Assembly (NCBI GenBank): GCA_039621445.1
Contig: CP154954.1
Coordinates: 38,611,703 to 38,675,702, forward strand
DNA: 64,000 bases
Direction of reading: 5' to 3'
Source of the DNA: Euglena gracilis
Lineage: Eukaryota
Shown in pieces: positions 1 through 64,000 of this stretch; positions within the stretch are counted from its first letter, which is position 1, and every line of letters begins with the position of its first letter. Position numbers and translations under genes: made by a program. The notes beneath the pieces are model-generated. The model saw only the letters and a program-made list of their open reading frames with translations, was not told the DNA's origin and ran no database searches.

Positions 1-380
1 GGGCTTCAAATTAGGTCTCCGGACATTTCCTTTGGTTTGGCTTCATTTTGGAGATATTTTGAAAATTGACATTTTGAGGGGGGGGGGGCTCATCCAGGGG
101 GGGCGGGTAAATCCTACCGAGTTTGGACCCCTTCGCGCGTGAATAACTCGGGCCTGGCGGGGAGTTGGGGGTCAAACCCAGGTGATTCGGAAACTAGGAA
201 TCCAGTCGCTCGCGACTGAAAAAAAAAATTTCGGGAACCGGGCCGGGATCATGGTGATAATCCGTCGGTTCTCCAGGTGGCCCCGACCGGGGGGGGGGGG
301 GGGCGGGGGGGGGCTGGACGGGGGGGGGGATTTCGACGGTGGTAAGCTTCGCTCTTACCCATAAAGGGATAAGAGCTCAG
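1..380. repeat. Fragment of a larger dispersed repeat also present at ~37470-37640 and ~38520-39430
   Basis: Reverse-complement matches such as AAAGGAAATGTCCGGAGAC...TTGAAGCC and CCCGAGTTATTCACGCGCGAAGGGTCCAAACT; direct match GGTAAGCTTCGCTCTTAC at 341 and 38850. Confidence 0.75.
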
Positions 381-1646
381 CGACCCCCCACCTATAAACC
401 CCCCCCACTTATAAACCCCCCAGGCCGACCAACCAAAACGGGACCTATAACCCCCCCCCCCCTGGGGAAGAAAAATGAAAACTGCCGGAAATCTTTTTCG
501 GCTGCAAACCACTCAAAAACTGATTTTTGGCAATTTTTTGAGACCGACCATCATCAAAAATGCCATTTTTGTCCAAACTTGCCAAAATTGTCAATTTGGG
601 GGGGTTCATTTCTGGGGGGCGGATTTTCACCAACAATTCCGGGAACTATACCCCCCCCTTCGGCCGACCAACCAAACCGGATCCTATGAACCCCGGGGGG
701 TTTACAAGTGGGGGGATTTACACCACAGTACCCCACCCCCCACCCACACACCACAGTGCCCCACACATGAAAAACATCTTTTTTGACTCACTAGGCATCA
801 TTTTTTGACTGACTCGGCCTTCGGCCTCGTCCAGGGGGCTCCCCGGACCCCCCCATAACCAAAGTAAGAAGGTCCTTTCTGTGCAGCTGGGGGCATCCAA
901 CAACTAATGTTTTAGGACACCCCCAACTCCCCCACACCCCCCACCCCCCACACACATCCCACACATTCCCTCACACACCCCTCCACCCCCACACATACCT
1001 CCCACAGTACCCCACACTTAAGTGTGGGGGCTCCACTTTATACCATTGGTGAAAGATTCACAAAAAAATGGAAATTTGCGCAGAAGATATGCCAACAAGA
1101 GCGTCCATTTTTAATATAAAAAAAACCTAACAATCTCCCCCCCCCCCAATATAAAGCACCCCCAGGGGGTTTGGTTTTGCTGCCCAAATATAATCCGATT
1201 TTGAGTGCGCAATAAACTGGGGGTTCATTATCTGGGGGAAGGTTAACACACCCATCGTACTGGGTGTCCAAAAATTTACCTGGCCATGTTTCCTGTCTCG
1301 CCCATCAACTTTCACTTGCATTGTACTCTACTCCCTTGTATTGGCCAAAAACAAACTCTTTTTGGGGGGGGGGCTTTATATTTGGGGGAAAATCAACTGG
1401 GTGGGCTTTAAAAATGTTGGTAGCTTTCCACCAGTCAACTAGCATTCTTATGCCAAATTTTGGTTACCAACCTCCTATTTTCCCCGAAATGTGCAATTGT
1501 AACCCAAAATGGAGCATTTCTGGTGAAAAAAAATGCATCCACCCAAAAAGTTTTCTGCTTTTTCCGGAATGGTATCATCGTCTGGATCAATATCAAGAGG
1601 GGGGGGCACCAAACCCAAGATGGTCCAAGGGCTTTGCCCTTGGGGG

Positions 1647-2041
1647 CAGGCATTTGCTTAAGGACCCCGGGGGGGGGGGTACTGGCTAGCCAATCGGCTA
1701 GACACTGAAAATAAGGACTAGCTAGAACCCCCCCCTGGGGGGGGGGGGGTCCGGGGGTTCCCCGAACTGGAAAAATGAGGTTTTTAATAGGTTTTTGGCT
1801 GATTTTGTTCCAAAAATTCCCAAAAATGGCTAAAAAAAACGGGCATTTTTGGCCATTTTTGGAGGTCCACAAAAAAATTTTCGGCACTTCGCGCCGGTCA
1901 CTGGAAAAAAAATTCCACTAGCTAGCCCTGCTAGCAGACCCCGGGGGGGGGGGTCTGCTAGCCACTAGCCAAATTTGGACTAGCTGCAGTCCAGCCCCCC
2001 CCGGGGGGGGGGGGTACTGCAATCCCTTAAGCAAATGCCTG
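1647..2041 (-). mobile_element. hAT-like MITE family A
   Basis: TIR CAGGCATTTGCTTAAGG...CCTTAAGCAAATGCCTG; TSD CTTGGGGG/ATTGGGGG (7/8); homologous to 36914, 50323 and 57018 copies. Confidence 0.9.
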
Positions 2042-4506
2042 ATTGGGGGAGGGGGGTTATCATCTGGGCAAATTTTTTGAAGTCCAAAATTGGCCCAAAA
2101 ATGCTTCAATGGGCTCCAAGCGTGATTTTTTTGGCATTTTATTCAACATCAATGTGTAATGTGTGTCAAGCTGTGACAAGGGGGTATTTGCAAAAATGGC
2201 CACCCCCACTAGCCGGAGTGGGGCTATGGGATGGGGTGTGGGGTGGGTAGGGGGATTGGGGGGGGGGATGTCAGGGTAAACCCCAAAAAAATTTCCTGTT
2301 CCTTTTTGCGTCTTCGGAATTCCTTTGAAATGCGGTTGTGTGTATATTTGGGGGGCTTAACATTTTGGGGGTTATAATGAAGTGTCAGGAGCATGGCTGC
2401 GTGGCTCTGTGTCCAGGCCCCCCAGTGCAGACCCAGTCCCTGACCCCCCCCCCCGTTTTTGCCATTCCCCCGGATCGGGTATTGCCGCCCTGCATCATGA
2501 GCATTGCCCCCATTTTCAGTCCCTCCCCCCCAAGCTGTCCAGAACGCAGCCTTCAACACCTGGATGGCCTCGCTTTGGACTTCGACGCATCGCCGTCGGA
2601 GAAGATGTGGACGCGCTTGCGGCCCCTCCCGCCCAACTGGGGGCCACCGCTTCCCTTCCAGACCCCGGGGTGCCACATGTCCTGAGGCAGAGCATCAATT
2701 TCAGCTTTGGCAGTTGAGAGGCCGGTCGGATGCATTTGCCGCTCTGCTGGGACATGGCGTGGGTTGCCATCCGGGCCACTTGCAAGAAATACGATGCCGG
2801 AAGCTGGCGAGAAGCATGCTTCGGGCTCATCACGTCCCCACGCCTGGAGAGCAGAAGCACCTTTCAAGCAGCAAGTGGATTGGCACTGGGAGGGGGAAGA
2901 CAAGGCTATTGACCAAAAAAAAAAAAACAGGATGGCCACCTCAATTAACACAGAGTCCAAATCAAAACGCAACTGAAACCTTGAAAAAGAAACCCCCCCT
3001 CAATTAGAAATGGTACTGTGGTCCTGTAGCAGGAAACCTGGGAGGGTTTTGGTGAAAAACAAAAAAAATGTTGACGCTTGGATGGATAGGCAATGCTTCA
3101 AGCATGCTGGAAATAAATTTCCCAGTTCAATCTGTTTATTCGAACTTCTTGCAGTTTTGGCACATTTTTTGTTGAATGTGCTCCAGCAGATTTTTTTTGC
3201 ACTTCATTGAGGTCGCCAGATTTCTCTGGGGGGGGGGGGGGGGCTGTTATTTGGATTTTTGGCGGAAATTATTTAGTTATTTAGATTTTTGGCGGCGTTG
3301 TTAAACAGGTGGGGATTATCAAATTGAGGGGCCACTTTGGTGCATAATTGCGTCCAGTCCGTCTGTGGCTGGGCTCTCCAAAATACCAACCCCATGAACA
3401 TGGGAGTTGAAATGACAGCATCGAAAAAAGAGGTAAAAAAAATGGGAAAAAAAGGTCAACACCCACTGTGGAAGGGGAAAATGGATGGCTTAATAAGACA
3501 AAAGCAAACCTCCAGTGCAAAGCAACAGCCCAGCACTGCGGGTCATACAGCACCGGAATTGGCGCCGCTCCTGTTGCTTGGTCCTCCCTGGGCGGCAGAA
3601 AGGCACGGTGGGTTCCCGATGACTTCCAAGCATGCAGTGGAGGCAACACCGTTGGGGATTCCTGTTCCCACTGAAAATGTTGCTGACTGTTGTTGACTGA
3701 ACCAGACAAAGGAGGAGCTGCAATCATTCCCAGCCAGCCAGGGGGAAGTGGTGTTGGCTGGCAGGACGCCATGGGGTGGGAAGAACCTCGGCCCCAACAG
3801 GGGCCAGGGGAATCGAAGAGCGGGAATCTGGGCAGGGTCCAAAACATTTGGCTTTAAAGCCCCCCCGCCAATGCCACCCGAAGGAGTGCACACCGTGAGT
3901 CCTCAAAGATGCGCACCTCTCAAAGGCCAAAAAAAAATGGTTTCAAAAGCACTCCCAAGCTGAGACGGAAAAGGATTTGACTCCAACAAAGAACAGCAAT
4001 GAAAGCGTAAAAAGGTGGAAATTGAACCCTTGTTGAGGCACTTTGGTGAGCCCTGATAAATGTTTATGTGACTCCACCCCGGCAGTTTTGAAGCCATCCC
4101 CCACTTTTTGGGGGTCCTTAAACCCCTCATATAGACCGAGAAGATGCCCAAAGTGGTGAGGGGAAAAAGCAAAAAATGTTGCATGGGCATTGTCGGCCAT
4201 CATGCATTTCTTTTGAAAACAAGCCTCGTTGGAAAGGCCAGTGTGATTCTGAGTGATGCTCCCTTAACTCGCGACCTGCAGCTGGGCAGAGTTAATCAGG
4301 TCCTACAAACCTTGGGCGGCAAGCACCCATGGCCATCCAGAACACAAGCACGCCCACCCATGCCCAGTTGTCCCTAGAAACCCGGGTGTCAAAAAGGACC
4401 AAAAAGTGACCAAAAATGGCGATGCATAAACAAAAAATAACCAAAAGTGTCCACAAGTGGCCCAAAGATTGTTGAAAAGGGCCAAAAACAGCCAAAAAAG
4501 GCTGAG

Positions 4507-5464
4507 CAGGGGGGGGGGATGCGCTGGACGGCCCTCGGAAAAAATGCGCAAAAATGCGCAAAAAAAATGCGCAAAAAATGCGCTGAGTTTATGACATTCC
4601 TCAGGGAAAAAGGACTTATAAAAATCTCCAACAGTAAACCCAAAATTAAACCAAAATCACCAAAAAGAGCTGAAATGAAGGCATTTTGGCCAAAATGCAT
4701 GACCAAGGCGTCACTCTCCGTTCACCATAACCCCCCTCCCAAATAACACCCCCCCCCAAATAACACCCCCCCCCCAAATAACACACCCCCCTCGGGGGCC
4801 GATTTCGAGCGCCCAAATAACACACCCCCCTGTTTTCCTTTGGTTTTGCATGTAAAAATAGCACCCCCCCCCAAATAACACCTCCCCCCCTTGGGGCCCC
4901 AGTTCGGGTGCCCAAATAACACACCGGGGGGGGTGTTATTTGGGGGGGTTTAACCAACAATGTCAGCCATGGTTGCCCCTTACTGGTGACCAGGGGAATG
5001 GGATTCCCGCCTTGGTTACGTGCCAATGTGGGGTCTCTGAAACCCTAGTGTCTTCATCGTCATTGGATGAGTACCCATACCTCATCACCCAAGGGTTTTC
5101 TCTTGAGGCGGGTTCCTTGGGTGGAAAAAAAAATGCGAAAATGGGTTCGTTGGTTACAGAAATGGTCAGTTAAACGTGGGCAAAATTCGATGAGCATGTG
5201 ATTTGGGTGGAAAATGTGCAAAAACGGCAATATGTGCAAAATTGGGCAAAAAAAATGCGCAAAAAAATGCGCAAAAATGGAAAATGTGCAAAATTGGGCA
5301 AAAAAAATGCGCAAAAAAAATGGAAAATGTGCAAAAACGGGGGAAAATGTGCAAAAAAAATGCGCAAAAAATGCGCAAAAATGCGCATTTTTGAAAAATT
5401 GACAAAAATGCGCAAAAAATGCGCAAAAATGCGGAAAAATGCGCAACACATTCCCCCCCCCCTG
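4507..5464 (+). mobile_element. AAAAATGCGC-repeat element carrying nested insertions (AAATAACAC-core MITE at ~4725-4955)
   Basis: Same termini and internal repeat as 19401-19845; GGCTGAG on both flanks. Confidence 0.65.
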
Positions 5465-8400
5465 GCGGCTGAGCGTTGCAAAACTGACCAAAAAGTGGCA
5501 AAAGTGGCCAATTTGGCCAAATTTCCTCTCGCCCCCAGCCACGCCCCTCAGGCCCAACATAGGTGCTCAGGGGGAGGTTTGTCAGAGGGTCTTTCGCAGA
5601 AAAACTAGTTGGTTTCCTGAAAAGGATGCTGGTCCTGGTTTTAACCCCCCTCTGGGCTTCGTTTAAAACCCCGGGGGGAAGGGGGGCCCCCCCACCCACC
5701 CAGCCTGCCACGGAACCCCCTCCCCCCGGGAGGCGGGGACCCCTCCCAAAAAAAACAGGGCTGTCTAAGGGCATTTCCAAAAAAAATGAGGACACCGTGT
5801 GGCTTGGAGGCACCACAAAAGGGAAGGAGATCAGGCTTCTCTTCAAGACCTCGGGGGAGGGGAGGGGGCCCAACCCACCGAGCCCAGTGCGGGACCCCCC
5901 CCCTGTGTGCACTGCGCGGGACCCCCCCCCCGGGGACCCCCCCCCAAAAAATCGGGCTGGTTGGGTCACTGAAACCCAGAGCCGGCCTCCAGCCCAGGCC
6001 CCGGAAAAAATTTGGGCTGGCTGGAAAGGGGTAGTTGTTGAAGAATCAACCAAAAAGAGGGGCAGGATGCATCCCAAAGCAGCCACAAGCCTTCTTTCTC
6101 TCCCCCAAGAGCAGAAGCTTGAGGGAGCTCAGTGCTCCTTTTGGCCGTGGAGTGAGTTTTCAGATTTAAACTCTAGGTAGGCTTCCTCAGGGAATAAACC
6201 CTTTTGCCACTCTGGTCCACGTTGACACCCCTCAAAACATATAAAAAAATCCCCATCTAGCCAAGGCGCAGGAATCAAGAAAAAGGCTGGCAATTTCATC
6301 CCATAATGGCCTCCTTTTTCGCATACACATGCACAGACCATCACATACACACACACTCACACACACGTCAGAGACAGAGGAGCCACAAAAATTGACCTGC
6401 GCTGCTGAAAATAAAGATGGCGTAGCAATGGAGCGCTGTGGCAATTGTTGAACATCCGACTGCCAAACTGCAGCTCATACACTGTTCTGGGATTGGGGGA
6501 AGCCAAATGGGTTCATGGATGGATGGTGAACAGACAGCGTCCATTCTGGCATTTTTCTGACATTCTGGCCCAACAGACGAAGCGGCTCACACATCAAAGG
6601 GGTCCGGCCCGCCAGGGCACCTTTTTCCACCCTGAAGCTCCCAGCCGGGCTGCGGACCACCCCAGGGTTCCGCTGCAATAAAGTTGGGGTCAACCTGGCA
6701 AAGCCAGGATGGACCGAAGAAGTTCTTCGGTGAAAATTGGGGTTTTCCAGCCTCCCTTGGCCTGACCCACCCCCTATGTCCAACGACCGGTAACCTCTGT
6801 CCTCCGACCAGGGGGGAGGGGGGGTTGGACAAGGGGTCAAAAAAAAAGTTGTACCTGGGACCCCACCTCCCAAAAAAGGTCTCAATTTTCCTCCCGGTGC
6901 TTTGGCAGTTTGACAATTTTTTGCCCCCCACCCCCAAAAAGTGCCACAAACAGCACTTTGGCCGATTTTTGGCTGATTTGATTTTGAACGAAAAAAAAAT
7001 TCAGGCCGACACTTTGAGCCAGGCCAAAAATCAGGTCCACCGAAAAAGGTGTCCTCCGACTGGCTGGGGGGTGGTCGTTGGACATAGGGGGGGGGGGGGT
7101 AAATGAACCCCTGTCAACAACTACCAGCCACACAAGCGAACACAACGCACAGCCCGTCAACCGGATACGTGACACTCCTTGCCATGTACAATGTCCTGAA
7201 ATACTGGAATGGCTTTGAAATCAACCCCCAAAAAATAAGCCCCTCCTCCGAGATAAGACCTCCCGAAATAACACCCCCCAAAATTAGGCCCTCCCCCTGT
7301 GAAAACTTTCCCTGAAACACCAAAAACCAAATAACCACAAACCCCAAATTCAGGAAAATGATGAAATTTCAATTTGAAATTTTTGAGTTTTAAAAAACAT
7401 GGTCAACGTCAAGCTGAACCAATTGCACGTGGCACATGGCACGAAGCGCCGAAAATAAGACCCCCAAAAATAAGACCTCCCTGTTTCCAGCAACAGACGC
7501 AAAAATAAGCCGCGGATCTTATTTTTTGGGGGTTACTGGAAATACTTTGAATCCTTCTTCGGGCTACCCTCATCACGTTAAATAATTAGACAACTCTTCA
7601 CGTGGAATAATAATCCCAGCCATCCCTGCCGTTCAGCCATCTTGCTCTCCATTGTCAGGTCAGACTGGTATTCAACCACGGGATCCTGAAAGCAAGAAAC
7701 CAAAATGTTTCCTTCTGGTTGCGATTTGCAAGATGGACCGCTGCCCCAAATGACAAGGGCCGCACGTGAAGAAGAGGAGAGTCTGCTCACTGGGCTTCCG
7801 ACACCGAAGGGATTCTGGATTCTAAATTGACCCATGCGACTCCCAGGGTCCTGAAGGGAAAGTCTTTCACTGTTTCCAACTGGAGAAGAACCGGGCTTTT
7901 GGGGCATTTCAAAAAAAAAGTGTTAAAACGTGAAACATAGATTTCCCACACAATAACGTGTAAAATATCACACAAAGATTGGATTTGAATTTCCGGAATG
8001 CAAAAAGACAAATGTGCATCAACGGGAGGAGTCGCGCATTTACAACTGAACAGCTTTCTCTGCACGTGCACAAGGGGAAAAAATCCTGTCCATCACTGTG
8101 TAATTGTTGCATTTGCGGTTGGAAACAGGAAATTCTCCTCCATCTCCTCTGAACTGAATGATGAGGATTACAGGCTTCCCTAGAGATGAATTGCAAATGT
8201 GTTGAGTGAAAGGTGTTCAAGTGGGGAAGGTGGGGAAGGCAAGAGAGGAAGGGTGGGTGAAACTTGAGCTCAAATGCAATTTGGAGCTCCTGCATTGTCG
8301 ATGTACTTGTGCCAAAAAACGTTAAACCCCCACTAAAAAAGTGCACGGGGGCGCGCATTTTAAGGACGCAGTTTCGGGCCCCAAGGGGGTGCGTACTTAT

Positions 8401-11400
8401 TAGAGCACTGCGCACTTATTAGGGCAAAGCACAAAATACTTAATTTTCCCCCACTCATTTTCAGTTTTTCCCCTCCTTGTGATCTTTTGATGTCAAGCAA
8501 TGAGTCAAGTGAGTATGTGTCAAATTGGGCTTGGACGCAGGGTTGACGTTTTTTTTGTTTTTTTTAAAAAAAACATGTTTTTTTTATAAAAAAACGCAAA
8601 AAAAAACTTTTTTTTTTTGAAAAAGCAAAAAATTGACCTTTTTCCTTGCGAAATGGCCATTTTTTGAAGAAATTTTTTCGCGGGCAGTTCGGGTCACGGG
8701 GGGGGGGGGTCACGGGGGGTGGTCACGGGGGGGTCACGAGGGGGGGTCACATTTCCGGTGGCCAGATTAGGAATCACCGAAAACGAATTTATTGGGAAAA
8801 AATCCTTTCTAGGCTCCAAAATAGGAATCCCCAAACGAAAATTAGGAAATCTACCAGAATATTTTGTCAAATTAGGCATCACCGGCCAAGTTTTTCAGAA
8901 AAAAAATGGCCGAAACGGGTCTTAGGTTGGGTTGGGGGTGGGGGGTCATGGGGGGAGCACCCCCTCTGAAGTTTTTTTTTCAAATGTGTGAAAGTATTTC
9001 CAAATCTGTGTTTTCTGGTGCGAAAAATCATGCTTTCAACCCAAAAAAATGAATGCTGCAGAGATAAAAAATGCACATTTTCCCAAAAAAAACATTGCAA
9101 AAAATTTTCCCCCGAACCCTCCATGACGTTTTTTTTGTTTTTTTTTAAAAAAAACATATTTTTTAATAAAAAAACATGTTTTTTTGTTTCAAAAAACAAG
9201 CCGTCAACCTTGCTTGGACGATAGAAGTATTTGGTCAAAGAAGGACAGTTCTGAGGATTGTGTGTGCTTTCCGGCCTGAGATGTCACAGTGATTTCTCCG
9301 TTGGGAGTTCGGACCCTTGGGGGGTGCGCACTCATCGGGGGGGGGGGGGGTTGAAAACAACCTTCACGGCAGTTTGTGTCATTTTCTCTCTATCCCAACA
9401 ATGTAAGCAAAGGTGCACACCTTGAACCAATCCAGCCGTGCGTGCCGCCACTCCTTATTCGACTTCAATTCGGACAGAGGATGAAATCCTCGGCCAAACC
9501 CCAGAAATCGCTCCCGAGGCAGGGACCCTCCTCTGCGCCAAGGGCACAGGCCATCCCAAATAGGGGCCATATGCAGAGAGAAACCCGGATTCAAAATCCA
9601 CACTTGAAGCCCTCCAGACGGGGAGTGGTTGTCAAGAAATAACGGTAAATGGATTCCCAACAGAGAGTTTACCAGAAACAGCCCCTTGCCGACGCTTCAA
9701 GCATGCCAAGTACTGCCTGCTCTCTTGTGCGCTGGCCACCCCCCACCCCTCTAAAAAAAGAAACTTCATTAAAGCATTCTTGAAATTGCACTGGCCAATA
9801 CCCAAATGAACACACTGTGGGTCACGGCAAATCCGACTTAAAAAAAATCGTTCTGTTCCCAAAGAGAACGTTTGGAAAGATGCAAAAAAATCCACATCAA
9901 ATCAATCATGAGCAACAAATGAAATTATATTTGTGGGATCATGTTCAATCCAATGGGCTGGGGGGGGGCAAAAAGCCAAGAAAATAGGGGTTCATGATGG
10001 CCCCAAACAGGCTGGAAGATCAACTCTGGGGCATACAATTTTTTACCGACCCCCGGGGGGTGAGGGGGGGGGGGTCACTCCACTTTTCGAAAAACCAGTC
10101 AGTCACTTTTTTCAGGAAACCAGTCAGTCACTACCCCCAGGGGGGGGGTTGGCCAGTCTGGAATCCAAAGGAAATTCGACCCAAAACATGAAAAAAAAGT
10201 CACCCACCCACCAGTCACCCCCCCCGGGGGGACAGTGACTAAGTGATTGTATGCTCTGGGGGGCCAAAGGCTTCAGCAACCAGGGGGCCAGAAGGGCACG
10301 TGTTATTTTGTCCACAAAATAACAACCACGGTTATGTGGATGCAAAATTAGCAGGGGGCGTACATGTATTTAAACCTTGCCAACTCATTTGGACACCACC
10401 CTTCAGAGATTTTCATTAAACACCCAAACACCCAAAAATTGAGATGGACATGAATTTCGGCCAAACGACGTTCTACTGTTAAAATAAAAATTCCTAACAA
10501 CAGATCGCTTGATTTATGGTGCCCATTTCGGCGCGAAATTTGGTTCATTTTTGACGGCGTGTGCAAGTGGGTGGCATCATCGGGGGTGCACAATCATTGG
10601 GGGGGTCACACCTCCTCCTTCCTCAATTGGAAGGACAAAACAATTGTTTGCTCGATCCTTCCACATGACCAAACTGCCCCCCCCCTTTGCCCACCGACCG
10701 GGTTCCTACAATCCTCGACCCACACCTCCCTGGTTGCAGGCGTAAATCAAGAAACAGATGGGGGGGGTACCGGCAGAGAGGATGTGCCCCAATCCACCTC
10801 CTGTTGGCCATGGGGGGGGGGGGCAATTGCTTAAACGGCCACAAACAGACAAGAAGCCTTAGTGCAACTAAGGGGGGCAATTGTTTACCCCCCTTTGCCC
10901 GCCGACCAGGGGTTAAGGGGGTGCGTACATCCACCCCCCTGGCCTGGCGACCCAGGCCATGGGATGGCCGTGACCTCGACCGAAGGCCAAGCCAAGGGAG
11001 GCAGGGAGCGTCCCCGCCAAACGTTGGGGTCCACAACGTGTCCCGCGTGGCTCGACGGGTGGGCGTAGCACAGGCCCTTGTGCGCCAGCCGCATTGCGAT
11101 GAACAGCGCGCAGTTCCGGTTGGCCTGGATGGTGGCGATGCCCCGCCCCTGACGGGGGAGAAGGCGACCCCACCGTGAGCCATCGCGGCTCACCTTCAAA
11201 CCCAGGGATGTGGGGGAAGCCTTGAGGGGGGTCCAAACCACCCCATTTTTCATCCTTCCTTGATTTCCCCATTGGAACCGGTCAAATGAAAGCAATGCAG
11301 CCAAGGTGTCATTTTAAGGGCAGTTGAGCCAGGAATGCAAAGAAAGGTGCAAATAATTTTGCTTTATGGTTGCGACCATAACCCATAGCTGCCCAAACAA

Positions 11401-11418
11401 AACACGATGGTATGCCAT

Positions 11419-12102
11419 GGGGGGTCGGCACGCCGTGGCGAGCCGTCCGGCTAGGGGGGGGGGGAGGGGGGTTTTTGGCGTGGCGAGGGGGTCCCGGATG
11501 GGGGGGGGGAAGGGGCAGGGTTCGATATAAGGACAGGTGGGGGGGGGGGGGGTGGGCGGGACCCCCCCCCCCTGCGGGCCAGGAGGGGGGGGGGGGGGGG
11601 GGGGACACCCCCCCACCTAAACAGGTGCGCGGTCAGGGTGTCCGAATTTTCGGCCCGGCGCGAAGCGCCGGGCCGAAAATTTTTGACCCCCCAAAACGAC
11701 CAAAAGTGCCATTTTGGGCACTTTTTGGGCAAAAATGTGCCAAAAATGCAAAAAATTTTCGGCGCAAAGCGCCGGAGGAAAAAATTGACCCTTTTTGGGG
11801 GGGGTCAATTTTTGCCCCCGAGGGTCGGTCCGGACCCCCCTTGCAGGTGGGGGGGGGTGGTCCGGACCCCCCCCTGCGGGCCAGGAGGGGGGGGTGGGGG
11901 GGGACACCCCCCCACCTAAACCATGTACGCCCTCCTTATATCGAACCCTGGGGAGGGGTGCGCGGGGGTTTTCCAAGAAAATTTTCTTTGGCGCGGCTGA
12001 CATGGCGTGGCGAGGGGGTCTGAAAAGGGGGGGGAGGGGGGGTAAAATGGCGTGGCGAGGGGGTCGGTGAGGGGGGGGGGAGGGGTGTGCCGACCCCCCC
12101 CC
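11419..12102 (+). mobile_element. MITE family D (PIF/Harbinger-like, 3-bp TSD)
   Basis: TIR GGGGGGTCGGCAC; TSD CAT; carries the 11516-11950 insertion. Confidence 0.8.
11516..11950 (+). mobile_element. hAT-like MITE family E nested in a family D element
   Basis: TIR CAGGGTTCGATATAAGGA; TSD GGAAGGGG/GGGAGGGG (7/8). Confidence 0.88.
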
Positions 12103-13439
12103 CATATGCACAAGCAGCTTCTCTGAGGCGAGCCAAACCCAGCACTGTGGTCCGTTGCAGGAGTCAGGCACTTTGACGCATTTGGGGAGAACGTTCACCT
12201 GTTCGCGAGGAGTGATGGTGATGTAGCTGCTGCACTGCGATGCGAGAACGGGCAGCCCTGCGTGATGGGCGCTGCGGAATGAGGGTGGCTTCGTTGACTG
12301 GGAGCGGTTGCTTCCTTGGTTCCATCATGGCAACGTCGCTCTTGCTTTCTTTCTTTCTCACTTGGCTTCAAAGTGGTCTCGGAATGCAAAAAGATGCTCC
12401 TTCAAGCTTTAAATATCCAGTTGAGGGGGGGATGTGAAGCAAAGCCCCTCTATGTCTGCATTGTGCTTCCATTCCATGCGTGTGAACATGCGGATGCAAA
12501 AGCAAAGTCGCCCAGTCATGACTTCAAAAATAAATAAAATGGTTGTTTTGGAGGAACAAAAAAATAATAAATAAGCAACGATGCCATGGTTGAGAAGGGG
12601 CATTAACTTCTTCGCCAACCAATGGGGCCGGCTTTGCTGCCAAACATGAGCGGATCCCAAAAATGTTAAAACAGATTTCAGAAATTGGTTCTGGGGGGAG
12701 AGCGGTACGGGACTTCGTGGGAGGAGACCCCCTCCCTGGGCCCTGGGGAGAGAGGGTGTTGACCCCTTGACCGTAGCCAAGCTTCTTTTTACTTGTGCCG
12801 TGGAACAGAAATTTCAATATCGAGTTCTTTTTGTGGAACATCAATTCCTATTTTGTTGACCGACTGATGTTATTGAATCCAAACCCCACTGCTCCTGCAC
12901 CCCCCCCCCGTGTCCCAGCCCTGAGGAAATTAGGAAAGTTGCATCTCGCCCTTTATGGCAATTCTTTAAGCCCGTGTACCCCCCCCTCCGGATTTGGACA
13001 AAGCCCGTGGACCCCCTACGCAGGCTTTGGCGGAGGGGGGGTACACGGGCTTTGTCCTGAGCCCTGTGTAGGGGTACACGGGCTTTGTCCTGAGCTGTAC
13101 CCCCCCCCCAAAATGAAAACTGCAATGCACAGCAAAAAGGCAGAATGAACGTTGTCAGTAGTCGTAAAAAACCCAAGGTCAGGCATAGCGTGCAGCCACG
13201 GAATGTTTCTGGGGGGGAAAGCGGCAACTAAGTGAGCCAGTGGTGTCACCGCTATGCTCGCTTGCCCTTCACACGAGCTGGCAGAAGGGGCATTTCGCCG
13301 CCCTCACAGCGCGGACAACACCAGCCATTTCGGCTGGCCCAGGATTTGTAACCTCCGCCTATGAAAAATGGCCGCTGGGGATTTTTCGGGTCGGGCATGA
13401 TTTTTAGTTGGCGTGTATGCGGCAGGGTGAAAATTTCCC

Positions 13440-13980
13440 ACGCACAGCAGTTTGAGCGACTCTTGGCGTTGGCCGAGGCTGTGCAACAACACCATGATGT
13501 TGTACCTTTGAACCTCGAACCAGGAATCCCAGCGCATTTTGGCATGCATTTCCAGCAGAACAAAATTGGGAAATTGCCTGTTTGTCTTTGGAACAATCTG
13601 TCACTCTGGCCTTCCATGCTTTTGGAGCACCGCCAGCACATTCACGTTAGTGGTCAGAGTCGTGGGTGCCATTCATACATGGCCTTAACTGCCACAATTT
13701 TGGGTTCCGTGTTGACCAGGCATTCCGCACAGAGGGTCCACTTTGCAAAAGCAACCATGTACTCATCCAAATTCTCCGTTTTTCCAGCCCCATTCTCGCA
13801 AACTTTCTGGAAATTTTTCAGGGCTGCATATGCCTTTTTCATTTTTTTTACACTCCCCTCAGGATGAGGAACGGCTGTCTCAAAAGTGTCCCTAAAAAGT
13901 GCTGTGTCAGTTGACCATGCTGTTAAGGATTCCAAACCTCCAGGTCCCTCAGGAAATCATCAAGTGTGGGCAGGAGCGGG
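13440..13980 (-). pseudogene. Possible decayed coding fragment of unknown family
   Basis: Protein-like translations (TALFRDTFETAVPHPEGSVKKMKKAYAALKNFQKVCE...; LLEMHAKMRWDSWFEVQRYNIMVLLHSL) can be joined only through a frameshift and a stop. Confidence 0.25.
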
Positions 13981-14411
13981 AGAGCCGACTCGGTGGTGAA
14001 AGGGGGAAAAAAACAGGTCAACGGGTGTCTACATGGCCGCTGTAGGGGGTCCACGGGCTTTGTCCAAATCCGGAGGGGGGGTACACGGGCTTATAAAATT
14101 TTGATATACAGCCAGCGCAAACCTGTGTTCCCCATATGAGACCATGAACCCCCGCCTTCCCAACTGGCCAACCCACTGATTGACCCAACTCCTCGACCAA
14201 GTGACATATTGGGAACCGGCTGTGGCTCTGCCGAATTTGGATGCAAATGTGGCAACAAACACACAACAACCAATGCAACCAAGGAGGCAATGGCCACCAC
14301 ATTGATCATGAAACCCATCATCCATCGGTGAATAAATATTCTGAATCTGGAAAAAAAGGCATTGCCAAGGCCTGGGACTTTCCCCCCTCTTTTTTTCCCA
14401 AAGGGTGAAGA

Positions 14412-14654
14412 GGGGGGTCGGCACGCCGTGGCGAGCCGTCCGGCTAGGGGGGGGGGGAGGGGGGGTTTTGGCGTGGCGAGGGGGTCCCGGATGGGGGGGG
14501 GGGGGGGGGGGCACGGGGGTTTTCCAAGAAAATTTTCTTTGGCGCGGCTGACATGGCGTGGCGAGGGGGTCTGAAAAGGGGGGGGGCGGGGGGGTAAAAT
14601 GGCGTGGCGAGGGGGTCGGTGAGGGGGGGGGGGGAGGGGGTGTGCCGACCCCCC
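14412..14654 (+). mobile_element. MITE family D
   Basis: TIR GGGGGGTCGGCAC...GTGCCGACCCCCC; TSD AGA. Confidence 0.88.
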
Positions 14655-16099
14655 AGAGAACATTTTATCGAAAAAATTGAGTTTCAAAAAAGAATTTGAT
14701 TAGATCAGCAGGGATGAATTGGAGACCTGACCTCTATCGGGATTTCTTGGGAACATAGGGACTCCCGTGGTCTGTTGAAATAAAGGTGAGACCGTCCGCA
14801 TTATCAGGCTGGGCCAAAAAGGGGGTAAAAAAAGCCAAAAAGCGTGCGCTTGGGGGGGGTTTCCTCCTGGCCTTGCCTGAAAAAAAAACCCCAGCTCGGC
14901 TTCTTTTTACCCCCCCCCCTTTATTTGACCCCCTTTAAAAGTTTTTTTCATGCGCCGAAGGCACCGAAAAAAAAATTTGCCCTATTTAAGGAATTTTTGA
15001 CCCCCCCTTATTTGACCCCCGGGGTCCTTTGGCCCATGGGTGTGCTCAAATAAAGGGGGGGGGGTATATTATTCAAAAAGGGGGTGGTGGACACGGGTTC
15101 TGTCCTGAACCCGGCTTCCGGGGACGCCAGGTTCAGGACAAACTTGTCCGGTGCATTCTTCTCCTCGGTGCACATTGAAGATTGGCAGGGTCGCATGAAA
15201 ATCCTTCACAAATGAGAGTGTTTGCATCTTGAGAGGCAGAAAACTCTCCAATCCAACCCCACCCGTTTGTTTGGGTTTCTGAAAGTGAAAGTGACAAATT
15301 GGAGCAGCATTCCCAATTTTGGCAAATGGCAAGCATTTCTGACAGACAATTGACATTAATATGACATTTAGACATTTGACAAATGTCAGAAACCCCGATG
15401 CACGTTAGGAATGGCCCATCCCACATTAATGTCCGCCATAGTGGGCCAGCCTGTTTTTTTTTACGTTGCTTTTTTTTTTTTTTAAATTCTAACCATGTTT
15501 TTTTAAAGAAAAACAAAAAAACGCCCACTAGGTTTTGCGTGGAAATTTTTTTGAATGCACATTTTCAATCATTTTGGCAACTTCTGGGTAATTTCTGCCA
15601 AAAAATTCCTTCTACAAAAATGAAAAAAAAGTCATAAAATTCCATTTCTGTTGCATTTTGGATGTTTTTGACTGTTTTTGGCAGTTTTTGAACCGAGCAG
15701 GATTCAAAGTATGGTTTGGGTGTTTCATACTGAGTTTTCTCAATGAAATTTTCCTTTTGTTTTTTTTTGGATGTTTTTTACTGGTTTTTTTTAAAAAAAA
15801 CACATTTTTTGTTGTTTTTAAAAAAACAAAAAAATGCCCACTATGATGTCCGCCCTCCTGCAGGACATCAGCGTATTGAGTGGGACCACTTCACAGAAAT
15901 TGACTAGGATCCAGCAGTGCAAATTTTGGCAAATGACAAGGGTTTCTGACAGACATTTGACATTAAAACAACATTTAGACATTTGTCGGCTGTCAAATAT
16001 TCGTGTTCCCCGTAAGGAATCGCCCGGCTTGAATTAATGTCCGCTCCCCAGAGGGTAGCACGGTAGTACAGAACATTGTTAGATCTGTGAGATCACTGA

Positions 16100-18910
16100 G
16101 AAGACTTAAAGATATCACAAGGCGCCGAATTCTCTCGGCATCCAGCTCTCCTCTGATGACAAAGGTTTGCCAAACAATGCTGTCAGGGCATGATCTTTTT
16201 TTCTCTACTTCAGATCACTGACAAGAAATTGCTGAATTCAATCAAGCAGGAACGGCTGTCAGTATCTGAGGCGCTGTTGCAGATGTCGTCTCACAAAAGC
16301 GGAAGCATAAATTCTGAGACCTGTACACAGGTGGATTGACCATCGTGTTTGATTTCTGCTTCCTGTTGCTGTGCCTAGAAACTGCCCAGAAGGTTTTTTT
16401 TGTTTGTCTATCTGTTTTGTTTGCAACAAAATGGTAATCTGGTTCTGATTTACAAAGACTTGAATCATTTTTTTGGTGCCACATCTTTGGGGCGGGTTTG
16501 GGCCAGATGTGGTAGACATTTGTGCTGGCCACTTTTGGTCCAGCACATCTGGCCAGTTTCGGGCCAGAAATGGTGGCCAGTTTTGGGCCAGATGTGCTGG
16601 CAGTTTTGGGCCACAGGTCGTGGCAGTTTTGGGCCACAGAGGTCGTGGCCAGTTTTGGGCCAGAGGTCGTGGCTAATTTTCGGCCACAGGTGGTGGCACC
16701 GCCAGTTTTCTCAACACGCCCCCCCCCCTCACCCCCCCCACACAATAGGTCCCGTTGTGAACAAAAAAGTTAACCACTTTGACGCCAAAGCTAGTTCACA
16801 TGGGCAGAAGTGTGGATATGCCCAACACCAGGCACCGAGTACCACCTCCCCCCCCTAATTGACCCCCCCCCCTAATTGACTAATCGCCCCGGGGAAAATT
16901 TTTTCGACCCCCCCCCTAATTGACTACCCGGGGGGGATTCTATGCTGAAGCACCCCCTAATTGACGGTACCCCCCCTAATTGACCAACCCCCCCCCTAAT
17001 TGAACCCCCCCCCCCTAATTGACCAAAAGGGGGGTCCCGTGGAGAGGTCTGGATTCGGCTGTTGCGTGTGCCTCAACAACTTGCCCAGGAGCGGCTGTTG
17101 CATGTCCTTTGCAAAAAATCAAAATTGGGGTTTGATGATGTGCCAGACTCTGTGTGGTGGCATTTGGTGTGTAGAGGTGTGCCAGACTTTGTTAACATAA
17201 TTTTGTCGTACATTTTGCGTTTTGCCATGCCAGTGCTGGGCCACCTCTTTAGTTTTTGGCCATTTTTTGTCTTTACCACATCGTGGCAGTTTTTGGGGGG
17301 CCAGAGGGCTGGCCACTTTTGCCAGAGTCGTGCTATTTTTTGCCCACATGGTGGCACCCCCCCCTCACCCCCCCCCCACCCCTAGGCCGTGTCGGGAACA
17401 AAAGTTAACGCACTGCTCACATGGGCGGAGAAGTGGGTTTGGATATGCCCAACAACCCACCCCACCTCCCCCCCCTATCCCCCCCCCTAATTGACCGCCT
17501 ATTCGACCTCCCCCCCGACCCCCCCCCCTAATTGACTTACCCGGGGGGGATCCCCCCCTAATTCTCCACGGTCCCCCCCCCTAATTCACCCCCCCCAATT
17601 GACCCCCCCCCCCTAATTCCCCCCCACCCCATTCCCCCCAATGTTTGGAAAAAATTGGTTGAGGTGAAAACGCTCCACGGCCAAAAAAAATGCTCTAATG
17701 GCGTCGACGGAGGCTAGGCGCGCCGCTCGGGGGGGGGGGGGGGCCGGGACCCCCCTCCCTCCAGCCCCCCCCCCGCCCGTGGCCGCTCGCCCCCCCTGGA
17801 CCCCCCCCACTATGCCTAGCACAGCCAAGAAAAAAAATTTTCACCAAAAAAATTTTGGTGAAAAAATCGCGATTTTTTGAGGCCACAAAATGACCAAAAA
17901 ATGACCATTTTCGGACACAAAATGGCAAATTTGAGGGCCGCGCGCTCTGCGCGCGGCCAAAAAAAGTACTTTTTGGGTCAAAAATGGCCCAAAAATGGCA
18001 AAAAAATGACCACTTTTTGGACCCGAAAATCACCGATTTTAGGATGCGTTCCGCCCGCGCGGCCGCCCTCGGACCCCCCCCGCCCCCCCGCCCCCCCGCG
18101 CGGCCGCCCGCGCGGCCGCTCGCCCCCCCCCCCAGCAATCCTGATGACAAAAACCCCGTCAAAAACCCCCTGGAATTCTGACTGATAAATGTCCGTGAAA
18201 AACCCCTGACAAATGTCCTCGTTTTTGACGATGATTGCACTGCTGCTAGGAACTGGAAAAAAGCGCCCACCACGCCACACGCTGTGACATCCACCACCTC
18301 AGAAGGCACAGTCACATGGTGAGGTCGCGGCCCAGAGCTAAAGCTGCTGCTGCAACGGAGGAGAACAACGGAGGAGAACTTTTTCGGCAACCAAATTATG
18401 CAGTATGCAGTTGGATTTGTACTGTAGTTGCATCAACGACTTCCACTGATGACAAAGGTTTGCCGAACAGTTCTGTAAGGGAATGTACATTTTTCTCTGT
18501 TGCAGATCTCAATGGCAGGAAATTGCTGAAGTTTATCATGCTTGAAATGAACTTATTTGAAGGAGGTTGGTAATCTGGAGCTGAGCATGTCCCTGCTAAA
18601 CTGCTCCATTTGTTTTCATTACGGCCAACAACGTGTGTATGTTCTGGTTCCTGTTGCTGTTCCTGTTTGCTTTACAATGTCAAAATACTGGCCAGCTTTG
18701 GGCCAGATCTGCTACCCAGTTTTGGGCCACATGCTGGCCAGTTTTGGGCCAGATGTGCAGATGTGGTGGCTAGGTTTGGACAAGATGTGCTGGCCAGTTT
18801 CGGCCACATGTGCTGGCCAGTTTTGGGCCACATGTGCGGGCCAATTTTGGTCCAGATGTGGTGGCCAGTTTTGGGCCAGTTTTGGGCCACCTGTGCCAGC
18901 CAATTTTGAG
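16100..18910 (+). repeat. Dispersed repeat pair with ~20-bp GGCCAGTTTTGGGCCA minisatellite (16480-16710, 17190-17350, 18690-18910)
   Basis: Shared CTGATGACAAAGGTTTGCC block at ~16153 and ~18446, each followed by degenerate tandem units. Confidence 0.7.
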
Positions 18911-19008
18911 CCGTACAGGAGAGGCTTTAAATCCGATGGCCCATTAATTCGTAAAATCTAATGCCGTGGCTTTTATCCCCGCACGACCCCCAAGATTCGG
19001 CGCCTTTA

Positions 19009-19353
19009 CCATCCCCCCCCCCCATTATGTACCTCCCCCCGGGAGGCCGAAATTGGGGGGGAGGTACATAATGGGGGGGAGGTACACAATGGGGGGGGGG
19101 GTACCCAGGTCCCATTCCAAGACCCGACCGAACAGCCCAAAGGGGGTCATTTTTGGCAACTTTTTGGATGTTTGCAATAAATGGTCAATTTTCAGCACAT
19201 TTGCCAAACATCACTTTTTGAAAACGTCCCAAAAACGTCGATTTTTGAGCATTTTTTGGGAAATTCTTTAGAAAAAGTGTTACCCCCCCATTATGTACCT
19301 CCCCCCCAGGGGGTACACAATGGGGGGGGGTACATAATGGGGGGGGGGGATGG
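19009..19353. mobile_element. TA-flanked (Tc1/mariner/pogo-like) MITE, ATTATGTAC-core type
   Basis: TA|CCATCCCC...GGGGATGG|TA with repeated subterminal (C)nATTATGTAC units inverted at the other end. Confidence 0.8.
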
Positions 19354-19400
19354 TATCCCGACGCAAAAAAATCCCGTGAATAAAAGCCGGCAGAAATAAG

Positions 19401-19845
19401 CAGGGGGGGGGGGAATGCGCTCGCCCGGCCTCGGAAAAAATGCGCAAAAATGCGCAAAAATGCGCAAAAAAATGCGCAAAAAATGCGCATTTTTGGAAAA
19501 AATGCGCAAAAATGTGCAAAATCCGAGAAAAAATGCGCAAAAATCACGAAAATGCAAAAATTGCCCAAAAACATGCAAAAATTGCACCAAGTTTGAAGAA
19601 ATTATGTAGCATAATGAGGAAAATGTATGTTTCAAAAAAAGTCAAAAATTTAAAATTTTTGCAAAAAAATTGCAAAAATGGTCAAAAAATGCGAAAATTT
19701 TGAAAAAAAAAAAAAAAAAAATAAAAAAAAACGAAAAAAATGCGCAAAAAATGCGCAAAAATGCGCATTTTTGGAAAATTTGAAAAAATGCGCAAAAAAT
19801 GCGCAAAAATGCGAAAAAATGCGAAACGCATTTCCCCCCCCCCTG
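19401..19845 (+). mobile_element. CAG(G)n-terminated element filled with AAAAATGCGC tandem repeats
   Basis: TIR CAG(G)nAATGCG...CGCATTT(C)nTG; flanking direct repeat AATAAG; relative at 4507-5464. Confidence 0.75.
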
Positions 19846-19863
19846 AATAAGGCCACCTGTTTA

Positions 19864-20105
19864 CCACCACCCCCCCCCCCTAATTGACCGTGGGACCTCT
19901 CCACGGGACCCCCCTTTTGGTCAATTAGGGGGGGGGTCAATTAGGGGGGGGTACCGTCAATTAGGGGGGGGGGGTACCATCAATTAGGGGGTGCTTCAGC
20001 ACGGAATCCCCCCGGGTAGTCAATTAGGGGGGGGGGTCGAAAAAATTTTCCCCGGGGCGATCGGTCAATTAGGGGGGGGTCAATTAGGGGGGGGGGGGGT
20101 GGTGG
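19864..20105. mobile_element. TA-flanked MITE, TAATTGAC-core type (reverse homolog at ~16842-17050, decayed copy ~17460-17620)
   Basis: TA|CCACCACCCC...GGGGTGGTGG|TA; multiple (C)nTAATTGAC units. Confidence 0.8.
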
Positions 20106-20195
20106 TAACGTGCCAATGTCGATGGCTAGGAAGAAGTAAGCGTCCCTTTAATCGGCGGAGAGTGTCAGTGCCCCTAAGTGGTTGCCCTCCCTTTG

Positions 20196-20558
20196 GGGGT
20201 GAGGCGGGTTGCGGGGGGGGGATGCGGGGGGGGTGAGGGGGGGGGGGGTGCGGGGGAAAAACCGATTTTTCCAGGTCAAAATTAGGAATCACCAAGTCGC
20301 AAAATTTGGATGATGCCACCAAAAATTAGGCATTCCCACACATCAAATTAGGATTTCGGTTCCAAATTGGGCATTGCCAACCCAAAATTTTGACCCATTT
20401 GCCCTGATTGGAGCCAAAAATGTGCTCAACAACTATATTTTAACCAAAATTAGGCATCTCCCACCCGAAAGAAATTTTCCCTGAACTGGGCCTCCGGTCG
20501 GGTTGCGGGGGGGTTGCGGGGGGGGGGGGTTGCGGGGGGGTTGCGGGGGGAACACCCC
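20196..20558 (+). mobile_element. MITE with GGGGTG...CACCCC ends and 5-bp TSD
   Basis: TSD CTTTG; internal AAATTAGGAATC/AAATTAGGCAT repeats; relatives at ~8680-8965, ~22365-22606 and 23746-24069. Confidence 0.75.
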
Positions 20559-20562
20559 CTTT

Positions 20563-20801
20563 GGGGGGTCGGCACGCCGTGGCGAGCCGTCCGGCTAGGG
20601 GGGGGGGAGGGGGGGGTTTTGGCGTGGCGAGGGGGTCCCGGACGGGGGGGGGGGGGGGGGCGCGGGGGTTTTCCAAGAAAATTTTCTTTGGCGCGGCTGA
20701 CATGGCGTGGCGAGGGGGTCTAAAAAGGGGGGGAGGGGGGGGGTAAAATGGCGTGGCGAGGGGGTCGGTGAGGGGGGGGGAGAGGGGTGTGCCGACCCCC
20801 C
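20563..20801 (+). mobile_element. MITE family D (a diverged reverse copy lies at ~21378-21570)
   Basis: Near-identical to 14412-14654; TSD TTT. Confidence 0.88.
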
Positions 20802-23745
20802 TTTGTATGACAGAGGGCCTTACTCCGTTGAAGGCAGAGGTGAGTTTCCATTGGTTTTGGGATGATTTGGACAATGGGGGGTCGGCACGCGGTGGCAAGG
20901 GGCCTGGCTGACCGAAGGCCGGCCCTTTGGCAGGACCCCCCCATGTAAGACCCCCCCCCCATACACTTTTCATTTTTTCTGGGGATTCCAATTTTTTTTT
21001 GACAAAACTGTTTTTCCCGTTCCAGTCGGGACCAAATACTCCCGTCCGTTCTACTGAAAAGAGTTACAAAAAAAACAACAACGTCGGCTCCATGACATTT
21101 TTTAGCCTTCCTTGGCCCGGACCGAATTTAATCCCACGAGGTTTGGTGCCAAAACCGAATTTAATCCGGGCGCCTTTAATCCCTGCGTATTAAGTACCCG
21201 GCGCCTTTAAACTACCCCCCGTGTAAGACCCCCCCAGGATTTTGGCTCCCGAGGGGGGGTCTTATATGGGGGGGGGGCATGGTAGTCAGCCAACTAGTCG
21301 GCCGACTACCCACTCTAATGTACTAACGGGTCAAGTTCGCCGACTTTTAAGCCACCCCCCCCCTCAAAGAAATCATTGGGGGGTCGGCACACCCCTCCCC
21401 CCCCCACTGACCCCCTCGCCACGCCATTTCCCCCCCTCCCCCCCCTTCTCAGACCCCCTCGCCACGCCATGTTAGGCCTGCCAAAGAAAATTTCCTTGGC
21501 AAACCCCCGCATACCCCCCCCTCCGGGACCCTCGCCATGCCAAAACCCCTCCCCCCCCCCTAGCCGGAGGGGTCTTACCCTCACACCCCCAATTTGGCTA
21601 ATGGCCGGGCTCCTTCAGACCCCCATTAGCCAATTGGGGGGGGGGCACAATTAGGGGGGGGGCTCGAGGAACCCGACCCCATAATTTCTGACGTGTGCAA
21701 AATTGGTCGATTTTTTGTGCATTTTTGAATTGGTCATGACTTTTTCTTATCCGGCAATTTTTAACATTTTCGAAACGGACGTTTTTGGAGGTTTTCTGAG
21801 CCCTTGCCGAAATTGGCCAAAGTTGGCCAAGGGAAAGTCCATTGGCCAATAGGGTTAACCCCCCCCCTAATTGGCGAATGGACCTCCCTTAAGGATCCCC
21901 CAATTAGCCAATTAGGGGGGGGGGATTAGGGGGGGTGAGGGCATATGGGGGTCTTACCCCCCCCCCCTTATTGTCTCCCCCCCCTTATTGTCCCTGGGCC
22001 CCGGCCGACGGGGGATTTTTTGGCCCGGCCAATGAAATTCCTTTGGTACCCCCTTATTGTCCCCCCCCCTTATTGTCCGGTCGGGACTCCCGGGGAGAGG
22101 TCGGTGGGACAATAAGGGGGAGGGGGGGGGTGGTATATGGGGGGCATGGTACCCACTGCCCCCCCCCCCCCGTTTCGCCGACTAGCTACCGACCAGGCCC
22201 AGTTGGCCGACCAATTGGGTAATCGGCCGACTACTCAACCGACTACCCACTGCCCCCCCCCCCCGGTCTACCGTTTGGCACTCAGGGGGATACAAGAAGT
22301 GTGAAAGTAGGGCCAAGACGCTAACACCTTTTTGAAGTCCAATGCGCCAAAAAATTGAACTAGGAGGGTGTTGCCCCCGTGTCCCCCCGCCATGTCCCCC
22401 CCCCCCGTGTCCCCCTTGTCCCGGACTAGCGACCTCTTTCAATCCCCGAAAAAATCACCCTTCAAAATCCATAAACAAAGGAAGTCACCCCAAAAAACTG
22501 AGATTTTGAGGCAAAAAATGGCCCTTCCCAAAAGCGGCATGTTCCCCCCGTGTCCCCCCCCCCCGTATCCCCCCCCGTGCCCCCCCCCCATGTCCCGACC
22601 CACCCCCTAGAAAAGCAAAACCATGGGAAGAACCCCTTTGGAAACCTCCCAACTCAACCCAACTGTTGACTTTGCAACCAGGGGGGGGGGGGCGAAGAAG
22701 CCATTTCTCACTTTGCGCAAATTATTTGTTTCATTGAGATTGACCCACAGAGTTTCCCCAAACTCGGCTGGTCAAGAAAATAGAGGGAGGGGGACTCATG
22801 GGGAATCGTTTTGGATTCAAACGGCCAAGGTCAAAGTGGTTTGTGGGGTCCCGAAAAAAACATTGGCATGAAAGGTGGGAAAAAAAAGGCGGTGTGTGGC
22901 CAAACTCAAGCATCAAGAAGTGCCAGGGTTTTAGGGAGGTGAAATGAGCATTTTATCAAGGGCTTCAGTTTGGCCGCCAAAGGCGGCAGACGGTAAGTGA
23001 TTTTGCAATTTTATTTTTTAGAAATGTGATTTAACTTGTCAGGTGGCCGCCAAAGGCAGGCGAGACGGTAATGCCCTTTGAACCATTGAAAATGGTACCC
23101 CCCCCCATATTGTCCCCCCCCCATATTGTCCCTCGGCCCGGCCGACGAGGGTTTTTTTTGGCTCGGCCAATGAAATTTCCTTTGGTACCCCCATATTGTC
23201 CCCCCCCCATATTGTCCCGTCGGGCCTCTTGGGGAGAGGTCGGTGGGAGAGGTCGGTGGGGGGGTGGGTATTGCAAAGAAAGACACCACAGTCATGCCAC
23301 AAAAATTTTGTATTTCCAAAATCCGGGGGGGGCTGCCCCCCCCCCGACCCCCCCTTGTGACACCTATGATCCCTGACACCAATGCGTCACTCTCCGGTGT
23401 CACCCAGAAGGGGCTAGAGCCCCCACTGGGCCACCCGGGTTCCCCAAGGAGGAACCAACGGTCTGATCCACAGCCCCCCTTCCATTTCGAACTTTTCATT
23501 GGTCTTGCCTGTTAACCTTGGGTCCAGCCCCGAGGCTAGGTGAGGATTGTCGTCCGCACCACCACCCGGCCATGGACGCCGGGCCTGGGGTTTAGCAAAC
23601 GCTGCTGCAAGTGCGCAGCACCCCTGAGGCTTCCTAGTCTGATGGCCGACAGCGAGTCCCACAGCACCAGGAAGTGTGATACTAGTTGAAGGTTCAGGTC
23701 GGCGGAAACAACGGTGGTGGGGCGAACCGAATCCACCGACCAATG

Positions 23746-24069
23746 GGGGTGGTTCGGGTCACGGGGGGGTCACGGGGGGGGGGGGGGTCACGGGGGGAAC
23801 ACCACATTTTTGGTGGCAAAATTGGGAATCACCGAGTCGAAATTTTTGGAGAAAAATTCCACAAATTAGGAATCCCCACACCCAAAATTAGGAGTTTGAC
23901 ACCAAATTAGGAATCACCAAGCCCAAATTTGAAAAATTTACGCCTCAAAATCAGAAATCTGCCCCAGAATTTTATCAAATTAGGCATCACCAGCCAATAT
24001 TTTTCCCGACAAAATTTCGCCGAAAAGGGTCCTTGTTCGGGTCACGGGGGGTCACGGGGGAAACACCCC
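23746..24069 (+). mobile_element. MITE with GGGGTG...CACCCC ends and 5-bp TSD
   Basis: TSD CAATG; removing it restores a match to the uninterrupted repeat at ~24909-24952. Confidence 0.8.
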
Positions 24070-24084
24070 CAATGGCACAGCCTA

Positions 24085-24291
24085 CCATGCCCCCCCATTG
24101 TGTACCCCCCCCATTGTGTACCTCCTGGGGGGGGACACAATGGGGGGCTCATGCACCTGCTCTCATGAAGAATGCACCTCCCCATTGTGCAGGCATGCCC
24201 CGCCCCATTGTCTACCTCCCCCCCCATTGTGTTCCTCCCCCCCCCCCAATTTCGGCCTCCTGGGGGGAGGTACATAATGGGGGGGGCATGG
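24085..24291. mobile_element. TA-flanked MITE, ATTGTGTAC-core type
   Basis: TA|CCATGCCCC...GGGGCATGG|TA. Confidence 0.8.
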
Positions 24292-25778
24292 TAATAGATT
24301 TGACGAGTTCAGGGGAGTGGGGCTATATGGCAGGGCAAACCGCAAAGATGGCGGAGGCAGTGTTTCATGGGGTGCTCAAAGGTGCAGAAGGGAGGCGGGT
24401 CTTGGTGCAGAGGGAAAGAGGTGGTAATGCTGAGTTATGGAATGGCCGGGGCAGGTGTGATGTCTTGGTGCCAGAATGGTTGCTAGGCAGCTGGTGTCAC
24501 GGTGGGATGTTCATGCCTGTGGTGAACCTTGCTACTTGTCTTGTTGGTTCTAGCGTGTTCCTGTCCCCTTCTTGGGGGAGGTCGGGAATGCGATCAGGGT
24601 GGGGGGGGTGTGGTCCATTTTATGTTTTTTCGTGCTCCGTTTTCCTCCCACCTTTTTGTGGGGTTTATGCTATGCGCAATTTTGCTGAGAGCAGTTTTGT
24701 GATTTGCCTCACCAGGGCAATGGACAATTGTTCGTGAGGCTCGTTCGCTTTGGTTTGGCGTTGCTCCCCTTCTTGCCAAGAGGCCTCCCTTTGTAGCATG
24801 AGGTTGACGTTCTTGGCTCCTTCTGGGCCCAGCCGCCCCATGTACCAAAGGCGAAGTGGTGAAAATACACCCTGCTTTGCGGCAAGGCTCATCATACATG
24901 TGTGAGAGCGGTGGTGGGGCGAACCGAGTCCACCGACCAGTGGTACAGCCTACTGGATTTTAAGACATACAAATCTTGATGAAGGGCCAGGTCATAGTAG
25001 GTGGGTTTTCTTCAGTCTTGTCGACGCGGTTCCAACATGCAGGGGCTTGTTTGGCTGTGTTGGTCAATGGCTGCCCCGGTGCTTCCTGCGTGCGGCCGGC
25101 CGTCTTGCCGACCGCGCGGTGTGACACTGGTTAGGAACAAACAAACTCTTACCTGGATGACAAACGTAATCCGTTCCGCTGGTGGCGAGCAAAATTGACC
25201 ACCCAAAAGTGGGTCCCCCAGCCCCTTCCGGAGCCAACTCCGCTGGGGAAGGGGTGGGTGGGTGGGTCAAGACCCGGGTCCTGAAAAAAACCGTCTGGTG
25301 GGAGGACTGCAGGGGTGATCACCTTTGAACATTCACCGGGGGGGGTGCCCTTGACCGGTTTTGATGGTTGGGGGTGATTTCAATGGGTACAATTTGCTCT
25401 TTTTCCTCTCAAAGGTCATTTTCAGGTGGCTGGCTCATGGACTTTTATCAAAATTTCTAAAAATTTGCCAAAAGTGTGTTTGGCAGAGGGGGGGGTCCGG
25501 GTCCCTGCTTTGAACTGCTTGCGTGCTGCTTCGGTGGTTGAACAGTTTTGGCGTCCTTCACCAACAAGGATGATGTCAGGTCACTCCTGGGTGACCTGAC
25601 ATGATCCCTGGGGGGGGGTGCCCGGTTGCCATTACTTTGGCACCTGGGATTCATGATAAGTGGCCAAAATACTGGCCCGTTGTTGCAGAAACTTGGCATC
25701 ATTTTGGTGCCAACATTTTGGCAACTCTGAGCCAAAAGACCAGGCCAAATACCTGGCACGAGGGGCCAAAGGTGAAGC

Positions 25779-26433
25779 GGTACTTGTTCGCTGCACGACC
25801 GCCAGTGAATTATGGGGTCATTTGAAGGAGTAGTGTTAGGTGCGCACATGGGAGGCCAGGCACAGCGGGGGGGGGGCTGAGGGGGGCGAGTGGCCGCGCG
25901 GGCGGCCGCGCGGGGGGGAGGGGGGGGAGGGGGGTCCGAGGGCGGCCGCGCGGGCGGAACGCATCCTAAAACCGGTGATTTTCGGGTCCAAAAAGTGGTC
26001 ATTTTTAGCCATTTTTGGGCCATTTTTGCCCAAAAAAGTGCTTTTTTGGCCGCGCGCAGAGCGCGCGGCCCCCAAATTTTTGGTCATTTTTGGGCCTCAA
26101 AAATCGCGATTTTTTCACCAAAATTTTTTTTCTTGACTATGCTAGGCACAGGGGGGAGGGGGGGTCCAGGGGGGGGGCGAGCGGCCGCGCGGGCGGCCGC
26201 ACAGGGGCCGCGCCGGGGGGGGGGGGGCGGGGGGGTCCCAGACCCCCCCAAGCGGCGCGCCTAGCCTCCATGGCCAGGTTGCGCAACATGGCCATTTTGC
26301 GCACATGGCCATGTTGCGCAACATGGCCATGTAGCGCAACATGGCCATGTGCGCACCTAACCCTACTCCTTCAATAACCCTAAAAAATCCGACTGTAAAA
26401 ATTTCACTGGCGGTCGTGCAGCGAACAAGTACC
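25779..26433. mobile_element. Non-autonomous Merlin-type fold-back MITE
   Basis: TIR GGTACTTGTTCGCTGCACGACCGCCAGTGAA; perfect 8-bp TSD GGTGAAGC; internal inverted arms and tandem ACATGGCCATGTTGCGCA-like units; shares GGTACTT termini with the adjacent Merlin. Confidence 0.85.
25851..26269. mobile_element. MITE with 3-bp TSD (PIF/Harbinger-like) nested in the Merlin-type MITE; related copy in opposite orientation at ~17710-18135
   Basis: TIR GGAGGCYAGGC...GCCTAGCCTCC flanked by ATG/ATG. Confidence 0.75.
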
Positions 26434-26524
26434 GGTGAAGCTGCAATTGGATATGTTTACCATGCCCCCCCGATAGTGTCCCCTGCCACAGGACCCGGCC
26501 GGCGGTCCTAAAGGAATTTTATTG

Positions 26525-27795
26525 GGTACTTATCTGTTATCGTACGACGGACCCCCCCCCTTTCGGTTATGGTACGACACCCCATTTTTGGGTTGCTGGT
26601 CTCCCTGCACGCTGCAAGCAGTGCTGGGCATTGCACAGGAACCCCTGTCTTCCGGTCCTCACTCCTCCGGAGGCCACTATCCCGCTATGCAGGCCAGCAG
26701 CGCGTCGAACGGGTCAGTGTGTTTTACAGACTGGCGCCAGAGGAACTTTGCCAGGTAGCTGTCGAGTAACGTTCGCCGGGTGCCGCGGTGCACTTTGGGC
26801 CTGCACGGGTGCCCCGATTGGCCCGAGTGCACTGAAGTGTGGGGTTATATAAAGGAATAGGGTTAGGTGCGCGACTTCCACACCCCCCCCTTTCCCGGCT
26901 CGGGGAACCGGTGTGCATTGCGCCACTTGGCCAGGCCCCACACCCGCTCGATGAGCTGGGTGTGGGCTCCGGTCCGTGGGTCGATGAAATTATATGTGTG
27001 ATTCAGGTGGTTATACCCCGCGCGCCTGAGCTCCCGGGAGGAGTAGCCGGCCCAGCAGTCCGACATGACCGTGCTGCCCGGCGCGACGCGCGCCTTCAGG
27101 ACCCGCGTCAGCGTGCGGGCCGTGCGGTCGGGGACGGTGGTCATGAACATCTCCCGCGTTTCGCGGCAGATGCCGCCGAAAACCCACTGCGCCGGCAGGA
27201 TGCGGCCCTTGTTCCCCTTCCGCTTGGAGAACAGCGCCTCGTCCACCTCGACGACCCGACCCGGGCCGCCGATGCGGCTCAGCTGGCAGCTGTCCTCGAG
27301 GTCCTGTACCGCCACCTCGCGGAGGTACGAGCACCAGTCTGTGGTCCCCTCCACCCCAGGGCCCTGCCGTGGCGCCCCCCGTACGCCTCGGCAGGACCCT
27401 GCGGCGTGTGACATGTCCAACTCGTGCCGGGCCCAGCGGTGTGACACGTTGTCGTGCGCCCACTGGTACAGGAACTGGACCGCCCGGACGAAGTCGAGGC
27501 GCCCGAAGTCGAACCACGTGCCGAGCCGGACGCCGCGTGTGCGGCGGCAGGTGCGGTCGGGGCACCGCCACAGCACCTTCTGGCCGTAGGAGAGCACCAT
27601 CTCCGTCCCGCACGGGCACGTACGCGCCAGGTGCAGCACGCCATGCCGCTGAAGCAGCTCAACGGCCTCACGCTCAGAGCGCGGGAGCTCGAGGGAGCGC
27701 ATGGGGAGGGTCGGCACCCTGTGGAAACCACAAACCGGGGGTGTCGTACCATAACCGAAAGGGGGGGGTCCGTCGTACGATAACAGATAAGTACC
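26525..27795 (-). mobile_element. Merlin-superfamily (IS1595/ISXO2-like) DNA transposon, near full length
   Basis: ~58-bp terminal inverted repeats (TIRs) GGTACTTATCTGTTATCGTACGACGGACCCCCCCCCTTTCGGTTATGGTACGACACCCC; perfect 8-bp TSD TTTTATTG (26517-26524 and 27796-27803); encodes a DDE transposase. Confidence 0.95.
26659..27702 (-). CDS. Merlin/ISXO2-like DDE transposase, three coding segments (27702-27406, 27351-26917, 26796-26677), mildly decayed
   Basis: N-terminal Cys cluster (CPC...WRC...C), VVEVDEALFSKRK (D1), TVMSDCWAGY (D2), HTQLIERVW (E), and a separate C-terminal segment KVHRGTRRTLLDSYLAKFLWRQ...DPFDALLACI. A TAG five codons before the probable TGA, and an apparent 2-aa deletion in the HxxVNH motif, suggest decay. 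Confidence 0.88.
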
Positions 27796-27989
27796 TTTTA
27801 TTGACCCCCCCGATGGTGCCCCCCCCCCTAATAGTGTCCCATGCCCGCTCTTTGGTTGGGCCGGGTTTGGGACCAGGCAATTGCTTAAGCACTGACCGAC
27901 CCCCCCCCCCCGGGGGGTGACTGGTTTTTTTCAGAGTGACTGACTGGTTTTGGCCCGGACCCCCTCACCCCCCCCCGGGGGGCGCAAGG

Positions 27990-29100
27990 CGGTAGACTGG
28001 GGGGGGGGGGGTAGTGGGTAGTCGGCCGACTAGTCGGCCGACTACCCACTCTAATGTACTAACAGGTCCAAACCGCCGACTTTTAAGCCCCCCCCATGAA
28101 GAAAATTCAATGCAAACTAGTCGGTGGCTAGTCGGCGGTCATAAAAATGGTCTGTGGCGGGCCCAAATCACCCGGAAACGGTCCGCATGGGTCCAAGTGT
28201 CTTACGCCTAAATAAACACCCCCAGACGGAAATCTTTGGTCGGTGGGGGGTCGGTGGGCCCTTGACGGGGGTCCGGAGGGGTAAAAAACCAATGATGAAA
28301 CAGGGATTACATGAAAATCCTTTAGAAATGCAAGCATTCTGCATCACGAGAGGCAGAAATCTCTCCCCTCCACCCCCATCCGAGCCTCAAATAACAAAAT
28401 CCCTTCTGTGTTGGCAACATACTCGGGGCTACCCCCCCCCATATTGTCCCAACCACCTTCCCACTGGGACCCCAAATGGACAATATGGGGGGGGGACAAT
28501 ATGGGGGTACCAAAGGAAATTTCATTGGCCGAGCCAAAAAAACCCCCCGTCGGCCGGGCCGAGGGACAATATGGGGGGGGGGGGACAATATGGGGGGGGG
28601 TAAGTCGTTTTTGTGGCTCACTTTGGCATAGGCGGGGGGGGGGGGGGGGGGCTCCGCCCCCGCACCCCCCCCCTCAAATAACAAAATCCCTTCTATGTTG
28701 GCAATAGACTTGGAGGGATAAGACCTTTTGTGCAAATTTTGACTTATATTGAAAATCCAATGGGGAGAGGTGTTCTTTTTCCAAAAGTGGCCCAAAATGG
28801 ACATTTCCCCCCATTTTTTTTGCATATTCACCCCCGATTGGGGGGTTCTGGAGCCATTTGGGTGGGTTTTGACTGGTGTTGAGGCAATTTGGACAAAAAA
28901 ATTTTCCCAGGGGAAGGGGGGCTTAAAAGTCGGCGGTTTTGACCCGTCAGTACATCAGAGTGTGTAGTCGGCCGACTAGTCGGCCGACTACCCACTACCC
29001 CCCCCCCCCTGTCTCGCCGACTAGCTACCGACCAGGCATAGTCGGCCGACCAATTGGGTAGTCGGCCGACTACCCACTACCCTCCCCCTCCAGTCTGCCG
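27990..29100. repeat. Fold-back element built from AGTCGGCCGACT palindromes (second copy ~21281-22275), with nested ATATTGTCC-core MITE
   Basis: GTAGTCGGCCGACTAGTCGGCCGACTAC arrays and inverted arms at both ends. Confidence 0.7.
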
Positions 29101-29239
29101 TCTGGCACTCCGGGGGGGGGGGTCGGCCAGGAGTGGGCAAAAGTGGCTTGAGTGAGTCAAGAACTGTGTTTTGGGCTGAGAGTCAGGGGGAGCCAGGGGG
29201 TCCCTCGAAACTCTTGGCCAAAACAGAGTTTCGAGACAT

Positions 29240-29267
29240 TGTTCCTTCAATTTTTGTCGTGCCACAG
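29240..29267 (+). promoter_or_regulatory. Putative spliced-leader trans-splice (or 5'UTR intron) acceptor
   Basis: Pyrimidine-rich tract ending in CACAG 27 nt before the ATG; a similar CCCCTGTTTGCCGCAG ends at 55133 before the second gene. Trans-splicing is inferred from the likely euglenozoan origin. Confidence 0.4.
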
Positions 29268-29294
29268 GAAATTGGACGATGCCCGCCGATTAAG

Positions 29295-32200
29295 ATGGCG
29301 GGACTCCTTGCAGTCCGCATCAAAGATGGCATCTTTGTTGGAAATGCGGTTTCGTCCCAGGATGAGGAGTTCCTTTTCCTGAATAAAGTGTCGCACATCA
29401 TCAACTGTGCCGCAACGGAGACCCCGAATTTGTATCAACAAGCAGGCATCAATTACCTTTCATTCCCCTGGCGTGATGCAACAACCACAACTCTTTTTGA
29501 CCCCGAGGTAATTTTCCGTCTCTGGATTTGTGCAAACTCCCAAGTTCTCTTTCCCAGGACCGCAATGTTGCTCAGATTTATCAGTTTATTGAGAAAGGAT
29601 TGGAGAAAGGGGAGTGCGTACTGGTGCATTCTCGTGATGGGACATGTATGGAATGTTTTGCTGTCTTCCCCTTGCCAATTTTCCCCAGCGAGGTGCTGTG
29701 CTGTAGTAGTGGCTTACCTGATGCTGAAGTTTGGCTGGTCTTTGACAAACACTCTGAGTTTCATGATCACTGCGCACCCAGACATGGCAATTCAACCTTA
29801 CTTCATCAGGCAGCTGAAGACTTATGCAAAGCGGTGTGCAGAAGGCCACAACTGGTGATGAATTTTTGGGCGGGAAAAAACACCCAAATTTTTTTTAGGT
29901 TAAGGTAAACCCCCACCCCTAATAGAAGCACGGGGCCGCTACAAGCGCAGGGTCCCAATAAAAGCGCACCCCCCGCCGTCGAAGGCGGCGGTCCGCTACA
30001 AGCGCACCCCCCATTTTGATGGGATTTCTAAAGGAAATCAACAAAAATCGTGCAGGTAGGGTCCAAATAGAAGCGCACCCCCTGCCGCCGGGGGCGGCGG
30101 TCCCCTATAAGCGCACCCGTGCTTCTATTAGGGGGGGGGGTTTAGGTCATGACTTGGCAGGTGGGTCTGAAACAAGACGGAGGAGTGAAATGGCATGGCG
30201 AGGGGGCGGGGGGGTGCCGACCACAGATTCACCACCAGCCCCGTACCTGGCAGGGCGGACATGGGACACAATCGGGGGGGGGGGGACACTGTCGGGGTCA
30301 ATAAAATTCCTTTGGGACCGGCTGAGTCCCGTGGCAGGGGGTATGGGACATTGTCGGGGGGGGGGGGACTTTTTCCCAGACCCAAACCCACACCCACTTT
30401 TTTTTGGTAACCGTTAGGTGTAACACCTGTGTGATTTCTCCTGGGGGCGGGCCCCAGCCAGGGGGGGCATGGGGGGGGTCCGGGTCGGAAATTTTGTTTG
30501 CGCTCAAAAACACTTTTTTTGATGTTCTGAAGTGAAAAAAAAAGTGTGTTTGAGCGAAAAAAAAATTCAATTTTTTGGTTCCTGGGGGGTTTGAGCACGG
30601 GTGGGTTGGGGCCCTGGGACCCCCCCCGGGGGGGTTGTGCCATGGGTCAGGCTTCTTTTTATTTTCAAAAAGGTTCCCCCAGGCAGATGATTGGTTATGA
30701 CGATCCCGAGGTCGTGCCGACCTAGGTCGGGCCGACCATGTGGTCGGGCCAACCATGGTCAGGCCGACCACTAGAGGTCGATGAGCATAGCCAATGAACC
30801 GCATTACCCCGCCTTTTTCAAAGGACTTTTGACTTGAGGTCGGGCAGACCATGGTCGGCCCGACCTGTTTGTAACCAATCATATGGTCGGTAACAACCAA
30901 TTGGAGGTCGGGCTGACCATGTGGTCAGTTGAACAACCGCCATGGTTTTCATAGAAGCATACAAAGGACCCCCCCCCCCGCCCAAAATCAATATTTCCTT
31001 GTGTGTGCAAGTCAAGGATGGCCAAACGCACCCTAGCAAGATCCCTTTGTGTGTGCAACGTAAGGAGGGCCAAAACGCGCACCGTCAAAAAAACGTCCCA
31101 TATGTCCCAAACGTCCCAAACTTAGTCGGCGTATGGCCTCCTCCGGGGGGGGGGGGGGGGCTACCGCCCCCAGGACCCCCACCCAAAATAGCAATATCCC
31201 CTTGTGTGTGCAAGGCAAGGATGGCCAAAACGCGCACCCTAACAAAATCCTTTTGTGTGTGAAAGGCAAAATAATAAGTAAAATAGCCCCTCTGCATGTT
31301 CCACAGGGTTTGGCCAAGGTCCGGGGGGGGGGGGCCCCCCCCCCCCCCCGGAGGAGGCCGCGAGGCCGACTAAGTTCACGGTTTGGCAATCTTTTTTCCT
31401 TTTTTTTTTAGTATGGGACGTTTTTTTTTTGGACAGTTTCAAGGTCATTTCAATGTGTTTCCGTGCATTTTGAGTCAAATTTACCGAATCAAATTTTGAG
31501 GGGGGGGGCTTGAATTTCAAAAAAAAATGGGGTAATGCGGTTCATTGGAGGTCGGCCCGACCTCCAATGGTCGATAAGCCACGGCCAATGGTCGGCCCGA
31601 CCTCCGGGATCGTCATAGTCAATCATGCACGGTGCCAAAAGGTTCCAAAAATTCTGGCAAAGCGTCCAAAATTATTGCAAAAAGTACACAAATATTTTGC
31701 AAAAGGGAAACAAAAATTTGGCAAAAGTGCCAAAAATTATGGCAAAACATCCCGGAAACTGTGAGTGTTAGGACTTGGTCAAGGACACTTTGGTCAAAGT
31801 GACCTTGGTCAAGGACACTTTGGTCAAAGTGGCCTTACCCACCCACCCACAACCCCCCCCCCCCAGGGCAGAACGGGAATCGGTCGAACAGCCAGGGTGG
31901 TGGGTGGGGGGGTCGACCACCCCCCCCCCTGCATGGTGGGTGGGGGTCAACCCCCCCCCACCACCTCTTCCCGTATTTCCGGGAGCACCAATTTTTTTGC
32001 AGTAGCCAAACCTGTTCCACTCTTGGTTGTGGAATTAAACATGGAAGTGTGAAGCTGAAAATGAAGCTGAGAAAATTGTAACACCAGTGCTTTTTGATTG
32101 CATTTTTGTTTTCCACATTGGGCGTTCAGGTGAGAAGGCGGGAGGAGGTCGGGTTTTTGGAGGTGCCTGCCCATAGCAAGCGCCCCCCTCCGACCCCCGC

Positions 32201-35200
32201 GCCGGGGGCTCGGAAAAGGCCTTTTCCGAGAAAGGCCTTTTCTGGAAAAGGCATTTTTCTGGCGCCTTCGGCACCGGGTGTTTTTTTAACCCATTTTGGG
32301 ACCCATATCGGGGGCATCCCAAAAACCACCCAAAACCCCATTTTTTCACACCTTCCAAAAATTCGACATTTCCTCAAAATGTTGATTTTGGGAGGTTTTT
32401 GAAGCAAAAAAAAATGCCATTGAAAGTCCAAAAAATTTCAACGAGAAAAAATGTCAGTAAAATTTGACTGTGCCAAAATTTTGTCCACTTTTTTTGGTCT
32501 TCTTTTTTTTCACTCCCCTCCTGAACAGTGCCAGTTTTTAAGACGGAAAATTTTGAGATTTTTTGTAAATAAAATGTGGTTTTCCATCAAAAATTCATGT
32601 GCTTTCAGTTCATTTTTCAAAAAAAATTCAATTTTTTTCTGGCCAAAATCCCCGTTTTCCCGAAATCGGTGAAAATGCTGTGGTGGGTGGGGGGGGTCGA
32701 CCCCCCCCCACCAGGCCTTCCCGTTCTGCCCCCCCCCTCCGGGAGGGGGGTCAACCACCCCACCCAAAAAGCTGAAATTGGCTGAAAACGGCGAAAAAAA
32801 ATTCCGGCCCAGTGACAAGAACTGGGTTTGGGCCAAGTGTAAGGGGAGCCTGGGGGCGGGCACCGCGGCGCCGTGGTCGCCCCCAGGCCCCCCTAAAACC
32901 TTGGCCCAAAGCACTGTTCTTGGTTTGAAACTGTGTTTGGGCGAAGATTTAAGACTTTTAAAGTCTCGAAATCGGCCCAAACACGGTTTCAGCCAGGCAA
33001 AACACTTTTTTCTGAGATTTGGGACTCTGTGGTCTGGAAGTTTTGGAACTCTTCTGCAAGTTTTTAAGATTTGCCAATTTTTTTTGTGCCTGCAGTGTGC
33101 TTTTTTGGAATGTCTGTCCATCCAAACTCCAGCGCAGCTGGCAGCTCGTTCAAAGCGAAGCCAAAAAAGATGCTTTTTCAATAAATAATAAAAAACATGC
33201 TTTTTTTCTCAAAACAAAAAAACTCCAGCTGTGCTGGGTTGAATGCTGTGCATGCAGCCCGTCGACCATGAGGGTGTTGTTGCCGTCTGACCGAGGACAA
33301 ATTGGAGGACATCTTCTGTTGCAAAAACTGCTGCTTGGAAGCATTCTCCGTCCTTTTAAACACAAGGACGGAGGGTGCGCTGGCAGGGCTAGCTACAGGG
33401 GGGGGGAATTATGCGGTCCGCATTATTCCGCATTTTTCCGCATTTCCGCATTATTCCGCATTTTTCCGCATATTTTCCGCATTTTTTTTGTAAATTTTCC
33501 GCATTTTTCCGCATTTTCGCATTTGACCGCACTTTTTCCGCATTTTTCCGCATTTTTCCGCATAATTTCCGCATTATCCCGCATTTTCGCATTTTTCCGC
33601 ATAATTACTGCATTTTTTCGCATAATTTCCACATTTTTCCGCATAATTTCCGCATTTTTTGTGATTTTTTTACGTTTCAGGTCAACTACAAGGTTCATTG
33701 TTTCCCCAATATGTTGGAGCACAAGTGCTCGTCTTTTCGTCTCTCTGTTTTATACATAATTTGTGCTTTGTTTTTCCATTGCATTTTGGTGATTTCTGGC
33801 AAGCTTGGGCATCGGCGATGGGAATCAAATAGCATCGGGACCCTGCATATTGTGAGGTAGAAATATATCTGTCCTCTCATGTGACCTGGGACTCCACAGA
33901 ATTTCGGCATATTTTCCGCATTTTCCGCATTTTTCCGCATATTTTCCGCATTTTTTTTCCGCATAATTTCCGCATAATTTCCGCATTTTTCCGCATTTTT
34001 CCGCATAATTTCCGCATTTTTTCCCGCCTGCCAGACCGCATAATTCCCCCCCCCTGCTAGCTAGCCAGTTAATTTTTTTGTATCCACTTGCCTAAAATGG
34101 GCTCATTGCGGGAAATTGGTGATGGATTTTTTGGTGGTCGCTAGCGACTGTTGGTGATGGCCTAGCGACCATTGGTGGTCGGAGCGATTTGTCGCTCCAA
34201 CCACCAGTTTTAAGTCCACCCCCCCCCTCTGCAAAAGTTTTTAAGCCCCCCCCTCCAAATTTCTCATTCAAATATGAAGGCAAATGACTCAAAACCCACC
34301 CAAATGCCTTCAGAAACTCCCATTCGGGGGTGGTGAAAAAAAAATATACGCCCAGGACCCTCAACAGTGCTTTTTTTAAAAAAAATGTGTTTTCTTTACA
34401 TACTGTTGTGTTTTTTTTGCCTTAATTTTGAACGAGCTGCCAGTTGTGCTGCTCCAACCAACTTTCCCACATTTTTTTCACCGTAATTCTTGTCCGGTGT
34501 TCCTTTCCCATACCCTTTGGGAAAGGGGCTGTCTAATTTCACACACAAAAAGACCATCTTCTACAATATTGTCAATTTGGGATTTATTTCAAAATGAAAA
34601 ATTACGACAGAACCACCAGAAGTCCATTTTGACCTTTTTTTTTGCAAAAAGTCTTCATTCTTCGTTGCAACTGAAATTCTCTCTGAAATTTTGAAGATTC
34701 ACACGTATTTTCCCATCCAAAATCACATTTTCCCACTTATTTTTCCCTTTATTTTTGTCCCCCATAATTTTTGTCCGCATTGTGTGGAATCAATGATGAG
34801 CACCACAATTTTGCGTCACAGGCATGAACTTGAGATGGATATCTTCTCCCCTGGAGTAGACACAAGCCGGCTCCCACTGGACAACGAGCAATGGGTTCTG
34901 AAGAACACAGTGTGCTTCTTTGTCTTGCCCGCAATATTCACAGTGGTCATCAGGGGGATTTTTATATTTGCAGAATTTTTGGGGAAAGAGGCACCAGGAC
35001 AGGGTTCGGAAAAAGAAGAATCATTTTCTCGCTCTGGGACTGGATTTTCAGCCAATCCAATCGTATTTTCTTCCCCCATTTTCTCAAGAAAATCATGTTT
35101 TCCTGAGAGTCAAAATCACATTTTTTTTGTTGCTGATTTTGCATGATTTCCACCACATTTATTACTATTTGTCATTTATCATCATTGTTTGTTTGAAAAT

Positions 35201-38200
35201 GGAACAAAATTTCACAAATTTCATGAGAAAAATTACTTCCATGATGCATTTTCACAACGTGTTTTTGGATTCAAAACTTTCCCCAAAACAGAAAATTTTG
35301 CCAAATAATCCTGACTGGAACTTCGGCGATCCACATGGCGCTCAGGGAATTTCTTAAGCCGGAGGGTACCCTACCCCCCGGGGGGGGGGGTCCAGCCAGC
35401 CAGCAGCTCAAATCCAGCCAGCAGCCCAAATTCGGGCTGGGAGCCCCCCCCCCCCGGGGTCGAGTGAAATAAAGTCGGGTCCAGCCCGGCCGGAGGCCGG
35501 GCCAGCCGGCCGAAGGCCGGCCCAGCCGGCCGCAGGCCGGCCAGCCAACTGGGCTGTCCAGCTCACTTATCCCTGCATTTTTCCCCCTCATCACAGCCCC
35601 TCCATCACAGCCCCCCAGCCTTGATCTAGCTCCACCCATCAAAATGTCGAAAATGGCCAAAATGTGTTAGAAAATTTTGTTTTTCGTCGACCCAGCCCAG
35701 CCCAGCCCGCTCCAGCCCGGGACCCCCCCCCCTCCCCCCCCCCCCCCCCCCCGGGGGGGGGGGGTCCAGCCAGCAGCTCAAATCCAGCCAGCAGCCTTTT
35801 TGCCAGCCGGGGGCTGGACCCCCCCCCCCCGGGGGGTCCTTAAGAAATTCCCTGATGGCGCTCCCGGGGGCTAGGGGGAACAATATTTTGGCAGGTTAAT
35901 TGGGAGCAAGTTTGCACAGAAGGAGGAGAGGGTTATGGAATTAATTTTTTTGAAACATAACAATCACCGCTGCGTATGTGATCAGGGAATTTCTTAAGCC
36001 GGAGGGTACCCTACCCCCGGGGGGGGGGGGTCCAGCCAGCCAGCAGCTCAAATCCAGCCAGCAGCCCAAATTCGGGCTGGGAGCCCCCCCCCGGGGTCGA
36101 CTGAAATAAAGTCGGGTCCAGCCCGGCCTCCGGCCAGGCGGCCAGCCGGCCGAAGGCCGGGCCAGCCGGCCGCAGGCTGGCCAGCCAACTGGGCTTCCCA
36201 GCTCACCTATCCCTGCATTTTTTCCCCTCACCACAGTTTCCTACATCACAGCCCCAGCCTTGACCAAGCTCCATCCACCAAAATGTCGAAAATGGCAAAA
36301 ATGTGTTAGAAAATTTTGTTTTTCACCGACCCAGCCCAGCCCAGCCCTCTCCAGCCCCAGACCCCCCACCCCCGGGGGGTCCAGCCATCAGCTCAAATCC
36401 AGCCAGCAGCCTTTTTGCCAGCCGGAGGCTGGTCCCCCCCCCCCGGGGGTCGTTAAGAAATTCCCTGTATGTGATGTGACCGAAGATTGTTTTTTTTTTT
36501 GCTCCACCTCCCCCCTCCGGGGCCAGCCAGGATCGGCCAAAACTGGCCCACCAGCGCCAAAGACACTGGAAATTTGGGGGGGGGGGGTTGAGCCATTTTG
36601 GCCCAATGGTCAGCGACCCCCCGTCTTCGGAGGCTCTAAAAAAAACCTGTCAGTGTCTTGGTGGGGGGGGGGGGTCGGACGTTTTAAGCAATCCTGGTAT
36701 GCACACATGGCATAGAGTGGGCCCCAGGGTTGTGTGGGAAGCTCCACAGGCATGAGGTGGGTGGTAGGGGGGTGCTCACCCCAGGGGGGTAAGGTTGTGG
36801 GGGGGGGTCCCTCACCCCCCAGTTTTGGAGGGGGGTCCCCACCCCCCCCCTTGGGGCTCAAATTTTGCACTCAATGGTAAGAAGTTCCGGGAACCAAAAA
36901 CAGGAGATGGGAGCAGGTTTCTGCTTAAGGGATTGCAGTACCCCCCCGGGGGGGCTGGACTGCAGCTGGCCCAAATTTGGCTAGTGGGATTTCTAGCAGA
37001 CCCCCCCCCGGGGGGGTTCTGCCAGCAGGGCTAGCTAGTGGAAAAAATTTTCCAGTGACCGGCGCGAAGCGCCGGAAATTTTTTTGGGGGACCCCCAAAG
37101 ATGGCCAAAAGTGCCTGTTTTTGGCCATTTTTGGGAGTTTTTTGAAACAAAATCAGCCAAAAACCTATTAAAAATCTCATTTCCACCTCGGCGCGCAGCG
37201 CCGGAGGAAATTTTTTTCCAGTTGGGGGGACCCCCCCCCCCCGGGGGTCTAGCTAGGCCACCTCCACGTACACAGACAAAAGGGCCAGAGGCGAACAACA
37301 GCGCCAGGCCAGAAGAAGGGGTAAAAGGCACCCAAAAACAGCCACAGTGCACACAGGGTGTCTAGCTAGTCCATTTTTTCCAGTGTCTAGCCGATTGGCT
37401 GGCCAGTACCCCCCCCCCCTCCCGGGTCTTTAAGCAAAAGCCTGGATAGGAGAGGGGTCCCCCCTCCCCTCTGGCCACCTCGGGAACCGGCGGATTATCA
37501 CCATGATCCCGGCTCCGTTTGCGGAATTTTTTTTTTCAGTCGCGAGCGACTGGATTTCTAGTTTCCGAATCACCTCCGGTTGACCCGCAACTCCCCGCCA
37601 GGCCCGAGTTATTCACGCGCGAAGGGTCCAAACTGGGTAGGATTGCTCCCCCCCCTTCCGACTCTGCCATTTCGCCGGGGTCCAAAAATCGGTCAAAAAT
37701 TGATTTTTCGAAAGTATCTCGAGAAAACGTACATTATTTCCGGAAATTTCGGTCTGACGTACCCCCCATGGGGTCCCCCCCCTACCCCCATTTTGTTTTT
37801 GTTTTTGAGTCCCATTCCCCCACTCCCAGTCCCCCTCCCCGATGGTTTTTTTCGAAGCTGAGTGTGATTTTTCCCCCCCCCCCGTTTCCGGCCATTTTTT
37901 TTCGCCGGCGATTATCCCCTTTTCAGGGCCCCCCTTCCCCGCATCCCGCTGGCTTGTTTCGCCCACCCCGCCGGGACCCCCCCCCTTCCAACCCGTATTT
38001 CGGTCCCCCCGACTTTCCCGTCCCTTTCCCCTTTTTCCCAGGCCGCCCTCTACAGGGTTTCGATATACACGTATATTATGGTTTAGGTGGGGGGGGGTGT
38101 CCCCCCACCCCCCCCCTCCTTGCCCCCACCTGCAAGGGGGGTCCGGACCGACCCTCGGGGGGGTACCCGGGACCCCCCCCAAAAAGGGTCAATTTTTTCC

Positions 38201-39818
38201 TCCGGCGCTTTGCGCCGAAAATTTTTTGCATTTTTGGCCAATTTTTGCCCAAAAAGTGCCCAAAATGGCACTTTTGGTCGTTTTGGGGGGTCAAAAATTT
38301 TCGGTCACCCTGACCGCGCCACTGTTTAGGTGGGGGGGTGTCCCCCCACCCCCCCCCTCCTGGCCCGCAGGGTGTCCCCCCCACCCCCCCCTCCTCTCCT
38401 TATATCGAACCCTGGCCCTCTATCACCCCCCGTTCGCCATTGTTTCGGCGCGGTTTTGAGGCCCAAAACGGCCATTTGGGAGTGTTTTTTGGCCGTTTTT
38501 TTTTGGTCAAAAAGTCGATTTTTCAAAAATATATCCACAATGAAGCAAAATCAAAGGAAAAGTCCGGAGAGCAAAAATGAAGCCCTTGGATGTATTATTT
38601 TTCCCCCAACTCTTCGTGTAGCCCGAGTTACGGCCATTTTTCGGCCAATTTTGGCCCAATTCAGGGGCCATTTTGGGCTGTTTTCGGCGTCAAAAAAAAC
38701 GATGTTTTCAAAATATCTCGAAAATGAAGCAAAATCAAAGGAAATGTCCGGAGACCAAATTTGAAGCCGTTGGAACGCCATCCAACAGTATTTTGCTTTT
38801 TCTGCCGCTCTGGGGGGGCGGGGGGGGTCCAACCCCCCCTTTTCCCCAGGGGTAAGCTTCGCTCTTACTCTAAAGAGATAAAAGCTCAGATCAGGGATTT
38901 TTTTAAGTTTGGACCCCGGGGGGGGGAGGGGGAGGGGTAGGGTGGGTGGGTCCGCCGGACCCCCTCCCCCCCGGGGGGGGGGTCCCCCCGGAGGGGGGTG
39001 GGATATACTTTTCGGCGCCGCAGGCGCCGAAAAAAATTCTATTTTTAGCACTTTTCGCAATTTTTCGGCCATTTTTTGTGGGTCCCCCGGACCCCCCTCC
39101 CCCCCCGGGCCCCCCCCCCCCCAGGGGGGTGGGTGGGTGGGGGGGGGACCCCCCCTCCCCCCCCGTCTTAAAAAAACCCCTGGCTCAGATACCCCACATA
39201 CCCCCATCCCCGGTATGGGGGCCCCGGCTTGTATGGGAATCTCGGAGGGGGGACCCCCTTCCAAAACTAGGGCCCTGTTTTGGGTCAAAAAACCAATTTT
39301 TCCAAAATTTCTCATAAATGGTGGGGAATCAAAGGAAATGTCCGGAGACCTAACTTGAAGCCTTTAAAATGCCCTATCTAACAGTATTTTGATTACCCCG
39401 CAACTCCCCGCCTAGCCCGAGTTACGGCCATTTTTCGGCCATTTTTGGCCATTTTGTACAGTTTTGGCCTGTTTTGATTTGGCCTTTTTTTTGGCCTTTT
39501 TTTTGGGTGAAAAAGACGAAAAAAATTTTTACCCGTAACGATGTTTTTTGGACTCTTGGACACGGAAAACGTGTTTTTGCGCCGAAAATGAGTGAATTTT
39601 GGGCCAAAAAGTCGAAAAAACCAACAAAAGAGATAGGGGTGGTATGGGGGGGGTTAAAATCATTGAAAGTTACCGTAAATTGCAGGTGTGTAATTTGTAA
39701 TTCATAAATTATGCAAAATTTGCAATGCTAGTCTTTTCGGCCTTCCATCACATGCAAGTCAGCATTATTCAAAACCTGGTTTAATTGGTCCCCAGATTTT
39801 CCTGCAAAACGACAGATT

Positions 39819-39857
<39 letters not shown>

Positions 39858-42800
39858 TTATATATATATATATATATATAGATATATATTAGACACAGAT
39901 CAGGTATATTTTTTCCCCGGGGGGATCCAGGGGGGGGGTCGGAAACCAGGGGTTTTTTTAGTTGTGGACCCCCGGGGGGGGAGGGAGGGGGTCGGGAACC
40001 AGGGGTTTTTTTTAGTCGTGGACCCCCGGGGGGGGAGGGGGGGTAGGGTGGGTGGGTCCGGCCGAGCCCCCCCGGGGGGGGGGGCCCCCCGGAGGGGGTG
40101 GGATATACTTTTCGGCGCCAAAGGCACCGAAAAAGTGCTATTTTTAGCATTTTTCGCGATTTTTCGGCCATTTTTTGTGGGTCCCCTGGGACCCCCCGGT
40201 CTTAAAAAAAACCTCTGGCGGAAACCCCCCAGGCACCGGGACAGTTTAATGGGTCCCGCACAAAATGATGCACCGGAAAAAGTATCAACCAGATGCCATG
40301 CGGGTGTGCGGGGGTGTGGGGGGTATGGGTGGCCCACTTTCAGGGGGTGATGTGACCCTTTTTGAATTCCAATTCAAGGGTTCTTTTTCCATTGGTCTTG
40401 CAGAAAGATCTGTCCCAGAATTTTGTTTCGCGCATGGGTTTTTTGCAAAAATTGGTTTCAGTCCAACGATGAGAAGTGCGCAGTTCAGAGAGTCATTCCT
40501 CCCCTTCCACAGTATTTCAACAGCCTCGCGTACAACGCGGAGCAGAATGTGGACCTACGCAAGGCAGTGGTCCATTATGAGTCTTCAGGAGTCAATGGCC
40601 AAAAGAAGAAGAAGCGGGTTGTTCTCCCTCGTTTCTTTATGTACCTTTTTTGTCCCTTGCATTCTTTTTTTGGATTCCAGTGCAATACAGTCCAATCAGT
40701 GAACGAGGCGGACAATTCGTGATTGATTAATATCTGATGGATCACGTTTGTAGTGTGAGCATCGCTTGATTTATTGATTTATTTGCAATGATTATTGAAG
40801 TGAATGCTTTTGGATCCATTTGCAAATTGAGCTTAAAATGCTGCGATTTCAGGCATGTCTTTTTTTCTGATTTTTCTCTGCGTTTGTCAAAAGAAAGTTC
40901 ATTTTTCTGTGCATTTGCCCTGAAAGCCCCGACCTATCAACCTTCAGATCACATTTATCGACACCCGGGCGACTACAGACGTTGTATCAACGACATCTCC
41001 CGTGGTGGCAAACAGGCTGTCGTTGAGTTTAACCCATCATCAAAAACCTGAAGATATTGGATGTCTGTGAAAAGGTGGTGTGGAGAAGATTGATCATTTG
41101 GCACCAAATTTGTAATGAGAATTAGGGGCCGACATTTGGTGCCTAAAACGTGCGCACCCCTGGATTTATTGGGAGGGGGTTAGTGCATCCAACCTCGAGT
41201 GTGCAATGAGTGGATGGGGAATCATCAGAGGGAGGGACTCACGCATTTTCCTGCGTTTATTTTGTGTGTGTTTTTTTTGGAGATTTGTGGGTTTGGAAAT
41301 GATTTCCATTTCAACAAAATTTCATACCATATTCTCTTTTGACCCAAATTTTAGGCAATATTTTCATTGTATGTTTTTTTTTTGGTAGCACAATTGCTTC
41401 TTCAGCTTGAACATGTTCCCAAACTAACAAAAATCATGTTGGTTTTTTTTGTTTCATGTGGACCCAAAAGAAATGCGCAAAGTCAAGCTTTCGTTATTTA
41501 TTCAACGTCTTTGTGTCTTTTTTCTCCGCGTTTTTGCGTCGCACATTTCTCTCCAGGGCTGAATTGTTATTGCCAGGGCTGAATTGTTCTCAACCCAATG
41601 CCCCGTTGGAGCCTTTTTTGTTTGCCTTCAAGGCATGCACCCCGCACCCCCAGAAGACACCTCCTCCGTATGGAAAGAGGAATTCCACCCTCCAGGGATC
41701 ACAAAGAAAAAGCAGTCTTGCAGCAAAACCCCCGGAAAACGGCCGATCGTGTTCACCTGGCACGCCAATCATGGCCAAGCGGAATGTGGCCAATCCCCAT
41801 CCGTTGGTGACCAACTGGGAGGAAGTCCCACTCAGCCCATTGCTGGATCCTTTCTCCCGGAATCCAATGGAGAGAAATAAACGACAATGTGCTCAGGAGT
41901 GATGTAATGGTTGACAGTTTTTTTGTTGTTCTGCAGCCCCTTCAAGGACAGTGGTCCATCAATGTTTGTTCATTGCCATTCTGCGAACCCCCCCAGTTGT
42001 GTTGTACCCCCCCCCCTAGTCGTACGACCACCCCTCATTTATGACCACCCCCCGGTCACAGGTTGCAGGTCATGGGGGTGTTATGACCCCCCCCCGGTCA
42101 CAGGTTGCAGGTTGCGAAAAATTTAACCCCCAAAAATAAGTCCCCCCCCCCCTGGCCGGTCCGAGTAAAAATCCATGAAATGGACCCCCCCCCAAAATAA
42201 GGTCCCCCCTGCCGGCGCGAAGCGCCGGATTTTTGAAAAATGGGACATTTTGGGGGGGGTAAATCTGCCATTTTGGGACAGTTTTCACACACTTCTACGA
42301 CCGCCCCCTCATCTATGACCACCCCCCGGTCACAGGTTGCAGGTTATGGGGGTGTTATGACCCCCCCGGTCACAGGTTGCAGGAACCCGGTCATACGACT
42401 AGGGGGGGGGTATGAATGCCATAGCATTAACTCTGGCAATCGCAACACGTGGGTGTATTGAATGAAGATGTGGCACACCTTTCCCTTCTGCCCACCACAG
42501 TGCCCATTGTCCGTCTTCTGTTTTTACCCAGTGGAGTCTTTTGAGTCACAATGGTTTTGATGCGCTGTTAATTTTCTTCAGCGGGAGTCACCAAGAGACA
42601 GGCCTTACATAGTGAGGGGGATCAAAGTGGTGCCGCCACCCCCCCCCCCCGGAGTCGGGCCCTCACCGAAGGACACCTCCCCTCCCTACCAAAACTTTGG
42701 GGACAGCCACACAGGGATCTTTGTTCTTTGTTCTTTCACGATGCCGTCCAACCAAAGGCTTTTTCGAAAACCTGGGGACTGGGGGGGTTTGAACACCAGG

Positions 42801-45800
42801 GGTTGGTTTGACACTCACACGGCAATGTCTCGGAAATGGTTGGCACAAGGAAGGGGGTGCCCTTCGTACTTAGAAAGAAAAATGCTAAACGAGACTCTGT
42901 TTTTTTTGTGTTTGTCAGCGCTGGTGTCATCTCGCCCCCCCCCCCAGCACAGGACTCGCCCCGGCCCAAATCTTGTCCCCGGCGGCCCGCCAGCTGCTCC
43001 ACCACACCCCCGCCCCGCCCCCCGCCCCCGCTGGGACAGCGGCCCCAGCGGCCCAGCCCCCGGCCTCGACGACCCCGGGGGCGGTAGCGGCCCAGGCTGT
43101 GCCGTCACTGTCGCTTCCCTCCAGGCTGCCGGAGGCCCCCCCAGGGCATGGCTGTTCCCCAATAATCATGCACCTCCCCCGGCCGACAAGGCAAGCATCC
43201 TAAAGGAATTATGCATCTCACCATTCTCACTCTCCGCATATGAACGCCAAACACACCAAAAATAACATCAGAGATTATGGATATTTATGGATAAGCCCCA
43301 AAACCCCCCAAATGGATAATTTGGCCTGGTGTGGCTGATGAGAATTTTTTGCCTAAGGGGGGGGGGGAAGGGGTCTACATCAGCATACACGAGCGCATAG
43401 TGGATCAACGCCATTTTTATTTTATTTTTGGAATGATGTTTTCATGACACTTGTTGTTGTATGGTATTTGTTGTGCATTTGTTTGGCACTCAATCTGCTT
43501 TATCTTGTTGTGTGGCAACTTTTTTTTTTGGGATAGTTGGCCCAGTCGATACCAGTGTCTTTGCCACAACAGATGAATGCAGATGACGGCATATAATAAA
43601 TTGACCTGCCAACTGTGGGTAAGGGCGGAGTCGCCGGAGGGGTTGCCTTCCCAAGTTTTCAGCTGGGTTTTGCCTCTTTTGGAATAAGCGCTCTGCGTTC
43701 CCTGGCCGCCATCCCCTGCCGCCAGCAGCCCACCATGCAGCAGCAGCTGCAGCAGCAGCAGGCCCTGAAGCAGCAGCAGCTGCAGCAACAGCTGCAACAG
43801 CAGCAGCTGCAATTCCGCCCTGGCCCCATTCAGCCACCTCCCGGTTCCGCCTGTCCCGCCTCCCATCTGGATCAGCAGGGGTTGCCTTTCATAATGTCGG
43901 CAAGGAATGGCGCCAGACCGTAGCAGCAACAGCAGCGGGAGCAGCTGCTCAGAGAACAGCAGCAACGGATGCACCAGCAGTTGTATCAGTCCTCCACCTC
44001 GTCGCCGATGAATTCACCCCGGGGGCCAGCACAGGTAGTAATTAAATTTTGATTCTCGCCTTTTCGGGCCAGAGCTGTGATTTCACTGCTCTCTCCCTTT
44101 CCATCCTGATTTTTTCAACTTCCCAACATTGAGGCAACAATTTGATGATATGATGCATTTTTGATGTGCGAGTTTTTTTTGTGTGTGCAAAGAAGTCTTG
44201 AGCTGTCTCTCTGCATAAGTTGTCACCTGTTCTGTTTCAGGAAAGCAGCAGCATCCAACAGCCACGGCAGTTTGCTGACACGACGCTTCCTCGGCCTTCA
44301 CCACGTCCAAGTCTCTCGCACAGGGTGCATGCTGGAGATTGATTTCCCGAACAAGTTTCCGGGTGGTGCTGGTTACATTTCATCACCCTTGCTTTGTCCA
44401 CTCAGGCATTTATCCCCTCCATTCCTGATTGCGAGCCACGTTGGGTCCAGGTGAAGCCAGGCTTTGTTTGCAAACATGCCTTCTCTCCTGGTTTTTTTAA
44501 ATTGTCTTTCATCCAATTTTCAATCCCAAGCTCACCACAACAGGTCTTTCTGCCGCGCGGGTGCAGGTGATTATGAAAAAATGTCTTTGACATATTTTAC
44601 GTCAGATTTCATACCACAGTCTATTTTATTAATGGCGTTGGGATGAGAGGCGCTTGCACTGGAGGGCACCCCTCGAGCAGCCCCCTTCGGACCCTTCTAT
44701 TAGTGACTATTGGTCACTTGGTGAATCTATTGCTGAATTGGCGAATCAGCTCATTTTATCTCCAATCAAAAAAACTGATGCTTCAAATTCAAAGACAAAA
44801 AAGACAAGTCGAGATTTGCTTACTCAACCAGGCTTTCCCCCCCCCAGAAGGTGCCTCCAAGGTCAGGCGGGGGGGGGGTGACCCCTGGTGGTTGGGTCAT
44901 GGGGTGAGTGGTGCTATATCACACTCCCCTGTGCCACGGTTCGATATAAGGAGGGTGCACGGGTGGAGGGGGGGGGGTGTCCCCCTCCTGGATTGGGGGG
45001 GGTTCACCTTTGGACTGGTTAGCTCCGACTGGAGCTGACCAAATTTCCCTTGACAGTGGCCATTTTACAAGCCGCCGGCACCTTCGGCATAGGGTGAAGG
45101 CAGGTGGGGGGTGGGGGGTCCTCCGGTCCAGGAGGCGGGTCCTGGGGGGGGGGGTCCCTGGGGTGTGTGCCATGGGCAGACACCCCATCGGACAATTTGC
45201 CCCGGCGTTGTTCAAATAAATTTGTGCCCAATCAAATTACATTTTTTTTGTTTTTTTTTGATTCTGTATTTCCATTTCCAGTTTTGGCTTTCCCCCAACT
45301 CCAGCCTTGTGGTCTTGGGTGATGTTTAGCCAATCGCTCTCAGGCCCATGTGCGTCTCATGTGGAACTGCGCAACTCCACGTGTGGGCAACTCCACGTGT
45401 GGCACCCCGTCAACCCCGGGTGTGCAACGGTGCAACGATGTGGCTGGGCCTCCTACAGGGAGACAAGTGAGAACCCAGGTGGCTGTTTTGGGCCCGGCCC
45501 AGCCAGAGAGCCGCAGCGCGCCCCCTGCCGGCCGGCGTCCGAGGAGATCCCCGTGCCGGCCCTGTCCCCGGCCGCCCGCCGGCAGGCGGCCGCCCACAAC
45601 GGGGAGGCCGCCGCCTCCCTGAGCGCCCTCCCGTCCAGTCCCTACTACCAGGCCCCGCCTGCCACGGTGCGGCAGGTCAACCCGAACCTCCGCATGCAGC
45701 CCCAGCAGGTGTGCATGGTGCCACCCGGCTGGTGCAAACTCCATGCACTCACTGTGGAGCTTTTGGGGGGGTCTATCCACTGCAACAATTTACTCGTAGT

Positions 45801-48800
45801 TATTGACAGTAGCAGACAGTCACCAGTAACTGTTTAGTTTCCCCCTGCAGCATGAGATCACGGCAGCCATTTGTGGAGAGGACAAACTGCGTGGGATATT
45901 CAGCCAGGGACGAGCGGCGGTGCCAGCTCCCCAAAGCGGCTTCGGCTTCGTTCTGCCGCAGCCCAACGGCCCCGCATCAGAAGGGCAGCGGCTCGCCCCC
46001 GGCCCCAGCAGCTCCAGCGCCGCCTCTGCCGAGCCCCCCGGCCCTGCACTGAAGTCGTACGTCATCACCAACCGCAACGCGGTGGCCGGCGCCGCGGCGC
46101 CAGAGAAGCGTATGCCACCCCGCTTGTCACATTTGGGGACCCCACTGAGGCTGTGCCACTGGCTGTACAACACCGGGCAGGCGCGCCAAGGCCCCAAGGG
46201 GCAGGGAGGGAGAAAACATGCACTATGCAGTTTTTTTTGCAGTTTTTTTTGGGGGGGGGCAACAGTGCTTGGACATGCAGCCAAGGTACTGCCAAGATAC
46301 TAGGCGGTTTGCCTGCCACAGGGCCCACCTCCCAGCAGATCATCAACCCCAACCTGCTCCGCAACGCATCCGCCGCCCAGCCCACCGCTCCGGCAGCAGA
46401 CCCCGGCTTCTCCTCCAGCGGCGCCAAACGACTGGCATCTGTGTCCCCACTATGACACCAAAAAAAGGAGGCTGGTTCTTTTTGGGGGGGGCCGCCATTT
46501 CCTCCCTCCTGTTTGCCACAGAATAGTCACCGCACGATTTTTTTTAGTTGGCGATTTTCAGGTTGAACAGAAATATCAACCAGGTCGTCCCAGAGGCAAA
46601 ATAAAACCCCTCAGGGTTGGATCGTTTTCTGCATTTTTTGTGTTTGCCACATTTTCCCCATACTTTCCTCGCATCTTTTATTGCAGAACCGTTGAAATGA
46701 AACCGCGCAGAAGTGGTTGTATTCAGGTGTTGCTTAAGCCCCACCCCCAGGGGGTCACCAGGGAATTCCTTTAGCCGCACTGGACCCCCCCCCCCTCAAG
46801 GAGGGTCCAGTCCGGCCAACACTTTTTTCCCAGCCAGTGTCCCAGTTGGGCTGCAGACCCCCCCCTGGGGGGGAGTGGAAAGTGTGGCGAAGCCGGGCTG
46901 GACTGAGAAAGGGGTCAAAATGGCCAAAGTGACTTTTTTATTCATTTTTTTTGGGTTTTGACCTCAAAATGTTGGTGAACTGAAAAATACAACCCAGCTG
47001 GATTTGTGCCTCTTTCTTGCCTGTTTTTTTTGGGGTTCCAGCCTGATACAGCCAGTCGGACCGGACCCTTGGGGAGGCAGCCGGCTGGGGGTGCTTGAAA
47101 AATTCCCGGGTCACTCTGACAATCTCCGGTCATTAAGCGACGTCCTCAAAATCATGACATCTTTTAAAAGAACGGAACACCCACTTCCATTGTTGCGATT
47201 TTTTTTTGTTCCATTGCTGCTGCCTGTCCAGTTGTGGCGGCCGTTGGGGACACACCCCCGCCTCGCAAGCTGCCCACCTCCCCCTTCGTCCTCTCCGCCA
47301 ACCAGCCTCGCAAAGGGTCCCCGCTGCCCCGGCGGGAGAACCGAAGCCCTGTGGCCGCCCAGAGTGCCACCACCGGCCCCGGACAACGGGTGTGTGGGTT
47401 TGGTGGTTTGGGTGTGTGTGGTGTGGGCGTATGCTGTATCTTTCTCTCTGTTTTCTTTTGTGTGTGGGTGGGTGGGTGGTTTGGTGGGTAGGTGGCCCGC
47501 GCTTTGGCAAGTCGGGATCCTCCCACGGCATCATCGCACGGCGGAATGGAGATGAGGGATTGGATCTCAGGACTCAGAATGGAATGGAAGGGGCCTGAGT
47601 GAAGCACAACACTGCTGGAGTGGGGAGTGCGATTTCCACAGCGGGAGACAATCCGCTTGTGCAGCCATCTAATTGTGCAGTTGACACTCAAATTTGGCCG
47701 TTTGGGTGCCCGACCCCCCCCCCCACCAGGCTTTCTCGTATTTCCGGGGGCGCCGATTTTCGGTTAAAATTTCCCCTTTGATGCCCAAGGAATCTTTCCG
47801 CGCGTGGTGCTGTGGTGGGTGGGGTGGGGGGTCCGACCCCCCCACCAACAAGCCCCTGAGCCATTGCGGTGTTTGTGACAGGTTGCACTTTGTGTTGACC
47901 AATTCCCCAATTGAATTGTGTATCATCAAAACAGTTTCATGCTCCCAGGCACTGCCACTTTCGAAATGTTTTGGTCACGCGCAGACGGATGGCCGCTACA
48001 ACAGCAGTCCCCTCCACGAGCGCAGCGGCTACAGCGCGTATGGGGCTTCGGCGTCTTTGTTGACGAACGCTGCTGTCTTGCGGGCCCAGTACATCAACTC
48101 CCCATCACGCTACGACTCGCCAACGCGGGTGTGTTGAGCTTGGGGGACAACGGTGGTGGGGAAGGGCCAATGAAGTGTTCTGCCTGGGGATTGGGGTGTT
48201 CACCCCCCTCCAAACATAAACACCTCAAAAATTTGATTCCAGGATCCACCTCCGCGATCCAACCTGAATGGATGGCTGGGTTCAATAACAGGGCTAGGTC
48301 AGGTTTTAACCTTGCAGTTATAAGTTTTGGGTGCCCCAACCCCAACTTTTTTTGGGTGAAGGGGGAGGTTGCTGACCATTTCAGGGTTTCCTGTGTGAGG
48401 GTCCATAAATAGAGGCAGAATGCAGATCTTTCACAAAGAAAAATAAATGAGTAAAAAATGTATATGATTCCAATTTCAGAAATGTCAAGGTTTGTGCCAT
48501 ACATCTCTCTAAGGTTTTGCGAACCCCCCCCCCCCGGGGGGGGGGGCGGCTGCAGCCAGCCCCGATTTGGGCCCAGCCCAGCCGCAGCAGCCCCCCCCCC
48601 GGGGGGGGGGGGTGCTGCTAGCCCAGCTAGCCAGCCCCTTTTTGGGGGGTCCAGCACAAAATTTTTCGGCGCGAAGCGCCGAAATTTTTTGAAAAATTGT
48701 GTTCAAAAGTGGCCAAAAATGGGGTTTTGGGGGCGTTTGGGGCATTTTTGGGGGGTTTCAGATGCACCATTTTTTCAAAACTGTGTTCTGCAGGTCATTT

Positions 48801-51800
48801 TTGGGCATTTTTCCGATTTCAGTCCAGCTCGCCCCGGTTCGGGTCCAGCCGGGGCCTAGCCCCCCCCCCCCCCCCCCGGGGGGGGGCGGGCTAGCCAGCC
48901 CAAATTTCTAGCCAGCCCAAATTTCTAGCCCTAGCCCAGCACCCCCCCCCCGGGGTCCTTAAAGAGATGTATGGTTTGTGCTAAAAAACCCAACCCTGAA
49001 TTCCGAAGGCAAACCCTAATGCTGATGGGCACAGCCACAGCGTTTTGGGGGCCCCAGCGGCGGAGGCATAGGGCAACCCTTGGTCAGCTGAGGGAAAAGT
49101 GTAACCTGCCCCAAAAATAAGACCCCCCTGCCGATTTTCAGCAAAAATCCAAAAACTGCACCCCCCCAAATAAGCCCTCGAGATTTTTGGGGGAAAACCA
49201 AAAAAGGCCCCCAAAGCCGTGAAAATGCCCAAAATGGGTGATTTTTTTGACATTTTTTGATTTTTGCCCATGTTGCGTGTGTTAGAACTAGCATTTTTTG
49301 CTCATTACCAAAACTTGCCCTTTTTTGGACCTATTTTTGGACCCTCCCACGGGGAGCAATTGTATGGTCCTGTGTTATTTTTGGATTTTTCATGCATGTT
49401 AGATCAATTGAGGTTTTGGGGGGGTTTGCACAACCGCGAACAAAATACGGCGGAAAATCTTCATTGAGGTTTTGGGGGGGTTTGCACAACGGATGACATA
49501 TCCCATATTTTTGCAAACCTGTGTTGTCCTCATGTTTCACACGTTAAAATTGGAAAAACTCTTGTTTCTTCGTGTTAAATCTGTAACAAAACTTTCAACT
49601 TTAGCCTTAAATCCTGGTACAATTGCAAAAAAAAAGCCAACTGATTTTTGTCAAAAACACGGGGGGAATCTGGCTTTTTTTTGAAATTATTTATTTCATT
49701 TATGTTATGCATTTATTTATAATGCAGAATTATGCGGTAATGTGGAATCATACAGAATTATGTGAACAAACCAGTGTAAAAGTGAACAAAGCGGTCATTT
49801 TTTTTCGCCCAACGCTGGCAAAGCAAACCAAATTCAGGTGTATCAGGTGATTGGCCACAACCCGCACCTCTCACACTGATCCGGGCCAGGTGGGGGATCG
49901 TCAAGATGTCATTTGCGGGAGGGGATTTGACAACAAATCCATTCCAAGCCACAATACCACAAATATTGCAAAAGGTCCGATCTTGGCCAGTCTCCCCTTC
50001 AATCCTTTGATCCTGCAGGCGTACGGATCTGATGCAGGGGAGAGCGACGATGGGAAGAAAGGGTTGAAGAAACGGCGGCCTTCGCGCCCACGAGGTCCTG
50101 GCTGTGTTTGGTTTGTGTTTTGTGTTTTGCGTGATCACGGATTGGAAGCTTTTATTTTTCGGCCGGTGCTGATCCAAATATATTGGCTGCTTTGGTAGTG
50201 AAACCCGGGACACTGTCCACATCTTGGAAAAGTTGCCTTCGAGCTTTGAATGGCCATTTTAAAATGCTGCCCTCCCCCCCCCCCCCTTCCAGAGGCCCAG
50301 TGGTGAACCGTGGGGTTGTCGCCAGGCATTTGCTTAAGGGATTGCAGTACCCCCCCCCCCCGGGGGGGGGCTGGACTGCAGCTAGTCCAAATTTGGCTAG
50401 TGGGTTTTCTAGCAGACCCCCCGGGAGGGGGGGGTCTGCTAGCAGGGCTAGCTAGTGGAAAAAAATTTTCCAGTGACCGGCGCGAAGCGCCGAAAATTTT
50501 TTTGGGGACCCCCAAAAATGGCCAAAAATGCCCGTTTTTGCACATTTTTGGGAATTTTTGGAACAAAATCAGCCAAAAACCTGTTAAAAACCTCATTTTT
50601 CCTCTGGCGCACAGCGCCGGAGGAAAAAATTTTTTCTAGTCCGGGGGACCCACGGACCCCCCCCCCCCCCGGGGGGGAGGGGGGGTCTAGCTAGTCCACT
50701 TTTTCCAGTGTCTAGCCGATTGGCTAGCCAGTACCCCCCCCCTGGGGGTCCTTAAGCAAATGCCTGGTTGTCGCTGAAGCCAGAGGACACCCCATCCCAG
50801 GGGCTCCCCCATCGATGTGCTTTAAGTTTGTCCCAGCTGCCCAAAGGGCGGTTAGACGCAGCAGATGTCCTGCAGGTCTCTGGGTCATGCATTTATTGAG
50901 AACCCCCCCCCCCCGGTGGGGTAGTAGTTGACTCGTTGCTTGTCTGCAGATTCTACACCCACTGGTCGGCAACAGTCACCACAAGCCACTGCAGAATGTG
51001 CTTTTTTTGCGATGCCAGGCACCAGATTCCTGCTGGCACACATGAAAGGTGAGCAGGGGTTTTCTTAGACCCCCCCCCCGGGGTGGGGGGGTCCCACAGG
51101 CCGGCCGGAAAATCGTGCAAAAAAATGGTGCAGGTGGGGGGAGAGGGTCCGGCCGGCTGGGAGCTGGACTCGGCGTGTGCCCAGAAAAAAACCCCCCAAA
51201 AAGCCCAAATCTGCTCAGGGCCTCAGCGTCGCTTTGCTTTGGGTTGGCCTCAGGGTTCACATTTGTATATGAACCCCCCTGGGGAGCAGGGCTCCACTTA
51301 AAGAGCCAGAGCGGACCTGGGGGAGAGTTCCAGCCAGCCATGAGATTTCTTCTGGCCAGCATTTTTTTTCAGCCCAGGATCCCCCTCCCCTGGCGACGGA
51401 TTTTATTTTTTTGTTGTTTTTTTGTCTGGCCGCCCAAAGGAGTAATGGATTTTGGAAGGTATTTTGGTGGGCCAAGGGTTGGTTAGCAAGGAGTTGCTCC
51501 GCTCAAAGTTTAAGTCGTCTCACGCTGGGTTGCTTTTCAGGCCGTTTTGATGGAATTGGTGTGTCGGGTCCCAGTTCGACCCCGGCCAGGCCAGTTCCAG
51601 CCTGAGGACCCCGGGGAGGGGCCAGCCAGCAGCTTTCTTCCGGTCGGCTCACATTTTCCCGCCCTGAGCTGGCCGGCCGCCAAGCGGGGGGGCCGGCCTG
51701 GGGCCGAACCAGCGAGGCATTCTGCGGTGCCCGGTACCCCCCAGCCCGCTGCCCCCGGCGCTGCCCCGGTGGAGAGCCGGCTGATGAAACCCACCGCCAG

Positions 51801-51831
51801 TTTCTTGCGAAAGACTACCACTCGCGTCTGA
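29295..51831 (+). CDS. Dual-specificity protein phosphatase-like protein (euglenozoan type, probable pseudophosphatase) with long low-complexity P/Q/S-rich C-terminus; multi-exon
   Basis: Firm exons 29295-29507, 29558-29645, 29689-29833, 34822-34909, 40513-40617 and 40948-~41060 join in frame via GT-AG introns: MAGLLAVRIKDGIFVGN...KVSHIINCAA...ECVLVHSRDGTSRCCAVVVAYLMLKFGW...QPYFIRQLKTYAKR|HELEMDIF...DNEQWVLKNT|YFNSL...KKKKR|ITFIDT. Later phase-consistent exons: ~43710-43816, 43922-44034, 44241-~44323, ~45517-45708, 45908-46109, 46322-46436, 47260-47389, 47985-48128, 50019-~50094, and a last exon ending ...ESRLMKPTASFLRKTTTRV* at 51831. Exons between 41.1 and 43.7 kb and the final junctions are uncertain. 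Confidence 0.85.
33396..34056 (+). mobile_element. CAG(G)n-terminated element filled with TTTTCCGCA tandem repeats
   Basis: 23-bp TIR CAGGGGGGGGGAATTATGCGGTC; 7-bp flanking direct repeat CTAGCTA. Confidence 0.82.
35343..35854 (+). mobile_element. hAT-like MITE family B
   Basis: TIR CAGGGAATTTCTTAAG; perfect TSD ATGGCGCT. Confidence 0.95.
35983..36467 (+). mobile_element. hAT-like MITE family B, independent second insertion
   Basis: Same TIR and body as 35343-35854 but its own perfect TSD TATGTGAT. Confidence 0.95.
36914..37444 (+). mobile_element. hAT-like MITE family A
   Basis: CAGG...CCTG TIRs; TSD GATGGGAG/GATAGGAG (7/8). Confidence 0.88.
38053..38414 (-). mobile_element. hAT-like MITE family E
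   Basis: Reverse-orientation homolog of 11516-11950; perfect TSD GCCCTCTA. Confidence 0.9.
38892..39182 (+). mobile_element. hAT-like MITE family C
   Basis: CAGGGATTTTTTTAAG...CTTAAAAAAACCCCTG; perfect TSD GCTCAGAT. Confidence 0.9.
39815..39890. repeat. (TA)n microsatellite
   Basis: Directly visible. Confidence 0.95.
39947..40217 (+). mobile_element. hAT-like MITE family C with duplicated 5' end
   Basis: Homologous to 38892-39182; TSD TCGGAAAC/GCGGAAAC (7/8). Confidence 0.8.
43817..43921 (+). other. Non-canonical (euglenid nonconventional-type) hairpin intron, 105 nt
   Basis: C|gccCTGGCCCCATTC...GAATGGCGCCAGaccgt|AG; 11/12-bp stem; removal converts an in-frame TAG to CAG within a poly-Q tract. 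Confidence 0.8.
46437..47259 (+). other. Non-canonical hairpin intron, 823 nt
   Basis: C|atcTGTGTCCCCA...TGGGGACACAccccc|G; 10-bp perfect stem; in-frame join KRLA|PRKLPTSP. Confidence 0.65.
48498..48973 (+). mobile_element. hAT-like MITE with CAT...ATG termini
   Basis: TIR CATACATCTCTCTAAG...CTTAAAGAGATGTATG; perfect TSD GTTTGTGC. Confidence 0.92.
50323..50766 (+). mobile_element. hAT-like MITE family A
   Basis: Perfect 17-bp TIR CAGGCATTTGCTTAAGG; perfect TSD GTTGTCGC. Confidence 0.95.
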
Positions 51832-54340
51832 CCCCCCTGTCCCCTGGCCGCAATCGGACGATGGCACTGGTGAGAGGAAGAAGTAGCACGCATCTTTTTA
51901 TTTGAAAAGAAATTGACAAGTGTCAGATGAAAGGACAGTTGCCCCCGTTTTCTGCATTTGGTCTTGAGGGCATCGGAAAGGCCCATTCCCATCCTAAACA
52001 GCAATTTCTCCCCAACGCACACAACACAACACAAATACACTCACCCACCCACACCCACCCACCAGACAACAAATCATGTGCACAAGAGTGTGAGGTGTGT
52101 GTCTGTATGCATGTGTGTTTTTTTGTGCCCTGTGTGTTGTGGTGTGTGTGTGCGCGCGCGTGTGTGTTTGTTGGGTGTTGGGTGGAAACATTTTTTGGTG
52201 TTGACACCCCAGGGCCAGTGCTCCCATTTTACGGTGCTTTAACCTCGCCAAGTTGGCATGCTGCCTTTCATTTCGCTGTCATGCATCGAGGCAGGGTGAC
52301 TGAGGTGGGTCGTTGGTGCCGGGTAGCACTCTGGGCAGGACCGCAGGACTTTTTTTTGAAGTTTGTTTTTGTTTGGGAGTCCAATGGGTTCAAACCTTTC
52401 CCCAATCACCCTTTCCCCGGTCCCCTTGTTGTGGGACCTGTGCCGCCAGTTTCGCATGTGTGTCGCCTTCAGATCCCCCACCCCGACGGCCCCCCCACGC
52501 AGGAGGCATCCGTGTGGTGTTTTTTCCCCTCCCGGCTCTTCCTGTTGGTGTCCAAAAGTCCGGACTCACAAAAAGACGAAAGTTTGCGGCGCAGATCCAT
52601 GCCACCCCTTCCGTGTCCTCCAAGCAACTCCAAGTTTGCAGTTCCGCAGTTGCACGCGGTGCGACACCAACGGTTTGTGCCCGAATTCCGGCGTGGAGCG
52701 GCAATGAGGTTCCTGGCCACGGCCGGGACACCGGCTGCCCCCTGGCCCCCTCCCGTCACGACGCATGTCTGTGCATGGCCGCTGCCTCCGTAGCACTGGG
52801 CTGCCCCACTACTGCTCGCGCAGCTTGGCTCTGCTACGCCCCTCATTCCGCCCACCCCGTTCCTGCCCTCCCACCCGAACCTTAGAGTGACCTGGTCCTT
52901 CCCTTATTTGTATTGCGGTTTGCCTTGCAGAGGGTTGAAGAGGTGATTGCTCTGCGGACAAAAATTCCGGGAGGCAAAAACAAATGAATTTTTTTCCCGG
53001 TAGTTTTTGTCCAATGCACCTTTCCCACTCTTTGCTCTTGGCTCTTTGCGAGAGCCACTCTCAGAGGTAGTCAGATTCCATACACAATGAGATGGGGTTC
53101 TGCAATGTTGTCAATTCTTGGGGTTCATTTTGAAATGAAAAAATTCAAAATACAACACCATATTTATATTTTTTTCGGAGTTTTGAGTTGATTTTTGCTT
53201 ATAAATCTTCATAGCAACTTGAGATAACAATCACCATTCTCCCTAAAATTTTGAGGTTTCCCATACATTTTTTTTTCCAACCTGATACTTTTCTCATATT
53301 TTTGCACCTTCATATTTTCCTGTAATTTTTGTCTGCACTGTATTTAGTTTTTCGCTTAATAACATTTCTTTTGGCGGTGGGGGGTCCCATTTTCTCAGGG
53401 GTGTTCTCTGCAAACTTTCGGGTTGGCCTCGTCAGGTCCATCTCACCTCCTCCCCGAAGGATGCCTCAAATGGCGAGCACTCATGCTTTTCATGCTGGAA
53501 CACATTTGTGCAGTCAATTTCTTGAAGTGTGAGCCACAGCCATTGGTTGGTGCTTTAATTTCAAGGTGTATCCACAAGGGGACAGCCTGGAAAACACAGA
53601 GATGTTATGGCCATGTATGGATGACACCAGAGCGGGGGGGGGGGAAATGGGTCTTTTTTATGTTTCTTTTTTTTTATTTGGCGAAATTTGTGTTTTTTGT
53701 GGTTTTTTTAAACTTTTTTGTGTTTTTTCCCCAGTGATTTTTGTATTTTTTGTTGCCTATTTTTTGCTCTGAAAAAATCCTCATTTTGGCCTCGATTTCC
53801 CTCGAGACCTAAAATTTTGTCAATTTTTTCCAGCATTTTTGCACTTTTTGGACAACAAAATGTTTTTCTAAGTCCTCTTTTTTTCAGCGCCAAAGGCGCC
53901 AATTTTTTTTCTTTCAAAAAGGTGCTATTTTTGGTATTTTCTTGCATTTTTTTTGGCCATTTTTCAGGGAAAAGTGAGTGACGGGTCCCCCGGCCTCCCT
54001 CCCCAGGGGGTGGGTGGGTGGGGTCTAAACCCCCGTTTTTCCCCCCCCCCCCCCCGCATCAGAGCCTGTATTCAGGCATTAATTTCAGCCAAAAATTCTC
54101 AGATAAATTTATTTTTTTAGTTGAGTTAAAAAGAATTTTAATTTAAGTTTTTTTTAAAAATGTTTTAAGGTATTTTAAGTTTTTTGAGCTTTCAATTTTC
54201 CAAAGGCCGGGCCGCCTTTCTGGGCCACCTGGTTATCGAATGGGGTCCAACATAAAAAAGGTCAAAGAACTCATTTCTTGAGTTTGGGTGGATAGGCAAT
54301 GTTCCAGCGATGTCAGAAAGGCATTTTGGCCAAAAATTTT

Positions 54341-54512
54341 CAGGTACAGGTATAAGGTATATACACACACACATACATATATAGGTGTGTATACACACAT
54401 ATATAGGTATATATATACAGGTACAAGGTATAGGATTTTTAAGGTATAAGGTAGAGGTATAGGTTTTTTAAGGTATAAGGTGTAGGTATAGGTTTTAGGT
54501 ATTTTTAAGGTA
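54341..54512. repeat. (AGGTAT)-type simple repeat
   Basis: Degenerate tandem AGGTAT/AGGTAC units. Confidence 0.8.
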
Positions 54513-55168
54513 ATTAAAGATTTTTTCAAGGCGCCTTGACAAAATAATGCAGGCTGCATTTGACTGCAACATTTCATCAATGAGGTTGCATCCCAGTGAA
54601 GAAGGCAGACAAGTGCGATGTCAGGTGCGAGCTCATCAAAGTCATTCCATTTCCTCCACCAGGGGGGCCGACCACCAGAGGACCCATCCTTGCATTAACC
54701 CCCCTGCAACGATCTTTGCCCCCTGCAACGTTATTTGGGCAGTACCCAAAACCATCAATGGACCGATTGCAAACGTTTCCAAAAGAAATTTGTTGACATA
54801 AGCTGTTCACAAACATTTATTGCATAATTTTAATGCACCATTTCATCAAATACCAGGGCATTGTGGCAGTTCGGATGATTCCTTGCGCCACCACCGCCTG
54901 ATTTCCCAAACAGATGCATGATTTCTCACCGGTTTTCCTTGCGAAGGGGGCAAAGGTATTTGGCCCGACCATTCTCGGCCTTCCCCCTGCCAAGTTGTTC
55001 GGGCACACAATGCTTTAGGGCAGTGCAAAGTTGTTTTGGAGAGGTTTAGGGGGAGGGGGCACGGACCCGCCCAGTGGCCTGGCCGTTTCCGCCTCCCGCG
55101 CCGTGTGTTGCCGCGGCCCCCTGTTTGCCGCAGGGCTCAACCTCGAGGGAGCCCTCCGTTCCCCCGCC

Positions 55169-57803
55169 ATGCCCGGCCGCCTGCTGCCAGCCATCACACA
55201 GCCCGAGGGCACCGCGGCCCCGGGTCGCTGGGCGCTGCTGGGGCCCCTGGGCCTTTGCCTGGTGGCCGGGCTGGTCGGCTCCGCCCTCCTGACCGGACAG
55301 CGCATGCCTCCCATCAGTGCTTTTCCAAAGAAAAAAGCCTCAAAAAACCTGTCCCCCACCCATGGAAAGCGCCACCTCCCTCTTTTTGTTGTACCTCCCC
55401 CCCCCCATGCCCAATGAACACCCTTGCCCAATGAACAGGGGGTGTTCGGACCGTCTAGATTGTCACCATATACCCTATCTACACAGAAACCGTACCCAAA
55501 GCCCAATGAACACCCCCCGTTCGGACCGTCTGGATTGTCACCTTAGTGTTCATTGGGCTTGGGGGGGGAGGTACCTCCCTCGCGTGTCAACATTTCAGCA
55601 CAATTCCTGGCATATTTGCATTTTTTTGTTTTTTGATCTGGCCTCATCACACCGAATGCTTTTCTCCTCCGTCTTGATGATTTGGCGGAAAAGTCAATTG
55701 GCACCAAGAGTCAATTGGCACCAATTGCAATGCTGCGCTTGTTGCACAATTTCATCCTGGAAAACAAAACAGACGAACAAGGCTGGTGGCCACTCCGGGG
55801 GCCGAACTCACACGTTCAACACCGCAGCGACACACTGATGCCGCCGACCGAGCACTTTGTTCGCGTGGCCCCTGTCACCCAACCCACGGCCGTGGTCGCC
55901 GCCGTCCCCCCTCGGCTGCGAGATGCGGTGGCCCAGGGACCAACAGCACTGGCGGGGTTTCTGAAGGACGCTGACGTGCCCACCGTCCAGTCTCAGGTTT
56001 TTTTGTCTGTGTTGGATGCGGTACATGTGCATTCATTAAACCTCTGCTGCCTGGCCCCCAGATTCTGGAGTAGGTGGGTTTGGGCATTCTGGGTTCTGGT
56101 GGGGGGGGATGTCTCTGCCCGTGGTCCAGATGCCCAAGCAGCCATTTACGTGTACCATTTATCATACCATTTGTTTGCCATTTATTTGTGCCATTTATCC
56201 GTGACTCACGGTTATTGGCCACAGACCCTCCTGGCCAACCCCTAGGGGAGTGAGACAGGAATTTTTCTTGGAGATACAGCCGAAATCTATGGTATGCGAT
56301 TTTTGGATAAGTTTGTGTTGTGTAGTTTTTGTTGACCCCCCCTCCACAAAGGGTTGGAGTGATGGACTGGATCTCAGAGAAGACTGGTCTTTGAAAGTGA
56401 AGAATGACCCTGTCCCCATTGATATGCCCCCCCCCCCAGACAAGAAGGGGGGCACAAACCACACCGCCAGTTTTTGTACCAAACCTTTTGGCACAGCCGT
56501 ATATGAACTGGGTGAGGATTGGTAATTTTCCATGGGCCAAAATCTACCTGCCAAAAAGTGCCACCAACCCCCGGGACCAGGTCACCTGGGTTCCCCACCC
56601 CCCAAAACCCCATTATCACTGGAACCACTGCTGGTTAACAACCCCGAATAGTGAAATTTTGGCAATTTTTCGGCATAAATCGGGGCGGGGGGGGGGGCGT
56701 GATTTTCAGGGCCAGGTTGCCTCAATGCCAGGAAACGGGGGGACCCCCCTAAGGTATCAAAAGCGCACGAAACCTTCTTCGGACCTGGACTGCCATTGCT
56801 TTGCCCTTGACTCAGCTGACCGCTGTCCCTTCTGTTCTTTTTTTTGCAGCACAGCGACTCGCCCCACGCGTTGGGCTCCTTTGCGATGGTGGCCCTCGGC
56901 AGTGCAGTGGCTTTCGTGTGGGGACAATGCCATCCGGAATGATGTCCCCGATTGTTGTCTTTCCCGCCGCCTCCCAAGGTTGGAAAGTGGTCATGCCAGC
57001 ACTTGCCATCATGCAATCAGGCTTTTGCTTAAGGGATTGCAGTACCCCCCCCCCCCGGGGGGGGGCTGGACTGCAGCTAGTCCAAATTTGGCCAGTGGGA
57101 TTTCTAGCAGACCCCCCCCGGGGGGGGTCTGCTAGCAGGGCTAGCTAGTGGAAATTTTTTTCCCAGTGACCGGCGCGAAGCGCCGAAATTTTTTTTTGGG
57201 ACCCCCAAAATGGCCAAAAATGCCCGTTTTTGGCCATTTTTGTGAATTTTTGGAACAAAATCAGCCAAAAACCTGTTAAAAACCTCATTTTTCCTCCGGC
57301 GCTGCGCGCCGGAGGAAAATTTTTTTTCCAGTCCGGGGGACCCCCGGACCCCCCCGGGGGGAGGGGGGTCTAGCTAGTCCACCTTTTCCAGTGTCTAGCC
57401 GATTGGCTAGCCAGTACCCCCCCCCGGGGTCCTTAAGCAAAAGCCTGCATGCAATGCAGGGCGTCCCCCCCCCCTGTGCGCCACAGGGCCGTTTGACACA
57501 GCTGGAGTTTTAATCTGCATGCTTGAATCACAGTGCTTCAAAATGAAACACAAAAGGTGTTCTGAAGTGCAAACAACACAAAAATTTTTGTGGTATGTTT
57601 ACTGACTGAAAGTCTAGTTTGGATGCGTGGCTGCCTTTCCAACATTTCCCGGTGGCATGGCGGTGATATCTCTTGGGACGCAAGCGACCTCAACCACTAC
57701 CCATGGCGATGGCCTCCGTCGGCGATGAAGGTGTGTGGTTTGACTTTCCATTTATTATTGTTTATTATTTCTATTTATTATTTATTATTTATTACTTGTT
57801 ATT

Positions 57804-57870
<67 letters not shown>

Positions 57871-57897
57871 TTTTATTATTTTTTTATGTATTTATTT

Positions 57898-57937
<40 letters not shown>

Positions 57938-60900
57938 CTTATTTATTATTTTTTCTTGTTGGAAAAGTCAGAGGAAACAAATTTGCCATTTTGGTTGTGA
58001 ATTCTGGACAACGTTTTCCAGTGGTTATGTCCCCACTCCCTCTTGATGCGTTTCTTTGGACCTCTTCCCCATTCTTTCCTCTGTTTCTCTGCCTGCCTCC
58101 GGCGTTGGCGTTCTGCAAACCTTCTGGCTCTCTCATCTTTTCTTCAGATGAAGGGCCGATGGCCGTGTGAACTTAGTGGGGGGAAGGAACCAGTCACCCA
58201 TCTGCCCCCTCAGGGTTTTTTTTAATTTGGAGACTTTGATTTTGATTTTTAATTTGGGGACTCACCCCCCCCCCTGGGGCGGGTGAGTCCCCCCCAAGGT
58301 AGTCAGCCAGATAGTCCCTCGCTCAGAGGCGGGGTTTTGGCTTTTTTTTGGCACAAGGTGCCGATCTTTTTGACCCCAAAATGGGTCCCCACACTGGCAG
58401 GGGGCACCCCCCTGCCCCTGAGTGGGTGGGGGAAGCCAGTTTGTAAAAAAATAAACACTGGCCCAACGCCCGTCTTTGCCAGAGAACCGCAGCGAGTGGG
58501 ACAAGCGGGTGTCGGTGCTGGACCAGGGAGCGCCAGGTGTGCTCCCCTCCGGGGGACGCCCTCGGGCGCTATTTGCGATGCGGCCGAACCAGAGAACCAC
58601 CCGATTGCCGACATCCCCACCTCGCAGAAGAGGCACCTTCAGGGGCGAACCTTGCAGATATTTCTTGCAGATATTCCCACATTTTCCACACAAGCAGTTT
58701 TGTTCATTTGTGGGATTTTTGTTTCCAACAGGATTCCGCTTTTAAATGGCAGGTATTTTGGACGCCCAAAAAAATCACTTCGGGGTTTGCTTCTCCCGGG
58801 CACTGCCCCTGGGGGGAGCACCTGTGCCCGCCCAGGCATTCTAGGGTACTCAAGCCCCCCCCCCCCGAGGTTGATCAAATTTGTTTAGCCTGTCATCGTC
58901 ACCGCAGCATTCCTTCCAAATAGCTGGAAACTGGCAAACTTGGGCATTGAAGTGGGATAAAAAGCGAGAAAGGAACAAAACCATGAAAATAATTGCGTGG
59001 TGTGGAAACGTTAAGTAATAATCCTATGTGGACTTGGAAAACAGCATTGTGGTTTTGGCATGCATTTGGGGGAATCAGAGCTCTGCGGTTGGCAGCGTGC
59101 AAAAATGTGGAGGAAACCATCGAGCTTCATCGACCACGGGAAAGTATCAGGACAAAGTCCAAAAGCAAGAGAATGCATGGCTTTGTATATTTGCCCTCTT
59201 GTTCCTCAGACACCCGCCATGTGTCGGAGGCAGATTTTGGGAATCTGCTGGTCAAGTTCGTCCAAGAACGTTTTGGGGAGGAGCAGACCAAGCGAATTGT
59301 TGACTCTTTCCGTCGGGTGTGTACTGTTACTCACTGCCCACCTTTTTTAAACACTCCGCATAATTCCTTTTTGTTTATTTGTCATATTTTTTGGTGGCAT
59401 TTAGTCAGAAATGGACATGGCTCAAATTATTATTATACATTTACAATAAATGATTTGCAGTAAATAATAATAATAATAAATGGCAAATAATCAGATATAT
59501 TCATTGCATGAACAGGGTGGTTCTCAGGCGGCCGGCTTCGCGTTTTCGTGTTGGTTTGTGCATTTGCGCAAATCAACACGGAAAAAAATTGGCAGTGTGA
59601 CTACGGGGAGTCGCAGGCATGACACAGTGACCAGCGAGTGGAAATAATGAGTAAGCTGCGTAAATTATGGCGGGTGTAACCCCAGGTATTTTGGCGAAAT
59701 ATGGTGTTTTTTGGGGGGGGTCTGGAAATGGGCTCCGCATCTCAAAACTCCCGGGACTTTCCTCCCCGGAATGACAAAAATGCAAAAAAAAAAAAAGAGG
59801 CAAAGGAATGGGACTTTTACCCCCTTCTTGCTCCTTTTATTTAGTGTTATGTGTTTGGTGTGTTTTGCAAAGTGCGGGGAGGGGATGCTGGGGCCTGTGG
59901 GTGTGGTGTGACCAAGCTGGCGGGAAGGACGTAGAGCAAGGAAGGTAAGTGCAGGGTATTTAGCAAGGGATGGGCAGGGGGGGAAGAAATGGGGTGCGCA
60001 GGACGGGCGTTCCCACACAACTTGTGTCCGGGATACCATTGCTTTTCACCTGTCCCACGGGGGTGCCTGACTGGTTTTTGTGAGTGACCCCCCTCCCCCC
60101 TGGGGGGGTCGCTCAGCAATGGTATGATCCGCACAACCAGTTTTGTCACAAAGAACCCGGAAGAAGAAGCACAACCTTTGAAGAGCAAAATTTATTAGTG
60201 GGTGTGAATGCACACACAAACAAATTTTGTTCGTGCGAGCTTTCACGCCCATGAACACAATTTTGTTCATGGACGCCTGTGAACTGACGCCGTCGATAAA
60301 CGGCATGACGAAGGGGCCGTGACAGCACGGCGCCAAAAACATATTTTGGGGGGTTTGTCACACCGTTTATCGACGACGTCAGTTCATGGGCGCCAAGGCG
60401 CTCACAAGTATTTGTTTGTGCGCGCATTTGCGCCCACAAACAAAATTTGTTCATGGATTCTGAATGGTCGACACATGGTGTGACAAAATACACAGCCATC
60501 AAATGCGGGTGAATCGCTGAAGCGCGCATCACGTTTTGTTCGTGAGCACCATGCCCCAAAATGAACCAGTTGCAGAAAATCACAAGGGGTCCATTTGCGC
60601 CTGAGCCCCACACGAACAATGTCCCTTCGTTGTTCTGTTTTCCACCAAGGGTCCGCCCGTTGTTTCGCCCCTGTTCCGCACCGTGCCCCCTTGTGTGCCA
60701 GACGGAGCGGGGCGAGGAGTTCCGCCAGCGGTTCGGCCCGCACCCGTTCATGGAGCAGATCGCCAGCTCATACATCGCAGGACTGGCCAGGACTCCGGAG
60801 AACCTGTTGTGTGGTTTAGACTGGCGGCGCCGCGGCCGACGGTTTTGTGCGCTGCGGCCAATGCCACACCGGAATTCATTTGCGCCACGACCGGTGCCGA

Positions 60901-63717
60901 AAAACTATTCTGTGTCGCAAGGCACCAATTGCATGCTCCACCTCCCCGGCACAGCCCTGGGGCTGACCACCAAACCGGACTGGCCCGCCCCCGCCCAGAC
61001 CTACCCCTGGGCCAAGGTGGTGCAGGAGGGGTGGCCGACCATCCGCGCCGAGCTTGAGGAGGTGTGCCTGGGTGCAGGGGGCGCGTGCCACCACGGCACT
61101 GGTTCCGTGATTCCATTGGGTTGGGCTTGGCAGGAGGAAAACTTGACCTGGACAAATTTGTGCAGTTAATACTGCCCAAATATGTTTGGATAGTTTCTAA
61201 AATTGCCCAAACTTGCTTTGTTTATTTCAAGCATGTGAAATGCCAAACACCAAATGCACACCCTCCAAATAATTTTGCTCCCCTGAGAAGTTGGTGGGCC
61301 GATCTCATTTGGGCAGTGTTTAAAACCATTGACAAACCAATTTTCCATTTTCAATAAGAGTGATTTTGTGTCAAATGCTCTACTTACCAAGTATTTTATC
61401 TGATTCGACATCTCTGTTCACTGGACGACAAAACATTGCATTTCGAACGATTTGTTTGTGTTTACCGCCTGGGCATTTTACAGAAATGTGCATCGTTTTT
61501 CATGTTGTTGCTTGTGGGGGGGGCACTGTCATTTGGACGGACAACCATGAGCATGAGTTATTGACCGATGAGGGGTCCCAGGTTCACTTCTGCACAAATT
61601 TTTCCTTTTCTTTTGTGCAAGCACCGTTATTTGCATTTTTTTTTAAGACAGTGCCTGCAGATGACACTTGGATGCCCCCCCCCCGTGTCCAACAAGCATC
61701 CATTGTCTGGACAGTTTTCCCTGTCCATTCCGTGTTTGCAGTGAATGGGTGGCTTTTGTCTGTATGGCCAAAATGGTATTTTTGAGGGTTTTTTTTAGGG
61801 TTTTACCTGAATTTTTTTTGACTGAATACCAGCTGGCTTTGAGCTGTTTGCTTTTTTCAAGTTTCTTCCGGTCGGCAGGTCGGCAGCCTGCTGCCCCGCC
61901 CCCCCCCCAAAGCGTGGGGTCCATTTTTCTGGCCAGCTGCCCCTAGTGTGGTTTTTCGACCCCCCCCCCCTCGCAGGTACCCTTGAGAAATTCTCTGAAT
62001 TTCGACCTTGCCATTGTTGAGAGGGACGGGGGTGTCGCCCACCCCCACCCCTTGCATCGCCCAGTGCCCCTGCCAAAACCGTTGTGTGTGTCGGTGTCGG
62101 TCGATTTTTGCACACAAAATAGAACTCCAGTTGGCCCCACTTTTCATTTGCGACTGTCGAATTTGCCCGCCAATTGCATGTTTTCAGTATCAACATCTGA
62201 ACAAAATTCATGTTACAATTAGTTGCACCATCAACAATTTTCCCCAGAGGGGGGAGTTTTCCCAAGTCCTGGCCAGAACTGAAGTAACCTGGGGAGCTTT
62301 TGAAGGAATTTAGATACAACAGCTTTTTTTGCAGTTTTTGTGTGTTTTTTTTGTCGCATTTTTCGAGGGTCCCCATTCAGCCCCCCCCCGGGTGTCCCCC
62401 CTTCGCCCATCCCCAGGCCATCCGCCTGGGGGACGAGGGGCTGAAGGCGAAGGGCTCAGTCAGCTGGATGGGGGCGCAGGGCGGCGCCGACTCCTACGGC
62501 ACTGAATGGAAGACCCTGGGCCTGTGCGACCGGGGCTACTGGGGCCATGCCGCATGGTGGCGTGGCGGCCACCCCGACCGCGCCGGTACCCCTTGGTCGG
62601 CTCACCTGGCCCTGTGGGGAAACGCTCACACGCCCGTCAAACTGGAAAAGGATTGGGGGTTCCCATTATGTTCCCCGGGACAGTTATTCGAGTGTGCCGG
62701 CCGGATTAGTGCTGAAGAGTGTGAAAAACGTGCGGATGTCACAAAACTTGCAATTTTTTGAATGAATCTGGATGGGTGGTCAGGGACCCCAAATGTGGTA
62801 CCCCTTGTCACGGTGGTCTGCGGGGGGGGGGGGGGCATGGGTCGACCCCACACGCGTGAGGGCTGTTGCGGAGCTTCTTTGCTGAGGGGGCGGTTGGAAC
62901 GAACCCGCTGGGGGCGCAACAAATTGGGGCTTGTGGCGGGAGGCCCACCCTGGGGGCCATCCGGCATGCCTTCGACGATGACAACACCCGGCTGTTCAAG
63001 AACACGTGCCGCATCCTTCGCAAATCGAGGTGCGCTGAGTGGGTTTGGTTGCTCCGGTACCACCCCGGAGTTGGATTGTTCTCGCGATGCCAAGGTGGAT
63101 CGTTTGCTGTTCTCTTGATTGAGAGTTTTCTGGTTTCGCTGCACATCTTCATTAAGATCTGTTCGTTGGCTGTGCCACTAGGTTGCCCCCCCCCCACCCC
63201 CGGAGAGAGAAGGGGACCCCCCACCCTTGAGGTGGTCTGGGCGGGTTGGTGTGCCTGGGCCTGGACCTCGGGGGGCGGGGGCTTGGGTATGGGTTTCGGC
63301 ACGAAGCGCCAGAAATTTTTTGGGAACGTTTTCAGACGGCCCAATGTTTTTTGGTGCCCCCCCCCCCCTTGGGGTGTCCTGCACTGGGCTTGGTGGGTTG
63401 CCTGGAACCCCCGGAGGGGCCGTAAAAAAAGGAAGTCCGATCAGGTCCCCAAACGTTCTGCAAGGCTGGGAAATGATGTTTCCGTCGGGGCAGTGGTGCG
63501 TTGAGGCATACGCTGGGCCACCAACGCCCCTGCCCCGCGCGGTGCGGGCTGCGCGGCCCAGGGCCCCCATCATGGAGTGCTTCTTCGCCAAGATGCCGGC
63601 GCACACGGCCATCAAGCCCCACTCCGACTACACCAATTTCGTCCTGACCTGCCACCTCGGCCTGAAGACCCCACCGAAGAGCCACATCGCCTGCGGGGAT
63701 GCCCGCCATGAGTGGAG
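55169..63717 (+). CDS. Aspartyl/asparaginyl beta-hydroxylase-family 2OG-Fe(II) dioxygenase with bipartite plastid-targeting-like presequence; 3' end beyond window
   Basis: Phase-consistent exons 55169-55308, 55846-55996, 56850-56922, 57665-57730, 59210-59316, 60702-60784, 60965-61061, 62417-62542, 62974-63029, 63562-63717. Motifs YIAGLTTKPDW...YPWAKVV...WPTIRAELEE, YGTEWKTLGLCDRGYWDDDN, and ECFFAKMPAHTAIKPHSDYTNFVLTCHLGL (HxD iron-binding motif typical of the Asp_Arg_Hydrox family). Confidence 0.85.
55309..55845 (+). other. Non-canonical hairpin intron (ends uncertain by 3 nt)
   Basis: CATCAGTG...CACTGATG stem; in-frame join QRMP|TEHF; no in-frame GT-AG solution seen at this junction. Confidence 0.6.
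56923..57664 (+). other. Non-canonical hairpin intron, 742 nt
   Basis: G|gacaATGCCA...TGGCATggcggt|GA; join AVAFVWG|YLLGRKR completes a transmembrane segment. Confidence 0.6.
57018..57447 (+). mobile_element. hAT-like MITE family A (inside a non-canonical intron)
   Basis: TIR CAGGCTTTTGCTTAAGG; perfect TSD CATGCAAT. Confidence 0.95.
57750..57950. repeat. (TTTA)n microsatellite
   Basis: Directly visible, intronic. Confidence 0.95.
60785..60964 (+). other. Non-canonical CAG...CTG hairpin intron, 180 nt
   Basis: T|ggcCAGGACT...AGCCCTGgggct|G; join YIAGL|TTKPDW. Confidence 0.8.
62543..62973 (+). other. Non-canonical CAT...ATG hairpin intron, 431 nt
   Basis: G|ggcCATGCCGCATGG...CCATCCGGCATGccttc|G; 11/12-bp stem; join DRGYW|DDDNTRLF. 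Confidence 0.85.
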
Positions 63718-64000
63718 GTGCGCGCACAATTTTGATGCTATCGTCCCAAGAATTTCAATTTATGGTCGAAGTTCGTCTTTATATTTATCCTGCAAGCTGT
63801 CAGTTGCCACCATGGTTGTTGAAATGAGAGAGAACTCCCAAGGCCCACCATGCAGGAACCGGAATGCAAACGTTTTTTTTTTGTGTGTGCGTTTTTTTCA
63901 TGCTTTTTGGGGTTTTTTTTGTTTTGTGTTCCTGCTTTGCTCGGAGTTTTTCCGACCCGCAAAAATTCTACCTTTTTGGTCCTGATATTTTCCCGAGACT

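Follow-up and report, generated by a model that had tools for sequence, protein, structure and literature searches.

A Merlin transposon of Euglena gracilis whose transposase gene is interrupted by two probable introns

The stretch of Euglena gracilis DNA analysed here, a window of 64 kb, carries a complete DNA transposon of the Merlin/IS1595 type on its minus strand. The element is 1271 bp long (26525–27795) and its body occurs as a single copy in the window. It is bounded by terminal inverted repeats (TIRs) of about 66 nt: in the direction of transcription, the one at 27731–27795 is at the 5' end of the element, and the one at 26525–26590, which starts GGTACTTATCTG, is at the 3' end. The complementarity of the TIRs is 97% (I1) and 92% (I2). 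Both begin GGTAC, and TIRs ending in 5'-GG are a defining feature of Merlin (PMC8101967). Outside the TIRs there is a perfect target site duplication (TSD) of 8 bp, TTTTATTG in plus-strand letters, at 26517–26524 and 27796–27803; the Merlin superfamily has TSDs of 8 or 9 bp. In DNA contigs of related copies of the flank, the octamer TTTTATTG is single and the element is absent (joint 26514->27819).

The transposase gene is also on the minus strand, and comprises three exons. Exon 1 (27405–27702) starts with the ATG at 27702–27700 and encodes the N-terminal Cys-rich region; exon 2 (26917–27350) encodes the DDE_Tnp_IS1595 catalytic core; and exon 3 (26677–26796) encodes a C-terminal conserved block (RGTxRxxLDSYLxxFxWR) and ends with the TAG at 26679–26677. 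Exon 2 matches PF12762 (DDE_Tnp_IS1595, ISXO2-like) with E = 3e-10 and a score of 40.7 bits, where the cut-off is 27. A total of 102 homologues were retrieved from the protein database, nearly all of them containing PF12762, and the best of these are Merlin transposases of about 290 residues that are 46–49% identical. Residues D154, D215 and E252, which we take to be the catalytic residues of Merlin transposase, fall in nearly invariant columns of the homologue alignment. An initial annotation, made from the sequence letters, had proposed a Merlin transposase gene here and suggested alignment to ISXO2/IS1595-family profiles. The PF12762 match, the GG-ended TIRs and the 8-bp TSD uphold that proposal, and everything it stated about the sequence itself was found to be correct on re-reading of the letters.

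The transposase frame is broken only by two inserts, of 54 nt and 120 nt. Without them, there is a frame of 852 nt that is free of stops and frameshifts. The window copy is itself 6 nt (two codons) short relative to all contigs, the gap being near 27002, and at 26679–26677 it reads TAG where all contigs of two DNA runs read CAG. There are in addition several single-base differences between the window and all read-derived contigs.

Two Merlin families, F1 and F2, have been described from the same host (Lopes et al. 2021, PLoS One, PMC8101967), and these have the same conserved DDE core, TIRs that start GGTACTT as here, and TSDs of 8 bp. By eye, the window TIR departs from those of F1 and F2 after about 15 nt. 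The spacing of the F1 protein is that of the window protein minus both inserts. Unlike the window element, neither F1 nor F2 has an insert at either site, as seen in the F1 protein and in the alignment of 4 copies of F2 in the supplement of that paper. That supplement also already contains a paralogue of the window family, and a contig of 470 nt that is identical to a portion of the window.

Insert 1 (27351–27404, minus strand) is a probable nonconventional intron. It is a hairpin formed by CAGGGTCCTGCCG and CGGCAGGGCCCTG, with a 13-bp stem that includes one G.U pair. The register 27405–27352, also 54 nt, is equivalent owing to a shared g. The insert folds with an energy of -42.8 kcal/mol (z = -5.64), which none of 200 shuffles equalled, and the duplex of its arms, at -34.5 kcal/mol, was matched by 0.025% of controls. 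Its removal keeps the frame open and regains the exact spacing of the homologues, none of which has extra residues at this site (0 of the 99 that cover it). The initial annotation had described a 54-nt hairpin whose removal gives Merlin spacing, and both parts of this description are confirmed by the stem and by the homologues.

Nonconventional introns of euglenids follow the code 5'-N3CDG-/-CH'GN5-6|R, which covers 61.2% of the nonconventional introns of E. agilis (Nomura et al. 2025, PMC12501133). A consensus for those of E. gracilis is given in PMC11170887, and PMC6221363 reports that such introns are excised as circular RNA. According to the same work, a 3' spacer of 5 nt is preferred, one of 6 nt worked at 60–70% in the assay, and a C at the start of the exon is disfavoured. 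Insert 1 conforms to the code as ccg-CAG ... CTG-gggtgg|a, with the frame kept only with N6; a 5-nt spacer would give a 53-nt cut and loss of frame (81.2 bits against the family profile described below). The initial annotation had considered the register to be one base off a 3+5 rule. The offset is real, the spacer being 6 nt, and it lies within the published N5-6 rule. Insert 1 thus resembles the euglenid nonconventional introns in having no GT-AG borders, a 3-nt spacer ahead of CAG, a 6-nt spacer behind CTG, a purine at the start of the exon, and a stem that joins the ends; it differs from the typical case in needing the less efficient 6-nt spacer. When the flanking 8 or 9 nt were compared by eye, no TSD was found around it.

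Hairpins of this kind are common in this DNA. Code-compliant hairpins with stems of at least 13 bp number 30 on both strands of the window (17 on the minus strand), compared with a mean of 1.8 in 20 shuffled sequences. The density is so high that a hairpin alone in an 850-nt gene is not rare. What is above chance is the exact placement and length of the insert 1 hairpin relative to the protein family.

It could be argued that insert 1 either adds a Gly/Arg-rich loop of 18 residues to the protein or is cut as a GC-AG intron of 54 nt (27402–27349), and that the conventional spliceosome takes out insert 2. The first half of this argument draws on the length of insert 1, which is 54 nt in both the window and the published paralogue as given in that supplement, and on its retention in two RNA reads. 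Against it are the lack of extra residues at this site in the 99 homologues, and the one variant contig that has an additional C in the loop, making 55 nt. Furthermore, if the changes seen between copies within insert 1 are read as coding, they comprise three replacements, two silent changes and one frameshift. The second half of the argument concerns the junctions of insert 2, and is considered with them.

Insert 2 (26797–26916, minus strand) is a probable intron of atypical form. As the initial annotation had stated, it is 120 nt long, stands between ...AKWRN and KVHRGTRRTLLDSYLA..., and contains a stop, which is an in-frame TAA at 26865–26863. Its arms (26916–26898 and 26817–26797) can pair as CAC.GG.U.CCCCGA, with 12 pairs and a duplex energy of -22.3 kcal/mol. 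This energy is reached by 1.3% of 4000 window controls of the same geometry and by 1.05% of shuffled arms. The terminal stem that had been proposed for the insert is possible as a pairing, but it is absent from the unconstrained minimum-energy fold, and when forced it lies 1.8 kcal/mol above that fold. As a whole, insert 2 folds no better than shuffled sequences (z = -1.56, with 11 of 200 shuffles as good). It is like the nonconventional introns in having a 3-nt 5' spacer and ends that can pair. It is unlike them in that the 120-nt register that restores the frame has CAC/GTG in place of CDG/CH'G, and a spacer of 7 nt. A code-perfect register with N5 does exist (cac-CGG...CCG-tgcag|G), but its 113-nt excision would shift the frame; the same CGG/CCG pair with N6 removes 114 nt and stays in frame, with C as the start of the exon.

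Conventional junctions for insert 2 are also present in the sequence. The in-frame GT-AG alternative that the initial annotation had pointed out is there, at 26926–26801, and in all there are in-frame GT-AG or GC-AG pairs that would remove 126, 123, 108 and 81 nt. Conventional removal could use the CAG acceptor at 26803–26801 with the GT at 26926 (126 nt), the GC at 26923 (123 nt) or the GT at 26908 (108 nt). Conventional introns of E. gracilis have a CAG acceptor, a C-rich pyrimidine tract and a GTGTG-like donor (PMC11170887). The acceptor here agrees with this consensus, and every candidate junction is in frame and free of stops. The donor GTGGC, however, matches only 3 of the 5 positions of GTGTG, G-rich sequence precedes the CAG where a pyrimidine-rich tract is expected, and the 126-nt junction deletes the conserved RN of the family.

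In order to compare the possible junctions, a family profile was built from 46 homologues and 13 removal variants were scored. With nothing removed the score is 288.1 bits, rising to 306.1 bits with insert 1 removed. With both inserts removed at the junctions of the initial annotation it is 359.1 bits, the best of the 13 variants. The conventional junctions of insert 2 score 9–15 bits below this exact-spacing junction. Taking both inserts together, we give little credence to a route in which insert 1 is translated or cut as GC-AG and insert 2 is handled by the conventional spliceosome.

One paralogous DNA contig lacks the 80-nt core of insert 2 (26818–26897), or has other sequence in its place (joint 26817->26898), and positions 26830–26872 of this core resemble the subterminal region of Merlin miniature elements (MITEs). 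By blastn, 43 nt of the core match 25845–25803 at 81% and 31 nt match 26351–26380 at 90%; the core also falls in the inverted-repeat pair I3. No TIRs or TSD were seen by eye around the 80-nt core. The bins 26808–26909 have a depth of 2,900–5,700 in the DNA contigs, which reflects the origin of the core as a piece of an abundant MITE, and not a spread of the intron. The depth at insert 1 in the DNA runs is at body level only. The suggestion in the initial annotation that the element could spread such introns therefore finds no support.

Both inserts are missing from all 15 of the aligned homologues, and both are present in other genomic copies of the family. They are found in Logan contigs of two runs and in an independent published draft assembly. 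At the site of insert 1, all listed DNA contigs from the two runs keep the insert, and contig records 6 and 15, which span it, differ from the window by 13 letters and one gap in 144 nt. In the published draft-genome contig of the paralogue, the authors' translation takes insert 1 as coding sequence and terminates within insert 2. This paralogue was compared across the inserts by way of its protein translation, as given in the supplement. By eye, an S-to-P difference in it corresponds to a change from G.U to G-C in the stem of insert 1, and the core of insert 2 is read in a different frame from that of the window. The length variation of the inserts among copies is by non-multiples of three. 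That the inserts are one-off lesions that followed insertion, which the initial annotation had named as an outcome that would count against it, is not upheld, since paralogues in the DNA contigs and in the published contig carry them. Their absence from F1, F2 and the aligned homologues supports the conclusion that both are lineage-specific intervening sequences. Mis-assembly of repeats is an extremely improbable source of the inserts: the window does differ from all read-derived contigs, in the 6-nt gap near 27002 and in several single bases, but the contigs of the two runs and the draft assembly contain both inserts independently.

The differences between copies allow selection on the exons to be assessed. 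The variants come from contigs at least 90% alike, among those listed, and may mix two or three copies. Among the exon differences listed there are 22 synonymous and 9 non-synonymous changes, 20 of the 31 being at the third codon position; under neutrality, 24.8% would be expected to be synonymous (binomial p = 8e-8). In exon 2 the listed differences between paralogues are 16 synonymous and 4 non-synonymous, and downstream of the stop-bearing insert 2 they are 4 synonymous and 2 non-synonymous. Constraint appears to be uneven: in exon 1, the published paralogue, as translated in the supplement, differs by eye at 14 of about 99 residues.

These data bear on the alternative that the lineage is dead. 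The inserts would then be lesions, one a small palindromic element and the other a filler derived from a MITE; the copies would have arisen by segmental duplication or passive mobilisation; and the RNA would be unspliced or spliced out of frame. Such a history would account for the loss of frame in the registers that the code prefers (53 nt for insert 1 and 113 nt for insert 2), for the repeat fragment that makes up the core of insert 2, for the two-codon deletion in a conserved motif and the early stop of the window copy, and for the many replacements in exon 1 of the published paralogue. It is difficult to reconcile with the strong synonymous bias of the exon differences, which extends downstream of insert 2, with a frame of 852 nt that apart from the inserts has no stop or frameshift, with exons that keep frame while the insert lengths vary, and with the exact family spacing that is regained at both sites on removal. 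We therefore regard a dead lineage as unlikely, though with an appreciable chance of being correct.

The RNA data, as far as they go, would fit the dead lineage. The initial annotation had suggested looking for spliced transcripts; no splice joint was seen in two raw RNA runs sampled at about 5–6%, which gave 6 and 27 reads, mostly on the TIRs. About two reads reach insert 1, and these retain it, although such data are very thin. The reads at 26808–26909 sit on the repeat core of insert 2, with no joint listed. In a search of sequencing runs for the sequence, no RNA run was among those listed as containing it. In the protein database, searches at near length and at shorter length found no near-identical protein, the best match being 60% identical over 91 residues. 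F1, which is roughly two-thirds identical, is likewise absent from the results. The database seems to be without E. gracilis products, and absence from it is uninformative on expression. The exon-2 peptide and the family names had no match in the supplement files considered of the E. gracilis transcriptome and proteome study (PMC6366073).

The summed contig depth is 20,000–45,000 in the TIR bins, compared with 33–130 in the body, and the TIR is therefore common to an abundant MITE family. At 26525 there are 17–18 loose-end contigs, in which the TIR is joined to many different flanks. The ends are thus highly repeated with varied flanks, and therefore a transposase that recognises such ends has been active.

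On the basis of these observations, we favour, with modest confidence, a low-copy autonomous Merlin family of E. gracilis, whose transposase gene gained two introns after the split from intronless relatives and depends on host splicing. By TIR sequence this family would be distinct from F1 and F2, and the two intervening sequences would have been acquired after it parted from intronless relatives. Insert 1 would be a small nonconventional euglenid intron, guided by its hairpin and not by GT-AG borders. Its CAG/CTG-closed stem would bring both exon ends together, and excision 3 nt before the CAG and 6 nt after the CTG would restore the exact frame. Insert 2 would be a second intron, with pairable ends and atypical motifs, whose loop may have taken up some 80 nt of Merlin MITE origin. 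A full-length transposase can come only from RNA that lacks both inserts, so that host splicing would be needed both by the element and by the several hundred MITEs with the same ends. We infer the excision of both inserts from RNA, the exact junctions (above all those of insert 2), and present-day activity.

A more speculative extension, which we think rather doubtful, is that a transposon here makes use, in its own transposase gene, of nonconventional splicing, the host machinery thought to neutralise transposon insertions in genes, and that one intron is a tolerated MITE-derived insertion. Because both introns restore the frame only in disfavoured registers (3+6, and the off-code 3+7), only a fraction of transcripts would then encode transposase, and the choice of splice register would put a throttle on transposition of the element and its several hundred MITEs.

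It is worth comparing this arrangement with known systems. The P element of Drosophila needs one intron to be spliced, in a tissue-specific manner, for its transposase to be made; its introns are conventional spliceosomal ones, and the regulation is known. Production of transposase is gated by host splicing there, as it would be here, with regulation known for the P element only. A MITE origin has been proposed for euglenid nonconventional introns (discussion of PMC12501133), and transposon-derived introns have been reviewed (PMC11282704). Insert 1 is like the latter in being a short palindrome but has no flanking TSD, and insert 2 has a core with homology to subterminal Merlin MITE sequence, but this is an internal fragment without MITE termini. 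A further difference is that the interrupted gene is itself a transposase. Merlin elements in E. gracilis and nonconventional introns are each known. Their combination seems to be unreported in the literature searched, and the word 'intron' does not occur in the main text of PMC8101967.

The finding leaves knowledge of Merlin, and of nonconventional introns as such, unchanged, and it corrects a conceptual translation in the literature in which the inserts were taken as coding. If the inserts are spliced, the element would have a transposase gene reliant on euglenid nonconventional splicing, and the gain of the introns would be bracketed in time, by two Merlin sister families of this genome that have neither and by paralogues that vary in intron length. 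The two would then also be natural substrates for the splicing code, one a minimal intron of 54 nt whose spacer is 6 nt and the other an off-code intron in which a MITE fragment is nested.

The window contains a complete DNA transposon of 1271 bp at positions 26525-27795 on the minus strand, bounded by terminal inverted repeats (TIRs) and a target site duplication (TSD). The inverted repeats are about 66 nt long, with arms that are 97% complementary at 26525-26562 and 27758-27795 and 92% complementary at 26553-26590 and 27731-27768, and both strands begin GGTACTTATCTG at the ends. The octamer TTTTATTG is repeated directly in the two flanks, at 26517-26524 and 27796-27803. Merlin transposons have TIRs ending in GG and a TSD of 8 or 9 bp (PMC8101967). 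The reading frame starting from the ATG at 27702 matches PF12762, the ISXO2-like (IS1595) DDE domain (E = 3e-10, 40.7 bits, against a cut-off of 27). A protein database search found 102 relatives, nearly all of them around 290 residues long and containing PF12762; the named sources are nematodes, aphids and mosquitoes, and the closest relatives are 46-49% identical. All four of the membership features tested were found, and the element is a Merlin. Its body occurs only once within the window.

The transposase gene is interrupted by two inserts: insert 1 of 54 nt (27404-27351, or equivalently 27405-27352 owing to a shared g) and insert 2 of 120 nt (26916-26797), leaving exons at 27702-27405, 27350-26917 and 26796-26677. 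When aligned with 15 homologues, the window protein shows 18 additional residues between ...LDMSH and TTDWCSYLREV.... Further on, the frame hits a stop past ...AKWRN, and 120 nt later the conserved C-terminal block of the family resumes, still in the same frame, as KVHRGTRRTLLDSYL.... Neither insert site is occupied by residues in any of the 15 homologues, and no extra residue is found at the first site in any of the 99 proteins that cover it (of 114 retrieved). Thirteen variant products were scored against a profile built from 46 full-length homologues. With nothing removed the score is 288.1 bits, rising to 306.1 bits when insert 1 alone is removed, to 341.0 bits when insert 2 alone is removed, and to 359.1 bits, the highest of the 13, when both are removed at the junctions proposed in the initial annotation. 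The 852-nt frame outside the inserts has no stops and no shifts. The proposal of two interruptions in a Merlin transposase gene is thus borne out by the PF12762 match, the homologue alignment and the profile scores, and the alignment also confirms that excision of insert 1 restores the usual Merlin spacing.

Nonconventional introns of euglenids have a published signature, 5'-N3CDG-/-CH'GN5-6|R (Nomura et al., PMC12501133). The 5' spacer must be exactly 3 nt, while the 3' spacer is optimally 5 nt (N5); 6 nt (N6) works with transcript reduced by 30-40%, 7 nt is worse than 6 nt, and 8 nt gives almost nothing (PMC12501133). Insert 1 is arranged as ccg-CAG, a 13-bp stem and CTG-gggtgg, followed by a, which satisfies this code with N6, and the frame is re-established when insert 1 is removed in the N6 register (27404-27351, 54 nt). 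The predicted fold has an energy of -42.8 kcal/mol (z = -5.64), equalled by none of 200 shuffles. The preferred N5 register is also permitted, as the next base is g, but it removes 53 nt, loses the frame and scores 81.2 bits; there is also a formal GC-AG alternative at 27402-27349, again of 54 nt. No target site duplication was seen by eye in the sequence adjoining insert 1. Code-compliant hairpins with stems of at least 13 bp number 30 on both strands of the window, whereas 20 block shuffles average 1.8; this density by itself predicts about 0.2 in a gene as long as this one. Taken alone, the hairpin is therefore weak evidence, and the strong part is the exact fit of insert 1 to the protein family. 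The others of these hairpins are candidate introns or MITEs, for example those at minus 60385 (26-bp stem), plus 35811 and minus 36038 (22 bp), and minus 35834 (20 bp).

The outer 19 and 21 nt of insert 2 can form 12 pairs (-22.3 kcal/mol, reached by 1.3% of 4000 controls of the same geometry), although the unconstrained fold lacks this terminal stem, and forcing it costs 1.8 kcal/mol over the minimum-energy fold. The initial annotation described insert 2 as a hairpin that is not of the GT-AG type, and this holds in that the ends are pairable and the 120-nt register restores the frame with exact family spacing; however, its CAC/GTG closing triplets and 7-nt 3' spacer put it outside the code. 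A 113-nt register (cac-CGG ... CCG-tgcag then G) fits both the code and the E. gracilis consensus but shifts the frame. The N6 form of CGG/CCG, of 114 nt, is in frame and scores 351.6 bits with two extra residues, but the exon then begins with C, which was unstable in the published assay (PMC12501133). An in-frame GT-AG alternative does exist (126 nt); GT-AG or GC-AG pairs to the CAG at 26803-26801 give inserts of 126, 123 and 108 nt, all in frame, but at 344.0-349.9 bits they fall below exact spacing. Among the candidate junctions, the exact-spacing one suits the family best.

Two Merlin families, F1 and F2, have been described in E. gracilis (PMC8101967). By eye, the F1 protein and the F2 DNA alignment (four copies) in the S3 Appendix of that paper are uninterrupted at both sites, and the residue spacing of the F1 protein equals that of the window protein minus both inserts. 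Since F1 and F2 are continuous here, both inserts are gains within the element's own lineage. The same appendix contains a draft-genome contig of the element's family (the published paralogue), placed in neither F1 nor F2, whose conceptual protein takes in all 18 residues of insert 1 and terminates within insert 2. In the supplement, a 470-nt E. gracilis draft contig is the same as window 27239-26850 over the approximately 400 letters compared, save six extra letters. This is the sole paper with sequence of the element's family, and in its main text, where the word "intron" does not occur, and S3 Appendix the inserts were not recognised.

Logan contigs from two runs, of which one is recorded as "DNA?" and the other is of unrecorded kind, were aligned to 26400-27900 at 90% likeness and read as contig summaries. 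Every listed contig over the site of insert 1 keeps it. Over 144 nt, variant contigs show 13 other letters and one gap, with an extra C in the loop that makes insert 1 55 nt long, and in the published paralogue a Ser-to-Pro change converts, by eye, the sole G.U pair of the stem to G-C. Contigs that match the window exactly or almost exactly span insert 2. One variant contig (depth 35) skips 26818-26897, the middle 80 nt of insert 2, where other letters may replace it. The core of insert 2 is read in a different frame in the published paralogue, and the copies therefore differ by an indel whose length is not divisible by three. Paralogous copies thus carry the inserts, which are therefore not one-off lesions after insertion; copies free of both were found in the sister families F1 and F2.

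Single-base exon differences between copies comprise 22 synonymous and 9 non-synonymous changes, plus one TAG-to-CAG at the stop, with 20 of the 31 at third codon positions. For random changes in this frame, the expected synonymous share is 24.8% (binomial p = 8e-8). These counts, from listed rows with 17 further rows left out, mix two or three copies, in contigs at least 90% alike. Synonymous and non-synonymous changes number 2 and 3 in exon 1, 16 and 4 in exon 2, and 4 and 2 in exon 3. Counted by eye, replacements in the published paralogue number 14 over about 99 residues of exon 1 but only 3 in exon 2, so constraint is uneven. As the inserts are common to the copies, this divergence under coding constraint occurred with the inserts present, and on this main argument they are probably removed from RNA.

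Around 5-6% of two raw RNA runs was sampled, and 6 and 27 reads matched, mostly in the TIRs. The stretch 27012-27521 is covered, at a depth of around 1, by some five or six reads from one of the runs. Two reads retain insert 1, one of them from a variant copy, and no spliced joint over the inserts is listed among these reads. Retention is weak evidence against efficient splicing, and also fits pre-mRNA or read-through transcripts. A hairpin intron at insert 1 is favoured by code, fold and family spacing, but not by any RNA joint seen in this sample. In two respects the window copy stands apart from the published contig and from every contig of the two runs. Six letters are missing near 27002 (26997-27006), dropping two residues of the conserved H-L-x-V-N-H motif visible in the homologue alignment; and TAG at 26679-26677 replaces CAG, with which the protein would be six residues longer and end like ...WPPEE, as in one homologue. 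These may represent slight damage or decay, or an assembly or strain difference.

In bins 26808-26909 the contigs sum to a depth of 2,900-5,700, compared with 33-130 elsewhere in the body, depth not being copy number. Within this core, 26830-26872 matches 25845-25803 (43 nt, 81%) and 26351-26380 (31 nt, 90%), which lie in the subterminal regions of a separate Merlin-type MITE of 655 bp at 25779-26433, 91 bp from the element. This MITE has perfect 31-nt TIRs beginning GGTACTTGTTCGCT (GGTACTTGTTCGCTGCACGACC...), resembling by eye the published F1 TIR, and a perfect 8-bp TSD, GGTGAAGC, at 25771-25778 and 26434-26441, and looks freshly inserted. It contains palindromic CATGGCCATGTTGCGCAA-type repeats at 26266-26355, and contigs diverge into different flanks at 26433. 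Other contigs (depth 1270-1548) join the element's TIR (to 26589), through 11 other letters, to 26842 onward; therefore MITEs with the element's TIR share the same subterminal motif. The core of insert 2 is MITE-derived. In the simplest order of events, an older short hairpin insert would correspond to today's two arms, which together span about 40 nt in the copy where the 80 nt are skipped, and a MITE fragment would later have been taken into its loop.

Summed depth reaches 20,000-45,000 in the TIR bins, and at 26525 there are 17-18 loose-end contigs (41-42% agreement) running into many different sequences, so the ends belong to an abundant MITE family. Flank-only contigs (joint 26514->27819, depth 50-72) have the target octamer once and no element, and are also missing 12 more nt of the window's right flank; they are therefore paralogous unfilled sites and not an empty allele. 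The element is nested in another repeated sequence (flanks 26514-26524 and 27796-27834). A perfect 38-nt palindrome (AGTGGGTAGTCGGCCGACT plus complement), embedded in a repeat about 90 nt long, is found at 28013-28050, 28959-28996, 21281-21314 and 22216-22251, and probably represents a further family of small foldbacks or MITEs.

It is ordinary for transposase genes to contain introns. We found no report, in PubMed Central open-access articles or bioRxiv, in which nonconventional introns interrupt a euglenid transposase gene; Merlin in E. gracilis (PMC8101967) and the nonconventional introns with their code, for which a MITE origin has been proposed (PMC12501133), are already published. No support was found for the idea, put forward in the initial annotation, that the element could spread introns of this kind. 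Because 71.8% of introns in E. agilis are nonconventional (PMC12501133), the nonconventional type would be expected here.

Follow-up and report, generated by a model that had tools for sequence, protein, structure and literature searches.

The ends and 8-bp target-site duplications of MITEs in a 64-kb stretch of Euglena gracilis DNA (the whole of which we call the window) fit the rule by which euglenid nonconventional introns are removed, and this suggests that transposons create such introns. In the published splicing code for these introns, unpaired spacers of 3 and 5 nt separate the splice junctions from a terminal stem, and 3 + 5 = 8 is the duplication length of the MITEs. Because the two spacers sum to 8, cutting an exonic MITE in this register would remove the element together with exactly one copy of its duplication. 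We give about an even chance to the proposition that such MITEs are one of the main sources from which euglenid nonconventional introns arose, with a spacer sum of 8 that matches the length of the MITE duplication.

MITE families with CAG...CTG ends and 8-bp duplications

Twelve MITEs were confirmed in the 64-kb window. They comprise all 11 elements for which a first-pass annotation had claimed CAG...CTG or CAT...ATG ends and 8-bp target-site duplications, plus an extra one at 15437-15845. The elements are 271 to 531 bp long and together occupy about 8% of the window (5,041 bp). Four copies belong to family A and two each to families B, C, and D, with a within-family identity of 76 to 91% among the copies in the window.

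Family A consists of the elements at 1647-2041 (start CAGGCATTTGCTTAAGG; flanks CTTGGGGG and ATTGGGGG, identical at 7/8 positions), 36914-37444 (which carries an internal insertion; flanks GATGGGAG and GATAGGAG, 7/8), 50323-50766 (exact duplication GTTGTCGC), and 57018-57447 (exact duplication CATGCAAT), the last two being 91% identical to each other. The family B copies at 35343-35854 (start CAGGGAATTTCTTAAG; exact duplication ATGGCGCT) and 35983-36467 (exact duplication TATGTGAT) share 87% identity, and the family C copies at 11516-11950 (start CAGGGTTCGATATAAGG; flanks GGAAGGGG and GGGAGGGG, 7/8) and 38053-38414 (exact duplication GCCCTCTA) share 76%. Family D is represented at 38892-39182 (start CAGGGATTTTTTTAAG; exact duplication GCTCAGAT) and at 39947-40217 (flanks TCGGAAAC and GCGGAAAC, 7/8), where the 5′ end and its flank are tandemly duplicated, with a second start at 40000. 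Two further elements have CAT...ATG ends: the newly added one (15437-15845; exact duplication ATGTCCGC) and one at 48498-48973 (start CATACATCTCTCTAAGG; exact duplication GTTTGTGC), which resembles families A and B in its subterminal sequence.

The remaining 10 of the 12 MITEs have CAG...CTG ends. Terminal inverted repeats span 15 to 18 bp in most copies, with 9 to 18 matches over the first 20 bases across the 12 elements. All 12 target-site duplications match at 7/8 positions or better, eight of them exactly and four at 7/8. The 11 elements of the first-pass list account for seven of the exact duplications (35343, 35983, 38053, 38892, 48498, 50323, and 57018) and for the four at 7/8 (1647, 11516, 36914, and 39947). 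As a control set, we collected inverted-repeat pairs starting with CA (12 nt, at most two mismatches), with the reversed sequence as the comparison. The flanks were identical at 8/8 positions in seven pairs and at 7/8 in five in the real sequence (n = 523), and at 8/8 in none and 7/8 in two in the reversed sequence (n = 249). The flank identity of the MITEs is thus far above chance.

Register of the splicing code

The Euglena code was defined by knock-ins as N3-CAG...CTG-N5|R, or in its fuller form N3-CDG...CH′G-N5-6|R (Nomura 2025, PMC12501133). The 5′ spacer is fixed at 3 nt, with no length change tolerated, the 3′ spacer is preferably 5 nt, and splicing also occurred in 50-bp synthetic introns that had CAG and 12 complementary bases (PMC12501133). 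In the same study, direct repeats were recorded at the junctions of 84.4% of E. agilis introns. On the origin that we propose, a hAT-like transposase would make an 8-bp target-site duplication at each MITE insertion. The transcript of the inserted element would then satisfy the code by presenting three free bases, CAG, about 12 paired bases, a loop, CTG, five free bases, and a purine. Whichever way the element faces, excising an exonic copy with one duplication would bring back the reading frame as it was before the insertion. From this we infer that exonic copies of these MITEs are spliced out and that introns have descended from them. The base with which the downstream exon would start is a purine in 8 of the 10 CAG...CTG MITEs on the + strand and in 7 of the 10 on the − strand.

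The geometric argument that the first-pass annotation had made holds when the CAG...CTG MITEs with their 8-bp duplications are set against the 3-nt and 5-nt spacers of the code. Its suggestion that the register may be the footprint of the staggered hAT cut would cover one part: the length of the duplication explains the spacer sum of 8 only, not the split into 3 and 5. Both the split and the purine rule belong to the machinery and not to the transposon, as would be expected if the 3 + 5 register were older and had arisen for unrelated reasons, so that elements with CAG...CTG ends and 8-bp duplications were merely tolerated in genes. In that case the geometric match would result from which insertions survived selection, and other origins would apply to many nonconventional introns. 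The wide variation of these introns in length and sequence agrees with this, as does the lack of bias toward pyrimidine|purine at duplication positions 5|6 in the MITEs (3/12 on the + strand, 5/12 on the − strand). Such tolerance leaves unexplained, however, why the machinery needs a CAG-starting stem with spacers that sum to exactly 8, and a recently gained intron with 8-nt repeats, discussed below, still implies an insertion with an 8-bp duplication. We consider this explanation unlikely.

The transposon origin can also be stated in a bolder form, in which the whole nonconventional class (about 70% of E. agilis introns) goes back to a single kind of DNA transposon, one that has CAG...CTG ends and makes 8-bp duplications, and the 3/5 register was set to remove the element plus one duplication. 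We put this form forward tentatively, as possible rather than probable.

Two candidate nonconventional introns in a beta-hydroxylase-like gene

An Asp/Asn beta-hydroxylase-like gene (Pfam PF05118) occupies 59173-63717 on the + strand, with its 3′ end beyond the window. Its exons (59173-59316, 60702-60784, 60965-61061, 62417-62542, 62974-63029, and 63562-63717) are separated by three GT-AG introns (59317-60701, 61062-62416, and 63030-63561) and by two candidate nonconventional introns (60785-60964 and 62543-62973), all on the + strand. All intron junctions are based on protein homology together with the sequence. Two close homologues, P0016 and P0017, were found using the 62417-62542 exon as the protein query and served for the gene model. 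The spliced model is 69% identical to P0016 and 61% identical to P0017, and the alignments run without a gap across all five junctions. A protein search with the 60702-61061 stretch gave no match, and one with the last exon returned only P0001, an unspliced genomic ORF.

The candidate at 60785-60964 is 180 nt long and reads ggc-CAGG...CCTG-gggct, with G as the first base of the next exon. That at 62543-62973 is 431 nt long and reads ggc-CATGCCG...CGGCATG-ccttc, again followed by G, and its inverted repeat matches at 11 of 12 positions. Their borders are non-GT/GC-AG (GG...CT and GG...TC, respectively), and the register of both is backed to the codon by the two homologues. In-frame GT/GC-AG alternatives are available, yet each gains or loses residues relative to the homologues. 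The stem of both candidates extends from +4 to −6, so that 3 bases before it and 5 after it stay unpaired, and a purine (G) follows. The first-pass annotation had claimed six candidate non-GT-AG introns, given without coordinates, whose stems lie about 3 nt inside the 5′ junction and about 5 nt inside the 3′ junction. Two of the six were located, and in both this placement is exact; the other four were not found in the window. The 62543-62973 intron ends at the same coordinate as the span of the first-pass entry.

The two candidates resemble the euglenid nonconventional introns described previously (Milanowski 2014, 2016; Nomura 2025) in their non-GT-AG borders, +4/−6 stem, 3/5 spacers, and purine. 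The 60785-60964 intron conforms fully to the published code (CAG/CTG, ggc, gggct, G). The spacers and purine of the 62543-62973 intron fit it as well, whereas its CAT...ATG triplets fall outside the CDG code and set it apart from the published CDG/CH′G introns. The 8-mers flanking the 60785-60964 intron (GGACTGGC and GGGCTGAC) agree at 6/8 positions, with both mismatches in the intronic parts, and those flanking the 62543-62973 intron (ACTGGGGC and CCTTCGAC) agree at 4/8. Pooled over this sample of two introns, 10 or more matches in 16 positions would arise by chance with P = 0.0018 if each position matches with a probability of 0.25.

Elsewhere in the window, the two modelled introns of a phosphatase gene at 29.3-29.9 kb are both GT-AG, and the modelled part of a gene at 43.7-46.5 kb has GT-AG introns as judged by eye. 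Pfam matches among 30 ORFs were PF05118, DSPc, and DDE_Tnp_IS1595 only, and a GC3 scan combined with the Pfam search of these ORFs revealed no further conserved genes in the window. A scan for 3/5-register stems joining open frames was uninformative, since each geometry tried gave about 42,000 hits.

Link between the MITEs and the introns

No sequence resembling either of the two nonconventional introns occurs in the rest of the window, including the MITEs, and neither intron belongs to a multi-copy element family, in a single 64-kb window that is a very small sample. The expectation of the first-pass annotation that introns would match MITE families was thus not borne out in the window (0/2 introns similar to any MITE). 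For MITE copies in exons, which it had also proposed to look for, in silico excision followed by an ORF test yielded no convincing case among the 12. After excision, one of the 12 lay in a long open frame, at about the 95th to 99th percentile of random positions, and the frame around it is proline-rich and of low complexity. The intron stems measure 7 bp and, in the 60785-60964 intron, 4 + 4 bp, compared with 15 to 18 bp in the MITEs, and the whole-intron folding energies of the two candidates were no better than those of shuffles (z of 0.07 and 1.57).

The missing similarity to any MITE and the shorter stems, in a set of two introns only, favor the view that MITEs and nonconventional introns are unrelated and that 3 + 5 = 8 is numerology. 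CA...TG ends are common in DNA transposons, and the short terminal stems of the introns would in that case have been selected for splicing. Against this, three independent features agree, namely, the CAG/CTG at the stem ends, the sufficiency of about 15 bp of terminal pairing for splicing, and the agreement of the spacer sum with the length of the duplication. The 6/8 flank identity of one intron and the 8-nt repeat published for a young intron also speak against coincidence, which we regard as decidedly unlikely.

That young intron is found in gapC of E. agilis. It is a recent, strain-specific gain of the nonconventional kind, and the eight-nucleotide direct repeats at its junctions exceed in length those of the other introns analyzed in the same study (Milanowski 2016, PMC4770533). 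Together with the flank identity of the 60785-60964 intron, these repeats independently support the MITE origin. The authors themselves read the 8-nt repeat as the result of double-strand-break repair (PMC4770533), by which filler DNA captured at staggered breaks would give rise to new nonconventional introns with short direct repeats. That junction repeats are common at the conventional introns of E. agilis as well is in keeping with repair and speaks against the MITE origin. However, repair gives no reason for the repeats to be always 8 nt long or for the inserts to end in inverted repeats that start with CAG, and real transposons with exactly those features are present in the genome; we judge repair very improbable as the source of these introns.

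A MITE-like origin of euglenid nonconventional introns, with “TSD-like” junction repeats, has already been proposed in print, and according to Milanowski 2014 euglenid genomes had up to then yielded no identified transposable element. The MITE origin is therefore a published hypothesis. The 8-bp, hAT-like arithmetic was not found in print, and the available text of the euglenid intron papers (Milanowski 2014, 2016; Nomura 2025) states no transposon family, superfamily, duplication length, or sum of 3 + 5 = 8.

Superfamily of the MITEs

The label “hAT-like” was guessed from two traits of the MITEs, their duplication length and their CAG ends, and the CAG...CTG elements may belong to the hAT superfamily. 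In the window they are small, non-coding, and multi-copy, as hAT-like MITEs are, and they share with MITEs of that superfamily the 8-bp duplications, the short inverted repeats starting with CAG, and the lack of coding capacity. hAT elements have the terminal consensus YARNG and the target-site preference nTnnnnAn, both of which the MITEs follow only in part. Their termini fit YARNG fully in 6/12 (CAGGG), at 4/5 positions in 4/12 (CAGGC or CAGGT), and do not match it in 2/12 (CATA); among these few target sites, T is found at position 2 in 5/12 and A at position 7 in 5/12. As a de novo intron, the maize element Ds is spliced via ordinary splice sites inside the element. For a hAT element creating an intron, Milanowski 2014 cites Giroux 1994.

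The first-pass annotation had suggested a search of the genome for hAT transposases with matching TIRs. Neither a hAT domain nor an autonomous partner was found among the 30 window ORFs scanned against Pfam. The sole transposase found in the window is Merlin/IS1595-like (DDE_Tnp_IS1595); its ORF lies in a copy at 26525-27795 whose inverted repeats start with GGTACTT. Merlin transposons are known from E. gracilis (PMC8101967), and this superfamily makes 8-bp duplications too, as do the CAG...CTG MITEs. The copy was nevertheless ruled out as their partner by its GGTACTT ends, which in place of CAG are also a misfit to the splicing code. A metagenome scan with the terminal 17-mer of family A gave 46 contigs with single matches. 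Only four of these had a “partner” at 4 mismatches, and none of the four (0/4) showed duplicated flanks around the pair; we read these matches as chance hits. An Rfam search gave no match.

Comparison with introners and implications

Introner elements in Micromonas, Amoebophrya, Polarella, and Fritillaria are small inverted-repeat transposons that insert in exons and are removed with one target-site duplication (PMC11282704). They form multi-copy families actually found as introns, whereas no intron of the window falls in a family. They are also mostly spliceosomal, with GT/AG borrowed from the element or from its 3-5 nt duplication (PMC11282704), while removal of the MITEs described here would proceed via a noncanonical system and their duplication is 8 bp.

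The origin and odd register of euglenid nonconventional introns have been a question for some three decades. Since 2014 a MITE origin has been on record, but no element was named; the window supplies MITE families that are real, with ends that agree with the experimentally defined code and an 8-bp duplication equal to the sum of its two spacers. The 8-bp prediction that follows from these families and from the 8-nt repeat of the young intron is checkable on public data, which include 649,158 annotated E. agilis junctions. In the bolder form of the proposal, the excised circle would mirror in RNA the transposon plus one target site, the splicing machinery would in effect act as transcript-level repair for these insertions, and the spacer sum would be expected to follow the duplication length from one euglenozoan lineage to the next. 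If the 8-bp prediction holds, transposons would have a second way, independent of the spliceosome, of becoming introns on a genomic scale.

MITE families with 8-bp duplications

The window has a G+C content of about 45 to 64%, many repeats, and abundant C/G homopolymer tracts, and its genes are sparse. Judging by the intron features described below, we read it as nuclear DNA of a Euglena-type genome. Direct reading of positions 35200 to 40400 revealed elements of the form CAGG...CCTG, each with the same 8 bases on either side. Inverted-repeat pairs with duplicated flanks were sought by script and tabulated explicitly, which bore out all 11 of the MITEs listed in the first-pass annotation. The duplication was exact (8/8) for the elements starting at 35343, 35983, 38053, 38892, 48498, 50323, and 57018 and matched at 7/8 positions for those at 1647, 11516, 36914, and 39947. 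A twelfth MITE, absent from that list, was found at 15437-15845 with an exact duplication. Among CA-starting pairs with 12-nt arms, 8/8 flanks were present in 7 of 523 and 7/8 flanks in 5 of 523, compared to 0 of 249 and 2 of 249, respectively, for the same pair type in the reversed-sequence chance control.

Using blastn against the window, the MITEs were sorted into family A (starts 1647, 36914, 50323, and 57018; 82-91% identity), family B (35343 and 35983; 87%), family C (11516 and 38053; 76%), and family D (38892 and 39947; 86.5%), with two single elements with CAT...ATG ends at 48498 and 15437 belonging to no family. CAG...CTG ends were found in 10 of the 12. The inverted repeats are mostly 15 to 18 bp long, and TTAAGG or TAAGG at about positions 12 to 17 is common to most families. 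Together, the 12 MITEs amount to 5,041 bp, or ~8% of the window.

A terminal piece of family C (GGTTCGATATAAGGAG) lies at 44930-44960, inside an intron of a glutamine- and alanine-rich gene at 43684-46455 (+). This gene has a high GC3; its introns are GT-AG where modeled by eye (e.g., 43843-43923 and 44037-44241), and one of its open frames (45830-46303) gave no Pfam match. The GT-AG intron 63030-63561 also contains, at 63280-63330, a short stretch matching the core that the MITEs share (a GC palindrome and then an A/T run). Such fragments inside gene introns indicate that MITEs have inserted into transcribed parts of the window.

The annotation had described the MITEs as hAT-like. We found a Merlin/IS1595-like DNA transposon at 26525-27795. 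Its inverted repeats are 38 bp long and start with GGTACTT, its 8-bp duplication (TTTTATTG) is exact, and its minus-strand open frame of 355 aa (26863-27930) matches the Pfam transposase domain DDE_Tnp_IS1595. Adjoining it is a 655-bp noncoding relative whose ends are of the same type (25779-26433; duplication GGTGAAGC). Merlin has previously been reported in E. gracilis (PMC8101967). Since this element also makes an 8-bp duplication, duplication length alone cannot identify hAT. No transposase matching the CAG...CTG MITEs turned up among the ORFs scanned with Pfam.

Candidate nonconventional introns

Pfam matches included an Asp/Asn beta-hydroxylase domain (63.5-63.7 kb) and a dual-specificity phosphatase (~29.7 kb); 20 further ORFs of the window gave no match. 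From reading frames, splice motifs, and homologs, we modeled the hydroxylase gene on the plus strand with exons at 59173-59316, 60702-60784, 60965-61061, 62417-62542, 62974-63029, and 63562-63717, separated by three GT-AG introns (59317-60701, 61062-62416, and 63030-63561) and two non-GT-AG introns (60785-60964 and 62543-62973). The spliced model is 69% identical to P0016, a close homolog of 474 aa from a 1,621-nt contig, with one single-residue gap, and 61% identical to P0017, another close homolog (333 aa; 1,630-nt contig), with two single-residue gaps. No gap fell at any of the five junctions. In-frame GT/GC-AG alternatives for the two introns would gain or lose residues, mostly at least 10, relative to both homologs. 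The gap-free junctions and the misfit of these alternatives thus support 60785-60964 and 62543-62973, to the codon, as candidate nonconventional introns. P0001, an ORF of 192 aa in a different public assembly, matched 63536-63715, which contains the last modeled exon, at 100%. It was ruled out as a transcript product, as it reads through the adjacent intron with a few substitutions and is thus an unspliced genomic copy of the locus in another data set. Nested inverted repeats at 60183-60452, in intron 59317-60701, have 43-nt and 39-nt arms that are 79-85% complementary and may be another small palindromic element, one without obvious duplicated flanks.

The 180-nt intron 60785-60964 begins with ggc followed by CAGG and ends with CCTG followed by gggct; the 431-nt intron 62543-62973 begins with ggc followed by CATGCCG and ends with CGGCATG followed by ccttc. 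In both, the next exon starts with G, and the 5' spacer GGC is common to the two. Their flanking 8-mers are identical at 6/8 (GGACTGGC / GGGCTGAC) and 4/8 (ACTGGGGC / CCTTCGAC) positions, respectively. The arms of 62543-62973 match at 11/12 positions, and its terminal helix appears in the minimum-energy and centroid structures alike. In the minimum-energy fold of 60785-60964, the outer helix is formed by an exonic CAGG copy 10 nt upstream, not by the intronic copy; use of that register would disrupt the frame, and homology favors the intronic copy. Whole-intron fold energies were no better than those of shuffles (z 0.07 and 1.57). At the 5' junction of 60785-60964 (60778-60794), CAGGACT occurs twice, 10 nt apart, in the last exon bases and at the stem start; the repeat could mark the origin of the intron or give an alternative, frame-breaking register.

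Six non-GT-AG introns had been proposed to share the geometry of the MITEs, within an interval whose end coordinate coincides exactly with that of 62543-62973. Two were located, and four were not found in the genes modeled. For the MITEs the observation is real; for the introns it was half recovered. Among those genes is a small dual-specificity-phosphatase-like gene at 29296-29858 (+), with a DSPc score just above the cut-off and GT-AG introns at 29508-29557 and 29646-29688, both very short, whose junctions were read by eye. In its spliced reading, serine occupies the active-site loop position expected to hold the catalytic cysteine, and the predicted product may therefore be an inactive phosphatase.

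MITEs as a proposed source of nonconventional introns

In E. agilis, 71.8% of 649,158 introns are nonconventional, and knock-ins in E. gracilis yielded the splicing code 5'-N3-CDG ... CH'G-N5-6 | R-3' (Nomura et al. 2025, PMC12501133). According to that study, a 5' spacer changed by +1 or -1 is not tolerated, while a 3' spacer of 5 is preferred and 6 is tolerated; synthetic 50-bp introns built with CAG plus 12 complementary bases undergo splicing, and removal of the pairing abolishes function; and junction direct repeats make 84.4% of introns "slidable." Its discussion restates the MITE origin put forward by Milanowski et al. 2014, when no euglenid transposable element had been identified (PMC3935182), and a 2024 review speaks of "TSD-like sequences" at junctions (PMC11282704). 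The most telling published case is an E. agilis nonconventional intron found in a single strain and so of recent gain. The eight-nucleotide direct repeats at its junctions are longer than those of the other introns analyzed there, and the authors of that study suggested an origin by double-strand-break repair (Milanowski et al. 2016, PMC4770533).

By construction, a CAG...CTG MITE with a 15-18-bp inverted repeat between two copies of an 8-mer presents this code. The final 3 bases of the left copy would serve as the N3 spacer and the initial 5 bases of the right copy as the N5 spacer, with the sixth base having to be a purine, as it is in 8 of the 10 CAG...CTG MITEs if the plus strand is transcribed and in 7 of 10 if the minus strand is. 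A cut in this register would remove the element plus 8 bases and leave one intact 8-mer. This deduction joins the observed anatomy of the MITEs to the published code, from which we infer that it would hold for these MITEs. Duplication length accounts for the sum of the spacers, not for the split into 3 and 5. We speculate that an excised intron whose terminal helix carries 5' and 3' tails of 3 nt and 5 nt, respectively, would have a 2-nt 3' overhang, as from RNase III-type enzymes, although the tails need not be paired.

In favor of descent from MITEs, flank identities of 6/8 and 4/8 have a joint P of about 0.002, and both mismatches of the 6/8 intron fall in the intronic parts of the 8-mers, which are unconstrained. 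Against it, neither intron resembles any other window sequence, no MITE lies demonstrably in an exon of the window, the ORFs scanned include no matching transposase, one of the two introns is CAT...ATG, and the sample comprises two homology-based introns. The sections consulted of PMC12501133, PMC3935182, PMC11282704, PMC4770533, and a diplonemid paper (PMC12621601) do not mention hAT, an 8-bp duplication, or 3 + 5 = 8, and our search, with subscription-only papers and supplements outside its scope, found no paper tying nonconventional introns to any of these. That MITEs are a main source of such introns, a reading that sharpens a hypothesis already in print, appears to us about equally likely to be right or wrong, and it is readily testable on public data.

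Follow-up and report, generated by a model that had tools for sequence, protein, structure and literature searches.

The nonconventional (NC) introns of euglenids, described in Euglena gracilis and E. agilis, lack GT-AG borders and carry CAG at +4..+6 and CTG at −8..−6 (PMC3935182, PMC4770533, PMC11170887, PMC12501133). Knock-in mutagenesis in Euglena has demonstrated a CAG-CTG code with spacers of 3 nt and 5 nt (PMC12501133), and the junctions prefer a pyrimidine before and a purine after both cuts (Y/R), so that the next exon starts with a purine, and a C as its third base (PMC4770533, PMC11282704). The terminal pairing of NC introns has been placed between −10 and −2 kcal/mol, and the conventional introns of E. 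gracilis were found to start with GTGYG and to have a C-rich end (PMC11170887). 'Slidable' junction repeats were reported for 84.4% of E. agilis introns, and the published counts are 378,539/466,382, ~81% (PMC12501133). For E. gracilis, the cited work puts the RNA-defined NC introns at ~16,000.

A MITE-like origin of NC introns has already been proposed in print (PMC3935182, PMC6221363, PMC12501133), and repeats resembling target-site duplications (TSDs) have been published for their junctions (PMC11282704); the 2025 knock-in study regards the origin of the class as still unclear (PMC12501133). Intron 4 of gapC in E. agilis strain ACOI 323 is a recent gain whose junctions carry direct repeats of eight nucleotides (PMC4770533). 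In Micromonas, Aureococcus, Amoebophrya, Polarella and Fritillaria, the proposed route to introners or MITE-derived introns is from a short DNA transposon with inverted ends plus its duplication, and their removal would make use of the duplication (PMC11282704). Here, we analyzed an NC intron of 180 nt in a stretch of E. gracilis DNA of 64,000 bases, hereafter the window, together with the MITE-like elements that lie in the same stretch. The coordinates of the features are listed in Table 1.

Table 1. Features of the host gene and MITE-like elements of the window, in order of position
Feature	Position	Strand	Details
MITE-like element	1647-2041		duplication 7/8
MITE-like element	11516-11950		duplication 7/8
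MITE-like element	15912-18245		duplication 7/8
MITE-like element	35343-35854		duplication 8/8
MITE-like element	35983-36467		duplication 8/8
MITE-like element	36914-37444		duplication 7/8
MITE-like element	38053-38414		duplication 8/8; indel in inverted repeat
MITE-like element	38892-39182		duplication 8/8
MITE-like element	39947-40217		duplication 7/8
MITE-like element	50323-50766		duplication 8/8
MITE-like element, nearest to the intron	57018-57447	.	CAGG...CCTG ends; 15/15 inverted repeat; duplication 8/8, CATGCAAT
Intron, conventional GT-AG	ends 58480	+	RNA joints
Intron, conventional GT-AG	58537-59209	+	RNA joints
Intron, conventional GT-AG	59317-60701	+	RNA joints
Exon, 5' half	60702-60784	+	after GT-AG intron 59317-60701; RNA joints, tblastn to P0001-P0004
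Left 8-mer GGACTGGC	60780-60787	+	5 exonic nt, then the 3-nt 5' spacer of the intron
Intron, nonconventional, 180 nt	60785-60964	+	RNA joints
CCAGG, 5' arm of terminal stem, contains CAG	60787-60791	+	sequence; published consensus CCAGG at +3..+7 (PMC11170887)
CCTGG, 3' arm of terminal stem, contains CTG	60956-60960	+	5-bp pairing, −7.1 kcal/mol
Right 8-mer GGGCTGAC	60960-60967	+	5-nt 3' spacer of the intron, then the first 3 nt of the next exon
Exon, 3' half	60965-61061	+	followed by GT-AG intron 61062-62416; RNA joints, tblastn
Intron, conventional GT-AG	61062-62416	+	RNA joints
Intron, nonconventional, second of the gene, 431 nt	62543-62973	+	RNA joints; 56 + 49 X21 reads
Intron, conventional GT-AG	63030-63561	+	RNA joints
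Intron, GT start	63719	+	RNA joints

The 180-nt intron and its host gene

Four public sequencing runs were compared with positions 57960-64000 of the window. Two of them, X1 and X3, are contig sets presumed to be RNA (they cover exons only), X21 consists of raw RNA reads labelled as the same species, and X20 is a DNA-like run that may be from the same sample as the window. An RNA joint from 60782 to 60963, with three letters fitting either side, skipped exactly 180 nt; it was observed in one X1 contig (depth 612.9), in one X3 contig (depth 912.6) and in 97 X21 reads (28 + 32, plus 20 + 17 placed one base on). This joint was absent from the DNA-like contigs of X20, although X20 covers the intron. 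Inside the intron, at 60884-60898, the depth in X21 was 0 and 2 reads, versus 57 and 62 at 60986, and none of the RNA joints listed on 57960-64000 used a GT within the stretch or the AG at ~60954. When the exons were joined at the RNA joints, an open frame with no stops was obtained. The 180-nt stretch is a real intron, absent from the mRNA.

The intron is stop-free in the frame of the gene and its length is a multiple of three, and the stop-to-stop ORF 60546-61169 spans it uninterrupted. ORF callers that read through it add 60 false residues to the protein. These same properties would be expected if the stretch were no intron: the 60 codons could be a coding insert peculiar to the lineage, or splicing could use a cryptic GT...AG pair within the stretch. 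The openness of the stretch is not special, because it is also open in other frames and on the opposite strand, and the RNA joint that skips the 180 nt, with no other joint listed in the stretch, refutes such a reading, which we regard as scarcely credible. The homologs point the same way. A HMMER search with the read-through translation gave six matches, and four of these were family members (P0001-P0004); all four align as two abutting stretches that meet at the G-L-T site and have no 60-aa insert. The remaining two, P0005 and P0006 (E 5e-4 and 7e-4), touch the translation of the intron and were rejected as unrelated, internally repeated proteins.

The preliminary description, drawn up from the letters of the window alone, had proposed a non-canonical, stop-free intron of 180 nt that ORF callers would read through, with CAG at 60788-60790 and CTG at 60957-60959, 8-base flanks identical at six of eight positions, Y/R at both junctions, and a family-like peptide restored by splicing. 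The window sequence agreed with the motif positions, the flanks and the junctions, while the RNA joints, the ORF and the abutting homolog alignments bore out the rest; the 60 codons were neither retained in the RNA nor found in the four homologs.

Asp_Arg_Hydrox (PF05118) was found in 3/3 full-length homologs and in the window exon at 63554-63718 (E 4.5e-14), and the intron site lies ~20 residues before this Pfam domain; with the read-through ORF, Pfam returned no families. A homologous-protein search at E ≤ 0.001 found none among 44 near-length or 583 longer candidates. One of the family members, P0004, has the Euglena gracilis name in its source. The window is probably of euglenid nuclear origin. 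Another, P0002, is from genomic DNA, because it was called on a contig of 510,112 nt; this homolog, at ~57% identity, carries the same 60-codon exon in one piece, bounded by what are apparently the same two conventional intron positions (...LQ/TE... and ...EEV/...). A metagenome scan gave 15 loci with 26-37% identity, and their matches start at residues 216-224 onward; these all lie past the intron site and therefore say nothing about an empty site. The gene has six GT-AG introns, which open with GTGYG and have C-rich tracts toward the end, and a further exon at 57667-57728; the RNA coverage starts only at 57960. Self-BLAST of 57960-64000 against the window gave a sole match, an inverted repeat within a conventional intron at 60183-60452.

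Next to these conventional introns, the 180-nt intron has the features of the euglenid NC class. The cut can be written anywhere from 60783 to 60786, because a CTG is common to both junctions, and the four possible registers read CT..GG, TG..GC, GG..CT and GC..TG, none of them GT-AG. We selected the register that starts at 60785, and this puts CAG at +4..+6 and CTG at −8..−6, that is, 3 nt then CAG at the 5' end and CTG then 5 nt at the 3' end. Both cuts are T/G, and the downstream exon begins with GAC, supplying the preferred purine and the C at +3. In a published pairing test with 10 nt of each end joined by U7, the two NC introns of the gene gave −7.1 and −7.2 kcal/mol, versus 0, −3.0, −2.0 and −4.5 kcal/mol for four conventional introns of the gene. 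The fold of the whole intron was no better than that of shuffles (z = 0.29), so that only the terminal stem is special. The CCAGG/CCTGG pairing could draw the two cuts together, and the removal would follow the CAG-CTG code, probably with no need of the spliceosome and yielding a circle, if the literature on the class applies. The RNA joints listed on 57960-64000 include no back-joint, but such a list of linear joints is ill suited to revealing a circle. The resemblance to the described NC introns thus covers the lack of GT-AG, the positions of CAG and CTG, the terminal pairing, the Y/R cuts, the purine followed by C at +3, the slidable junctions and the presence of conventional GTGYG...CAG introns in the same gene; nothing essential differs, with circular excision and late removal taken here from the class (PMC3935182, PMC4770533, PMC11170887, PMC12501133). 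We consider it very probable that the stretch is an NC intron of the euglenid type and its host an aspartyl/asparaginyl beta-hydroxylase-like gene. The intron is unexceptional within a class already known and, taken alone, one more among several hundred thousand known euglenid NC introns.

MITE-like elements of the window

A search of the window for CAG...CTG pairs whose flanks agree at 7 or 8 bases yielded no fewer than 11 MITE-like elements. They end in CAG(G)...(C)CTG, their inverted repeats match at 12-15 of 15 positions, and their 8-bp duplications at 7-8 of 8. Ten of them measure 271-531 bp and one 2,334 bp, for a total of 6,490 of the 64,000 bases, and four sequence families were distinguished when 10 of the 11 were compared. 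Over the 11 elements, 83/88 duplicated positions are identical. A register control was performed with all 83 CAG...CTG pairs having inverted ends of at least 12/15, most of which are low-complexity G/C runs; the flanks matched at 245/664 positions at offset 0, versus 165-190 at offsets of ±1 to 3. Position 6 of the duplication is a purine in 9/11 elements, and the code requires a purine as the first exon base. The element closest to the gene lies 5' of the exon at 57667-57728, outside the RNA-covered region. No coding ORF convincingly spanning any of the 11 elements was found, and none of them shows an exon location; all 11 lie outside the 57960-64000 compared with RNA.

MITEs of the hAT type have an 8-bp duplication and ends like CAGGG, and Ds-derived introns are known in maize. 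The elements of the window resemble them in their 8-bp duplications and CAGG(G) ends, and they also have short inverted ends, no coding capacity and several copies, as hAT-like MITEs do. They differ in that no hAT transposase was found in the window, and the superfamily is our guess. The scanned ORFs of the elements gave no Pfam match, and the only transposase domain seen, a Merlin/IS1595-like one, belongs to an element that has GG ends. Within the incomplete coverage of the literature searched, no Euglena element is named that combines CAG...CTG ends with an 8-bp duplication, nor is it stated that the spacers of 3 and 5 nt add up to the duplication length.

An exonic insertion of such an element would be erased exactly from the RNA, because 3 + 5 = 8, so that NC splicing would take the element out together with a single copy of the duplication. 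The window therefore shows an NC intron with the 3/5 spacers beside elements whose ends and duplication length fit exact erasure. It is conceivable, at odds slightly under even in our judgment, that the euglenid NC-intron code as a whole is the footprint of one transposon type with CAGG...CCTG ends and an 8-bp duplication. If so, the junction preferences (Y/R twice, and C at intron +3 and exon +3) would be duplicated target bases seen twice, the 180-nt intron would be an old, decayed example, and the source would live on in the 11 MITE-like copies. Slidable junctions are weak evidence in this respect, because by our own arithmetic Y/R at the two cuts is enough to render ~75% of NC introns slidable, compared with the ~81% published. 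The general MITE-origin model gains concrete support from the MITE-like elements of the window, and the side-by-side geometry turns this hypothesis into a sharp test with existing genome and transcriptome data.

Flanking 8-mers and origin of the intron

For the 180-nt intron itself, the corresponding reading is that GGACTGAC received an element bounded by CAG and CTG, which duplicated these 8 bp on insertion and later became the intron. NC splicing would then take out 3 nt, the element and 5 nt, equal to the element and one duplication copy, and the two intronic parts of the duplication would have drifted by one base each. The flanking GGACTGGC and GGGCTGAC are identical at 6/8 positions, and both mismatches fall in intronic bases, one in each half, as the preliminary description had pointed out; since 3 + 5 = 8, the register of the two 8-mers is that of the two cuts. 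The insertion is further favored by the near-perfect duplications of the window elements with CAGG...CCTG ends, by the peak of the register control at offset 0, and by the uninterrupted 60-codon exon of the genomic homolog P0002, at its distance of ~57% identity. The published junction repeats are also in line with it: the TSD-like repeats of NC introns (PMC11282704) and the repeat of gapC intron 4, which has the same length of eight (PMC4770533). The latter is reported as complete and its intron as strain-specific, in contrast with the 6/8 found here. Introners share the route from a short inverted-end transposon and its duplication to an intron, but they are multi-copy and use a (modified) spliceosome, whereas the 180-nt intron is single-copy so far and its class probably bypasses the spliceosome (PMC11282704).

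To evaluate the flank match, we compared it with other pairs of the window. Among all CAG...CTG pairs lying 40-3000 nt apart, 742/101,946 (0.73%) reached 6/8, and among CCAGG...CCTGG pairs 14/1,078 (1.3%) did. When the junction preferences were imposed (Y/R at both cuts, C as the eighth base of either flank and G after CTG), the proportion rose to 9/132 (6.8%). L6, L8, R1 and R5, four of the six matches, are at positions preferred by the code, and the free positions match at 2/4. The flank match exceeds chance only marginally and is weak as proof of a TSD; the 6/8 similarity is mostly accounted for by the junction preferences of the code plus chance. The preliminary description had called the flanks a degenerate 8-bp TSD, and of this claim the 6/8 identity stands, while the duplication origin is not settled by it. 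The exact 9-mer GGACTGGCC illustrates how easily chance repeats are found after the fact: it occurs in the whole window only at 60780 and 60977, and a duplication is ruled out for this pair by the conserved codons that separate its two copies.

Other observations also count against an insertion. The inverted ends of the intron match at 8/15, and 17.5% of the CAG...CTG pairs of the window do as well (P = 0.175 for at least 8); beyond CAGG, the pairing of the ends was not better than chance. Further copies of the 172-nt core, for which the preliminary description had suggested a search, were found neither by self-BLAST of 57960-64000 against the window nor by BLAST against the ten MITE-like copies compared. 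The comparison covered the 64-kb window and the DNA word depth, which was 59.5 in the intron versus 47.2 and 50.5 in its flanks, and from 17,507 to 134,112 in nearby intronic repeats. In addition, the 180-nt intron was chosen after the fact from at least two candidates, and the flanks of its sister NC intron match at only 4/8. Considering both sides, a transposon origin of the 180-nt intron is plausible and unproven, and we hold it tentatively, at somewhat less than an even chance.

The junction similarity also extends into the putative element. In the register of the cuts, the best segment matched at 14/20 over −5..+14, running through CAG (p ~0.009-0.015 in two scorings). This would be expected if the intron arose without a transposon, either as filler in the repair of a double-strand break or from a local duplication of ~20 nt that later acquired CAG and CTG, the similarity then being microhomology or the remains of a longer repeat. 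The X21 reads, where seven letters fit either side of the joint, are compatible with such an origin, and break repair has been proposed for NC intron gain (PMC4770533). However, three scorings were tried, and with a stricter mismatch penalty the best segment was reduced to 8/10 (p ~0.10); a gapped comparison of the flanks gave p = 0.37, and the intron core was no more similar to the neighboring 400 nt than shuffles were. We consider this origin unlikely.

The second NC intron of the gene has a junction repeat of 16 nt, identical at 14/16 positions, and this counts in favor of the non-transposon origin. Its inverted ends agree at 11 of the first 12 positions. It has CAT and ATG in place of CAG and CTG, with the spacers of 3 nt and 5 nt unchanged, and as the change is present on both sides, the pair is kept.

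Elements with intron-like ends

To begin with the repeats, we found 11 MITE-like elements in the window, all with ends of the form CAG(G)...(C)CTG, which jointly took up about 10% of it. Their inverted repeats matched at 12-15 of 15 positions, and each element was flanked by an 8-bp duplication, perfect in six cases and conserved at 7/8 in the other five. Four families were distinguished, with 10 of the 11 elements compared. Both the ends and the duplication length agree with the code of euglenid nonconventional (NC) introns, in which a 3-nt spacer precedes CAG and a 5-nt spacer follows CTG (3 + 5 = 8). The window also contained a Merlin-like DNA transposon, with inverted ends of 38 nt that were 97% complementary and started with GG, a perfect duplication, TTTTATTG, and an ORF whose transposase domain was detected with an E value of 5e-10. 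This element is consistent with the Merlin families with 8-bp duplications that PMC8101967 describes in Euglena gracilis.

Features of the window and of the Asp_Arg_Hydrox-type gene
Feature	Position	Remarks
MITE-like element	1647-2041	
MITE-like element	11516-11950	
MITE-like element	15912-18245	
Merlin-like DNA transposon	26525-27795	inverted ends, 8-bp duplication, DDE_Tnp_IS1595 ORF
MITE-like element	35343-35854	
MITE-like element	35983-36467	
MITE-like element	36914-37444	
MITE-like element	38053-38414	
MITE-like element	38892-39182	
MITE-like element	39947-40217	
MITE-like element	50323-50766	
Candidate 5' exon, same gene	55019-55305	
MITE-like element	57018-57447	
Candidate 5' exon, same gene	57667-57728	
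Second NC intron of gene	62543-62973	56 + 49 X21 reads

NC introns and intronic repeats

The exact 9-mer GGACTGGCC occurred only twice in the 64-kb window, counting both strands, at the 5' junction of the NC intron 60785-60964 (60780-60788) and 13 nt inside the next exon (60977-60985). The copies are separated by conserved codons, which rules out a duplication, and the pair cautions against after-the-fact coincidences. A variant DNA contig differed within this intron at 60884, 60893 and 60898, so more than one haplotype carries it.

The second NC intron carries CAT/ATG in place of CAG/CTG, a two-sided change that keeps the pairing, and 11 of the first 12 positions of its inverted ends match. 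A 106-nt contig of X1, a presumed RNA set, had full exon depth (833) and began at 62952, 22 nt upstream of the acceptor, possibly because the strains differ here or because an alternative acceptor is used. In the DNA-like run X20, word depth rose from about 20-60 in neighbouring sequence to 17,507 at 59778-59979, 24,562 at 60384-60585 and 134,112 at 62606-62807; these are intron-borne high-copy repeats, one of them within the second NC intron.

Expressed alleles or strains and probable further exons

The raw RNA reads of X21 showed exonic differences at 58500, 59259, 59271, 60986, 62458, 62503 and 62537, each in about one third or two thirds of reads; therefore, several alleles or strains are expressed. 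The two candidate 5' exons are likely part of the gene: they weakly matched residues 33-104 of the family homolog P0001, and RNA loose ends matched 57701-57728 exactly. Similar L-L-x-G-x-R peptides are encoded on both sides of the intron between them. In X3, also presumed RNA, depth was absent over 62808-63211, and a 686-nt contig (depth 555) started within the conventional intron 63030-63561 and continued into the next exon (63241-63718), which could represent intron retention or an internal start.
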